A stretch of 64,000 nucleotides of DNA from Amphiscolops sp. MND2022 (Eukaryota). Under the pieces are notes generated by a model, which saw only the letters and a list, made by a program, of their open reading frames with translations, ran no database searches and was not told the DNA's origin. Made by a program: the position numbers and the translations under genes. The stretch is from contig OZ076409.1 in the NCBI GenBank assembly GCA_964187785.1, positions 36,148,001 through 36,212,000 on the forward strand, in the 5' to 3' direction. Each line of letters opens with the position of its first letter. Positions within the stretch are counted from its first letter, which is position 1. Of the stretch, positions 1 to 64,000 are shown in pieces.

Positions 1-277
1 AAAGCAAGCAGAGACACGACGCGTGCAAAGTTCGGAGCCAGTGCGGCGAAGCCGCACGCCAGCGGAGAACTTCGCGCAAAAAACTTTGCACGCAAGGGGC
101 CCGCGCTAGCGGGCCCCAAGCCCAGCAGTTTAAAAATTGATTTGAAAGCCCCAATGCTCCTCTTTCGAACGCTGTATAAATCGTTTGTCGGACTTGTATA
201 GTTCAGGAGATATTGCGGTTTAAAGTTGAAGCACCCGATTTTTGGATGGAACCAGATTTTTCCTGGCCAACTCAAGG
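1..277 (-). mobile_element. piggyBac-like non-autonomous repeat, partial copy
   Basis: Diverged reverse-complement match to 12932-13230; ends ..AGG followed by TTAA (278-281). Confidence 0.6.
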
Positions 278-299
278 TTAATCAAGGTTTTTGGTCGGC

Positions 300-760
300 G
301 TTTTCTTACAGGGGGGTCTAGTTTTTTCGTCAGTTCAACGCGATCGGTCCACTTTCTGTACATTGTGCACTTTTACAATTAAGTACTTGATTTTGAACGC
401 ATCCAAAGGCTCTAACATGTAATACAAAACAATTCCAAAGCAAAAGGGCCCTCTCCACTTTTTCGGATTGCGTTTTACTAAGAAGGATGTTTACGAACAA
501 AAAAAGCGCTCGCATTTGTCTCAGCACGCTATATACGAACTTCTGAAGCGTTTTCGGAGCACGAAAAGCACCTTTTGGGTGTTTCGAAACTTTTGAGTTT
601 TTCATAAACGTCCTGAGCCTATTTTTAAAACTTTGCGCTTTTTGAGCCTTAGGTATTGCGCCGACTTGAGACGTTCCCGTTTTGTTTTAGTATAAAGAAA
701 GAATGATAGTTTGATAGAATGATAGATATAGCGCCGACTGTAGACGTTCCCGTCTTGTTT
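300..760 (+). mobile_element. HINE family A 3' fragments (two 3' ends)
   Basis: GCGCCGACT followed by AGACG-TTCC-CGT(C/T)T hairpin and TGTTT, at about 657-687 and 731-760. Confidence 0.75.
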
Positions 761-774
761 GCTGTAATTTCAGG

Positions 775-935
775 ATTATACCACTGGTTTTTCGGTAATT
801 TTAGATCTTATTCTGGTGTTTTTCCGGTTATTTTATTTCCTATTCCGGTGTTCTTTGGGTGACTTTAGATCTTATTCCAGTGGTTTTTCGGTAATTTTAG
901 ATAATATTCTAGTGGTTCTTCGGTAATTTTAGATG
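775..935. repeat. Degenerate ~33-bp tandem repeat
   Basis: Recurrent ttttcggtaattttagat / ttattc(c/t)agtgg units. Confidence 0.6.
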
Positions 936-1343
936 TAAATGTATGATCAATTCGGCGACTGCTATTCGTCATCAAGAAGGTGGTTTCCCAAATGCAGGAG
1001 CGAAGCGAAGCGGAGCGACGTGCCATATGGCCATGCCTCAATGTTGCTACTTGGCGAAGGGAGCGAAGATGCGATTTGGCTCGAATTTGAACGATCACAA
1101 GATGATAAAAGAGAAAAACGCAAACTGTCCCTGGGAAAATCGGTAGTTGTGGAGAGAATGAAAGATCATTGGCATTTTGTCTCAGACTTTTGCAGTGATT
1201 TTCAGTTTAGAGTTTTACATTTTAGATATGTTTTAGATTTTTGTGTTTATGAATTCAAATTGAGATTTCGAGTTTTCGACATGTTTTTGACAAGCAATTT
1301 TTATGTTTAAAACGTTGAATTTTTACAGAATCGTTTTTTCCCG

Positions 1344-1546
1344 AACCCTGAGGGTAACCAACCTTTGGGGACCTTTCATCGACGGCCCTCCAATGGCCCA
1401 CCAATGGTCCATCGGTGGCCCACCGATTCCCACCTATAGCCCATCGGTGGCCACCATTACCCACCGGTGGGCCACCGCAAAAACTGTTACGGCCACCGAT
1501 GGAACTGCGGTGGAAGATCGGTGGCCACCGATGGATTTCCCTGGGT
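1344..1546. repeat. GC-rich palindromic repeat cluster (CATCGGTGGCC / GGCCACCGATG)
   Basis: Motif repeated in both orientations; perfect 16-bp palindrome at 1517-1532; loose CCC..GGG ends. Confidence 0.65.
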
Positions 1547-1578
1547 TGTCAACTCGGGCAAGGACCAACACGAAGATA

Positions 1579-2298
1579 CAGTAGCGTTCTAAAATATCGC
1601 AACCTCATTGCCTAAAATGCCAAACTCAAAATCAAATATCTCGTAAACTGTCACGAATACAGAAATTTGCCAGCCACAAAAGCTTCCTAAAACTTTATCA
1701 AGTTTACAAAAATGTTTGTTTGAAATTTCTACGACCCATACTGAAAAAGTTAGAAAATGCAAATTTTAGAAAATTTTAATTGAAATTAGTGTTTTTCCGA
1801 AAATTGAGTATCTTGGAATTGAAATTTTTGTATTTTTTCCATTCGAATGCTCTTTATGATCTCCAGAACATACTGAATTGTTTTGATCGAGAATTTGTTT
1901 CGAACCAAAGAAAATGCGCTCTATTTTGTGTCTTTGAGCACTGCAGTAAATGTATTAAGATAGGCTTTAAGAATTGTAGTTCGAAAATTGATTTGAAATA
2001 GAAAAAGTTTATCAATCAAATCATATCAGTATCCTCAGGAGATTTGGGGGCAAACAATTGACTGAATTTTTTTTAAAAGTATTTTCAACTTTGTTAAAAT
2101 TAAGAAAACGAGCAAATTTGTAGCTTTTGTCATTTTTGACGCAGAAAACAACTTGAATATTTGAAATATTTTTGAAAACTACAAAAAATTCGAAGAAACT
2201 CTAATAGCTGACAATATTTCGTATTTGTGACGAGTTTTCAAGATATTTTGATTTGAAATTTTAAGCAATGGAAGTAGCAATATTTTAGATCGCTACTG
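1579..2298. mobile_element. Tc1/mariner-type MITE
   Basis: TA|CAGTAGCG..CGCTACTG|TA with ~90-bp imperfect TIRs and no ORF; a related end starts near 31710. Confidence 0.85.
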
Positions 2299-2911
2299 TA
2301 GATATAAACCCAAATACAATGTTTCTAAAGTACACAAAAATCAAAAACTTGCATTGCTAACATAACATAACAGATAGGTGTTATAAACTAAATTTGGCTA
2401 CATTTGTCATAGAAGTCCCAAAAAGAAATTTCTCTAGATAATCAATAGTTTGAGATATTAGCAGAAAAATGAAGTTCCAAACATTCATATCAATTAGGGG
2501 TTCCATTCTTTTATCACAAGTCTATTTCAGATACAACTGATAGTCTTCCAATGGGTCAATAGGCCAGCTGAGTCGTCGCCCAATCAAGCTGTACTCGCTG
2601 CCATTACACACCAAGGCCGTGTGCGCTGGTAACTCCACGCTATTAGAGAATTCATGCCATAGTGAGACAGTAGTAATACAGTTGAATAATCATATAATAG
2701 AATTTCTTTTTGAATTACATTGAATATGGAAGTTTTTATTCAAAGGATCCTATATAATGTAATTCATAGGATCCTATTTACTGGCCACCACTGCTTTGAG
2801 AAACCGAAGAAGTCCAATTTTGAACACTGGTTAAAAATTGAAGAACTATGTAGCATGCACATTATAAATTATCAAAAAAGGTAATTCTCTAGTAGCAAAA
2901 GAACAAGATAC

Positions 2912-3035
2912 CTTCAACTTCAGCATAGTCAGACAATTTAGTGTAATTCACAAGAGCCGCTCCTTCCAGACATTTCTTGACCACCTTGCAAACTTCTTCA
3001 GGAGGCGCTGGAGTCACTACATCTTTCATGAGCAC
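2912..3035 (-). CDS. CADPS: CADPS coding exon 17 ([41 protein letters not shown])
   Basis: 124 nt, phase 0-1; not in the ORF track. Confidence 0.95.
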
Positions 3036-6000
3036 CTAAAACGATAGACAGGAATGAGAGTCTAAAATGGAAAAAGCGATGATCTGAAAGTGATGTTTGC
3101 AGTAAAGTTAAAAAGCAAAGATGTCGGCCAGCATTGCAAGAGTCGACATTGATTGGTTATAACATCAAACCACGTGAGCCAACACTTTAATGATTGGTCG
3201 ACACCAGAGACGACCCGATAATCATTGATTGAAGATTTTAATATAGCTTTTACTACAGTCCTGTGATAAAAATAATGGTACCCCTGTTCTATATTCTTGA
3301 TTGAATAAGAAAACAAATAAGTTTATTTAAAAGTATCTTTTCAGAACATAAATACTGTCAGTGAAACGATCTATTCTCTAGCTACGAAAAGTATCTAACT
3401 GATGCAATTTCGATATAAGGCAAAGTAACATATGTTGTTTACCAATATGTAAGCATATGTATAAATAAATGTCTATGATGAGAATGATCTAAAGTTTTGT
3501 GATTGACAGTGTCAACCGAAAGGATCGGTTCGGTATGTGTACCGTATAACATTTCCTCCCTTCTAAGTTCCTTTCGGTTACTGTTTCGAGGTTCCCGGTG
3601 TTGGGGTGTTTTCTCGAATGAAGTCGGCTGGCTTCGTCAGTGGTTTCGGCGGCTCCTTTCGACTGTTCCATCTCTCGGTGATACCTGTAACAATTTTAAT
3701 TCTTCAACATCATATCCAAAAGTTTTTTGTGTATGTAACCCCCCGTATCTGTTCGGTTGTCTACTTTCACGGTTGGACCGTCTTATTTTTTCATTTTCGG
3801 TAATTTTATTATTTATTTGGTTCTCACCCGGATTTATCTCACCGTCCGTATGAAGATTCAATTCATCTTCTGGTGATGTTGTTACGGGTTTGTATTTTCC
3901 ATTCCTCTCTGAGGTGTCGTGGTTTTCGAAATCGCTTTCTTCCTCCTCGATTTCACCCTCCTCACTCTCAGGGTCGGATTCGGCCCGTTGATTTTGTACA
4001 ATTTTCAGCTTTCCGTTTAATACATCCCTGAGGATTTCGTTCCACTGGGTGTATTTTCCATCGACCCCCCTCAGGCAATGTCGGTTTTTTGGGTTGATGT
4101 TGTCTCCGATCTTCGGTGTTGCCTTCTTGTCTTTCTGAAATATAATCGGTTCCGAAATAAATTTTCGGTGGATTATTTTTCCGGTATCAGTGGTTACGGT
4201 GTGTTCCGTACCACTTATTGCCGTTTGTAATTTTCTTTGAAATCTGCCTTCAAGTAATTTCTTATTATGGTTTTTTTCGAAGAATTGAAAAGGCTATTTA
4301 CCAACCGGATTTTTCTTCTTTGGTGATTTTTCGGTCATAGCTTTTTCTTCCGTTTTTGTTCGGGCCATGATCAGGTGGTTTGATACCTCTCCCTCACCAT
4401 TTCTGGTTACGTAGATCGGTATTTTCGGTCGATTGTTAGCTGAAACAGTTAGTTCCGACCATTTAGAAAAGAAAGTTTTTCCGTCTTTTATTATATTTGT
4501 TAGTTCGGTTCGTGGTTTCCGGCTGTGATGTAATTCAAACGGTGTTATTTTTAATCCCGTATGTATTGTAAATCGCATTACGTTTAATGCTTTATTTACA
4601 CATTCGGTTAGGCATGTTTTATCCTCTAGGTTCGCGATTATGAGGTTTTTCAATGTTTGTATCGCGCGTTCTACTGCTCCCGTGCCGGTATGCATTCTCG
4701 GTGTGCTATATTCGATTTCGATGTTTTTCGATTTACAAAATTCTTTGTATTCTTTTGAAACGAACGCTCCACCTTTGTCCGTTTTTATTTTCTCTGGTAG
4801 TCCGTACAGATTAAAATTTTGTTTCAGAAAGTTTATTACCTCTTTAGTTTCCGAGGATTTGCAAATTTTTGCCGTTGGCCATTAGCTGAATCTATCTATT
4901 GCAATTAGGATTTGATGGTCGCCGTTCAAATTTTTATTGTTCAGTTTTCCCGAAAAATCAATTTGGATTTCTTGTCCCGGTTCGGTTAGTGTTTTTAGTT
5001 TCCCAAAATTTTGTTTCGGTAGTTGGTATTTTAAGTTCTTACCCGATGACATGCAGGCCACACAGTTTTTTGTTTTATCTTCTATTTCCTTTTGCATGTT
5101 TGGCCACCAGAAGATTTTGGCCTCGGCTGACATTTTGGTAGTTCCGGCATGTCCGAAATGCAGCGTGTCTAGCAGTTTCTTTCTCAATTCAGCGGGTACA
5201 ACAATTCGGTCGTCGTTGAATGTCAGTCCCCATTTATTGTTTAGTTTCTCAAAGTTTGCTCGGTAGTGTTCTGGAGCCGTATTCTTTTCGCCTCGCCTCA
5301 TTGCATCCCGTACTCGGTTGATTTCGGCGTCCGATGATGATTTTGCGATCAGCGTCTTCAGATCGAGCATGAAGTTGAATTCAGCTTTTTTAATTGTTTC
5401 TTCGGTGTTCTTTTGATTTCCGGTTGTTTTTTCGATGATTTGGTTGATTTGAATGAATTGGGCCTCTTTCCCCTCGGTATTGTATGCTTTTAGGTCTACG
5501 ATGGGAAAGTTATCGCCCCGGATTACTTGGCTTTCGCCCTCACTTTCTTGTTCGGTTTCTTCGGCCATCTCCGGTTGTGGTGTCTCTTGGGTTTCTTCCA
5601 TTCTTTCCTCTAATGGTTGGTAACCCCCACCGAATCTGTTTGCTCTTGTCAGCAATTCGCCGTCTATCTCAGCTATTTCTTGGCGACTTCTTTTGTTCGG
5701 TCTCGAGGGGACCCAGATCTGCCTTTGCGCGTTCATGTCGAATTTCCGGCGCATTGTTCCCGGTCGGGAAATTTCCAATCGTCTTTCTACGAGTCTGAGG
5801 GTTTCTGGGCTCTTTCTGCTTCTTCGGATTATCTCCATGATTTCGGCCGTCGCGCCCCAATGGAAGTAATCTCTGTCCATTTCGTTCTTAAACAAAGGTA
5901 AATTGTTTAACAAGTTTGAATTTTGATTTGATTTGGAATTTAGATATCGGATTGAACTTTCCGTTTTAGCTTTTCGTTGGCGTTTATTTGGTGCGCTGTT

Positions 6001-9000
6001 CGTTTGTTTGTTCATTTTGTTCACGTCTCGGTTATTCTCGAATATTCTATTTTGATGTGATTGGTTGCTAGAATGCTCTTCGGTTGTTTTATTTCTTTCC
6101 GGTGCGGCTTGTGATTGGTCGGCGAACAGCGTTCCGTATTTTACGTTTAATTCGGCGTGTTCGAAAAGAATATTGATTACGTATTGCTCGTCGTATACGT
6201 CTTCGTTTGATGCGCTTTCTACCGGATTTCTACTTAGAAAGTCGGTAAATTTCAGATTACTTCCTGCAATGTGTTCAATGGCAATATCAAAGTGCGCAAG
6301 CCGATCTAACCATCTTGTTAGTATTGCGCTGTATTGTCTATTGCATCGGTTTCTTTTAATCAAAGGTTCAAGTGCTTGGTGGTCTGTGTATAAAAAGACT
6401 TTCTTTCCGTATAAATAAAATCGGCCCGTTCCGGGAACTTTTCTAGTCCCCAAACAACTGCGAGTAATTCTAATTCTCCGATTGAGTAGTTTTTTTCGCT
6501 ATCGTTAAGGTATCTGCTACCGAATGCTATCGGTTTTATTTCTCCGTCCGATTGTTTTTGCCATAAGGTTATGCCAAGTCCGGTTTTACTTGCATCGGTT
6601 GTAACTATATTTTCTCGGTCTTTTGCATAATGTGCCAGGCAAGGTTCTTCGGTTAACATTTCTTTTATGCTGTTGAAATCTTCATCTTGTTGTTTTCCCC
6701 AGTTCCATACCGAATCTTTTTTTAGGAGTTTTCGGAGTCTGTCAGTTTTTTCCGATAGTCTCGGTAAGAACTTTGCAAGGTATTGTATTGCGCCGAGGAA
6801 TGATTTTAGTTGCTTTTCAATTTCCGGGTGTTTCAATTCTAAAATTGCTTTTACTTTTTCTTTGTTCGGTTTTATTCCCGTTTCATCAATTTCGTGTCCC
6901 AGCCATTTTGTGCTTTTTAGAAAGAATTCGGATTTCCGTTCGCTTGCTCGGTAACCCGCGTCTTCCAATTTCTTTAATACATCGAATAATTTCTTCTCGT
7001 GTTCTTTCCGATCGCCTCGGGTCACCACTATTATGTCATCTAGCCATGCCGGTGTGCAGTATTCTAAAGTTCGATCAATTTTCTCTTGGAAGATTGTCGG
7101 TATATCTGCGAGACCGTAAAATCCCTTCTTGAATCGGTAGTATCCGCTAAACTTCCCTCCGGTTATTGCGAATACACATTGGCGGCTTGTTTCTTTTGAT
7201 AATTTCATTTGGCCGTATGCGTAATCAAGATCGATTTTTGACATCATCAATTCTTTTGTTCGGTCTCTAGTGATCTCTACCGAAATTTGATTTAGCAGTT
7301 CTTCCATGTTCGGCATGTGTGGTCGAATCTTTATACAGCTGTCATTTAATTTTCTCGAGTCCAGTGCAATTTTTACTGATTTGTCGTTCTTTACCGTAAT
7401 TACTACCGGTGAAACAAAACAATCTTCGTCCACGTGTTTTACTTTCTCCAGATGTCCGGTTTTTAATAATCTTTCCAATTCTTTCCCGACATCTTCTTGT
7501 AGGTGTAGTGGGATTGGTCTCGCTTTCTGTTTCACCGGATAGTGTCCCGGTTTTAGTTGAATATTTATCTCGGTATCTTTTATTGTAGTGTTGTTTTTGA
7601 ATAAAACTGGAAATTTCTCGATTACTCTTTTCCTTTCTGATTGATTGTTTTCTTCTGTTCGGATATTACCGATTGTTAATTTGAACTTTTTCATCCAGTC
7701 CATTCCGAGTAGTGGTGTAATGTCGTTTCGTTCCGTTATCAGTATTTGCATTTTTTGTTTGTTGTTTTCGTATTCGACATCCGCCGGTATTTTCCCCCGA
7801 AATTTTACTTCATTTCTGTTCACATCTTGATACCGGTGTTTGACTTTCTGTATTTCGGTTTGTTTCATTATGTTTTCGTCTGCGGGCATTATTGAAATCG
7901 GTGATCCGGTATCCACTATAAATTCTTTTTCAATTCCGTTCACTTTCACTGTTGTTGTAAGATATTTATTTCTGTCGGTAATTCTGTTAATTCTTTCAAT
8001 TCTGTTTATGCTCGTTTCTGATTCGTCGGATTCTCCTCCAATTATCTCGGACTCGTCTTCGGTCACATTACGTACCTTGCGTTTGTAGTTCTCTCTTTGT
8101 TTGCATACGCGTGCGAAATGTCCTTTCTTTCCGCAGTTATTGCAGAGTTTTCCTAATGCCGGACATTTTTGAGTTGGATTCCAGTTCGGTGCGTTGCAAA
8201 ATCTGCAAGGTTTTTCGTTTATAAATTTGTTTTTCGGTCTTGTGTCCGATCTTTCCATTCTTTGTATTGGTTCTTCTTTTATTTCTTTTTCTCGGTTTGA
8301 TATCAAAGCTTCCGGTATGGTGTTTTTCCGATTTTCTTTCGTACGTGTTTTGTTTGATCATTTCGATTGTTTTCTTCAGTTCAAGTTTCTTCTCTTTCAT
8401 TAATTTGTCTCGGAGTTTCGTGTCCATAATTGCGGTCATAAATTTTGAAATGAGTAAATCTTCGGCTGTTATTCCTTCGAATGCACATTCTTTCTTTATC
8501 TCTATTAATCTCCGCCAGAAATCCTCCGGTGTTTCGGATTCAGTCTGTTTTGTCCAGAAGAATTCTCCGCGGTTATGGTATGTGTTTCGTTTTGGTAAGA
8601 AATATTCGTTAAACAGTCGGATTAGATCTTTTACCGCTATTCTGTCTGGTTCGGTTTTGTACTCCGCTCGTGTCATTTGGTATAGAGCTTCGGGGCCGAT
8701 TCCCCATATGAAGTCTTCTTGGATTTCGGCTTCTTTTCCGGTCCAACCGGTTTGTTTCATCTCGGCTCCCCGTATCAATTCGGTGATGTCCATTTTGTGT
8801 TTCCTTTTCGCATATTGCCGAAATCTTTCGAGCCATTGTTTCGGTGTGAATATCTTCTTTCCGTCTGATGTGGCTTCGAAATTTGGTACTTCAATTTTAC
8901 TTTCTTCTGTCATTTTCTTTGTTTTGTTGAAATATTCTTGGTAATTTCAATTTGCTGACTGCGCCATGTTCTATATTCTTGGTTGAATAAGAAAACAAAT

Positions 9001-12000
9001 AAGTTTATTTAAAAGTATCTTTTCAGAACATAAATACTGTCAGTGAAACGATCTATTCTCTAGCTACGAAAAGTATCTAACTGATGCAATTTCGATATAA
9101 GGCAAAGTAACATATGTTGTTTACCAATATGTAAGCATATGTATAAATAAATGTCTATGATGAGAATGATCTAAAGTTTTGTGATTGACAGTGTCAACCG
9201 AAAGGATCGGTTCGGTATGTGTACCGTATAACAACCCCTAATTGATATTAATGTTTGGAACACTCCATTTCCTGCCGATATCTTTGAAACGATTGATGAT
9301 CATGTGACGTTCTCTGATAAAAATTGCTTGAAATTTAATCTAGTTTACATTCGTGCTTGTTTGAAACTTCCATGACAGATATTGCCGAAAGTAGCTTCTG
9401 ATATATTCCGATTCATTGCTGTCCACTGATTGCTCTGTCAGGCGTTGAGGCCCTTGGTGTTTATACGTCCGAAGAAAATTGACATGTTCCAATGAGAAAT
9501 TTCCGGTAAATGTATTAAGATTGGGTGTAGATTTAAGACTACGGATTTGTGATAATCTTTTTACATGTACACTACTTTAGGTACCTCGAAATTTTCCAGT
9601 GTAATAAGTCAACTATTTGCAATATTTTACAGGTTAAAATTATTATCTGCAAACCTGCGTCATACTAATGTTAAGGCTTCCAAAATTTGAAGAATGTAAA
9701 TTAGACAAAAATCCCAGAAACTTACTTTTGTTTATCATATTTTGGAAAATTTGACTTTTTTTGAGAAAGTCGCCAAATTATTGGGCGTTCCAAACGTAAT
9801 TACCAAACAGGGGTTTCATTCTTCTATCACTGGACTGTATAAACAATAAATGAATTCTATCATAGCTTTAAATTTTGATAATACGGTAGTATGATCATAG
9901 TTTCCGAATGAAATCATTGTCATTTCTCGGAAAACTGAATTGAAAACATTTTGTTCATAATGATTGAATATGAATTAGTTGGAATAACAATCAACAATAA
10001 GTAGTTTTAAGATTTTGAGGCAAAATTCTCATTCCTCGGCTCATTGAGAAGTATCCATGCCAAGTTGCAAAATTTGATATGTATTGTTCATATTATAAAT
10101 ACGTTCAATAATCACAGCATTAAAAGTTCTATCAGAGAATTTCTACAAGTGTATATATTATAACCATTATAGTATGTAGTTATGGTATGATTATACTAGC
10201 TGTCACTGTGGTTTTTCTAGAATAGATTATTATAGAATTTAACACTACGGTCATCTCTGGTCGACACAAAAAGATTATACGACGACCCATTTTTGGGTGA
10301 AACGATAAGTTGTCTAAAAAAGTCAATTCATCAAACCAACGGTGAGCCAACATTCTAATATGACGCACTGAAGTATTAGTGACAAATCTTAGTAGACAAA
10401 CAAATTTAGATGTGTTGCAAAACGCCACAATTTTCAGTGCTTTCAAATGGTACAATCGTTAGTGCTCTAAAATGTGAACAAAGTTCCAAAAGCTCTCCGT
10501 GAAACCGGATCGGTTAAAATCACAAGCAACTGACTCGGTCAAAAAGCCAAACAAACTTAGTGTTACAACATTAATAATAGTACCAGGTCGCATTATACAG
10601 GTTCAAATAAAATTACATCTTGAAGGTCAATAAAATATTCAGAAATAGGAATCAAAAGAAATTTTTGGGGAAACAAAAGTAATACAAGTAAAATGGCGCT
10701 TGTAAAAGCAAGTCTTGATCAGTTGTTACTTGATTATCTGAACTTTATTTCTGAGTCAGGAGAAATTATAACTTTCCAAGCTTTTGCGACATCGATATGA
10801 AATGCTGTTATTTTGATAGCCCCAAAATAATCATGTAAAATCTTTCAGTTACGAAACTATGAGTAGGTCAAATTCCCAGTTCATTTCATTTATGAACTGC
10901 ATTGCTAAGTAGCTAGAGGTTACTCTTGAATTTATATCATGTTAGTTGATTTATATCGAGTTAGTGTTATTTTTAGGGCGAGGGTCTGTGACTAAGAAGG
11001 GAGGACTTAAAAACGTTCGAAAAACTAGAGAATTTCGAGGTTTGACTTTGTAGTATTTCTCGCAGTTCCAAATTCAAATTACTTGAAAACCTCCCTAAAA
11101 CTCAAACCTGTGGACTATTCCAAAATATCAAAAAGGGGAAAAGTTCCGCGTAAATTTGTCTACAAAGCAATTTCGCACCATTTTGAAAACAGTGTCAAAG
11201 AGTAATTACAATGTATACATGTTGGTCCTAATGTCTGTTTGAATTGCAGTCTGATACATTGAAATCCTGTCAATTTAGCTGCTATGTGAATTTAATGTGA
11301 GAAGTCACAGAAGTTTGCATTTTAAAAGTATGTAAGTAATGAACTGTTTTTCAATCAACTCCAGCAAACTCTGATATTCATGGAAAATTTTTTAGTTAAA
11401 AGCTACAACTAACTCAAAATTTCAAACTCAACTAATTCAAACAAACCACTTGAGCGATCTGTTATTTTCGACTCTTAAAGGTCACACATTAGGTATGAAA
11501 AGTCTGAACTAGCTGTACTCCGAGCTATAGATTCACTAGCACGAACAAAAACGCTTTAGATTCAAAACATTTTAGATTTAAAAACCTGTAAATATAGTTC
11601 ATAAATAACTACAAATCATCAGGGTTATGACAGCGAAATGAATTGCGTCGTCAGGGAATGATTTTTCTTTTACATTCTGAAATGAACCATGTTCTCACGT
11701 GCTAACAAATTTTCAAATTTGGTGGAAGTTTCACTTCACCATATGATCAATATTGACTCGCCACACAATCAAACGCACCAATCCAATTTCTGTTCTCCTT
11801 AGTTAATTTCTGTCCTAACCCTGGAAATCTTGGTTTTGAGTCACTTAGATTTCATATCCCTGCATTTTGAAATTTGAAAACATACAGTATGCAACCGGAA
11901 TTTACGTTTTAAAAATTGACATCTTATAACCAAAGCCAATTTTTGAACAAAAGATTGATTGAAGCAGTTTCCAAATGGCATTTTCCCAAACTAAATCATT

Positions 12001-15000
12001 GAATCAAAAAATCGCCAAATAAAACGATCAAATTTCTCCCATGCATAAATTAGGACTTAATATTTCAATGCAATCAAGTCTTTTGGAATCGGTTTCGTCC
12101 TACAATTGCTGCAGTATTCGATGCGCGTCTTTATCTGCAATCGATAAAAGCTTGGCCAAAGCTCCAAACTCAAGTTTGTGGATCTGCTCGCTTCAATGTC
12201 AATAATTAGTAAACGATTGCAATTGCTGACAAGCTTTCAGCTGTTTCAGCGTGAGTCGGTAAAATGATAGTTTGGAGGAACTAAGCCCAATTTCAGCTAC
12301 AGCTAACAAGCCGGGAACGGCCCAGGTCGGGGCTTCGCTGAAAGCTCACACAGCACTGAAAATTTTTAAGGCTAACGAGTTGATTTTTTTTTCAATTCTG
12401 CAGTCTCTCACATTGCCAAAAAACACCCCAAATGGGGGTTTTCTTACTCAAAACAACAAAGAAAATGGAAACCTTTGGTGAATTAAAGTGTCGATTAAAA
12501 AATTGTATAATGCCGAATCCCCCAAAGACAGAGTTTCCGAAGCTGTTTAGCCTCGTAAACGGCGCGAAAGCATGTTAGATACATTTTGGACTTGTACCAC
12601 GACAATATAAAACTACTGACGAAAAAAGTACGCTTCAGTTTAAGGCAGAAAAAAGTCACTGAAATAATCGACACCTTTTGTTCAAATAGGCTTAGTTTCT
12701 CCAAATTGATTTCTTACAGATTGGCAGGTTAAAATCCGGAGAAAATGAGGGGAACAGTTTAAAAATCGCGCTTAGTTTAAACAAATGTTCGTGACAAGGC
12801 AGAAATCAAGCTTAGGAAAAAACTATCCAAAAAACAACAAAATTAAAGGATTCCCAGTCGAAATATTTACAAAATTGACACTTTTGCGACCTTACTGGTC
12901 ATCGAATTGATAGGCATCCTTTCATGTTTAACCCTAAATGGACCAGGAACATTCCTGATCCATCCAAAAATCTGGTGCTTTAACTTTAAACTGCAATATC
13001 TCCTAAACCAATCAAGTCCGACAAACTATATATAGCGCGTTCGAAAGAAGAGTATCATGGCTTTCAAATCAATTTTTGAACGGCTGGGCTGGGGGCCGCT
13101 AGATCGGGCCCCTTGCGCGCAACGTTTTTTGCGCAGTCATCCGCTGGCGTGCGGCCTCGCCGCACTGACTCCGGACTTTGCGTCAAAACTTTGCACGCCT
13201 CGTGTCTCTGACTGCATTTCAGCATGCTTGAAAACAAGCTAGGTCCACTTTGACCCAATCTTGATAACAGTGGGATAGATTGGTCACAAACGAAAACTGG
13301 AAAAACGGAAAATCTGCAGTCATTTTTTTGAATTTTTTTGGTCCAGTTTTCTTGATTTCGGAGACATCATGTCATTATTCCCTGAAAATGCGTACAAGGC
13401 GATGTAATATCATCTAAAAATCTTATTCAAGAGTTTTCTTTACCATACGGCCAATTGATGCGTTTAGAAGTTTGCAGAAACTAACTGGTACGAGTTAATA
13501 TTCTGATACCTTTGAAATTGCGGAGTTTCCAAGCAGCTAGTTCTGCAAAACTTTCAAGAATCCAAGACAAAAATCACTTGCCTTAAGTTTTAGAAATTTT
13601 TTCAGGGCAGCTTTCATATTTCGCAGATGTTCTAGTTTATTGCAAAATAGTAGGGAGTAAAAGGGTTCGAAATTAGGCCAACATCTCCAAAAGATTTTGC
13701 TCCCAAAGGACAGTCGAATATGAATATTTAAAACCGGTCGGTTTTAAACCAAACTAGAAAATAAAACTAGAGAGCGAACGCTCATACTCGGTCCGAAAAG
13801 TCGTGAATGACACTGAAAACAAAAAAAATACGTCAAGCAAAATTTACAATGTATTTGGCAGTGTAATTTTATTGAGAGAAATCACTGAGGATCGAACAGA
13901 ATTCCATTCAGACAGCAAATCTAGCAATTTTCAAACTCGATATTGAAGCATTACATTCTTGAAGTTTCAGGCAAGTAGCAAAAACAACAAATAGAGAAAA
14001 TAATGTGAACCAAACGAAAAACTGAAAAGAAAGAAACGTCTTCACATGGCATCAGTGGCGGCTAACCATCAGCAGGTGGTCGTGATGAAAAGATTATAAA
14101 TACAGGTGAGCTCAGCAAGTGATTTCCCTTGAAAAATATTAAATGTACAAGAGTACAGTGGCACCTGAGGGGGCCTCGCCTCTCAAACACCGCCGAAACT
14201 CGCCATCAGAGGTCGAGATTTTTCATCAGCCAATCTTCATTTCATTTTACAAACCATGAAAATTATTAAGGTGATTATCGAACTGAGAGGAAGGGAAGCG
14301 AGAAAGATTTAATACCTCTGAATGGCCTTCGCGAAGTACCTGCAAAAGTTAATCATTGCAAAAGTTTCACTCCACATTGAAATTCATGGGACACCACTCG
14401 TTAAATATATGACACCGAGCAATAAACAAGAACGTCACTTTCTATCAATACTTTTCCGGATCAAAACCTTGCTTTAATTTCTTCGAACCTGTCTCTGATA
14501 AGGCTGAGAGACAACGGAAAATTCCACAACGGAAGCGAGACACACCGCAAACTAGGGTTACAATATAAGTTTTTTTACTGCCAGAATTTCTCCATTTCAA
14601 AACTTTTGTAAGGGTAACTTCTGTGAGTAGACCTTTTATCCGCCCCTACTGAAAGATGAATACCTTTGGTTGGAACTGACGTTCTTCTTTGTTGCTCAGT
14701 GCTTAGTTCGAAAGAAATACAATGATAATTTATGTGACCGTAAATTAATTGGATTGCAGCATTGTATATTACATGATTTGATTACATTCGCATCAAATAT
14801 GACATAAAGCAGCTAGAGCGGAAAGAAAAGACAAGATTAAAGCGTTTGAATCCCAAGACGACTCAAGGCAACTCACTCGTTCTAGCAGAGAGACGGTGGC
14901 TTTCAGAGATCCCTCGGGTCTTCCAAAAGGGAAGCAATACCTGAAATGGAATCGATTTGCCAATAACCGTGTGAGGACAAAAGGAGCCTCAATTACACGT

Positions 15001-18000
15001 AAAATCATACCAAGGTCAAAGAAATGACTTTTCGCGATGGCGATAGATCATGTATAACGCGCTACAATTGTCGAAAGTAGAATGTCGCGCCAAATTCTAC
15101 AAATGTCGAAATTTTTCCGCTAATTTGCTTCCAAGTCTCAGTTTGTATAGAGCAGGTTTTGGATCCATTCATGACGGTTACGGAAAAGGGAGGCAGACCA
15201 TAAAAAAGGCAAACATTTAGAAGCTCCCTGGGCTCTTTTCTATTTTCCCCCACCATCAAAATTTTTTGAGGGAAAATTACAAAAAACAAACAGGCCCCTG
15301 GTGCGCTAAAAGGGAGGGGGACACTTCTGAAACTGTCAACATTTTTGTCGCAGTTGAAGGGGGGACCCTTCGGCGAAAAAACAAATTTTCGAAAAAAAGT
15401 CTCACAATGCCGAAAAACAGAAAGGGGGGATCCTTCGGGATTTTTAAACACCCATTCGGTGGCAAAACATCAAAAAATTGAAGGGGGGAAATTATTTTCG
15501 GAAAAAAAGTCACGCCGTGCCGAAAAAAATTGAAAGGGAGGACCCTTTGGGATTTTTCAAAATCCATTCTGTCGCAAAACAGCAAAAAAATTGAAGGGGG
15601 GACCCTTTGGGGAAAAATTTTCCGAAAAAAGTCTCACAGTGCCCAAAAAAATTGAAAGGGGGGACCCTTTGGTCTCGCCCGGTATGGTATGTTACGCGGG
15701 AAAACAGGAAAAACCTTTTCGGTTCAGTTCGCTAGGCCAATGGTGCAATTTGGTGCAATAATATTTTGAGGAACTTTCAAGAACTATTTTGGATCAGTTC
15801 GTGTGGATTGAAAAGTCGCTATAATAGTCGCGTTTGACTTCATGAAGCGCCGACTAAAAATTACCTGTTTTTTGTGACTCAAAACAGGAAGCGGTTGAGT
15901 TTTCAAAAAGAAAGCGTGACTTCAAAAGGAAAAATGCGTGGACAGAGTTTGTATCTGAATTCTAAACGGTCATTCTGAGAATAAATGTGAAAGAAATGTT
16001 TCTAATTTAGTTCTAAGTCTTTTTATTTTAATATTTTCACGAAAATTTTCTTTAAAAAACAGCTGGTGGTGGGGGGGCGTCAGAAAAGAATCGCTCCCTG
16101 AAATTATTGAAGTGGAACTATGACCCGAATGCGGCAGAAAAGACAGATTTCGATGCGATGAATTTCCCATAAACTAATACTAGGCAATGCCTGTGATTGA
16201 CGAATGTCGATCAATTAACAATAATAGTGAAGAGCTTTGCTTGAAGCACGTGTCAATTAGAAAATAAGAGCATGATACCTGAAATTAGTGATTTGCTTCT
16301 CCAGAAACTCGCGTAGAGTATCTTTGAGTGATTCGAATCTTTCTTTTTCATCCACAGTCACAGTGCCAATTGCATCAGGCCTGAAACAGAGACACCCCGT
16401 TCAGTCCAGAAGCAAAATAAAAATTCGAAGCAGTTCAGCATAATTTAAAAAGTATAGATCGTTTCAAAAAGTTCGCGAGGCTAGGTACCAGCCTTTTAAT
16501 TAGCGATGCTATCGTATCAATTTCTGCAACCATGCGAGGCAAACGCACATCTGACGACCTTGCAAAATCGATGTACCGTTTTAAAGATGCAAACCCGGAT
16601 TATGCAAACTCAGCAATTGCTCGGGTTTTCTCGATTTCCGAGCCAACACTTAGAGGAATCCTGAAGCGACGTATTGGGCAGAAAAAAGTCAAATTGGGTC
16701 GAAAATCTGTACTCACAAGAAGAATCAAGCGTCAGCTTCTGGGCCGCGTTAATCGAAACTCAAAACTTCGGCCTTCTGACCTTCTGCTTACAGCCAGACG
16801 ACTCGTCTCCAATGCCACGGCACACCATTTTTTGAAAAATCGCGACATTCGAAATAGTGTTGTTGTACAAGACGTTCTTACGAATGCTCAGAAAGATAGG
16901 AGAGTTAACTGGTGCCGTCGACGTTTATTTTTTGACTTCACGAAAAGTATTTTCAGCGACGATTAATTAGTTCTAGTCTCGCGAACTTTTTGAAACGATC
17001 TATAGTTACAGAAATATGTTGACCATTTGATCTGTTCACATGTTGAAAAAGCTGAAGTTTTTTATCGGCGGATTGATAGGCTAAAATTGAGCGGAACTGC
17101 TCGTATTAGTCAAGCAGTTAAACAAACCGTATACTGAGAAAAAAGTAATACTGGCACAGACGGACCTCACTAAACGAACCATCGCTACAACCTTTTCTCG
17201 TAATGCAGCAATTTGGTTTCTAAACCAATCAAAATCAAGTACACTAACAAGTATTGGAAACAACGTAGGCTCCCTTTAACGTAATCAATGAGATACTGCC
17301 CAAGAGGTGCGGTAAACCGAGGCCCGGCTGTATTAGCATATACAATATAGGATGCAATAGAAAGTTACCTGTTTCCGTGGATATGAGAGGCACAAAAAGC
17401 GAAGGAGTAATGCAGCAGGGTGGGGTCGATTAAGTAGCCCACTCTGGCTTTGTCCAGAAGATCTTGCAAGTAACAGAGATGACGGTGACATCCTCTAACT
17501 CCGTATCTAGCACAATATTCGTCCAGTAGAAACACCTGCGCCGGAGAAAACCAGCCCTAGAATACATACAACAAATTTGTGCCAAAAAACATTTCCCCAG
17601 TAATAGTTAGTTGACTTGGAAATTGAACGCATCAAGCTCAGAAGAACGTGGAATATCACATAGTTCTTTTCCCTCACCAATCCGCTGAGCACCGGGATAT
17701 TTTTTGGTTCAAATGATTTCAAATAAATCATACTTTTAGGACGCAAGCGAAGCCGCTAATCAAAAACATCCTTTTTTCTCCAAAAGAATTCTCAGGACTC
17801 GAATGTTCGTTTTTGAACTATTGGCTTTTTCATGCCGACAAAAACTTTCAAAAATTGCACAAAACTTGCCGCCAAACTTTGTACAATATTTGAACAATTC
17901 AGGGGATATGAAATATCAAATAGTTCAAAGCCAAAGATTTATCTTCAGAATACCTTCATGCCACGAAATGCTGAGAAAACTGAAAAAATGTGAAAATAAG

Positions 18001-21000
18001 GCAAATACCTTTTTTCCAACTTGGAGGAGTCTCGATCTTGACGACGTTTTCAAAAGAAAAACTTGGTACTTCAGGGAACAATATACAAAACGATTCATGA
18101 CAGCGGTCTTTTTAAAATACACTAAATGGACAAAAAGATTTGCATGGCTACCGATTTTTTTCAAGTGAACTAAAGGGAGGCCGTTTGAGATTTTTTAACA
18201 TCCATTCTGTTGCAAAATATCAGAAAAATTGAAGGGGGACTCTTTGGAGACTCGAGAAAAGAAAATTTTGAACAGTCTCATAATGCCGAAAAATGTGAAA
18301 AAAGGGACCCTCTGCAATTTTTAGCATTCGTTCTGTTGCAAAAGATCAAAAAAATTGAAGGGGGGACTGGACTCTTTGGAGACTCGGAAAAAAACAAAAA
18401 TAAAGATTTTTGAACAGTCTCATAATGCCGAAAAATCTGAAAAAAGGGACCGTGTGCGATTTTTTAGCATTCGTTCTGTTGCAAAATATCAAAAAAAGGA
18501 AGGGAGGCCCTTTGGGGACAATGAAAAATTTTCAAAAAAGACTGACAAAGCCGAAGGGGGGAGTCTGTCAAAAAAAGTGGAACCTACTGCTTCTGATTCT
18601 TGAAAAAAATTTAGTGCATACGCACCGGTTTGAACACGAACCCTCTGGGTTGAAAAGCAATCATCTTACCACTAGACCTCGAACGCCTGAATTCTGCGAC
18701 TTGCCGTGCTTCGCAAACACTTGCGTACCTTTGAGGAAGACCAAATGAGCAATATCATACGGAGAACCAAGGGTAAAAGGACATTATAATATCATCAATT
18801 TTACAACGCCAAAAAATACCCGAAGGGATACGCATAAGTCTCGAAAACCATTTTTCCCCAACTGGAAACAGCGAAAAACCATTTTCTCAACGGAACCCCC
18901 CCACACACACACACACCCTTCAAAAAAACAGCAAAAGGAAAACAAATCGAAATTTCTCGAAAAAACTTTTGAGATGAAGGTCTCCGGTAAGTCGCATAGT
19001 GCCGAAAACCTTGAGGAGTCCTTTGCGCTCGCAAAACGTTTCGGTTCTTGTAAAAATTGAGGGAGGGGAGACTTCGATGAAAACAAATTTTAAAAAACAC
19101 CAGGTCTCTAAAAGAACAAATTTCTAGTATAGCGTGCTGGGCCTGAGAAAACCTAATTTTGGGACAAAAATTATTCATTTTGAAAAATCTCACATTGCCG
19201 AAAACTGCAAAAGGAGACGCTTTGAGATTTTTCAACATCCATTGTTGCAAAATATAGAAAAATTGAAGGGGAAGTCTTCGAGACTCGAAAAAATACAAAA
19301 AGAGAATTTTGAACAGTTTCAATGTCGAAAAATATTCAAAAAGGGACCATTTGCAATTTTTTAGCATTCGTTCTGTTGCAAAATATCAAAAAAATGAAGG
19401 GAGAACCCTTTGGGGACAATAAAAAATTTTCAAAAAAGTCTGACAAAGCCGAAGGGGGGAGTCTATGTCGAAAAAAGTGGAACCTACTGCTTCTGAATCT
19501 TGTAAAAAAATTCGTGCATACGCACCGGTTTGAACGCGAACCCTCTGGGTTGAAAAGCAATCATCTTACCACTAGATCTCGAACGCCTGAACTCTGCGAC
19601 TTGTCGTGCTTCGCAAACACTTGCGTACCTTTGAAGATCAAATGAGCAATATCATACGGAGAACCAAGGGTAAAAGGACATTAGAATATCATCAATTTTA
19701 CCACGCCAAAAAATACCCGAAGGGATACGCATAAGTCTCGAAAACCAATCTTCCCCAACTGGAAACAGCAAAAAACCATCTTTTTAACGGAAACCCCCTT
19801 TCAAAAAACCAGCAAAAGGAAAATAAACCGAAATTTCTCGAAAAAAATTTCGAGATGAAGGTCTCCGGTAAGTCGCATAGTGACGAAAACCTTGAGGAGT
19901 CCCTTGCGCTCGCAAAACGTTCCGGTTCTTGTGAAAATTGAGGGGAGACTTCGATGAAAACAAATTTTAAAAAAACACCAGGTCTCTAAAAGAACAAATT
20001 TCTGATATAGCGTGCTGGGCCCGAGAAAACCTAATTTTGGGACAAAAATTATTCATTTTGAAAATTCTCACATGGCCGAAAACTGCAAAAGGAGGCGCTT
20101 TGAGATTTTTCAACATCCATTGTTGCAAAATACAGAAAAATTGAAGGGGCAGTCTTCGAGACTCGAAAAAAATACAAAAAAGAGAATTTTGAAGTCTCAA
20201 TGTCGAAAAATATTTAACACAGAGGCGAAGCGGTGCTTCGCAACACATGACGAAGACATAGATTATTTTAATATGCGTATATATATTATTTTAATCGCAT
20301 GCGTATATATTCAACAGTTCAACTTTGTTCAATTCGTATATATTCAACAGTTCAACTTTGTTCAATAACGTCCCTATGGCACAGTGGTCAACACTTATGC
20401 CGTGCAATCGGGAGGCTGCAGGTTCGAATCTCTCTGGGGTTTTGGCTTTATTCTAAAAAGCGCTCATTATGAAGTTGACTATTGTGGAAAAAAAAACTTT
20501 CTTAGCTGGACTGCAATGCACATTGACTTCGTCATGTGCAAAAAAGGGACCATTTGCAATTTTTTAGCATTCGTTCTGTTGCAAAATATCAAAAAAATGA
20601 AGGGAGGACCCTTTGGGACAATGAAAAATTTTCAAAAAAGTCTGACAAAGCCGAAGGGGGGAGTCTATGTCGAAAAAAGTGGAACCTACAGCTTCTGAAT
20701 CTTGTAAAAAAAATTCGTGCATACGCACCGGTTTGAACGCGAACCTTCTGGGTTGGAAAGCAATCATCTTACCACTAGATCTCGAACGCCTGAACTCTGC
20801 GACTTGCCGTGCCTCGCAAACACTTGCGTACCTTTGAAGAAGACCAAATGAGCAATATCATACGGAGAACCAAGGGTAAAAGGACATTGGAATATCGTCA
20901 ATTTTACCACGCCAAAAAATACCCGAAGGGATACGCATAAGTCTCGAAAACCATTCTTCCCCAACTGGAAACAGCGAGAAACCATCTTTCTCAACGGAAA

Positions 21001-24000
21001 CCCCCTTTCAAAAAACCAGCAAAAGGAAAATAAATCGAAATTTCTCGAAAAAAATTCGAGATGAAGGTCTCCGGTAAGTCGCATAGTGACGAAAACCTTG
21101 AGGAGTCCCTTGCGCTCGCAAAACGTTTCGGTTCTTGTAAAAATTGAGGGAGGGGAGACTTCGATGAAAACAAATTTTAAAAAACACCAGGTCTCTAAAA
21201 GAACAAATTTCTGATATAGCGTGCTGGGCCCGAGAAAACCTAATTTTGGGACAAAAATTATTCATTTTGAAAAATCTCACATGGCCGAAAACTGCAAAAG
21301 GAGGCGCTTTGAGATTTTTCAACATCCATTGTTGCAAAATACAGAAAAAATGAAGGGGGAGTCTTCGAGACTCAAAAAAAATACAAAAAAGAGAATTTTG
21401 AAGTCTCAATGTCGAAAAATATTTAACACAGAGGCGAAGCGGTGCTTCGCAACACATGACGAAGACATAGATTATTTTAATATGCGTATATATATTATTT
21501 TAATCGCATGCGTATATATTCAACAGTTCAACTTTGTTCAATTCGTATATATTCAACAGTTCAACTTTGTTCAATAACGTCCCTATGGCACAGTGGTCAA
21601 CACTTATGCCGTGCAATCGGGAGGCTGCAGGTTCGAATCTCTCTGTTTTGGCTTTATTCTAAAATGCGCTCATTATGAAGTTGACTATAGTGGAAAAAAA
21701 ACTTTCTTAGCTGGACTGCAATGCACATTGACTTCGTCATGTGCAAAAAAGGGACTATTTGCGATTTTTTAGCATTCGTTCTGTTGCAAAATATCAAAAA
21801 AATGAAGGGAGGACCCTTTGGGGACAATAAAAAATTTTCAAAAAAGTCTGACAAAGCCGAAGGGGGGAGTCTATGTCGAAAAAAGTGGAACCTACAGCTT
21901 CTGAATCTTGTAAAAAAAATTCGTGCATACGCACCGGTTTGAACGCGAACCTTCTGGGTTGAAAAGCAATCATCTTACCACTAGATCTCGAACGCCTGAA
22001 CTCTGCGACTTGCCGTGCATCGCAAACACTTGCGTACCTTTGAAGACCAAATGAGCAATATCATACGGAGAACCAAGGGTAAAAGGACATTAGAATATCA
22101 TCAATTTTACCACGCCAAAAAATACCCGAAGGGATACGCATAAGTCTCGAAAACCATTCTTCCCCAACTGGAAACAGCGAGAAACCATCTTTCTCAACGG
22201 AAACCCCCTTTCAAAAAACCAGCAAAAGGAAAATAAATCGAAATTTCTCGAAAAAAAATTCGAGATGAAGGTCTCCGGTAAGTCGCATAGTGACGAAAAC
22301 CTTGAGGAGTCCCTTGCGCTCGCAAAACGTTTCGGTTCTTGTAAAAATTGAGGGAGGGGAGACTTCGATGAAAACAAATTTTAAAAAACACCAGGTCTCT
22401 AAAAGAACAAATTTCTGATATAGCGTGCTGGGCCCGAGAAAACCTAATTTTGGGACAAAAATTATTCATTTTGAAAAATCTCACATGGCCGAAAACTGCA
22501 AAAGGAGGCGCTTTGAGATTTTTCAACATCCATTGTTGCAAAATACAGAAAAATTGAAGGGGGAGTCTTCGAGACTCGAAAAAAATACAAAAAAGAGAAT
22601 TTTGAAGTCTCAATGTCGAAAAATATTTAACACAGAGGCGAAGCGGTGCTTCGCAACACATGACGAAGACATAGATTATTTTAATATGCGTATATATATT
22701 ATTTTAATCGCATGCGTATATATTCAACAGTTCAACTTTGTTCAATTCGTATATATTCAACAGTTCAACTTTGTTCAATAACGTCCCTATGGCACAGTGG
22801 TCAACACTTATGCCGTGCAATCGGGAGGCTGCAGGTTCGAATCTCTCTGGGGTTTTGGCTTTATTCTAAAAAGCGCTCATTATGAAGTTGACTATTGTGG
22901 AAAAAAAAACTTTCTTAGCTGGACTGCAATGCACATTGACTTCGTCATGTGCAAAAAAGGGACCATTTGCAATTTTTTAGCATTCGTTCTGTTGCAAAAT
23001 ATCAAAAAAATGAAGGGAGGACCCTTTGGGACAATGAAAAATTTTCAAAAAGTCTGACAAAGCCGAAGGGGGGAGTCTATGTCGAAAAAAGTGGAACCTA
23101 CAGCTTCTGAATCTTGTAAAAAAATTTGTGCATACGCACCGGTTTGAACGCGAACCTTCTGGGTTGAAAAGCAATCATCTTACCACTAGATCTCGAACGC
23201 CTGAACTCTGCGACTTGCCGTGCCTCGCAAACACTTGCGTACCTTTGAAGAAGACCAAATGAGCAATATCATACGGAGAACCAAGGGTAAAAGGACATTG
23301 GAATATCGTCAATTTTACCACGCCAAAAAATACCCGAAGGGATACGCATAAGTCTCGAAAACCATTCTTCCCCAACTGGAAACAGCAAGAAACCATCTTT
23401 CTCAACGGAACCCCCCTTTCAAAAAACCAGCAAAAGGAAAATAAATCGAAATTTCTCGAAAAAAAATTCGAGATGAAGGTCTCCGGTAAGTCGCATAGTG
23501 ACGAAAACCTTGAGGAGTCCCTTGCGCTCGCAAAACGTTTCGGTTCTTGTAAAAATTGAGGGAGGGGAGACTTCGATGAAAACAAATTTTAAAAAACACC
23601 AGGTCTCTAAAAGAACAAATTTCTGATATAGCGTGCTGGGCCCGAAAAAACCTAATTTTGGGACAAAAATTATTCATTTTGAAAAATCTCACATGGCCGA
23701 AAACTGCAAAAGAGGCGCTTTGAGATTTTTCAACATCCATTGTTGCAAAATACAGAAAAATTGAAGGGGGAGTCTTCGAGACTCGAAAAAAATACAAAAA
23801 AGAGAATTTTGAAGTCTCAATGTCGAAAAATATTTAACACAGAGGCGAAGCGGTGCTTCGCAACACATGACGAAGACATAGATTATTTTAATATGCGTAT
23901 ATATATTATTTAAATCGCATGCGTATATATTCAACAGTTCAACTTTGTTCAATTCGTATATATTCAACAGTTCAACTTTGTTCAATAACGTCCCTATGGC

Positions 24001-27000
24001 ACAGTGGTCAACACTTATGCCGTGCAATCGGGAGGCTGCAGGTTCGAATCTCTCTGGGGTTTTGGCTTTATTCTAAAAAGCGCTCATTATGAAGTTGACT
24101 ATTGTGGAAAAAACTTTCTTAGCTGGACTGCAATGCACATTGACTTCGTCATGTGCAAAAAAGGGACCATTTGCGATTTTTTAGCATTCGTTCTTTTGCA
24201 AAATATCAAAAAAATGAAGGGAGGACCCTTTGGGACAATGAAAAATTTTCAAAAAAGTCTGACAAAGCCGAAGGGGGGAGTCTATGTCGAAAAAAGTGGA
24301 ACCTACTGCTTCTGAATCTTGTAAAAAAAGTAGTGCATACGCACCGGTTTGAACGCGAACCTTCTGGGTTGAAAAGCAATCATCTTACCACTAGATCTCG
24401 ACCACTAGCCTGAACTCTGCGACTTGCCGTGCCTCGCAAACACTCGCGTACCTTTGAAGAAGACCAAATGAGCAATATCATACGGAGAACCAAGGGTAAA
24501 AGGACATTGGAATATCGTCAATTTTACCACGCCAAAAAATACCCGAAGGGATACACATAAGTCTCGAAAACCATTCTTCCCCAACTGGAAACAGCAAGAA
24601 ACCATCTTTCTCAACGGAACCCCCCTTTCAAAAAACCAGCAAAAGGAAAATAAATCGAAATTTCTCGAAAAAAAATTCGAGATGAAGTTCTCCGGTAAGT
24701 CGCATAGTGCCGAAAACCTTGAGGAGTACCTTGCGCTCGCAAAACGTTTCGGTTCTTGTAAAAATTGAGGGAGGGGAGACTTCGATGAAAACAAATTTTA
24801 AAAAACACCAGGTCTCTAAAAGAACAAATTTCTAGTATAGCGTGCTGGGCCTGAGAAAACCTAATTTTGGGACAAAAATTATTCATTTTGAAAAATCTCA
24901 CATTGCCGAAAACTGCAAAAGGAGGCGCTTTGAGATTTTTCAACATCCATTGTTGCAAAATATAGAAAAATTGAAGGGGAAGTCTTCGAGACTCGAAAAA
25001 AATACAAAAAAGAGAATTTTGAACAGTCTCAATGTCGAAAAATATTTAAAAAGGGACCATTTGCAATTTTTTAGCATTCGTTCTTTTGCAAAATATCAAA
25101 AAAAGGAAGGGAGGACCCTTTGGGGACAATAAAAAATTTTCAAAAATGTCTGACAAAGCCGAAGGGGGAGTCTATGTCGAAAAAAGTGAAACCTACTGCT
25201 TCTGAATCTTGTAAAAAAAATTCGTGCATACACACCGGTTTGAACGCGAACCCTCTGGGTTGAAAAGCAATCATCTTACCACTAGATCTCGAACGCCTGA
25301 ACTCTGCGACTTGCCGTGCTTCGCAAACACTTGCGTACCTTTGAAGACCAAATGAGCAATATCATACGGAGAACCAAGGGTAAAAGGACATTAGAATATC
25401 ATCAATTTTACCACGCCAAAAAATACCCGAAGGGATACGCATAAGTCTCGAAAACCATTCTTTCCCAACTGGAAACAGCAAGAAACCATCTTTCTCAACG
25501 GCCCCCCCCCCCTTTTCAAAAAACCAGCAAAAGGAAAATAAATCGAAATTTCTCGAAAAAAATTTCGAGATGAAGTTCTCCGGTAAGTCGCATAGTGCCG
25601 AAAACCTTGAGGAGTCCCTTGCGCTCGCAAAACGTTTCGGGTCTTGTGAAAATTGAGGGGAGACTTCGATGAAAACAAATTTTAAAAAACACCAGGTCTC
25701 TAAAAGAACCAATTTCTGATATAGCGTGCTGGGCCTGAGAAAACCTAATTTTGGGACAAAAATTATTCATTTTAAAAAACCTCACAATGCCGAAAACTGC
25801 AAAAGGGGGCGCTCTGAGTTTTTTCAACATCCATTCTGTTGCAAAATATCAAAAAAATTGAAGGGGGACTCTTCGGAGACTCGAAAAAAAACAAATAAGA
25901 GAATTTTGAACAGTCCCAATGCCGAAAAATCTGAAAAAAGGGACCTTTTGCGATTTTTTAGCATTCGTTGTTGCAAAATACCAAACAAAATTGAAGGGAG
26001 GACCCTTTGGGGAGAATCCAAGAACGACCATCAAAAATGACATATAAAGGTGTCATTAGATGGGTTTAGAGCACCACGTAGCAATTGGTCGCTTACCAGA
26101 CTGCAATAAGAATCAGCCAGTCGATGAATGAGAGCCAGACTTTGCAGCTTCTTGAACATTGAATGGTGATCTATTGTCTCCACACTCGCATTCACAAACT
26201 GCGTGAATTTTGCACTATCACCTGAAACACCAATCCACTCAAGTATTTCCAACATTATCACATTGACTTGCATATTTTTCTATGTAACTATACTGATCCC
26301 ATTTAACACCTTGTTAAGGAGACGAGCATGTTCAGAATGTTGTAATGAAAACCTCTGTTGAAATACTTTGGAGTCAAGTGGAAACAAACTTTAGAAAAAT
26401 GTCAAGCGTCAGCCTCTTAAGCTGAGAATGAAACCAAAATGAAGGCGCATGTCGCTTTTTCGAGAACGGAGATACGACAATAATCCTTATGAATTTTAAG
26501 GAAGTTTTAATTGAAATGCGTGTTATCAAATAGAGCCCAAAAAATCTGTTGAAATCCAAAGTCCCAGGTCACAACAACAAGCAACGCCTTCCTATTCGAA
26601 CAATGAAGCAGATTACGTCACAGAGAAACAGAAATGTTTGGATGCAACGCTCAATTCTCCACAAGTACAAGCGGCTGTCATAGATAATTTCATACTTGTA
26701 TGCTGTGTTTGAGAACTTCCCTGGGAGTGGTAACCCTTCGTACAACTGCATCAATTCAATTGTTTGGAACTAAACAATAAAATAACCGTTGCGCTGTGCG
26801 ATGCGCATGAAGAACAAACTGGAGCAGTGTCGATGTATACATGATGCCCGCTGCGCTAGTTGGCGCGAAAATGTCAAGGACATACATCCCGTCAATTAGT
26901 TTCAAGCTCATCGGTTGCATTTCTCGTAGCAGCGCTAGCTGCATTGGTGGGAAAATTGCCGTTCGCTAACCGAAGGACATTGTATCACTGGTTGAGTTGA

Positions 27001-30000
27001 GCATTTTCGGAAACGTCTTGTTTTCCAAGTTGTTTCACAAATCCAATTCCAGAAAACGGGGTCTGGGAATGGGGAAGTTCGGCTATTGTCTAACTCTCAT
27101 AATCGAATATCAGACAACAAATTTCAACTTGGCCTACATGCTGCCGAGACTGGCATTGATAATTTATGAGGGGTCAACAGCTAACGTGTTACACCCCTTT
27201 TTCCTCTGCCATAAATTGCCTAATCACTCTCGACAACTCCCTCTGGCTGTGGAAGAGCGAGTTCGAAAATGTTCAACGGGGAAGATATCTTGGATTGCCT
27301 TAGCGATGTTCCGAATTTATTTATGCAAACGAAATATGGCTAGAAAGCTGTGACTGGGCGAATAATTGATGAAAATTGTCATGATTTGGGTCTCCGAAAG
27401 TCGCAGATGGTAAGGAGGCTGTGACTTCTTCTGAAGACTGGTCTCGCCATCATGGCACTTGGGGGTTTCAAATGTGGCAACAGTACTAAAATTTTTGACA
27501 AGAAAGTCCAGGCTTTGAGATTTTTGGATGAAGAATGACGGCACTTTTCGGCGCATCTCACGTTTTTCGGGTGGCTCAAGATTACTCGGAGCGAAGCGAT
27601 AACGTGAAATGTTTGCTTACAAAACATTTAGAAAAATTCTTAGATGAAGTAAATGGAAGTTTCTACAAAGTGTATGAATATGCTTCCAGCTTTTCACATA
27701 TGCAACATTGAAAACTTTTTTGCAGGTTCGACTGAGGATACTTTCGCCTAAACTACGACATATGAGCGTTTCATTTCTAAAAAAATCGACAAGACTATCG
27801 GCGGAAAAATGGAAAATATTTAATCCTAGGTCCTCCACAGCAAAACTGAAGATAGATACAATGGAATGGTTTTCCTTCTAGTGAAGACATACTCTAGGAA
27901 TGAATTTGGCGTGTTTTGCAAACAGAGTCGCTTTCACTCAGTCTTCAGTGGCACCAATATGTTCAATGAGTCAGTTTCAGGTTTCAGCCACTCAGAAAAC
28001 CAACTACATTTTTCATTTTGGATAAAAGACCCAGCTATGAGAGATATTTTCCTCATGGTATTTACTCCTGATTTCTTATTAACTATATCATTAGACTTTT
28101 ATTGCTGCAAAAACAGATAATTCTGATTTTAATTCAATGCTTCGATTGAGGCAACCGATGCTGGTGGGTGGATTTGATCAAGTGACAGCGAACAAAATAA
28201 ATAGACCAAAGATAACCTACGCATAGGTGAGAAAGATTCAAGGATTACATTATGCAACAACAAAAAGTTCATATTTTAAATATCAGTAACACGACTGACC
28301 TTATGTTGAACTACTTTTTCACAGAAATTTCACAACCGAGTCAGGCAGAAAGTTGCATGAATATACAGGACGCCACGTATTACACCATTTTTCATCACAG
28401 TTTTCTTAATCTTACAATGGTTGATTTGGAGTAAGGTGTTCCAATTTATAAATCAGTCCTCCACTTGATGTTATCGAATGTATTTGCGGAGACTGATACT
28501 GCATAAGGCTCTGCTGTTTGCAACGCATTCTCAAACAACTACAGTCAAACTCGGATAAAAGAAACTCATTGGGCGGTGAGAAAATGGTTTCTTTTATCAA
28601 TAGTTTCTTTTATCAGTTGTCCTATTAACGTAGAAAGTTTGACTTGCATAAAATCGGAGGAGTGAAAACGTTTCTTATATCCGAATGTTTCTTTTATCCG
28701 AGTTCGACTGTATTCCTTTTATTGCAGAAGCGCCCCAGTTTCTCTCATGGGCAAGAAATCTTCACATTTCTCGTTGAGTGAGAACGGTCGATTTGGACCA
28801 ACATGTTAGAGCCTGACATTGTAGCATCACTAACTTGATTTGACTTGCTGTGACTTCACTTTGGTGGGAGGCTCGGGCCGGTAGCTTTGACCGGTTGCAC
28901 GTACAAGAGCAGTAATCCACCCGGTGCGTTCGTTCTCATTCTCAGCAGCAAAATCGATCGATTGACCTTCTTTCACTGCGTTGAAATAGAACAACTTTGG
29001 ATGTTGACCTAAAAGATATCAGTCATTTTCTATCTACGAGAGATTACACGGTACTTGACAGGGATACAAAAAGCGTTTTTTCATGATTGAACTGTTTCCT
29101 CGGTGTTTTTTGAAAATACATGTTTTTGCATTTTTAGTCGGCGCCTTTTCCCTTAAGGAAAAAAGCACAACTATTACAGTGGGTAGTTTTTTTTCAGCTG
29201 ACAATCTCACTCTGAATGGTCCACTTTTTTCACAATCTTTTGTTCATTTGTTCAACTAATTTTCTGAGAAGCAGGAGATCGTGGGTTCGATTCTCGCACT
29301 AAACCACAAATTTTTTTTATGCTTCCAAAAGTACAAGTGAGACCAAAGGGTCCCCCCTTTGGGTTTTTGGCACTATGCGAAAATTTTCGAATTCTATCAA
29401 AGGGTACCCCTTGCATTTTTTTGAAGTTTTCGGATTGTAAAACGTTTAATGAGCCTAAATGGCCTTTTTTTGTTTTTCGGCATTGTTCGACTTTTAAAAA
29501 AAATTAATTTTTTCTAAATGTTTCCAATAGTTGTTCCTTGAATATTTTTGAGCCTTAGATATGGCGCCGACTTGGGACGTTCCCGTCTTGTTTTTCCATC
29601 CGAAACCATATTTTAAAAATTGGATAAATGAAAATGATAGTTTCCAAGCTTTTCGAAACCGAGATTGACTTTTAGGATCCGGAACGTCATTCCCATTGTC
29701 CGGAAAATAGATTTATCGAGGCATCCACTAAAAGTCAAGAAAGTATTAATTGAAGTAAAACACTCGTTTTCTTCAAGCGTTTAGAAAGTGTTTTCTTTTT
29801 GCTTGTTTAGAACTTTTTTCTTTTATGACAACCATGGTACTTGATGAGCGACAGTCGGTCAGATAAATTTGGCAAAAAATTCAGGTATGTTTCCAATTTG
29901 GCGTCAACGAACAATTGGTTTCCTGCTGATCAAATGAATCTACAGCCATTTAGCAAAAACAATTGCAGGTATAGCCAGTAGACGGAAACGATTTCTAAAT

Positions 30001-33000
30001 TAGACCTGTGTCTTGACGCAAAAGTAATCAGTCTATGCGAGAAGCCTCAACAGTTGTCCAAAAAACATGGCTGTTAATTTGATCACATAGAACAGCAGTT
30101 TTAACGACATGGAATTAGCTTGACACCGTTCCGCGGAAATTCATTACCATCACGACCTTGAAAGAGCAACGCGTAACATTAATTTCCATTTCAAACCAAT
30201 CAATATTTTCGCAAAATGTTGCAAGGATAGAGTATGATGTCTTTCACAACATGTGCAAAAGCATTGAAAAACGAAATACTGCAACTTTTTAAAGTTTTTT
30301 TGTGCTTTCACACACAAACTTTAAAAAAAAACAAAAAAATCACAAAAACAGACAGGTTTCAAAAATTAAGTCCGTGCTGAAAAGTGAGACCCTTATCCAA
30401 TATATTAAAAAACCGTGTCAGATTAATCATTAATGAGCACCAAGACAGAACCCCATGAAACAATTAGCTGAAACCATCAATTGATTGCAGTTGTAAACGA
30501 ATGAAGTCGTTAATTGATCAAATGAGAAACACAGGACGTTATAACAATGTTAATTTAGATAGATGTTAGCAAGACAGATTAAAAGCAGTTGGAAAAGATG
30601 ATACATACGGCTGACAACTTCGGATCAAATAACCAATGTACAAGTTAATCAAGACTAACTTGAAAAGCTTGTCAAAGGTACGGAGAAAAATCTGAAATAC
30701 TGTCAATCTAACATTTGGCATTTGGAACACAGGAAAAGTACACATCAGGAAAAATGACCTTCTTTGGGTTCCGAATAGTCCACGGTGAAGCCGTCCAGCT
30801 GCAGGATATCTGATGGCTCCGATTTCTTCACACGATAGTAGCACAGAGCGAAAGTGTATTGACTGACTTGAATCAAAACCATGAACCTCTTCTTCCATTT
30901 TATCCACAGTTGGTCCTTTCCTTGTGAATACAAATTCCTGAAAAAAAACATGATGATGAAACAAAACAGCCTCCTTGATGCTTTATGAATTTTTCAGAAT
31001 GTGCAGTAGTCGGACGTTAAGAATCTAAAGTTTTGAACATAATAGTGATACTTCAAAGAAACTAGGCTGACCCGCAATTTTTGATGTTTTGCGGTCTGTC
31101 CATTAAGATCTTCAGTTTGACTTTCAACTGTTCAGGTTCTGTGGCATCGTCTTTCTTCTTCTTCCCAATTTCTTCCATGTCAAACCACTGAGCCATTTTG
31201 TTACTATTGAAGTTTGGGTTGATGGTGAGAACAACCTGAAACAGGCAAACGTTCATCAGTACATTCCTGCCTACAAGCATCTAATATCCACAATAATCTT
31301 ACTCGTCCAAGTTCCTTGTCATCTAACTGGTAGAACTGCGTTGCTTCTGTGAACAACCGAACCTTCAGAATAGGCAGTGGTTGACTGGTTGTGAATTCTC
31401 CTAGCGTGTCCCATCTAAAAGAAAAAGACTAAGTTACTAAGGGATATTTTTCGCCGTCTACCATAGGAATGAACCAAACACATTTTTATTGCAAAGCTAT
31501 TGAACGATACAAAAAGGAAGATAAAAAGTTCATTTTCCAACTTCCAACTCCTCATGGGACTGCTGCTACATTGCCGACCATGAAGACGCTAAAGAGGTTT
31601 TTAAGAACAACTTTTAAAAAGGAAAGTGCCTTCAAAAACTCGGCTACTTGTGTTTTAATGCTTGTGTTCAAAGATGACCCTATAACCATTGATTAAAGAA
31701 TATAATATACAGTAGTGATATAATTAAAAGCAACAAAAGGCAAATCTCAAAATCCAATATCTCTGAAACAGCAACTAATTTTGAAAATTGATAAAAGTGA
31801 AAGTTTCTTAGATTTTTATCTAGTTTACAAATATGTTTGTTTGAAAATTATGCGATGAAAATTGTAGAAGTTACGATAGGCCATTTTTAGCCAAATTTAA
31901 GCCAAAAAAATTGGAGGCAAAAAAAATATGTAGCTTATACTATAAACAAAATGAAGACTTCTATCATAGCTTAAAATTTTGATAATACATGTAGGATGAT
32001 TATAGCTTTCGGGGAAAAACCATTTTGTCATTTCTAGGAAAAGGGATTTCAAATCATTCTCTTGAAAATGAATTAGTCAAGATTGCAATCAGAGGAAGTC
32101 TAGTTATGGGATTTTGAGGCAAAATTATCGTTCTTCGACTCACAGAGGTAGCCAGCCTTTGAGAAAACTCTTTCGGCAACAGCTGGAGACGGAAGAGCAC
32201 CCAATTTATGAGTAAGATAGCTCACACAATTCTATAATCACGGCAATGATAGAATCCTATTGCAGAATTTTTATAGGTCGGCTAAATTATAGTCGTTATT
32301 ACAGTAGTTACGGTATGATTATTATAGCTGTCATAATGGTTTTTCTACCATAGACTATAATACATATACACTTCACGCTATGGTCATCTCTGCTTGTGTT
32401 TTAGTTTCATTGTCCAGCGAATAACCTCGAGTTCCAATTCTAACGCAGAGACAGTTTCATTTGCAAATAAAATACTGCATGATTGTATCAATATTCCTCA
32501 CCTCGCGACTGGGCAGGAAAGTCGAAAAAGACAATTACATAACAATTTGTGATTTTCCCCAACCAAAACTTTTTGCTATGACCTTGGCTAACATCTGTGT
32601 AGCGTTGAAGAATTACCGTTGACAAAATGGCGTAAAAAGAATAACCGAAATGCTTCAAGCAATACTTAGAAAAGCAGAACTGCTTATTTGGCGTCCACGC
32701 CGCGGAATTGGGGAAAATTAACTTTCTTTCAATATTCAGTCTCAGGCTTGAGGAAAATAAGCTACAACTTGACGAGACAATTTTTTGATCGGAAAATACA
32801 GGAGTCACAAAATACCACAGGTCAAAATGCTACCATAGAGAACTTTCCAATGTGCCCTAAATACAGGAGCGAAGCAATGACCGGTGTAGCGGCTGGTTTT
32901 GACCAAGGCCGACCTGCAGGGGCGCCAAGTGCCCCGGAAGGAGGAAGGCCGGGTCATACAACCAATACTGTTACTCAATAACGAATGAAAAACTTCATCG

Positions 33001-36000
33001 TTAACTTTGCTCTATTGTCTTATTCGGTCATGTCGTTGAGTTAGTTTCACCCGTGATTTTGAATTTCACGTATTTCGATTCGATGATATTTTGTCTGCTG
33101 GTATTTTATCCCCTGGTATTTTGACGTGTAACCAAAATACAAATTATAAGCTTTTTGATGAATGATTCGGATTGCATCTGTATCACATCTGAAAACTTCA
33201 AAGAGAATCAAATCGTGATTATGATTAAAGCATTTCTACCAAAAAACGTGGCTCTTAAGTGGCTCAATTGTAAGGTAGACTTGCGTCGCGCTTTGAAAAA
33301 ATATTGCACCCTCTATTCTCTCATTTGAAGTTTTTAGTTCAAAAAGGAAGAACTTGATTCAGCTCACATCAAGCCTAGATTATAATTTCCAGAAGAATTT
33401 TAGACTTGCATAAAGTAACATTTAAAAAAAATAGGCCCCTCCGGGGTACACTATTTCTGCTTTAATCTTTCATTATTAATAGAATCATATCTGGAATGCG
33501 AATACACTCCTGTTTATTCATTATTTAGCGCACAATTAACCACTGTACCAGTTTATACCGCCTATAAATCTCGGCAAGTATAACTACTAAGCGTAGACGA
33601 AGTTTCGCATTCGCATTTGAATGCAGGCGAAGCTCTAGGCGAACGAATAATTAACACTCATTCGCTTCATCTCAATAACTCGGGGCAACGAAAGCATAAT
33701 TACGAACATTCGCTCGCTTCATATCAATGCGGTCAGCGTACGAAGGCATAATTACCACGCGCTCGCTCCATCGCACGAGAATTGAATTGTCGTCGGCAGC
33801 TTGAGAAATTTAATTCTCAAGCTTATAGTCACTGTCGAACAAATCTGAATTTTTCAAAATCACGACAAGAAATTTACTGGAAAGTTGATATCTTGAGGTT
33901 TCAATAATATTCCTGCTATCGCAGAATGAAAACAAAAAAAATCTGAACACAACTCATTAATTTTTGTTTGTATCGAGGGTTCCACTAAGCGGGCAAATTG
34001 AAACGCTTTTGGAAGTCTCTTCTGTTGCAAATCGTTTTTACTATTTTTAATTTAAAACTATATTTATTCACTGATTTTGTTTTATAACATTCAACAGATG
34101 AAATTATTATATTATTTTACTCAACTAAAAGTGCCGACTAAAAACAGCGGAGACGCTTCAATGAACGAGAAACTTCAAGCAAAACAAGATTTCATTTCCA
34201 TAGCAACAAGACGAGGGAGCTGTATCTGATTTTCACACATTGCTTCTGATATTCCATTCGTTCAGTCCAAAGTAATGTTTGAAAATCTTTTTCAAAAAGT
34301 ACAAAACTTGTTTTTGTCAAGATTCGAACTAACGACCCATTTATTACCTGACAGCTCATGGGATTAGCCAAGAAGATAAATTCCGATTGGCAGTTCCGAT
34401 TTAAAAAACGCCAATACTTATCAATATCTTTTTAGTCGGCGCTTCATGAAGTGAAACGCGACATTATAGTGACTTTTTTAATCCACACGAACTGACCAAA
34501 ATAGTTCTTGAAAATTCTACGAAATTTTATGGTCCCAAATTGAATAATTTGGCCTAGCGAACTGAACCAAAAAACTTTTTTCTCTTTTTCCGCGTAACAT
34601 ACAATACCGGGAAAGACTAATGGGCCCCCGCCTTTGTTTTTTTTGGCATTGTGAGACTTTTCAATTTTTTTTCGCCAAAAGGTCCCCCTTCAATTATTTT
34701 GATGTTTTGCGAGAGCATAGATGTTGAAAAAACCCAAATGATCCCTCCTTTCAGTTTCTTTCGGCTTTGTGAGACTTCAATTTTTTAAACCAAAGGGTCC
34801 CCCTTCAATTTTTTTGATATTTGACAACAATGGATGTTAAAAAATCCGAAAGGGTCCCCCTTTTAGCGCACCGATTCGGCCCAACTTTTGTACTGTAAAA
34901 GAATACTTGACACTTTCATGTACTCCAAAAGAATACTTGACACTTTGACGTCCTTTTGCTATTTTTGAGTCTTAGACATGGCGCCGACTTATGCCGATCC
35001 CGAGAAAGACCCAAGGAAGACCACTATTCGTTCCGCTGAAGTTGATTATATTCGGAATCCACTGTAATAAGAAATATTAGAAATTTATAAGTGTTATTTA
35101 GTTTCTTAGATTGCAGCGTCACGCAGAATATTATAATCGTAAATTCTTTTTAGTCTTTGAACGTCGACTGTAACTTGAGGTAGTAAAATATGCCCAAGGG
35201 TGATAAGATCAAAACCAAGGGTGACAAATCAAAGTTAATTACTACGATCAAAACAGTGACGCATGTAATATTTTAAATACTAAAAGTATAAAACTTCACT
35301 CCAATCCAGTCAACTAGAAACTTCCTTATGTTGTTTTTTAACCCCGTTTGACTTGGTGTAATCGGGTCGAATTCTTTTTTTAAAGGTTGATTACATGCAC
35401 CGTCACCTAACACAGATCCCACACCTACAAGTGAAGATTAGTTGTTATTACCATTTACTTTCCCCTTGCAACAAATCAACTAACCGCGTGCTTTAAATAA
35501 ATTAATGACTTGAAATTATGTTAAAGTTGAATTCCCAACTAACAAGACTTTATTTCGCTGAAAAAAATTTCCCTGTCAGCTGGATGGAGCATTACAAATT
35601 TATTAAAGAAGCAATCCAGTTTGATTGGAATCGGTGTTGTAAAAAATAAGCCCATTCAGGTTTATGTTTCTGCAACTGCAAACAAGTTTCAAAATGTTCA
35701 TATATCAATTCCACACGAGTTTGCGCTATGAATCAATTAATAAAAATTTCCGGAAATATACCTTTCGATTCCAAACTGATTTTCTGCAAACATGTTTCAT
35801 TTATGAACTTCGTAAAAGTGCAATTTTAGAGTGATTTTGACTGAAAATATGCAATTATTTACTGCAAAACTTCATTGTACTGAAGCAAACTTGTACAAAG
35901 TCGAGAACTGTCTCAAAAAAGTACTTCGAACTTCAAACTAAATTTTTCAAATTGTAAAAATTCATGTATTTTTTGTTGTTTCATTCAAGGGTAAAACAAC

Positions 36001-39000
36001 TCACCAACCTTGAGACAACTGATTTATTGCTATAAAAAACAAATTTCATTTTGGTGGTTCAAAAATAAATTCATTGCAATATATCACGCATAATATTTTT
36101 CTACATCACTAGAAATTTTCTGCTGTTAAGCAGTATTGTGATTTTGTCATGTCACCCAATCAAATTTTAGCACATCTATGATTCTCACTGACTGTTGATA
36201 ACTCTGCGTAACAAAGGGGGGGGAATCGGAGGTTAATTTCTAAGCGCCTATTGCGGCGGCAGGGGGTATAAGAGGTGGAAAATTAAAGGAAATGTCACGG
36301 TGAAGAAAAGTTTCTGCAAACAAGTCCAAGAAGCCAAAGAGCTTCTCAGGACGACCTTCTTGACTTGTTTATTCTTATTCATTAGTAGTTAATTACAAAA
36401 GTTACTACACTTTGCTGCTCATATGTGCACGATGCCCTCATTTTGATCTCTTATGACTTTGCTTCTTTACTGAACTTCTTATATATGATCTAGCGTGAAT
36501 TCATCTATTGACAAGAATTTTTGGAAAACTAATTATCAGAAGAATCCACAGGCGCTTCTATTCAAGTTAATTCGAAAAGCAGTTTGAGAACCAACTTGTC
36601 AAAGCAATGTTCCTCCAGAGGAAAAAATGGAATCAGCTATATACCAGCTGCAACTTGGCAATTCTTAGTTTCAGAAGTAATTTTTTCTACTGTGAAAAAA
36701 AAACACCTTAGTTAATAGCAAATAGTTCTAATATTATTCCAGCATTGACTAGCAATCTGGCGTAAACATGAAATTCGGATAAATTAGACATTGAAGCAAT
36801 TTCAAAGAAACTGCTATTATTGTGCGACATACTTGGAAGATGACTTGATTTATTTGGAAATTAAAAGAAGCAATTAGGGCAAAATAAATAAGTAGAGGGG
36901 AATTTCTTACTGTGGTTTATTCGCCTCGGCGTGATCAGTCTGAAGTCGTTTATCACCCTCCAGTTCCATGGTGCAGAATACAATTTTGCCGCCATTCACG
37001 TTTTTGAGGTTTTGCACTTCGACTACAGTTACTTCGACGTAGAAGGAAAGAACAATGTCTGATTTAGACAGTCTAATTTCTTGATCGCCAGGACCTTCAA
37101 GTAAGGCATTCGGAGTTCTGGAACAACATTACAAGCAAGTTGCTAAATCACATTCAGCAATTGACGGCTATGTTGAAGTTATACGTTGCCAAGCATAGTT
37201 TCCATGGTTTATGGCAATTCGGCGCCATGAAGTTTTGCTAGTTCCAATTCATTGCGAATCAACTTCAGCAACCCTAAAAGTTTCAAAGTAGCGTCATATT
37301 CAGCGTGCATTTAGACTAACGGTGAGAAGTAGAAATATTTTGTTTTAAAGGAAATAATGGACGTTGCATTGTAACTCTGCGTACAGACTTTTCCAAGCAG
37401 GTTCCCGGAATTTTCCATCATTTATTTTCTTAATTAGCATTTTGTATGCTTGAAAGCAGCATCAAAAATTTCATAGCACATTCAACAATTGTGATCGATT
37501 CCTTAAAAAATGGTATTGAATTCAAGTGAATTTGTTATGACGAAGACACTCTTTAGCGTACTTCAACGTAGATGACATTCGAGGGATTGAAGAGAGGAAT
37601 GATAGAAAATACTTTTTGGTCCGTAGCACAGTGAAACCAGAAGGTCTTCCACTGATGGCCGTGTTGACACCTCTGGCAGCTGACACAGGAAGGCAATCCA
37701 AATTGTGCATCAGCATCTGGATCTGACTGTTGATCTCTTCCATGAACATCTGATCCATGCCCTTGTGCAGGAACTTGGGCAGCTTCTTGGTCTGGAAATG
37801 GAACAACATAAGAACACGATGGGAAAAACATGTAAGTTAGGAAAAATTAGGGGGAGAATAAAATATTGAGGCAATTTTTGTGAGTAAACATATACAGTGG
37901 ATCCCGGATATAAGAAACCCTCTTATAAGAAATACCCGCGTATTTTGACCCCGACTGACAATTCAATTCCTTTTTAAGCCCTCATGTAAAAAATTTCAAT
38001 TATAAGAAACACCCTTAGTCGTTCCGCTGACGTTGATTATATCCGGGATCCACTGTTACATTAAAACATGTTGAGCTCAGATTAAAAGTTGGGAGACTTT
38101 TTGAAAAGGATGAATCATAAACTGAATTGATTTCTATGTTATACATAATATTGTGAAATTCTTGAAAAGTTTAAATAAAGTGTTCACTCTTAGCGCGCAA
38201 TAAGTCAAGTATGACTCATCGCTAATTTGGTTACTCGACACACAGAAAGTTTTCCTCCAACTATGACGGAAAGTGTCCGGACATTTTTTGATAACCTAGA
38301 TATATTTCGAAACCACTCTATTTCGAAACAACCAATTTATTATTATGGCTATTCAAAATCCAGATGAAATTATGATTAAAATAGTTTCAGCATGATAGTA
38401 AAGAATGTGTTGATCTTGGAGATATTTGTATTTGGGAACGGAATTTTTTTGTCATTTGGACATGTCTACCGCTGATTGAAATCGTTAGTCGAATGAATAA
38501 GCGGGCGCGGCCGCTAAACCGATGATAAGCGATGAAAGAAACGTCAATTTTCTCACCTTAGCCAAACCTTCCGCGTACTGCTTTCTGGCATTCAGTTCTT
38601 TCCGAATCACAGAACTTTGTTCGTCGACACTGTCAAGCTAAACAAAAAATTGAATCAACTCAGTATTACACTAACCTAATTGAAGCTTGGAACTTTCATG
38701 TTAAAACGTGGCTTCAAGAGGCAGTATTTCTTAGCCGATAGTTTCGATAATGCGATGTTCTATGAAGATTTCTGATAGGAAACAAAGTCAGATTCTATTT
38801 CTAATTCTGTTCTTCAATGCAAAAGTAGAATTTTTGAAACAACGTAACTCAATCGCTGCAATGAAAAATTTTTATGAGTATCGAAATTACGAGAATTCAT
38901 TAGCTAGGAAATTTCCTCGAATTTTCCGTAGTTTTCAGAACTTCGGTGACCAGATCAGCACCTATGAATTTCGAAAATTGTAATTAAATTATTCGAACAC

Positions 39001-42000
39001 TTGCACTCATTATCAAGCTCGTATAGATTGACTAGGAAACTTTTCATTGATTTCCCAAAGACAACTTATGTAGTTTGCGAGTAAGATACAATTTTTCAAG
39101 TTATCCCACAGTTTGGAGGGCCGCTGAGTGATTTGAGAAAAATTGCTCTAACTTAGTTCTAGCAATGAAATCAGTAGTAACTGGTATCAAACTATGATTT
39201 CACCTGCATCACGCTATACAGCTGCTGATGCTCGTATCTTTTGATACCAAGGACTCCTTGGAACATGTTGTACAGTTCTTCTTTGCCCAGAGTAGTCTCC
39301 GAAAGTGGAGCAGTCATCCTCGTGGCCGACTTGCTGCCTTCCTCGCCGCGAGTAATGACGTCATATTTAGTGAGCCATGAGTTGAGGACAGTCTCCTTGC
39401 TGAGACCTTCAATGTCAGGCAGAGAAGCAACTCGCTTCTCAATCATCTTCTTGAATACTTCACGGAAATCATGCGCTGAAATTCCTCCACACTTGACAAG
39501 CTGAAGCAAAAATGAATTTAAAAAGGACATGGATATAGATAATTACTTGTAAATACAGGTAAGTATATCCTGTGGATAATTACAGGATAAACATCACGTA
39601 TAGATAATTACAAAGAAAACAGCCGAATAAATTCAGTAATACATGCAAATTGAATAGCATCAAAATAGACTTTTAAAAAAATTCACTTTGGAACGAAAAT
39701 TCTGAACACAAACAAATAACATTAAAAGCAATTTCACTATTCTCTATCCAATTTCCTTGCTATTTATAATTATATCCGGTCACAAATCTGTGCATGCCAA
39801 CCTCTTTGTCGTTTGGAGGAGGCAATAAATTGACTAGAACAGTGTTTAGAATATTGATAAATCTTTTGTGCCATAAACTAGAAGCTTTCAGCATCGCATC
39901 CTGTATATTCAGCTCTTGAATGATTGCGTAAAATTTCATTTGCGTAATTGCTTTATGTGAAACTAGTGACTCGACAGCCCTAATTATAAAACATTCATCC
40001 ATCAAAATGTTGCGCTGCTGACATCTCGACAGACAAGTCTACAACAACGCGGAGTTACATTCTTGTTGCAATTGAAAAAAAGAAAACTTCAAAAAAGTAC
40101 TCCAATTAATGAAACAAGACAGGAACGTCTTAGGCCGGTACCCCGCTTAAGGCTCAAAAAGAGCAGCTTCATATTCGCTAAGGACCTATATTTTAAAAGT
40201 CACAAAAATATCAGTGCCAACAATGTTCAAAAGGAGGACCCTTTTGTCTTTTAGTTTCGTAACAAAATGCAAAAATATAAGGATAGAGTAATAAGGTTCG
40301 AAAACCGGACCGGCCGCTTGGCAAGTCTCAGTACCTTTGGTACAATAATTATGTCAGTTCGAGGTGTGTCTTAAAAGTCACATTTATAGCCTGCTCTCTA
40401 AGGGCTGACTGAAAACAAAACTCAGGGTAATAGAAGGCACTTAGTCTTGAATCAAAGCACCAAATATTAGATATTGCCACTTTTTTGCCACCAAAATTGA
40501 GTAAATAATATGCTATGTTGAATATTTTCAGCGATAAGTTCTTCCACTCTGGATAAAAAACTAAAGATGAGTATCAATATCGTCGAATAAAAACATAACT
40601 CATTTCAGTAATATGAGCTATACATCTGTGGTCTCTCATTTCAATAACGCGAGCGGAGCTATACATGTAGTCTACACAAAGAGTATTGATTTTTTTAACA
40701 TTGGAACCTTTTCTATTCTACTGCTTTTGAGAAAGGTGTCGTTGTAGTGATTGACGGCGTTGTAGAAGGCTTCATCTGATTGGATCTGAGGCATCTCGTT
40801 TTTGAGGAACATGATGAAGCGCTTGCGGTAGTGGTCCAGTTGACTCAGACTCAGCTTCAACTGTCTCCGTTGCATGTCTGTTGGTTGCTTCGCGTTGAAG
40901 GGATATGCAATACATCGCAACACCAACACATACAACTGGTATCTATACGTACAAACAAAATTTAACAACGCCTTTGAAAGTCCAAAGTTGAGTTTTTCAG
41001 CATAGAATAATCGTCCCAGAATCACAATTTAATTTTGCGCTATTACTTGACATTGACAGTGTGGAAATACAAAAAAAATCAATGAAATTTATAGATAGTC
41101 ACCAAGAGGTTCTTAGAAATCAACTTGAATATTTACCCTGCAAATATTAGTCGACCCACTCATTCGCAGACCTAATAACCTCAAAATGAATGAGGAAAAA
41201 CGCAACTTCAAACGAAATGAGCTAATGTGACTTCAAATTAAACTAATCGCATATCGAAAAACAATGCCTACCGCTCTTGTCGATCTTGCTCTTCGTCCGC
41301 TGCACTCATGGGCGCTTTTTCTTCTTTGCTTTCCAGAGAAGGTGTCGGACTTGGCGATCTGCCAAACTTCAAAGCTGTCGCACTATTCTTCCTCGAATTT
41401 ATGCCTTGAAAACAAATCGTGCACACATTAATCATACTTATGTAAGAAGAGACTTTCAAGCTAGTGGCGTCTTCTAACTCGTAAAAAAATTGAAGCAGTT
41501 AATTGAAAAGTAAATTGAACTGGAAACAATCCGGGAATCTAAGGCTCAAAAATATCAAAAGGACTTCAAAGTGTCAAGTATTCTCTTTTACAGTACCCGA
41601 AAAAAGTTGGACCGAATTGGCGCGCTAAAAGGGGGACCCTTTGAGGTTTTTCAACATCCATTCTGTCGCAAATATCAAAAAAATGAAGGAGGACCCTTTG
41701 GAGAAAAAAATTCGAAAGTCTCAACTGAACACCATAAAATTTCGTAGAACTTTGTGGAACTATTTTGGTCAGTTCGTGTGGATTGGAAAAAAGTCACTAT
41801 AATACTCGCGTTTCACTTCATGAATGGATAATGAATGACTAAAAATGGACAATTTAAAAGCTCACTGTAATATTTTTTTTGAAATCATGCAGTAAGCTAC
41901 AGAAACTTCACAGAGCCGCTACTTTTTAACTTTAGTGATCTCAATGCTCAACAGAAATGGTTTGGAAGCAGGGAACGAATTTTTCTGTAAACACAACTCC

Positions 42001-45000
42001 TATGGGACTCCAATGTTTGGTCAAAACGATTTAAATTTTATTTTGGCGTATTTTAACCTATATTCCAAAATTTGCAAACTGAAAAAGCGGCGCGCTAAGC
42101 AGAGTCAATCGTAATGAAAAGCTGAAGCGAATATGTTTTTCTGAGAAATACTGAACTTACAAAAACAATGCGTAACAAGCCGAACTTTATTGAAAGATGC
42201 CGTACTGTGGTCTTTCAGAAAACGATTTGTAACTCTCACGGCCAGGGATGGGAAATTATTAAATGTGGTCTCATTAAATGTCATTATATTAAATGCATTC
42301 ATTATTTTCCGCCCACATAAATGGGGGAGGAAAATCATGATCTGTGTTGCATTTTTTAAACAAATTCTGCCAAATCTCCACTTTTATTTATTCCATTTAG
42401 TAGAACGATAAACTAGTCACTGGGCACAGTTGGTAGTGCGTCTGCCTGCCAGGCATGAGGCCATAGGTTCGAACCCGGGCTGGAGCGTTAGTGTTTATAG
42501 CGGAAAATATCCCGGTGCTTAGCGGGCGTTTTGTTGAATATTCGAGCGTTTGCAATAACATTCAAATGATGCTAAAATTTCAACACATGCTGCCATTAAT
42601 TTTTCTTTTGGACTTTTGGATGCAGCAAGATTCCTGTTTTACCACCGACCACGTTTCGATATACAGTACACGTTCTGGTAACATTTCTTTTTTTTTCGTC
42701 GAAGAATGAAAACCAGTAATCACAAGATGCGGAATAGTTCTTCAGACAGCCTTTCTATTATTGTGAAAATTTCGGTGTTGTGCAAAATATTGACATCCAA
42801 AGTTCCGATACAGAGCAGTGTATTGCTTTGAATAAAATTAACCATTTAACATGTTTCTATGTATTTCTGAATCGATTGGACGTGCATGTATTTCATGTAA
42901 TTTTATAAGCCTCATGTACCTCTATCATGTATGTAGTAAAAAACGCTCTTCGGCAAACATACAATTTCTCAAATCAATGTTTAACAGAAAAAACAAGCCG
43001 GGACCGGCCCAAGTCGGCGCCATATCCAAGGCTCAAAAATAGCAAAAGGACATCGAAGTTTCAAAGTATTCTCTTCTACAGCACTAAAACTTTTTTTGAA
43101 AAAAGTCTCACAACGCCGAAAAAAATTGAAAGGGGGACCCTTTGGGATATTTCTATACCCAGTCTGTCGCAAAACCCAAAAAAAATGAAGGGGGGACCCT
43201 TTGGGAAATTTTTTTTCCCGAAAAAAGTCTCGCAATGCCAAAAAAAACTGAAAGGTGGGACCCTTTGGTCTCGTCCGGCAGTGTATGTTATGCGGGAAAC
43301 TTTTTGGTTCTGTTCCCTGGGCCAACAGATGAAATTTGAAATTTTGTAGAACTTTTGGTAGAACTATTTTGGTCAGTTAAGGTGGTCTTAAAAAAACACT
43401 GACGAAAAGCCATGACTATAGTCGACTCTTTTCTCTAGAAAAGCGTCGACTAACAACTTAGTTTTTCGAGAGTTTCTGCCTTCGTCCTGTTTCTTCGGTG
43501 ACCGGTCCGATGTCCGAAGGCCCCAGAGGCTGAACAGTCTCTCTACAGAAGCCAAAGAGCAAGGGCACGATAGAACTTCTACGACGGCATTTCGAAACTC
43601 TAGACTGTCGTCGAAGTTTGTGTTATTGAACAAATTTGCTTGAATGATTTTGCAAGCACTAGTTCCCGCTGTTCAGAACGGGACGTCTAGCGGCTCCTAA
43701 TTTATTTGCTTCCAATCGAAAATTCTAATTACTTCTAATTAAATTTCTTCAGTTGCTAGTTGCTTCTAATTCATCTACATGTTACGATAACAAATTACGA
43801 TAACGTAGTCAGCTATGTTCACATACTCCTAGTACCCTAAATGCAGGAGCGAAGCGGAGCGACGTGCCATATGGCCATGCCTCAATGTTGCTACTTGGCG
43901 AAGGGAGCGAAGCGACCGAGCTATACAACAAATATGCTAACCTCTTCAAATAATAACGTGAAAATAATTGCTGATATGGAATTTTTCAGGACCAACTAAT
44001 TTTAGAAGCAGCTAGATTTAGATGCAACTCGTCATTTCAAAATTAGAAGCAAATAAATAAGGAGCAACTGGGCTTGTATTACATGTATTGGCGCCAAGTA
44101 GCCTTATCCGCTTGTCTTGTATCAGTATGCTATATACACGTGTATTCCTTACATGGACATGTACTTGTAACAATACACTGATAGAATTAATGCAGTTCAA
44201 ACAAGACGGGAACGTCTAAAGTCGGCGCCATATCTAAGGCTCAAAAAGCGCAAAAGATTTTTTTTGGAAAAAAATTGAAATTTTTGAAAAATTTTTTTGC
44301 TTTCAAAAAAAGTCGCACAGTGCCGAAAAATGTAAAAGGGGGACCCTTCTGGATTTATTAACATACATTCCGTTGCAAAATATCAAAAAACTCGAAGGGG
44401 GGACCCTTTGGGGACAAAAAAAATTTTCGAAAAAAAAGTCGCACAGTGCCGAAAAAAACTCAAAGGGGGGACCCTATAGTCTCGTCCTGTTTTGTATATT
44501 ACGATAAAAATGGACTTACTGAAAGGGGGGACCCTTTGCACTATCTCAAATGCGCTGCCAGTATTTTAGTAGTACTGTATTTAGTAGTTGAACGTTAATT
44601 TTAACGTTCGACGCTTCGAGTCTGTCCTAAATAAAAAAAAAAGAAAAAAAACGAGTGACTGTAATAGTCGGGCTCTTTTCTTAAGAAAAGCGCCGACTAA
44701 AAATACCTCCATTCGGGACGAATATCAACTTTGATGGAAGAAAATCCGACTTAGAAAATATCTTTGAATTGAAAAAGTCCACTACGGGGAAAATTTCAAT
44801 TTACCTACAAGAATTTCTTCCAATTTTGCGCCAAATTAAAAAACTGCCTCCACTCTGGTTTCAACAGAAAAGAACGAGCTTTTTCGGTTCTTCTTTCGAT
44901 TCTACAGTCTCATCAACGACTGAATATGGCGATTGAGAATTTGCGAAACAATATTATTGTAAAATGAAACGCATCCGATGAGAAATAAAATGCTGTTTCG

Positions 45001-47911
45001 CCAATATTTCTTCACATATTTGAGTTTTTAAACTTATATTTATGCCCATTTTTCGTTCATTTAAAACATATAAATCCGGTCCCTGTATGAAAGGCTAATG
45101 AGATTGAATCATCAAATATCAGTACTATGTTCATCAGATCGAAGAGTCGGTAACTATTCACGACTCAGGATATAAAAGGGTCAATGCCAGACACTAACCA
45201 TCAGTGGAGTCCTTCATGTTTCCGCTTTTGGCAGGACTGATGGGTGCCAGCGCAGACTGTGAAGTGGACAGTCCTCTCTGTTTGGAGCCGGCATTCAGAG
45301 GCGAAACTGGCGCCAAGTGAGACGCCGAACCAGATCTGTTGTCAGCACGTCGTCCAGGGGGTAACACATAACCTAAACGTACTTCATCCACAACACCAGT
45401 ACAAAGAATCCAAACTGTAAGAATCCATTCAGTCCAAAGAATCCATTCAGTACAAAGAATCAAAACTGTACAAAGTGCTGAAAAATTCAAGAATTTTGCA
45501 GATTCGAGTTGTTTGCAGGGTTTGACTTAGCACGAATTTTTAAAATCGAACAGTTTTTATTAAAGTATGGTTCATTACAATCAAATAATGTGAATAGCAT
45601 CATTTCATTAGAACTACCCCATAAGCTTACAACCAGAATGAACGCTTAAATGAGAAGGCCACAAAAATCTCGGTCTCGGAACAAAATAATTGTAAATAAT
45701 TGAAAAAAACTTCAAGTTGAGAAAAAACAGGATATAAAAAATACCACATAGTCAATGACACTGTTTTGAACGCCATTTTGCTTGAGAGTAACATTCAAGT
45801 TCATAGTTTCAAAACTCAGATTCGTCTAACATGTCTGCAAATTTCCACCTATTTAGAACGAACATGAAGATTTTTAGTTGAAACTGCGAAACATTGAAAA
45901 TGCCACAAAACAAGGTGCGTGACAAAAATCCAAAATTTAGTCTTTGAAATTTAAGATAGACGACCAAACATCTACATGTAATAATTTTTATTTCAATTTC
46001 TGGAGCGTCATTTTTCTACCTACATTGTTGCTTTTGCTTCAAAAACATTTTTTGCAGCATCTTCGGAAGTGGAAATTACAACAACAATCATGAAAAGTCA
46101 AGATTATTTCAATATATCATTGCCTACTTAGCAATTTTACGTGCACAAACAACTGAAGAAGGCATTATGTTGCCAAAAAGTCTGCTTTCAAGTCGGAAAT
46201 TGAGCCAAATATATGTCACATTGCAAGCATCAATTTCAAAAGGAGAGAAGCAGCGACCGACTTTCCCTTTAACAGCCTGTTTGAAAAAGAATTGTGCAAT
46301 TCATCGTCAGAAACAGGTGGTTTGACACAGTAATGCCGCGTGTAATACATTACATTGCAGGTTGAAAAAAAAAGAGTTATACTAATAAATAGAAAATCAA
46401 AGCATGATATAAGCCTAAGGACAGTCAAATTCAAAAGTAATTTTTAAACAGAGGCGAAGCCGTGCTTCGCAAACACTTGCGTACTTTTGAAGAAAACCAA
46501 ATAAGCAATATGAAAGGAGAACCAAGGGTAAAAGGACATTAAAATTTCATCAATTTTACAATATGCAGCGCCAAAAAATACCCGAAAGGATACGCATAAG
46601 TCTCGAAAACCATTCTTCCCCAACAGAAAACAGCAAAAAACCCATCTTTCTCAACGAAAAACCTTTAAAAAACAGAAAATTCAGGAAACAATTTTTCGAA
46701 AATATTTTTGATGGTCTCCGGTAAGTCGCATAGTGCCGAAAACCTCGAGGAGTCCTTAACTCTCGCAAAACGTTTCGTTACTGGCAAAAATTGAGGAGGG
46801 GCTCGGTGAAACACCTGTCTTCAAAACAACAAAAATCGGATATAGCGTGCCGGACCTGAGAAAACCTAATTTTAACACAAAAATTATTCCTTTTGAAAAA
46901 TGTCACAATGCCGGAAACTGTGAAAGAGGGGACCCTTTGAGATTTTTTACCATCCATTCTGTTCCAAAATTTCAAAAAATGGGGGACTCTTTGGAGTCTT
47001 TAATAAAAATTTTCGAAAAAAAAACAAAAAGAGTAATTTTAATGGCAGTCTCATAGTGCCGAAAAATCTGAAGGGACCCTTTGGGAATTTTTAACATTCG
47101 TTCTGTTGCAAGATATCAAACAAAGAGAAGGGTGGACCCTTTGTAGACATTAAAAATTTTTGAAAAAAAAACAAAAAATGAAACGGGAGTCTTCAAAAAA
47201 ATTTCGAAAAAAAGAATTTTGAACAGTCTCATAGTGCCGAAAAAAGTTAGAACCTTCTGCTTCGGAATACTTGTGAAAAAATAAGCGCATACCCACGGGT
47301 TCGAACACGAAACCTCTGGGTTGAAAAGCAAACATCTTACCACTAGACCACGAACGCGTGAAATGTGCGACTTGCCGCGTGAAATGTGAGTTGTCGCGCG
47401 GACAAAAAAGCACCCGCACTTTCCCATAACACTTGCTTATCGCAAGTAAAATTATGAAATTGATGGGTTAAATGCTTATCAGTTAGCATGGAACTTCTAA
47501 TGGAAATTCAGGGGTTGTGATTTACCTGTATCAGGATTTTTAGCTGTATAGTCAGCACAAGGGCCGCGTAAAGTACTTATTAGAGCACCATTTCATGCTG
47601 CGCCGACTAGACATGGTAATACTCATTAAACTGCACGAGCTTTCAACTTGAAACTTCCAACAAGTTTGCAAACAAGGACAATGTCTTAGACAGAAAAAGT
47701 TCAAAAACACAGTTCGAAAGCACTTCAAAGAAATCTCCATTCATCTTCCAGACAAGGATACATTGAACATACTTCGATAATGGTAATTATACATGAAAAG
47801 AATTAAGAAAAAAGGTTTACCGGGCGGCAGACAAAGACCTCTGCTGTCTGGCTGATAGAAGTAATCGGTTTCTGTTTCAGACTCGTCTTCCTCTGACGAA
47901 ATCTCAATCAT
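2912..47911 (-). CDS. CADPS: Calcium-dependent secretion activator (CAPS/UNC-31), spliced gene span; 17 coding exons in window, 3' part outside window
   Basis: Exons assembled by hand; all have GT..AG boundaries and matching phases. Peptides match remembered CAPS motifs: [15 protein letters not shown]2 ([14 protein letters not shown]), PH ([17 protein letters not shown]), [47 protein letters not shown]. Confidence 0.95.
3285..3551 (-). repeat. 3' LTR
   Basis: One mismatch to 8967-9233; PPT AGAAGGGAGGAAA (3564-3552) is adjacent. Confidence 0.97.
3637..8913 (-). pseudogene. gag-pol polyprotein (Zn knuckles, aspartic protease, RT, RNase H, integrase) broken by frameshifts and stops
   Basis: [14 protein letters not shown] knuckle, VDTGS protease, WLDD RT, TDAS..ELELLAV RNase H, HFGH..CVAC and D,D,E integrase. 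Lesions near 8332, 6424-6434, 4882 (TAA) and 4294 (TAG). Confidence 0.93.
8953..8966 (-). promoter_or_regulatory. Primer-binding site, probably tRNA-Ser
   Basis: TGGCGCAGTCAGCA abuts the 5' LTR; complementary to ..TGCTGACTGCG-CCA, the 3' end I recall for invertebrate tRNA-Ser. Confidence 0.8.
8967..9233 (-). repeat. 5' LTR
   Basis: Direct repeat of 3285-3551, followed immediately by the PBS. Confidence 0.97.
9850..10260. repeat. Dispersed repeat, second copy at about 31959-32392
   Basis: Colinear similarity from ttctatcatagc to ggtcatctctg. Confidence 0.7.
12932..13253 (+). mobile_element. piggyBac-like non-autonomous repeat
   Basis: Starts TTAA-CCCTAAATGGACCAGG; partial inverted match CTAGGTCCACTTT near 13240-13252; homologous to 1-277. 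Confidence 0.55.
14877..14940 (-). CDS. CADPS: CADPS coding exon 16 ([21 protein letters not shown])
   Basis: 64 nt, phase 2-0, gtgagt donor. Confidence 0.95.
15290..15861 (-). mobile_element. HINE family A copy (5' end intact)
   Basis: Ends tagtcgcgtttgacttcatgaagcgccgactaaaaa; internal aaggggggaccctt repeats. Confidence 0.8.
16279..16380 (-). CDS. CADPS: CADPS coding exon 15 ([21 protein letters not shown])
   Basis: 102 nt, phase 2-2. Confidence 0.93.
16455..17002 (+). mobile_element. Tc1-family transposon, internal-deletion derivative
   Basis: 30-bp TIRs TAGATCGTTTCAAAAAGTTCGCGAG(G/A)CTAG with one mismatch; TA on both flanks. Confidence 0.92.
16532..16966 (+). CDS. Truncated Tc1 transposase, N-terminal HTH DNA-binding region only (144 aa)
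   Basis: HTH ([18 protein letters not shown]), GRK linker, [12 protein letters not shown], ending at IFSD (first catalytic Asp motif) next to the right TIR. Confidence 0.8.
   Translation: MRGKRTSDDLAKSMYRFKDANPDYANSAIARVFSISEPTLRGILKRRIGQKKVKLGRKSVLTRRIKRQLLGRVNRNSKLRPSDLLLTARRLVSNATAHHFLKNRDIRNSVVVQDVLTNAQKDRRVNWCRRRLFFDFTKSIFSDD
17369..17556 (-). CDS. CADPS: CADPS coding exon 14 ([25 protein letters not shown])
   Basis: 188 nt, phase 0-2, strongly conserved CAPS peptide. Confidence 0.95.
20216..20541 (-). mobile_element. HINE family C (~325 bp); further copies at 21425-21746, 22629-22954, 23836-24158
   Basis: 12-bp subterminal IR CACATGACGAAG, 5' hairpin, 3' stem-loop GCGAAGC-ACC-GCTTCGC; inserted in an A/T tract without TSD (empty sites near 19338 and 25048). 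Confidence 0.85.
20370..20441 (+). ncRNA. tRNA-derived cassette inside HINE family C (4 copies); not a functional tRNA
   Basis: A box TGGCACAGTGG, B box GGTTCGAATC, followed by TTTT; stems imperfect. Confidence 0.65.
26097..26221 (-). CDS. CADPS: CADPS coding exon 13 (..[17 protein letters not shown])
   Basis: 125 nt, phase 1-0, gtaagc donor. Confidence 0.9.
28542..28710. mobile_element. pogo/Tigger-like MITE
   Basis: TA|CAGTCAAACTCGGATAAAAGAAAC..GTTTCTTTTATCCGAGTTCGACTG|TA. Confidence 0.88.
28835..29008 (-). CDS. CADPS: CADPS coding exon 12, end of PH domain ([20 protein letters not shown])
   Basis: 174 nt, phase 1-1, gttagt donor. Confidence 0.9.
29131..29595 (+). mobile_element. HINE family A, complete copy with B-box segment
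   Basis: TTTTTAGTCGGCGC 5' end; GCGCCGACT plus hairpin plus TGTTTTT 3' end; close relative at 61599-62144. Confidence 0.85.
30759..30937 (-). CDS. CADPS: CADPS coding exon 11, PH domain ([27 protein letters not shown])
   Basis: 179 nt, phase 2-1. Confidence 0.95.
31072..31235 (-). CDS. CADPS: CADPS coding exon 10 ([18 protein letters not shown])
   Basis: 164 nt, phase 0-2. Confidence 0.9.
31303..31414 (-). CDS. CADPS: CADPS coding exon 9, C2 domain ([20 protein letters not shown])
   Basis: 112 nt, phase 2-0. Confidence 0.92.
33429..33932 (-). mobile_element. HINE family D copy
   Basis: Homologous to 54118-54666; CCCC-TCC-GGGG hairpin and TATTTCTGC subterminal repeat. Confidence 0.8.
34429..35002 (+). 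mobile_element. HINE family A copy
   Basis: tttttagtcggcgcttcatgaag 5' end, ggcgccgact 3' subterminal repeat. Confidence 0.8.
36911..37117 (-). CDS. CADPS: CADPS coding exon 8, start of C2 domain ([35 protein letters not shown])
   Basis: 207 nt, phase 2-2, gtaaga donor. Confidence 0.92.
37613..37791 (-). CDS. CADPS: CADPS coding exon 7 ([20 protein letters not shown]..)
   Basis: ttccag acceptor, gtattt donor, phase 0-2. Confidence 0.9.
37895..38055. mobile_element. pogo/Tigger-like MITE
   Basis: 19-bp perfect TIR CAGTGGATCCCGGATATAA, TA on the left flank; partial copy near 35028-35065. Confidence 0.88.
38557..38637 (-). CDS. CADPS: CADPS coding exon 6 ([27 protein letters not shown])
   Basis: 81 nt, tttag/gtgaga, phase 0-0; not in the ORF track. 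Confidence 0.9.
39204..39500 (-). CDS. CADPS: CADPS coding exon 5 ([23 protein letters not shown])
   Basis: 297 nt, phase 0-0, conserved [16 protein letters not shown] motif. Confidence 0.95.
40708..40942 (-). CDS. CADPS: CADPS coding exon 4 ([27 protein letters not shown])
   Basis: Hallmark CAPS motif; phase 2-0. Confidence 0.95.
41272..41404 (-). CDS. CADPS: CADPS coding exon 3 ([17 protein letters not shown])
   Basis: ttcaag acceptor, gtaggc donor, phase 1-2. Confidence 0.85.
41520..41845 (-). mobile_element. Degenerate HINE family A copy (another near 40112-40420)
   Basis: tctaaggctcaaaaa and cactataatactcgcg..gactaaaaa end motifs. Confidence 0.65.
42415..42528 (+). mobile_element. tRNA-derived SINE-like head
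   Basis: GGGCACAGTTGG A-like box and GGTTCGAACCC B box; downstream aaaatatcccggtgct(t/c)agcgg also occurs inverted near 17681-17705. Confidence 0.6.
42990..43455 (-). mobile_element. HINE family A, complete copy
   Basis: aacaagccgggaccggcccaagtcggcgcc at one end, tagtcgactcttttctctagaaaagcgtcgacta hairpin at the other. Confidence 0.85.
44199..44703 (-). mobile_element. HINE family A, complete copy (clearest exemplar)
   Basis: 5' near-palindrome TAGTCGGCGCTTTTCTTAAGAAAAGAGCCCGACTA; 3' GCGCCGACT then AGACG-TTCC-CGTCT then TGTTT; internal tandem repeats; no TSD. Confidence 0.88.
45199..45372 (-). CDS. CADPS: CADPS coding exon 2 (low-complexity N-terminal region)
   Basis: tttag acceptor, gttagt donor, 174 nt open, phase 1-1. 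Confidence 0.75.
46446..47451 (-). mobile_element. HINE family B, complete solo copy (parent type of the 18-26 kb array)
   Basis: 5' TTTT-ACTTGC-GATAA-GCAAGT hairpin; 3' CGCAAGT then GCGAAGC-ACG-GCTTCGC then CTCTGTTT. Confidence 0.85.
47287..47357 (-). ncRNA. tRNA-derived cassette (resembles tRNA-Gly TCC) in HINE family B; 7 more copies in the array
   Basis: GCGTTCGTGGTCTAGTGGTAAG (A box), GTTCGAACC (B box), T-tract a few bases downstream; anticodon stem broken. Confidence 0.65.
47821..47911 (-). CDS. CADPS: CADPS coding exon 1 ([30 protein letters not shown])
   Basis: ATG at 47911, acidic SSEEDE start like the CAPS N-terminus, GTAAAC donor, phase 1 fits next exon. Confidence 0.8.
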
Positions 47912-48469
47912 CTTCGTTCCCTGTAACTACTTCCCTCTGATGGTGCACGATTATATCTACTGTTAGGCTACTTGATACGCGTGCTGTCAACACATGCAAT
48001 CATCTGAAAGAGGCGGTTAATTTGGCACTAATATGCACTCATGACATGGAAAATATACTAGCAAAGTAAGGACGCAGCACATTTGAAATTTGTATATTGA
48101 AGCTTTTTACATATGTACAAATACACATGGATAACGGATAACAGTAGTTTTAAGAGCTGAGCGACTCCAGTACAGCAGTAGTACCACCAGCAGCAGAAAT
48201 AATGGTACCACAACACAAAGTTGGTCCAAAGGAATGATTATGAATAAATAATTGTTCATCGCAGGTCGAACTTGAAATAGCACAGACTGAAATAGCACCT
48301 TCACATGTCGTAAAAGAAGGAGGAAAAGTTTGGAAAAAGAAGCACAAAGCAATAATCCATTAAATATTATGACACAACATCATGTTCCGATAAGGCCAGT
48401 TGTTGCAAATGCCTTGACTATGGCAGCAGCAGCAGCAGAGAAATACAGTTGAAAGCTCTTAGCTCGTGA

Positions 48470-48605
48470 TTAGCCAACATTGGAGCGCCACGCAGGGACG
48501 GCTTTTTGAGGTATTTTCTGCACAGCGAAAGAGGAGTTGCCCACCGGGTTCCCATCTTCTTTCTCTTTCAACCGGTTCTCCCACCCTTTCGTAGGTTGCA
48601 ATAGT
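48470..48605 (-). CDS. CCDC112: CCDC112 last coding exon (LLQPTKGWENRL..AVPAWRSNVG*)
   Basis: tttcag acceptor, phase 2, TAA at 48472-48470. Confidence 0.9.
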
Positions 48606-51600
48606 CTGAAACATTGTAATTGATGATTTATGAGATAAAAATTTGACTACAAACGGTTTTTCTTCCACCCCCACATGTTGAAAAACTGAACTTTTACGTG
48701 AAAAAATTCTACTGAAATTACTTTCAAACAATTCCTAAAACATTATATTTTACTCTATTTTACGCTTTTAAAACTTTTCCACAATTTTTTGCTTGGCAGT
48801 GGGGGTACACGATAACCTAAAACTATGAACAAAATGACAGGCTTTAAAAATACACGTACATTTTTATGCGATGACTCGCTGAAGAAATCAGTTCGATTAG
48901 GGGTCCCCTAAGTGTAGTATAATAGAGATCAGAGCCAGACTATTTAGCTAACCGACTGGGGTCCCTGTGTACATTTGATTCCACCGCTTGTTTCTTCATG
49001 GACAAAAATTTGGATCTCTCGCTCAGGGCAAACTCTTCCATTCTCTTCATGTCCCTCTTTTCTTCTGCTAATGCCAGTGTCTTCTTTGTTGACTGAATTC
49101 GCTTTTCCTGAAACAAGCTGTCCGTAATTTTTTTTTGAAAAATGTTGAAAGTGAATTGAATTTTGCGAAAGATTTGTGGCCTGATTAGAAACGGGGGTTG
49201 CATTGAAACGGGGGAGTTTTGAGTCATTGAATTTAAACATGTTTAAGCGTGCGAAGCAGATATTAGCCAGCAGAGTTTCATAGGCGCATTTTTCAGTCCC
49301 GTATTTGTCATCATTTCAAGATTTTTCATCTTTGAACCCTACTTTCTCCTGACCTACGATAGATACGTGTTTGCTTCTTGGAGAAACCGACAAAACTCTT
49401 TTTACATTGAGTTTTTTTTTGTGAAAAAGTTCAGGCTTTGTTTTTTTGACGATGAACTTATGGAAAAAAATATTCTTTTCGAGTTTGAAGTGCATTATCT
49501 CGGAATTGAAGATAAATACAGTTGAATCCGCCTACTTCGTATCGCTATGGACCGAATAAAATATACGAAAAATGAGAAATACAAATTAACCGATGATATT
49601 ACTCTGACTGTATTTCGGAAAAAGGTTCCAATTCTGATAGAACTATTGTAGACATCTTTTTTTTGCAAATTTATAATAAGTTGAGATTTTTGCTTCGCGG
49701 ATTTTCGAATCAAAATCACTTTTCAATGTCCAATTTTGCTAGCGTAACAATTTCTTGTTGAAGACAGTTGAAGTAACCATGTACACACAATCAAAACACC
49801 AAATTAGTGGGCTACATTCGAGTTGAAGAAAAGTTTCAAAATTTCCAGCTTCGTGTTTTTTTTGACGGGGAGACGAGAAAAATTTTTGGGCAAAAACTCC
49901 TCGAGGGGATTTTTAAATTTATGTGTGTCACACGAATTGATATCTTTTAAACCCAGTTGTAATATTTTCGAGCTGTTTTATATGACTGGAATAATTTTGG
50001 ACTAAATTGAAACAACCGTCAGAGTATATTGCAATATTAGCGGTTGAAATCAGAGAAATGGGAGGAACCTAATGAAAAGCGCTCGAAAGGAACTGACCCT
50101 GAGTTGTGCTTTGCGTTGATGATCGCGCTCAAGTTGATCGGCTAAATTGCGCATCCTCGCAATCTCATCTTCCCTCTCCTTCTGTCGCTTCATCTCGTCT
50201 ATTTTCTCTTTAATTTCCTTCTGCCGCAGTAGGTAAGCTCTCTCTTTCTCCTGGTCCAAAACAAAACCTCCATCAGACATGCACTAAAGAAACTGATAAG
50301 GTTGCTTGTTGAATAAATATTCCACAGTTATAAACATAATGCCCAATGCCTCGTCAGTCGATTATACGCATCGCTTTTGTGTGGGCGTTGTTCGAGCTTT
50401 GTCTGCGGCATGACTTCTCATCCCAATAAACAAACGCTACGATCACTCAAAGATTTCGATTTTCATGAGTCAAGTGAATGGGAGCTTTTCCTAATCCATG
50501 GATACATTATCCACGTGCAGTTTGTTCCACTCATATAGCCCTTTAGGAAACGCAAACCATTTTTCGACCAGTCAGGCCTTTATAAACGCTGATTCAACCA
50601 AGATCTTGATGCTCCACAGCTTCGTACACAATATTTTGTTTTCAGCCGTTTTTAAAAGTGTTGTGTTTGCGCCTGTACGTGGGTAGCTCTGCCAGTGTCG
50701 AAAACCACGTTTTTTGTTAACGAAGTCTAAAGCAATGTTGAGATGTGTGGTTGAATCACTCCATGAAGTCGGGGCAAGATTCCACTTAAACGTGAAACTC
50801 AGGGCGAGATTATTGCATGATCTCTATCAAGCTTTTGACATCCCGCAAGATCCTGTTAAGATGTTGCTAAGAATTCCATGGTGTCAAGTGCTGGCATAAT
50901 CTATGAAAAACTGTATTCGGGAACATTTTCATTTTATGATGAATGCTGTGGCGGTGCGAATTCTTAGGCGGGAATAACGAAATAAGTGAAAGCGATACAT
51001 GAAAAATTCAGAAATTACAGTCGCCTTTTTTGTTAACATCAAAGCACAACTTCAACTTCATTCTCTGACGGAGGTCTTTGGAGTGAAATTGTCACAAAAC
51101 TAATGTGAATTCAGACCAAGTGATCAAAGCAACTCACTTTTTGTTCCTTTTCCCGTAGAATCTGCTCCTCTTTCAATCTCCGTTCCTCCTCCATTTTACG
51201 TATTCTCCACAACTTGATCATCTCCCGCTTCTCTTCCATCCTCAAAAGGTCCTCTTCGTCCAGTTCTACACCAGTCGGCGTCTCTTCAGTCAGTTCAGAA
51301 TCCTCTGAAATGGCACCGAGTTAGAACACGTTCCAAAATGTTATCCTTAAATGGCGGACTCTAATGAACACTTGACACAGCTTCGATGAAATACACGAAA
51401 AAACGCTTTTTAATAACTATAGGGGTTGTTTTTCAATCGGATTAAAAATTTTTAATCATTTTAATTCGATCAAAATACTGATTATTTTTTCATTATAAAT
51501 TCAAAAGTTAGATCAGAAACCAGTTTTTGAGGGTTTTCAAATCCAAATTGACCTTTAGTCTTCGAATGAACAAAGTCTACAGTAATGAGAACGTATTCCG

Positions 51601-54600
51601 ATTGTACAGTGCTCAAAACGAAAGTCAGAAACTGAGTATTCGTAGATCAAATAACTCATCCATGTTAAAAGACCGACCTATTTTGACTGATTTTAATCAA
51701 TTATGATTAAAATAGTTTTATTCAAGTTGATTATAATCAGCCAACCCTGACAATTTTTGTGGAAAACCATTTCATCCTACAGTTGAAATAGAACGTAATT
51801 TTCTATATCGCACTGAATATTGAAAAATCCTTCCAGTCATTTGCAAACTCTGAAAACATTTAGCAATTTTTTGGATAGAAAGCCCACGCACTATTCAGTT
51901 ATTCGAAAGAACTGAACCCTGGTACTCAATTTGATATACTTCACTTCCTGATAGAAAACCAAGGCCTAAACATAATATCAGTAGTTGTGAAAATCTAAAA
52001 AAAAAAACAAAAAAACACTGAATTCCTTTCCATGGTTTCATAAATAAAAACATTCAAAACTTTAGGAAAGGCAGTGTACATATTTAAATAAAAAGTAAGT
52101 ATAAAACATTACACAAGACCAAGAATCACTATTCAAACTTATAGGAGCTCCAACATTTCATATCAAGTTCTGATCTAAATGCCTCATACTGGAAGCTTAT
52201 AAGAAAATGTTGTTTAATTTTTTGCTTAGCAGTAACATAAGCATATTTTTTTGTTTTAATAGATTCAGGTAGGGTGTTCCACAGTGCTATTGCTCTTTTC
52301 AAAAAGCATTTGCCTATAAAATCAGTTCGTTGTATTGGGTTAAAATATTCGCTTTCCGTTCTGTTTTGTTTTCTAAGAACTGCAGTGGATGGTTTCATTT
52401 CCCCCAAGAAAGCAGGTATTAGATTGTTTTTAAATTTCCAGAATATATCGATGCTTTAATGTTGAGAAAATACCGAATTGGAATGATGTCATACATTAGT
52501 TAAAGGTCAGAGGAACTATCATATTTATTTCTATGAAAACAAGCTTTGATACCCCAATTGAGTTGTTTTTCAAGCGTTGTTAACAGATTTTCAGTAATAC
52601 CATTCAGAAGAACTGCCGAATAATGCAGATGGCTCATTATCAAAGCATTGAAGAGCAAAAGTCGAGCATTAATTGGTAGGAAATCGCGCAGTGCGTAAAG
52701 TGTCTTGATCCCACAAGCGATTTTTCGAAGAATATTTTTAACTTCATTTTGATAAGTGAGATTACGGTCCAGGTAGACTCCCAAGTATTTGACATTTGCT
52801 GAAGTTTGTATTATTTCATTTTTCACACGTAAGGTATAATTTTGGGTCGCATTGTTTTTCCAAGGTTTGCAGAAAATAATGAATTCTGTTTTGTTAGCAT
52901 TAACAGTCAAACGATGACTCTGGAAAAAGTGAATCAAATTGTCTATTTCATTTTCTAAAAGAGATATGGCTTCTTCAATATCTCCATGAGAGGTATAGAT
53001 CATAGTGTCGTCTGCATATTGAACCAGTTCCGATGTTTCACCGATCATTTGCTGCATGTCATTAACATATATATTGAATAGAAGGGGCCCTAAAACAACT
53101 CCCTGCGGAACACCCTGGTATAAGTGAATCCATTCCGAGCAGCCAGAAGGTAGTGTCACTTTTTGCTGTCTATTTGTTAAGAAACTTTCCATCATACTCA
53201 TAGCATTGTCATCAAATTTTACCATCGTAAGTTCTTGTAGAATTTCGTGAGATATGGAGTCGAAAGCTTTGGAAAGATCAATAAAAGCCGCCGCTGTGTT
53301 TTCATTATTGTCTAACTTTTTTCTAATGTTTTCAGTTGCATAGAGTAACGCATCAGTGGTAGAATAATTACTTCGAAACCCGAATTGTCGTTGTGTTAGC
53401 AATTTGTTTGACTCAAGATATTTTGACATTTGTTCTCTCAGGACCTTCTCAAATATTTTTGCAAGTGCAGCTGTAATAGATATGGGTCGGTAATTATTTG
53501 GATCTTCACAATCACCTTTCTTGTATATTGGAATTACATACGCCTGCTTGAGGTGATTTGGAAATCTACCTTCCTGAATAAAAGTGTTTACGAGATCACA
53601 GAAGGGTTCAGCTAAGATATTCAAACAATCTTTCAGCGCCCACGCAGGCACCTCGGATGGTTCTAATGGTTTTCTTGCGTTAAGATTTTTCACATGTTTT
53701 TTACTTTCAGAAACACTAATGGGGTGAAAAGTGAACGTTTTTCCGTTATTCGCAATTGTTTCGCAGGGCTGGTTTTTATATAATTTTGTTTGTCCAAAAT
53801 AGTCGCCCAGCTTGGAGAAGCGATAATTGAGGAGATCAGCTATTCTTTTTTGATCAGTAATAGTATCACTGAAGCTATTTTTCAGGCTAGGAATTTCCGT
53901 TTTGGTTCTTTTGGCGTTCCTGGCTTCATTGATGAAGTTCCATTTATCTCTTTCTGTATCTAAACTGTTGAAAGTTAGAACTTTGTTATGCAAAAAGTCT
54001 CTCCCCATGTTTTCTTCTAGATTATTCTGTAGCTTTTGGTAGTCAATGTTATAGGGGTTTGCAGTTGTATTGATTTTTCGGTAGGCCGGTTTGGTTTTTG
54101 CTGTGACCCATTTCTCAAAATAGGCCCCTCCGGGGCTCAGTACTATTTCTGCTTTAATTTTTTTTTTGAAACAAAAAAATTCATAAATAAAAGAATCATA
54201 TCTGGAATACCAATACACTCTTGTTTAATCATTATTTAGCGCACAATTACATGTAATCACTGTACAAGTTTACACCGCCTTTAATTCTTCTCGGACTAAA
54301 GAAAATATAACTACTAAGCGTAGACGAAGTTTCGCATTCGCATTTGAATGCAGGCGAAGCTCTCAACGAACGAATAATTAACACTCATTCGCTTCATCTC
54401 AATAACTCGGGGCAACGAAAGCACAATTACGAATATTCGCTCGCTTCATCTCAATGACGTCAGCATACGAATGGATAATAACCACTCGCTCGTTCCATCG
54501 CACTAGAATTGAATTGTTGTCGGCAGCTTGAGAAAATTGTTTCCCACGCTTACAGTCACTGCCGAACAAAATATCTGAATTATTCAGTATCACGACAAAA

Positions 54601-57600
54601 ATTGTTCTGAAAAAAAGTAGGAAGTTTGAGGTTACAATAATATTCCTGCTAAAGCAGAAATATTAATAAATAGTTAGGTTGCTTTTGTCATTTCTGATAA
54701 AAACTTTCTTTTTGGGAACGCATTTACGGATTGCATTCTCAATTGTCAATGTGAAACAAGTGTACATTCCTTCAGCGCAATTTTGATTATAAAAATTGGT
54801 CCAGTCACTATTTCTGATTATCTCTCTGAGTTTCTCGGCTTTGTAATTAGATTTGTCATATTTCTTTGATGATGACTTTTGGAGGTTGATGCAAGGTTAC
54901 ATTGCTAATTACTGAAGTTTGCATGCTAATTACTGAAGTTTGTGGTAATTACTGAAGTTTGTATAATTACTGAAGTTTGAACTAATTACTGAAGTTTGTA
55001 ATTCTGTCGAAAAAGCTTCAAAGGAAAGACCATTTGGGCTGAACTAAATTAGATTTTTTCTTACTAAATTTGCAAAGAAAATATGGGAAGTAGCAATCAA
55101 ATCCGAATATCGAAACAAACATCGCCACATATTTCAACAAAGCTGCCCATTTTTTTTCATAAGTGTTTTTGCGAATTATTATTAGATTCGTGTTACACAC
55201 TTCCAACGAGAAAGTATACAATGACAACAAAATAAAGTTAGGATAATCCGAGAGTCAACAAATGCAGTTCAAACGCCTGGGAAGGCTGAAAAATTCAAGC
55301 CTACAGTTCAACGAAAACAAGCCGGAAAAGTTGACGCCGCCACCTAGAGTAGCCTGTTTAGAATCGAATTATTCAGAATCGAGAAGCGAAGCTGAATTAT
55401 AAAGGATCGAATTATTCAGAGTCGAATTTTGATAAATCGAAAGCGAATCTATTATTCTAGAGTAGAATATATATCTAGTTATTAAACGTCTTGTACATAC
55501 GGTTGAGAAAATAGCTATTCGATTCTAAACAATTTTGAATTATTTTTAATCCTAGATAATCCGATCCCAGAAAGCAACCCCGCCACCTATACAGCTTTGT
55601 AATCCGAATGAAAACGTCAAAACATGAAAGATGGACCCTTTGAATACTTCAGATCATCGGCTCATTGTACAATTTTTATAGTAGGAGCTCTGAGATAAAA
55701 AGCGACTATTGTAGAGACTTTTCGTCAAGTTTATTCATCATGCCGGATGCCAAAAGATCCAAAATTCTACAATTTGGCAAATTAGTCGAAAGGGTCTTTC
55801 CGTTCCTATTTTCACATACTTTTTTGAATTGAATAATTTTCGAAACCTAATAGGTTATTTTCGGAATTGCGAAATAATATTTTCCAAAAGAGCCCTCTGC
55901 TTTTGACATTTTTACACACAAAAAGCGTTTTAAGCACAACGGGCCCCTCCTTTGGGGTTTTTCGGCACTATGCAATTTTTGGAAACTTTCAATTTACAAA
56001 AGGGTTCTCACAAAAGCAAAAAAGCCCTTTTGAGCCTAAAGGGGTTGAAAATCATTTAATTTTTGAGGTACAGTGAAATAGAGAATTCACTCATTGACGT
56101 TTTTTTTAGCTGAGCGGGGCGCCGACTTGAAACATAACATAGGTATTTTACCTTGCAAATGGAAAGAAAAATTACCATTCACGAAGGTGCTGCGATAGAA
56201 AACAGCTCAAAAACCACTTTCAGTACATTTAGAGTGTCAGAACAGGGAAACAGCATTTTACCCTGGGGCATTTTCCACGCTGTTTACCAAAAATCAATAT
56301 CACCAAAGGTTTTTATATAATTTTGTTTGTCCAAAACAGTCGCCCAGCTTGGAGAAGCGAAATTTGAGGAGATCAGCTATTCTTTTTTGATCAGTAATAG
56401 TATCACTGAAGCTATTTTTCAGGCTAGGAATTTCCGTTTTGGTTCTTTTGGCGTTCCTGGCTTCATTGATGAAGTTCCATTTATCTCTTTCTGTATCTAA
56501 ACTGTTGAAAGTTAGAACTTTGTTATGCAAAAAGTCTCTACCCATGTTTTCTACTAGATTATTCTGTAGCTTTTGGTAGTCAATGTTATAGGGGTTTGCA
56601 GTTGTATTGATTTTTCGGTAGGCCGGTTTGGTTTTTGCTGTGACCCATTTCTCAAAATAGGCCCCTCCGGGGCTCAGTACTATTTCTGCTTTAATCTTTT
56701 TTTTTTTGAAACAAAAAAATTCATAAATAAAAGAATCATATCTGGAATACCAATACACTCTTGTTTAATCATTATTTAGCGCACAATTACATGTAATCAC
56801 TGTACAAGTTTACACCGCCTTTAATTCTTCTCGGACTAAAGAAAATATAACTACTAAGCGTAGACGAAGTTTCGCATTCGCATTTGAATGCAGGCGAAGC
56901 TCTCAACGAACGAATAATTAACACTCATTCGCTTCATCTCAATAACTCGGGGCAACGAAAGCACAATTACGAATATTCGCTCGCTTCATCTCAATGACGT
57001 CAGCATACGAATGGATAATAACCACTCGCTCGTTCCATCGCACTAGAATTGAATTGTTGTCGGCAGCTTGAGAAAATTGTTTCCCACGCTTACAGTCACT
57101 GCCGAACAAAATATCTGAATTATTCAGTATCACGACAAAAATTGTTCTGAAAAAAAGTAGGAAGTTTGAGGTTACAATAATATTCCTGCTAAAGCAGAAA
57201 TATTAATAAATAGTTAGGTTGCTTTTGTCATTTCTGATAAAAACTTTTTTTTTGGGAACGCATTTACGGATTGCATTCTCAATTGTCAATGTGAAACAAG
57301 TGTACATTCCTTCAGCGCAATTTTGATTATAAAAATTGGTCCAGTCACTATTTCTGATTATCTCTCTGAGTTTCTCGGCTTTGTAATTAGATTTGTCATA
57401 TTTCTTTGATGATGACTTTTGGAGGTTGACGCAAGGTTACATTGCTAATTACTGAAGTTTGCATGCTAATTACTGAAGTTTGTGGTAATTACTGAAGTTT
57501 GTATAATTACTGAAGTTTGTGCTAATTACTGAAGTTTGAACTAATTACTGAAGTTTGTAATTCTGTCGAAAAAGCTTCAAAGGAAATACCATTTGGGCTG

Positions 57601-60600
57601 AACTAAATTAGATTTTTTCTTACTAAATTTGCAAAGAAAATATGGGAAGTAGCAATCAAATCCGAATATCGAAACAAACATCGCCACATATTTCAACAAA
57701 GCTGCCCAATTTTTTTCATGTGTTTTTGCGAATTATTATTAGATTCGTGTTACACACTTCCAACGAGAAAGTATACAATGACAACAAAATAAAGTTAGGA
57801 TAATCCGAGAGTCAACAAATGCAGTTCAAACGCCTGGGAAGGCTGAAAAATTCAAGCCTACAGTTCAACGAAAACAAGCCGGAAAAGTTGACGCCGCCAC
57901 CTAGAGTAGCCTGTTTAGAATCGAATTATCCAGAATCGAGAAGCGAAGCTGAATTATAAAGGATCGAATTATTCAGAGTCGAATTTTGATAAATCGAAAG
58001 CGAATCTATTATTCTAGAGTAGAATATATATCTAGTTATTAAACGTCTTGTACATACGGTTGAGAAAATAGCTATTCGATTCTAAACAATTTTGAATTAT
58101 TTTTAATCCTAGATAATTCGATCCCAGAAAGCAACCCCGCCACCTATACAGCTTTGTAATCCGAATGAAAACGTCAAAACATGAAAGATGGACCCTTTGA
58201 ATACTTCAGATCATCGGCTCATTGTACAATTTTTATAGTAGGAGCTCTGAGATAAAAAGCGACTATTGTAGAGACTTTTCGTCAAGTTTATTCATCATGC
58301 CGGATGCCAAAAGATCCAAAATTCTACAATTTGGCAAATTAGTCGAAAGGGTCTTTCCGTTCCTATTTTCACATACTTTTTTGAATTGAATAATTTTCGA
58401 AACCTAATAGGTTATTTTCGGAATTGCGAAATAATATTTTCCAAAAGAGCCCTCTGCTTTTGACATTTTTACACACAAAAAGCGTTTTAAGCACAACGGG
58501 CCCCTCCTTTGGGGTTTTTCGGCACTATGCAATTTTTGGAAACTTTCAATTTACAAAAGGGTTCTCACAAAAGCCCTTTTGAGCCCAAAGGGGTTGAAAA
58601 TCATTTAATTTTTGAGGTACAGTGAAATAGAGAATTCACTCATTGACGTTTTTTTTAGCTGAGCGGGGCGCCGACTTGAAACATAACATAGGTATTTTAC
58701 CTTGCAAATGGAAAGAAAAATTACCATTCACGAAGGTGCTGCGATAGAAAACAGCTCAAAAACCACTTTCAGTACATTTAGAGTGTCAGAACAGGGAAAC
58801 AGCATTTTACCCTGGGGCATTTTCCACGCTGTTTACCAAAAATCAATATCACCAAAGGTGGTTTGAAAACTGAAGCCAGTTTTATATGTGCGGAAAAACC
58901 ATATACGGGCAATGAAAAACCATATATGGGTGTTAGCCGATGTGGAGAACTTGCAAGAATATAACTAGCCTCAAATTCTGCCACACTTTCTACATTCCTA
59001 GCAAATTTAGGTCATCACAGAAAGAATTCAAAGGATCTCAAGTTTCAGTTTTTACATTTATACAAGAATTGAATAGTCAGGTTAGACCACATGGGACCCA
59101 TTTTTCCGCACAGTACCTTTTTTCGAAAAAGTTTTTCTGAGCTTTCTAGAAAAACAATCATTGAGCACATTTGAAAGACTTTGATCTCATTGCTGGCTTG
59201 TTTCTAGCACGATAAAGTTTCCAATTTATGAGATTTCGCATGATATAACTCGTGGGCTCACTGGAGTATGGTACCGTCAGGTTCTCAGTTTGTGAGAGTT
59301 TGTCACCTAGAAGATGACCCGAACTTAAACTTTTCAGGCAGTTGTTGAATGCTATTTCAACCTAGATTTGTAAGGAAATACTGCTGTTTCAATTTATTGT
59401 ATCCCTGTATCACAATTTTGATCGCCAAACATTTTCCTTGAAAGATTTTGGTGGAAAACCGACTAGCAAAGATTTGAAAAAACTTATTGGTATTGACCAA
59501 CATTTTTTTCTTTACAAATATTATGGGAATGTTATCTACGTATCAGGTAACCTACTTTTAACAGCGGGACAATGAACTATGATCAAAAACTAGCGTTGGG
59601 CTAACCTTCAGTCAGGTTTGCCTTCATTATTCGTTCTGACTGTTTCTGCTTCCTCCAGTTGGCTATTGCAACTTTTTTGTTGTCCTGGAGTTGGAGGTAT
59701 ATTTTGTAGAATTGCACATGGTTCGAAATATCTTCCACACTCCGGTAAGGCAACTCCAGACTCATTCTCTCAATGAGACGACGCTTCGAGACATCCTCAT
59801 TGGCCGAACTGTTGATGAACAACAACTTGTAGTATTTCACAAATGTCACGTGATCGTATTCATCCCAGCCACCTCTTTCACCTCCTGAAAAAGAAAAAAG
59901 TAAATAGAAAACTTTCCGGCGATAGACTACCCACGATTATTGATTTCCATGACATGCCAATCTAGAAAAGATTTCGAAAGTGTGAGCTCCGTTCCGTTTC
60001 TTAAAGATAAATTATTGAATCGATAAAAACAGGTGGTAAGAAACAATAGAACATAGTCACTTAGGTCTTGGAGCGAAAGAGAACATTGAAGTAGAAACAA
60101 CAAGTGGTCACTGAATAATTCGGGGAACATCTTGATTCAGCGTAATTTAAGTCATTCATATGGCTTCCAAATACTTCTGCTTTTTTTGTGCTTTTTATGC
60201 AACTAATGAATCCCAAAATGGAAAAAAAATTGGTCCAATTCACTTGGGCATTTTTGGTTTTCAATGGTTGATATTCAGGGTTGGCCAATATAAAACATGG
60301 GTTTTTTTTTAAAAAAAAACAGTTTTAAAGCACTGTTTATTTTGAATAAAATACAGTCCGATCAAAGGTTTTTTTATTTCATGTACATGTTATCGATGTA
60401 GACCGACAAGTAGGCGTCAAAATGAGCAATTTTGTGAATTGTAAAGTGAAAATGAAAGTCTATCCTGAAGAATTGCTGAAATTGGCACTCGAAATGGTAT
60501 GCCTAGTCAATCCACTCTGATCTTAGCAACAGGTTTGGAGTTCATAAAGTTGAAAAACTTAGTTTTGTGATTCGACATTTGAATGATTTTGAATAAATTC

Positions 60601-63019
60601 ATTCTTTCAAGCTGTTTTTAGTAGGCGCTTTTCTAGAGAAAAGTGCCCGACTCTTACAGTGGCTAGTTTTTAGTTGGCGCATTTTCCTTTAAGGAAAAAA
60701 GCCCGACTGTTACCGTGGCTAGTTTTTTAGTCGGCGCATTTTCCTTTAAGGAAAAAAGCCCGACTATTACAGTGGCTAGTTTTTTTTCGTCAGACCACAG
60801 AGCTCATCGCGTATGTACCACTTTTTACAGAAACTGATAAGTTCACTCAGGCCAAGTTCGACCAATGCAAACTTACTGCAAAGGGTCCCCCCTTTCATTT
60901 TTTACCTTTTTTACGTAACCTACAAAACCGGAAGAGACCAAAGGGTCCCCCCTTTCAATTTTTTTTCGGCACTGTGCGAATTTTTTTTTCGAAAATTTTT
61001 AATTTTTCAAAAGAGTCCCCCCTTCGGATTTTTTGATATTTTGCAACAGAAAGTATGTTAATGATTCCCAAAGGGTCCCCCTTTTCATTTTTCGGCACTA
61101 TGCGACGTTTTCGAAGTTTTTTCAAAAAAAAATTTCAAAAAAAATTTTTCAAAAAAATTTTCAAAATTTTTTTGTTTCCAGTCGGGAAAAGTGATTTTCC
61201 AGTCATATCGAGCATGAAAGGCACACTTTGGGTGTCTCGTGAGCTTTTTGAGCCTTAGATATTGCGCCGACTTTAGACGTTCCCGTTTGTTTTTTTTCGT
61301 CAGACCACAGACCTCATCGCGTATGTACCACTTTTTACAGACTTCACTCTCGCTCACATGTACTCGTCAGTACTCGGTTTACGGTGAACCCAGCGGTCAC
61401 GGGTTCGAGTCCTTGGTTTAGCCAGAAACTTTTCCGAGCAATTTTTTTCGGCACTGTGCTACTTTTTTCGAAAGTTTTTTGTCGCCAAAGGGTCCCCCCT
61501 TCAAGTTTTTTGATATTTTGCAGCAAACTGAAGTTTCAAAAAGCCCAAATGGCCCCACTTTCTAGTTTTTCGGCACTATGAGACTTTCAAAAATCTCATT
61601 TTTAGTCGGCGCCTTTTCCCTTAAGGAAAAAAGCCCGACTCTTACAGTGAGTAGTTTTTTTTTTTCAGTTGACAATCTCACTCTGAGTGGTCCACTTTTC
61701 TTACAATCTTTGTTCACATTTGTTCACATTTGTTCAACTAATTTTCTGAAAAGCAGGAGATCGTGGGTTCGATTCTCGCACTAAACCACAAATTTTTTAT
61801 GTTTCCAAAAGTAGATGCGAGACCAAAGCTTTGTTTCGTTTCGTTTGATTTTTTTTCGTTTTTTTTTCGGCACTATGCGACTTTTTTTTCGAAAATTTTC
61901 GGATTCTATCAATTGCATTTTTTTGAAGTTTTCGGTTTGTAAAAACGTTCAATGAGCCTGAATGGCCTCTTTTTGAGTTTTTGTGGCATTGTGCGATTTT
62001 CTAAAAAAAATACTTTTTTCGAAAAAAAAAATTTTCAATATTTTTTTTGAAAAAAATTTTTCCAAATGTTTCCAATAGTTGTTCTTTGAATATTTTTGAG
62101 CCTTAGATATGGCGCCGACTTGAGACGATCCCGTCTTGTTTTTTCGAAAATTTTTCCAAAAAAATTTTTTTAAATGTCTCCAAAGGGTCCCCCCTCAACT
62201 TTTTTGATATTTTGCAACAGACTGGATTTTTAAAAAGTCGGAAGGGGTCCCCCCTTTAACAAATTCAAAAAAATAGTGCTTTTTTGAGCCTTAGATATAG
62301 CGCCGACTTCAGACGTTCCCGTCTTGTTCTATCTTTGTTCGAGGGAATTTTAACCATGTTTTCAAACGTTTAAAACGTTTGTTTTGGTTAAAATTAATTT
62401 AAAACTTAGAATGGCCAACCCTGTTGATATCTCCACAACAACGCATACCAGAGAAATGAACTAAGGCGCGCTGAAAAGGTATGATATTAGGCTTTCATTT
62501 TGGTCTGGTGAGCCCCTGTCGTCAAACTGAACTTTCTCTAACCTTCAAGCTTGATGAACGTGCATTGCACTTTTGTCACCATTTAAAAACAGGAGCCAAT
62601 TGGAACAAATATTGCAATCTACAATTAAAATTATAAATTTTGTGGTCATATTTAAGTTTAGTTCATGTTCCAAACTTCTTCAATTCTACTTCATTAAACT
62701 CCAACAGAATTGTTCAGTCTAACTTTCGGACACACAGAGCGTGCATGTGATGAAAAGTGAAGGACTTACCATGTTTTTCGAGGTACTTTTCGAACTCTAT
62801 GATAGCGGGGGGTTTGGTAGATGAGAGATCATTGGTCATATTGTATATCTTCACCTTTGATCCACTGCTACCGGGTGCACCAGACGCCGACGCAGGGGAG
62901 CCACGAGAGTTCACCACTGACGCTGATTGGCTCTGCTGTTGTTGAATATCCCATGCCTCTATTCTCCGCTCCAGTGCCGCCAGCTCGTGGTACAAAGACT
63001 TCTCGGCGTGCACGAACAG
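48470..63019 (-). CDS. CCDC112: Coiled-coil domain-containing protein 112-like, spliced gene span; last 6 exons, 5' part outside window
   Basis: Phase-consistent exons; motifs PPAIIEFEKYLEKHGGERGGWDEYDHVTFVK and C-terminal RDPSRLLQPTKGWE..IPQKAVPAWR match what I recall of CCDC112. Confidence 0.88.
48953..49107 (-). CDS. CCDC112: CCDC112 exon (EKRIQSTKK..VHRDPSR)
   Basis: 155 nt, phase 0-2. Confidence 0.87.
50098..50250 (-). CDS. CCDC112: CCDC112 exon (EKERAYLLRQKEIKEK..KAQLR)
   Basis: 153 nt, phase 0-0; an alternative in-frame acceptor would start the exon at 50283. Confidence 0.8.
51138..51304 (-). CDS. CCDC112: CCDC112 exon (..EKREMIKLWRIRKMEEERR..)
   Basis: 167 nt, phase 1-0, gtgagt donor. 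Confidence 0.85.
52129..54116 (-). pseudogene. LINE ORF2 reverse-transcriptase region with stop at 52500 and a frameshift just downstream
   Basis: ORFs 52500-54218 and 52129-52407; the first ~34 aa of the track ORF come from the HINE insert. Confidence 0.88.
54118..54666 (-). mobile_element. HINE family D inserted in the LINE (duplicate at about 56655-57206)
   Basis: 13-bp subterminal IR TATTTCTGCTTTA, 5' hairpin, 3' GCCCC-GGA-GGGGC stem-loop; removing it restores the LINE frame NLTIY-EKWVT with no TSD. Confidence 0.88.
54905..55000. repeat. Minisatellite with TAATTACTGAAGTTTG core (5 units here, 6 at about 57445-57559)
   Basis: Direct reading of the repeats. Confidence 0.9.
59606..59884 (-). 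CDS. CCDC112: CCDC112 exon (GERGGWDEYDHVTFVK..IANWRKQK)
   Basis: 279 nt, phase 1-1. Confidence 0.9.
60276..62423. mobile_element. hAT-like MITE expanded by nested HINEs
   Basis: TIR CAGGGTTGGCCA..TGGCCAACCCTG; 8-bp flanks TTGATATT / TTGATATC. Confidence 0.8.
60615..62328 (+). mobile_element. Cluster of nested and tandem HINE family A elements
   Basis: Three tandem 5' hairpin ends (60615-60785), 3' ends near 61295, 62144 and 62328, and a complete nested copy at 61599-62144. Confidence 0.85.
62770..63019 (-). CDS. CCDC112: CCDC112 exon (LFVHAEKSLYHELAALERRIEAW..FEKYLEKH)
   Basis: tttag acceptor, gtaagt donor, phase 0-1. Confidence 0.87.
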
Positions 63020-63429
63020 CTAAATTAAACAGCAAACCCATCATTATTTCATCCAATGCTCCCTCTGAGATATACATGTAGTGTCTGTATTTCTTTACAC
63101 TACAATGTAGGGAACCATCAATCGAAGGTCCATTTAAATCATTACATTTGTCCGTCAGCCTTGAATTCAATTCAAATTATGAAAAGGAATGAAATTGAAA
63201 CACTAATGGAAAGCTTCCATGTGTAAAAATGTTTATCCTATATTGAACAGAAGATTATTGTTCGTTTACCACGTATAGTTGATATGCTTGCCTCAAAGTC
63301 ATGATGGAAACATATCAAGGTCAAGTTAAGAATTGATAACCACGACAACGTACAAATATATTAACTAAGAGGACTAATTGTTTATTTTCAACCTGATCAA
63401 ATGTAATCTGACTACAAATTATGTAGTCT

Positions 63430-63505
63430 GGCCACTCGACCTCAGTGGTTAGAGGGTGTGGCTGGGATGCAAGATCAATGTGAATACGAATCCGGGGGTT
63501 GAATA
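63430..63505 (+). other. Highly degenerate tRNA-derived fragment
   Basis: cctcagtggttagag A-like box and decayed B-like atacgaatcc. Confidence 0.35.
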
Positions 63506-64000
63506 CATTTGCTTGCGGGGCTAGTGTACTACTCCTTTAGTTTTTTTTCGATTTTTTCAGTTAGGAAAAAAGCCTTTCGAGCAGTGAATTGGATCGCTTG
63601 TAAGCGAAAGCGACGTAATATCGGAATAAGTACCGAAAGCGACGGCTGAAATTTGCGCTTATTTGATTGGAAATTTTTAGCAAATTTGTAAAAAAAAGTG
63701 CTCAGAACTTACAGTGGTAAGTTTTTTACCGCACATTTGACCCGACAGCGGTACAGTTGAAAGATGTCTTTTGTGGTGGTAGTCTGTTGAGAAAAGGGAG
63801 TAATCGACCTTCGGTTTTTCAGCATTGTGCGACTTTTCGAAACTTTTTTCAAATCATCAATCGGAATTTTTGAAGTTTCATTCAGGGAAAATGAAACATG
63901 AACGTGAAGAGTCCTCTTTGGGTACATTTCGGCTCTAAGATTCATGAATATTTTCCCAATAATTGTTCCTGAGCACTCATAAAAGACTTTGCTCTGTTTG

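Follow-up and report, generated by a model that had tools for sequence, protein, structure and literature searches.

A tandem array of end-less HINE-derived units with a nested element in an acoel CADPS intron

In the window analysed here (the whole stretch of DNA, 64 kb), an intron is largely occupied by tandem copies of a sequence resembling a HINE transposon, and all copies lack the ends of the element. The locus raises the question of how units without ends came to be multiplied at this place, and whether a satellite was, as the original prediction put it, caught forming from transposons. From the junctions, the edges and the divergence among the units, we conclude that it is probably an immobilised, locally amplified transposon array; no function is indicated.

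The array and its host intron

The following features define the locus and the reference element used for comparison.

17368..17556, minus strand: downstream CADPS exon, 63 codons read
17557..26096, minus strand: host intron of the CADPS/CAPS gene, GT-AG, 8,540 bp
26097..26225, minus strand: upstream CADPS exon, 43 codons read
18172..26017, minus strand (element orientation): head-to-tail array of HINE-like family A units without ends
18172..18702, minus strand: U0, left partial unit, three central subrepeats of about 120 bp and tail
18703..19602, minus strand: U1, complete unit without element C, 900 bp
19603..20805, minus strand: U2, C-bearing unit
20806..22011, minus strand: U3, C-bearing unit
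22012..23216, minus strand: U4, C-bearing unit
23217..24425, minus strand: U5, C-bearing unit
24426..25312, minus strand: U6, complete unit without C, 887 bp
25313..26017, minus strand: U7, right partial unit
18696..18714, plus strand: first of seven junctions, an internal site joined to the middle of the hairpin at GCCG
19515..19586, minus strand: segment resembling a tRNA, within the tail that family A units carry (20.8 bits against Rfam tRNA, E 0.2)
46446..47451, minus strand: solo intact copy of family A, used to define the sequence missing at the junction

A homologue search identified the exon sequence as CADPS, where PDB, Pfam and the protein atlas had given no name. The flanking exons correspond to residues 683-725 and those from 726 on in an acoel CADPS. 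With an intron of 8,540 bp, the predicted share of about 92% for the array was borne out. Nothing points to an effect on CADPS: both exons are intact and join correctly in frame, with 79 bp between the array and the splice donor. The longest stop-to-stop frame within the array specifies 194 aa.

The other six junctions start at 19596, 20799, 22005, 23210, 24419 and 25306; the junction positions proper are 18698, 19598, 20801, 22007, 23212, 24421 and 25308. Their spacing of 900, 1203, 1206, 1205, 1209 and 887 bp reproduces the unit lengths and the seven-junction layout described previously. When the window was searched with the junction 19-mer allowing one mismatch at most, seven matches were obtained, all in the array, and none of 100 shuffles yielded any match. 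Exact-pattern scans of metagenome and viral contigs, where an animal repeat would hardly be present, gave no match either, a result without weight as evidence. The junction string quoted in the original prediction is exact in two cases only, whereas five junctions carry one substitution, which in one of them falls inside GCCG.

Structure of family A and loss of its ends

The solo element possesses a 3' stem-loop, a 5' nested inverted repeat and T-run flanks, as defined for HINEs. It contains central tandem subrepeats of about 120 bp and, judged by open-frame length, appears to lack coding capacity. Its subTIR is perfectly inverted over 7 bp, below the published range of 12-15 bp. The array units differ from the solo element by 19.9-20.7%, a point absent from the original prediction.

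Comparison with the solo element confirmed that both family A termini are missing from the units and that the breakpoint, common to all seven junctions, coincides with a GCCG microhomology: the equivalent of 47374-47377 is fused to that of 46459-46462. At every junction the 5' end and the 3' hairpin are lost, and the terminal hairpin no longer folds. The units are HINE-derived, not HINEs. Among random position pairs taken from the solo element, about 4% show a microhomology of at least 4 nt, and a second 4-mer match lies directly upstream at both donor sites of the junction.

The tRNA-like segment remains below the Rfam cut-off of 29 bits, and no structured RNA or tRNA was detected in the window at the Rfam gathering threshold or by ARAGORN. 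T runs terminate Pol III transcripts. An RNA route via a Pol III transcript of this segment was rejected, the match being weak and T runs frequent on the strand.

The nested element C

Four copies of a second HINE-like element are present in the array.

20218..20539, minus strand: C copy 1, intact HINE-like element
21427..21744, minus strand: C copy 2, the most diverged (0.9-1.2%)
22631..22952, minus strand: C copy 3, identical to copy 1
23838..24156, minus strand: C copy 4

C is 318-322 bp long and occurs in four of the six complete units, the four central ones as predicted, and nowhere else in the 64-kb window. It always occupies the same site, which is empty in U1 and U6. Read on the plus strand, the empty sites have five A and the filled ones two plus six. 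Insertion took place in a T run without target-site duplication and with variable terminal Ts, as is typical of HINEs. Each of the four copies has a perfect 12-bp subTIR, within the HINE range of 12-15 bp, at either end. The 5' end folds back (-7.3 kcal/mol), forming an inverted repeat nested with the subTIR, another HINE character, and the 3' stem-loop has a 7-bp stem (-7.5 kcal/mol). The claim that C carries the same stem-loop as the solo element held, since the terminal 25 bp match the solo hairpin end at 24 positions. Rep and helicase motif patterns, used as signs of an autonomous partner, gave no match in the 64-kb window.

The hairpins, 5' inverted repeats and T-run sites thus support the HINE-like anatomy proposed for A and C. 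The locus further suggests that three or more HINE-like families are present in an acoel genome. A literature search found no description of such families in acoels, and in the main text of PMC9911081 neither 'Helitron' nor 'rolling' occurs.

Divergence among the units

Divergence is nested and increases from the centre to the edges: 20% to the solo element, 8.8-9.6% for the edges, 4.6-5.3% between U1 and U2-U6, 1.0-1.4% among U3-U5, and 0-1.2% among the C copies. Homogenisation as in satellites is apparent, with U1-U6 differing by 1.0-5.3% from each other against 20% from the solo element, the edges being more diverged. The nested values support the predicted order of junction, C insertion and amplification of the composite unit. 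Because the two edges are about 9% apart, the founding event, and with it the junction, is old; the C-bearing expansion alone is recent. Calling the locus a satellite caught forming was therefore an overstatement, and growth of this 7.8-kb array of about seven copies into a satellite would be hypothetical.

The units are recombinant mosaics. Sixty-nine of 120 informative site pairs are incompatible, a value reached in 0, 5 and 13 of 1000 clonal simulations. Shared substitution columns number 24 among the eight segments, compared with means of 0.7-4.5 in star simulations of six units. The longest exact matches between units are found at offsets of 2, 1, 3 and 5 units, and U6 resembles U5 at its start and U1 in its later part. 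The two boundaries of the C-type block (19848-20004 and 24675-24710) are in phase with each other and lie away from the C ends and the junction. Incompatibility between neighbouring sites was not significantly lower (p=0.16), contrary to what simple crossovers would produce; short conversions or noise from consensus polishing could account for this. Many of the differences between units are in homopolymer lengths.

Edges of the array

Neither edge, a point not covered by the original prediction, carries a HINE terminus; both lie within the central subrepeats, U0 beginning inside a subrepeat palindrome and U7 ending at a palindrome inside the second subrepeat. No terminus remnant was detected in the 612 bp of left flank or the 79 bp of right flank: eleven of twelve flank alignments scored within the range of shuffles, and the remaining one is a 13-mer that corresponds to the subrepeat region read on the other strand. 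As a candidate for the missing left terminus, a hairpin-half motif at 17747 was considered and rejected, its flanks being unlike family A and the left-flank alignments at chance level. Derivation of the edge subrepeats from another HINE-like family was likewise discarded: they group with the array's own lineage, within which they branch basally (short alignment, moderate support). Together, U0 and U7 comprise 1,232 bp and cover a whole unit with about 250 bp of extra subrepeats, so that they do not sum to exactly one monomer. The internal units are weakly consistent with chimeras of the two edges. Elsewhere in the window (15354), the truncation point of another element is this same subrepeat palindrome.

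Origin of the array

Since both edges lack a HINE terminus, a founder that already bore the junction is favoured over duplication in place. The following history, which we consider probable as a whole, could have produced the locus. First, two ends of a family A HINE would have been joined head to tail, by circularisation or in a dimer, with loss of about 90 bp across both termini at the GCCG microhomology observed in the junction, deletion size and microhomology being estimated from the solo element as a 20%-diverged proxy of the parent; the 5' subTIR and inverted repeat would thereby have disappeared and the 3' hairpin been broken. Second, a circularly permuted piece of about 1.2 kb with the junction, opened in the central subrepeats, may have reached the CADPS intron through reintegration of a circle or by copying from a tandem located elsewhere. 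Third, the similar end subrepeats of about 250 bp would have served as direct repeats for unequal crossing-over, yielding units of about 890 bp. Fourth, as the filled and empty sites show, C inserted once into a T run of one unit. Fifth, the C-bearing unit would have increased from one to four copies by several unequal exchanges and conversions, a mechanism suggested by the observed mosaicism. Of the two routes originally offered for the junction, the circle, or more generally an imported fragment, is thus preferred to in-place microhomology duplication.

An origin within the intron appears unlikely. It would comprise formation of the junction in the CADPS intron by microhomology duplication or dimer deletion, growth by unequal exchange, and later separate deletion of both outer ends. 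Although dimers of DNA transposons often carry deletions across the tandem junction (24 of 36 hobo dimers; PMC5932611) and the element truncated at 15354 was cut at the same palindrome, two extra deletions, each ending inside subrepeats, would be required, and the 612 bp of left and 79 bp of right flank contain no remnant of a terminus. A microhomology tandem duplication at 53771-58859 also speaks for this origin; in that 2.55-kb duplication, with 3 nt of microhomology, in-place duplication does occur in this window.

A more specific version of the imported founder is rather speculative. The founder may have been a circle arising from Helentron transposition, whose two joined ends were lost in a microhomology deletion between adjacent hairpins and which reintegrated via a break in the central repeats. 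In acoels, intronic satellites would then arise repeatedly from HINEs by way of such end-less circles, with the element's own central repeats seeding the expansion, and a nested intact HINE could remobilise the composite.

It seems improbable that read-through of a Helentron transposase, or amplification of a circle, produced a rolling-circle concatemer that was inserted in one step and makes up the array or its C-bearing core. Both families do show rolling-circle anatomy, Helitron concatemers following loss of the terminator are on record (PMC12628747), and the C block consists of a whole number of units in phase, with C providing intact ends. However, A units lack the 5' end needed for initiation, the boundaries of the block do not coincide with C termini, and in the arrays described, numerous 5' ends accompany a single 3' end, the reverse of the present case. 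Neither the array nor its flanks contain any family A terminus, and with it this signature is missing. Identical starting units should also have led to star-like relationships rather than mosaics, although later conversion could mask an early concatemer. Because the units are recombinant mosaics, stepwise unequal exchange and conversion, with exchange offsets of 1, 2 and 5 units, is favoured over the rolling-circle read-through that the original prediction held as an equal option.

It is very improbable that the junction marks an existing genome-wide satellite or subfamily, from which the array was copied as a block with its variants and C already present. Edges without termini would fit a piece cut from a longer array, as would units forming a lineage distinct from the solo element, but divergence rising outward and the central position of C are as expected for growth in place, and no second junction is present in the 64-kb window.

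Equally little weight is given to copy number or mosaicism being in part an assembly artefact, by merged haplotypes or polishing with mis-mapped reads. The homopolymer-length differences and the second tandem duplication in the window (98.3%) would agree with it; yet no unit duplicates another (longest exact match, 488 bp), substitutions predominate among the differences (53 transitions, 41 transversions), their age structure is nested, and the two exons are joined correctly in frame. A nested self-insertion as source of the junction was dismissed, neither an intact end nor a T run being present.

Comparison with known arrays

Arrays of this kind are already known from flies, and the Bari1 and R1 arrays of Drosophila are close parallels. 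For Bari1 of D. melanogaster, circle formation versus dimer, deletion and unequal crossing-over has been debated (PMC5932611). Bari1 and the present locus are both arrays of a DNA transposon with an identical terminal deletion at every junction and partial elements at an edge. Bari1, in contrast, is a cut-and-paste element, and one of its arrays has a flanking duplication of about 500 nt, which was not seen here; the present array lies in an intron, derives from a HINE, has partial units at both edges and contains a nested element. In the R1 array of D. melanogaster, according to PMC5932611, deletions and transposon insertions within units were also multiplied later and ascribed to unequal exchange, but R1 is a retrotransposon whose array of 0.5-1.3 Mb started as a dimer with a target-site duplication.

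Families A and C share a nested 5' inverted repeat, the 3' hairpin and the T-run target, as well as subTIRs in C and central tandem repeats in A, with HINE/DINE-1 non-autonomous Helentrons (PMC4067079) and Cg_HINE of Crassostrea gigas (PMC7492417). The perfect subTIR of only 7 bp in family A differs from these cases, in which satellite-like arrays usually consist of the central repeat, whereas here nearly the whole element without its ends is repeated. Truncated, tandemised and nested parts of HINEs are reported from oyster in PMC12628747. That text also cites centromeric Helitron arrays of plants (Xiong et al. 2016), likewise tandem truncated rolling-circle elements, with the terminator lost by internal recombination; those arrays combine multiple 5' ends with a single 3' end, in contrast to the absence of any family A end here. 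Rsp-like euchromatic clusters of D. simulans are small arrays in which the first and the last repeat are truncated; PMC7403614 interprets them as possible reintegrated circles that then expanded by unequal exchange. There, the two truncated repeats make up one monomer and the clusters are satellite-derived; here, they overlap by about 250 bp and derive from a transposon.

Within single-copy flanks, the locus preserves junction, local duplication, nested insertion and re-expansion as readable steps. Since these steps remain readable, the question of circle versus dimer, left open for Bari1, is testable here, and the array constitutes a clear record of local repeat-array growth.

Structure of the array and its host intron

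The predicted array of head-to-tail units of the HINE-like family A exists and, as predicted, fills 92% of the intron.

17557-26096 (-), host intron of the array, CADPS/CAPS gene

A single junction is common to all units and is located at 18698, 19598, 20801, 22007, 23212, 24421 and 25308, giving spacings of 900, 1203, 1206, 1205, 1209 and 887 bp. The junction-spanning 19-mer occurs at seven sites in the window, two perfect and five with one mismatch, and matched in none of 100 shuffles. The nested HINE-like element C was indeed confined to the array core, being present in four of the six complete units (322, 318, 322 and 319 bp) and nowhere else in the window. The exon downstream of the array belongs to CADPS/CAPS according to a homologue search; among the best 120 of 7,078 matches, identity was highest to two acoels, Symsagittifera roscoffensis (95%) and Convolutriloba macropyga (92%). 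With the first-match CADPS protein, 17 aligned segments follow one another in order on the minus strand; the exons to either side of the array correspond to residues 683-725 and 726 onward of acoel CADPS. The genome is thus probably that of a related acoel.

Element anatomy and junction

On the minus strand, the intact solo element of family A (46446-47451) opens in a T run with a short fold-back; its other end consists of a 7-bp subterminal inverted repeat (subTIR), a hairpin with a 7-bp stem, and Ts. C has the same layout, but a subTIR of 12 bp, and its last 25 bp match those of the solo element at 24 positions. Both agree with HINE/DINE-1 features as outlined in PMC4067079, although the subTIR of family A is below the range of 12-15 bp stated there. 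The site of the single C insertion is unoccupied in U1 and U6, the outermost complete units; on the plus strand it contains five A when empty versus two plus six when filled, with no further duplication. tRNA-like segments were noticed near the 5' end of family A at 19515-19586 (-) and 47296-47357 (-), with Rfam tRNA scores of 19-20.8 bits, below the cut-off, and on the opposite strand in C at about 20370-20442 (+), by relaxed ARAGORN only. Possibly, these are captured SINE heads.

With the solo element as reference, 74 bp are missing from the 5' end of each array unit and 13 bp from its 3' end, and GCCG marks the point of fusion. The terminal hairpin fails to fold at all seven junctions. Microhomologies of at least 4 nt are expected for about 4% of position pairs drawn at random from the solo element, and an extra 4-mer just upstream of GCCG is common to both donor sites. 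At 19.9-20.7% divergence from the units, the solo element can stand in for the parent but is not itself that parent, even though the sequences beside the junction agree perfectly over 12 bp on one side and 26 bp on the other. The same junction would result from a circle, from a dimer followed by deletion, or from a tandem duplication.

Array edges and founder

Of the two origins originally considered, a duplication in place would leave an intact hairpin at the left edge and an intact 5' end at the right. Neither was found in alignments of the array flanks to element termini: 11 of 12 were no better than shuffles, and the twelfth, a 13-mer, was unrelated to any terminus. Junction formation in place, with both array ends lost later, is therefore unlikely, and an imported or circular founder is favoured. 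Both edges terminate at a palindromic motif found in the central subrepeats (~120 bp). In a tree of 25 segments that includes one spurious match, the edge subrepeats cluster with the array's own, branching basally; left and right edge subrepeats are 8.8-9.6% apart. The partial edge units U0 and U7 add up to 1,232 bp and together form a permuted element in which about 250 bp of subrepeats are redundant. We infer that this shell was the founder, both termini already lost, and that its redundant ends would have seeded the first unequal crossover; a site-by-site test was only weakly consistent with this idea. A C-bearing unit would then have multiplied by several unequal exchanges. This route, from founder to unequal exchange as the driver, appears somewhat more probable than all other possibilities together.

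The edges 18172 and 26013 and another element's truncated end at 15354 all lie at one palindromic central-subrepeat motif, which may be a hotspot of breakage or false termination. At 17740-17760, 420 bp left of the array, a 9-mer is identical to the hairpin half lost from the family A units, in flanks unlike family A. Near it, an imperfect palindrome of 118 bp is located (17812-17929).

Amplification and unit mosaicism

Substitution distances were 4.6-5.3% between U1 and U2-U6, 2.5-3.9% between U6 and U2-U5, and 1.0-1.4% within U3-U5, and the C copies are 0-1.2% apart. The divergences form a nested series from U1 to the C copies; distances of 6-9% for U7 are too high, owing to an A-rich stretch that aligns poorly. 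The proposed order of events, junction first, then C insertion, then amplification of the composite unit, is upheld.

The units are mosaic. Of 120 informative pairs in 590 gap-free columns of U1-U7 (C, a gappy region and the tail omitted), 69 failed the four-gamete test, a number reached by 0, 5 and 13 per 1000 clonal simulations on the fitted tree as rate variation rises; in a wider alignment, 98 of 190 pairs were incompatible. The longest exact matches were 488 bp at an offset of two units, 302 bp at one and 201 bp at three, and U1 and U6 share 194 bp. The C-type block begins at 19848-20004 and extends to 24675-24710; both boundaries are at equal phase, four units apart, and coincide neither with the ends of C nor with the junction. 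This pattern requires several exchanges. Between the mechanisms originally proposed, unequal exchange is thus favoured over rolling-circle read-through. A rolling-circle concatemer is very unlikely given the mosaic units and 24 substitution columns shared among eight segments, compared to star simulations of six units, which averaged 0.7-4.5 and never exceeded 13. Compatibility was not significantly higher between neighbouring sites than between distant ones (p=0.16), which counts against a clean crossover model and could be explained by short conversion tracts or assembly polishing. An assembly artefact and a block copied out of a larger array are each scarcely probable.

Other repeats in the window

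A third HINE-like family was detected:

29130-29595 (+), copy
44199-44704 (-), copy
60724-61295 (+), copy
61599-62143 (+), copy
15354-15860, partial copy
34429-35002, partial copy
42990-43400, partial copy
41537-41824, partial copy

Its termini differ from those of family A (9-bp subTIR, own 3' hairpin, T-run flanks), and a central subrepeat of ~115-125 bp is common to both, as though HINE-like families had swapped their terminal modules and central repeats. A direct tandem duplication of ~2.55 kb (53771-58859; 98.3% identical, 3-nt microhomology at the breakpoints) is either a real recent event or merged haplotypes. A later CADPS intron harbors an LTR retrotransposon (3282-9233, minus strand; 270-bp LTRs, 99.3% identical) with protease, RT and RNase H domains, gag and pol being spread over several frames. 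A 181-aa frame in a CADPS intron (16421-16966, plus strand) had no match in a Pfam search; by eye, we take it to resemble the N-terminal part of a Tc1-type transposase. Two further dispersed repeat families of ~80% identity, as yet without a class, comprise 1-284 and 12925-13218, and 33428-33926, 54117-54659 and 56654-57199, respectively.

Comparison with known systems

As outlined in PMC5932611, Bari1 arrays of Drosophila show the same terminal deletion at every junction and partial edge elements, as does the present array; circle and dimer routes are both argued for their origin. The same source mentions junction deletions in 24 of 36 hobo dimers, and TE insertions within R1 units that expanded along with the array. 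In contrast, plant Helitron concatemers retain many 5' ends, according to the summary in PMC12628747, where truncated, tandemised and nested HINE forms are also on record. Satellite-like central repeats are described for oyster HINEs (PMC7492417), Helitron2 circles with joined ends for Fusarium (PMC5148889), and reintegrated circles have been inferred from truncated first and last repeats (PMC7403614); microhomology and non-allelic recombination routes are reviewed in PMC9659126. No description of this HINE family or of HINEs in acoels was found in the main texts covered, mostly of papers available without subscription; repeat tables in the supplements of acoel genome papers may include such families.

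The best reading of the array is that of an immobilised HINE derivative, amplified locally and belonging with arrays of the Bari1 type. That end-less Helentron circles, once reintegrated, are a recurring source of intronic arrays would be a rather improbable extension of this reading.

Follow-up and report, generated by a model that had tools for sequence, protein, structure and literature searches.

Recurrent tRNA-like cassettes in HINE-type elements of an acoel

The window and its HINE-type elements

The window analysed is a stretch of 64,000 nucleotides from Amphiscolops sp. MND2022 (contig OZ076409.1, positions 36,148,001 to 36,212,000). CADPS lies on its minus strand, with exons between 47863 and 2913, one of which is 88% identical to the proteins of the acoels Symsagittifera and Convolutriloba. 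The elements B, C, D and A29k (Table 1) lie within this span and are thus intronic. A CADPS intron also holds an LTR retrotransposon (3282-9233) with 270-bp LTRs that are 99% identical, and with reverse transcriptase, RNase H, protease and integrase zinc-binding domains.

Table 1. Positions of the HINE-type elements and their tRNA-like segments in the window
Feature	Position	Strand	Remarks
Family B HINE	46449-47447	−	Only copy with both ends; T-runs outside on both sides
tRNA-like cassette of B	47287-47357	−	Sense to element
Tandem array of truncated B unit	18172-26017	−	Unit ~0.9 kb, 1.2 kb with C; both B termini missing
Array cassettes, seven copies	18616-18686, 19516-19586, 20719-20789, 21925-21995, 23130-23200, 24335-24405, 25226-25296		
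Family C HINE	20218-20539	−	Inside A/T run of array unit; carries the 3′ hairpin of B
Further C copies	21427-21744, 22631-22952, 23838-24156		Repeated with the array unit
tRNA-like cassette of C	20370-20441	+	Antisense to element
Other C cassette copies	Starts 21579, 22783, 23990		
Family A HINE (A29k)	29136-29590	+	tRNA 3′ half 29264-29304
Second copy of A29k subtype (A61.6k)	61604-62138	+	Lies inside another A copy; 3′ half of a tRNA at 61746-61786
Outer family A copy	61298-62334	+	Different tRNA 3′ half 61379-61422 (A61.4k)
Candidate fourth HINE (D)	42303-42589	−	Single copy; hairpin 42299-42340; arms 42343-42356 / 42574-42587
tRNA-like head in D	42415-42486	+	Anticodon GCC; D stem intact

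HINE and DINE-1-like elements are described in passages of Thomas et al. (2014, PMC4067079) as non-autonomous relatives of Helentrons with subterminal inverted repeats (subTIRs), a 3′ stem-loop and insertion at T-runs without true target duplication. Families A, B and C have ends of this type. The subTIRs are 12 bp and perfect in C, 9-10 bp in A, and 7 bp with an additional internal inverted repeat in B; those of A and B (7-10 bp) are shorter than the 12-15 bp given in PMC4067079, and the 7 bp of B falls below a published range of 11-15 bp. The stem-loop near the 3′ end of B and C has a 7-bp stem (−7.5 kcal/mol), and its motif matches the window at five places compared with none expected. The corresponding hairpin of family A is weak (−3.3 kcal/mol, z = −0.14). 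Copies of A and B have T-runs on their flanks; comparison with empty sites is possible for C alone, where insertion into a run without true duplication is seen. The elements are 0.2-1.0 kb in length and, as judged by eye, have no coding capacity, containing only short low-complexity frames. No Rep/Helicase frame was recognised among the open reading frames of the window, six of 48 of which were scanned in Pfam. The families are HINE-type non-autonomous elements, and Helentrons are their likely mover. Lack of coding capacity, nesting and clustering are further likenesses to the HINE and DINE-1-like elements described in parts of PMC4067079 and PMC2374699.

The intact family B element begins with the 5′ subTIR and the internal inverted repeat, continues through the cassette and the core repeats, and terminates with the 3′ subTIR and the 7-bp hairpin. 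In the tandem array the 5′ region of B is joined to the loop of the 3′ hairpin via a 4-nt microhomology, and the unit is therefore without either B end. The array starts and stops within core repeats, and has the appearance of a concatemer formed from an aberrant circle without element ends. The four C copies are near-identical and occupy one and the same position in the unit. The C site is empty in array units at 19320 and 25030, and filled and empty sites differ solely in run length. An earlier note on this DNA had listed seven array copies of the B cassette, and four copies of a C cassette of opposite orientation. All are present, and the C orientation is as it was given, but they are not independent, the former being units of one array and the latter a single insertion. 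We therefore rejected the seven and four copies as independent evidence, since they are products of array growth; the independent observations in the window are B twice, C once and A in two subtypes.

The ends of family A differ from those of B, while the internal core repeat is common to both. tRNA 3′ halves are found in three of the 10 aligned copies of family A, in one homologous slot. The B-box segments that the earlier note described in this family lie where it placed them, but none has an A box, and they are confined to those three copies. At 60615-62334 at least three family A copies are nested by insertion into one another's T-runs, and three 57-bp 5′ units stand there in tandem. We infer that the 5′ unit of the outer copy has been displaced to 60620-60728 by a nested copy. 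A weak, decayed tRNA-like segment is located between 11-nt inverted arms at 63398-63511 (model R1 E 2e-4; nhmmer E 0.4-0.7); it adjoins a degenerate family-A-like copy, immediately upstream of it.

From its sequence D may be a fourth HINE. The candidate has a z of −1.9, its inverted arms match at 12 of 14 positions, and its presumed 5′ end has no adjoining T-run. A structural HINE finder recovered only C, missing A, B and D, and returned one to four matches per shuffled window at a looser setting, so that it cannot validate D.

tRNA-like character of the segments

The cassette of B was the only match in the window made by ARAGORN at a threshold of 95%, with none at default settings. The Rfam tRNA model scores it at 19 bits (E 0.14), compared with a gathering score of 29, and scores the head of D at 17.4 bits; no Rfam tRNA match was made to the C cassette. 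In profile searches using nhmmer, with each profile built without the segment under test, B was found with E 0.002 and C with E 0.0008. A29k gave E 9e-5 to 0.002 in four of five profiles and 0.37 in the fifth, and A61.4k gave E 0.0015-0.2; the best match to reversed sequence had E 1.4. A profile built from the second organism alone (see below) gave non-significant values of E 6.8 for B and E 1.9 for C. The leave-one-out searches reject a chance origin of the segments, and together with the ARAGORN match they bear out the earlier description of the B cassette as tRNA-like. That the segments are working tRNA genes is rejected by the absence of default ARAGORN matches and by a best Rfam score well below gathering. 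The recurrence of genuine tRNA-derived cassettes in these elements is highly probable.

The isotypes are less clear. The anticodon loop of the B cassette reads TTC in the Rfam alignment, compared with the 'Gly-like' assignment made previously, and it contains a T4 run. BLAST against phage sequences gave a best match to C with E 0.7, with several of the matches being annotated tRNAs, and matches to B that were mostly protein genes.

Both the A and B boxes are found in the intact B element, in C, in L024/L008 of the second organism and in D (where G replaces the first T); family A has the B half only. In the array cassettes the A box is damaged, the first T being lost in all seven and a further G in six. 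A strict B-box consensus motif occurs at four sites (three subtypes) in the 7.6 kb of A, B and C elements compared with 0.17 expected, and at one site compared with 0.87 expected in 49.8 kb outside HINEs; the segments themselves were mostly found via their B box. D is excluded from this count because its limits were drawn after the head had been seen; with it the count would be six, its palindromic site being counted twice. Paired A and B boxes number two within HINEs (three with D) compared with 0.04 expected, and none outside compared with 0.17. The ~50 kb of non-HINE DNA in the window contains at most two tRNA-like segments.

The stems were said earlier to have decayed, and this holds only in part. 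The D stem is intact in B, the T stem of A29k has five of five pairs and the acceptor stem of C has six of seven. When the RNA of eight cassettes was folded and compared with shuffled sequences none was better (z −0.97 to 1.23). Outside the B box the masked similarity among B, C and the two A segments is low, with z mostly <2 and a value of 3.7 for B with C.

Placement and conservation of the cassettes

A single metagenome scan for the hairpin of B and C returned 25 loci (L001-L025). All but one derive from one assembly and contain elements with B-like ends, these 24 eukaryotic loci having been fetched by the hairpin motif itself. The other, L009, has a GC of 0.60 and was set aside as a match due to chance. 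The second organism is an animal-type eukaryote, as seen from exons of ARPC4 and EF-2 (named matches 63-79%). Twelve copies span the slot, of which three have a full cassette (L024, the second L008 element and L010), L016 has a 5′ half and eight have none. Not included are L009, L013 (a mini-element of 80 nt), and copies truncated where a contig or locus stops (L001, L003, L004, L005, L007, the first L008 copy, L012, L015, one L017 copy, L018, L019, the second L020 copy, L022 and L025). Across 11 loci Rfam gave no match to the tRNA family and a sole match, to a tmRNA end, at L010 (E 0.016). The head of D is 71% identical to the L024/L008 cassette over 91 nt, including ~30 nt past the tRNA frame (masked z 11-14). 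The cassette at L010:903-973 (−) folds into a tRNA shape without a D arm, in which the acceptor and T stems are paired. HINE copies are adjacent or head-to-tail at L017:1-620 and L020:924-1478, and a long, near-perfect MITE-like palindrome at L011:1239-1344 leads to spurious miRNA matches. Five pattern scans of a viral collection gave four empty results and 33 loci in the fifth, with the hairpin in none, and a scan of prokaryote genomes gave two hairpin matches with no element seen behind either.

The near edge of the 72-nt frame lies 89 nt from the 5′ end of the element in B, 97 (A29k), 111 and 112 nt in A, 98 nt in C and 103 nt in D, and in the second organism 100 nt in L024, 107 nt in L008 and 108 nt in L010. 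In all nine measured elements, which range from 226 to 999 nt in length, the frame thus lies 89-112 nt inside the 5′ end; three of the nine ends were placed by comparison with sister copies. The orientation is sense in A and B, and antisense in C, D, L024/L008 and L010. The probability of such spacing under uniform placement is 5e-5 for five groups (without D), 0.005 for three and 0.13 for two; with placement limited to 60-200 nt it becomes 0.003, 0.07 and 0.31 respectively. The distance from the 5′ end was chosen as the measure after looking at the data, and the probability depends on the number of independent captures. These could be as few as two (one sense and one antisense) or as many as six to seven.

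The terminator of a tRNA gene is expected at about frame position 78-81. The first run of four or more T after the B box starts at 78-81 in B (T6 at 78), both A subtypes, L010, L008 and a free tRNA 3′ half in an intron of L022, and elsewhere at 71 in C, 113 in L024 and 115 in D. The earlier note had pointed to the closeness of a T-run behind the B box. The position in most subtypes supports this, but closeness by itself is weak evidence because the sense strand of A and B is rich in T-runs, T4 lying within 20 nt at 54-57% of positions. The fixed position is more telling than the closeness. The T-run position, the 89-112 nt spacing, the head of D and the look-alikes in the second organism are new with respect to the earlier note.

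A further expectation, whose failure the earlier note had listed among the refuting outcomes, was that the boxes should be better conserved than their flanks. The B boxes are not. Between the intact B element and the array units the A box matches at 10 of 12 positions and the B-box region at nine of 11 (82-83%), compared with 63 of 71 (89%) for the cassette and 89-91% for the 3′ flank; this comparison may include relaxed copies, since array units are not expected to move as HINEs. Between L024 and L008 the boxes are 91-92% identical and the flanks 85-93%. A29k and A61.6k agree at 29 of 29 positions, with flanks at 89-94%, over a segment too short to count. The cassette is absent from most sister copies (seven of 10 in family A and eight of the 12 that span the slot in the second organism). 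Of the proposal that cassettes have been repeatedly captured and retained, the recurrence stands, and extends to the second organism; repeated capture with retention has weaker support than was claimed, as the independent captures may number only two, the cassette is optional and the boxes of B show no excess conservation.

Origin and possible role

The presence of tRNA-like cassettes in HINEs is real and recurrent. By a small margin over its rivals, and with a little less than even confidence, we favour a reading of these sequences in which captured tRNA-gene DNA is kept next to the 5′ end for the binding of TFIIIC. Capture would occur at the DNA level, by template switch or by composite rolling-circle transposition, from a tRNA gene, a tRNA pseudogene or the head of a SINE, and the DNA would land in the variable slot that follows the 5′ terminal module. 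The B box would then bind TFIIIC, whereby the 5′ end would stay accessible to the Rep nickase, giving an advantage in mobilisation that would be helpful rather than required. Binding of a factor is favoured because the occurrence of both orientations, and of forms with the B box only, at one distance suits an interaction of TFIIIC with DNA better than an RNA product. Sites with only a B box bind the factor without transcription at the extra-TFIIIC sites of yeasts. Random capture seems unlikely given the rarity of tRNA-like DNA outside these elements in the window. The earlier note had offered a small RNA, chromatin opened for Rep nicking, or insulator activity; factor binding and open chromatin would fit best, and a small RNA worst.

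It is also quite possible, if rather less so, that the cassettes are passive cargo with a bias in capture, having no function and decaying. Helentrons target T-runs, which would include the terminators of tRNA genes, so that tRNA DNA could be captured at an above-average rate, land in the variable slot and be spread among families by module swapping. The many copies without a cassette, the lack of excess conservation and the A-box loss seen both in the array and in family A are consistent with this. The core repeats common to A and B suggest that their sense cassettes may be one capture. Moreover oyster HINEs have a conserved left flank of 50-100 bp followed by a variable segment (section 7 of PMC7492417), so that any cargo would sit near this position, and T-rich targets are preferred (part of PMC4067079). 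Targeting of terminators accounts for the sense cassettes but not the antisense ones, and the low similarity of B, C and A outside the B box would require that captures happened separately at one distance, or that a single old capture has kept mainly its boxes.

Two further alternatives are each improbable. Ordinary tRNA-SINEs could have inserted into the HINEs and been trimmed afterwards; D and L024/L008 share sequence past the frame, like a SINE head with body, and free tRNA-like pieces exist (the L022 intron, and weakly at 63430-63500). An inserted SINE would begin with its head, and carry a 3′ tail and a target duplication, but the heads lie inside HINE ends, neither a poly-A tail nor a flanking duplication is visible when L010 is compared with its cassette-less sisters, and a T-run lies directly behind most frames. 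Abundant free SINEs are not seen in the non-HINE DNA of the window, and insertion would not fix the distance. Ordinary SINE insertion, named earlier as an outcome that would overturn the idea, is therefore not favoured. Equally doubtful is a functional small Pol III RNA, acting as a primer, decoy or guide in transposition or in escape from silencing. The full A box, B box and T-run of the intact B element and of C would suit it, as would the analogy to Cassandra and Helenus (described in part of PMC10886601). Against it are the mixed orientation, the missing A box of family A, the T4 inside the B cassette and the failure of all eight cassette RNAs to fold better than shuffled sequences; moreover a DNA element needs no RNA template.

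In A and B a conserved left flank is followed by a variable segment, tandem repeats in the centre, and the 3′ subTIR with a palindrome, a layout also given for Cg_HINE in sections of PMC7492417 and for pearl/DTC84 in sections of PMC3879986. The main text on Cg_HINE makes no mention of tRNA, whereas full tRNA frames are found here. For pearl/DTC84 that text reports no complete A and B boxes and a Pol III promoter that is lacking or incomplete, making a partial precedent. The words 'tRNA', 'SINE' and 'pol III' do not occur in the main text of PMC4067079, and DINE-1 is stated in passages of Yang and Barbash (2008, PMC2374699) to be without Pol III promoter motifs or similarity to tRNA, unlike the cassette-bearing elements. 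Helenus, Ajax and Cassandra (TRIMp3; Kojima 2024, PMC10886601, main text) have likewise captured a segment of a small-RNA gene, of which the promoter motifs are kept and the fold has decayed. They belong to the LTR retroelements, which depend on an RNA template, whereas here the carrier is DNA and the cassette is optional and in either orientation; the main text does not contain 'Helitron', 'Helentron' or 'DNA transposon'. HaSE2 is also a chimera of a tRNA head and a DNA transposon, but parts of PMC3272025 present it as a SINE that starts with this head, is flanked by target duplications and derives its 3′ part from mariner. HzSINE1/MINE-2 is another such chimera, with HINE-like ends in HzMINE-2 (parts of PMC9659126 and PMC3845634), and HzSINE1, should it have real A and B boxes, may be one earlier case. 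Full-text searches returned no account of HINEs with tRNA cassettes; repeat databases (Repbase and Dfam), the original reports of pearl, MINE-2 and Lep1, and supplements may hold examples.

The absence of Pol III motifs is one argument by which DINE-1-like elements were kept apart from SINEs (in part of PMC2374699), and tRNA frames in HINEs blur that test. Such HINEs can be mistaken for SINEs or tRNA pseudogenes in annotation. If the spacing of ~100 nt holds genome-wide it would provide a testable cis rule for the way non-autonomous rolling-circle elements reach the nickase, and also a route for the spreading of TFIIIC sites. On a wider reading, which we consider unlikely though worth stating, unrelated HINE families in different animals would repeatedly recruit a TFIIIC site derived from tRNA genes, set ~100 nt away from the place of 5′ nicking, as a built-in means of opening chromatin. 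DNA transposons would then have their counterpart to SINEs and TRIMp3, with TFIIIC insulator sites scattered through host genomes.

Other repeats are present in the window. Three occur as two copies (1-284/12925-13218, 987-1068/43836-43912 and 9838-10259/31941-32392), some being rich in GC hairpins and none having a tRNA-like match. A 2.55-kb head-to-tail duplication (98%) at 53771-58859 overlaps a LINE-type reverse transcriptase frame (52500-54224), and a related fragment is located at 33428-33926.
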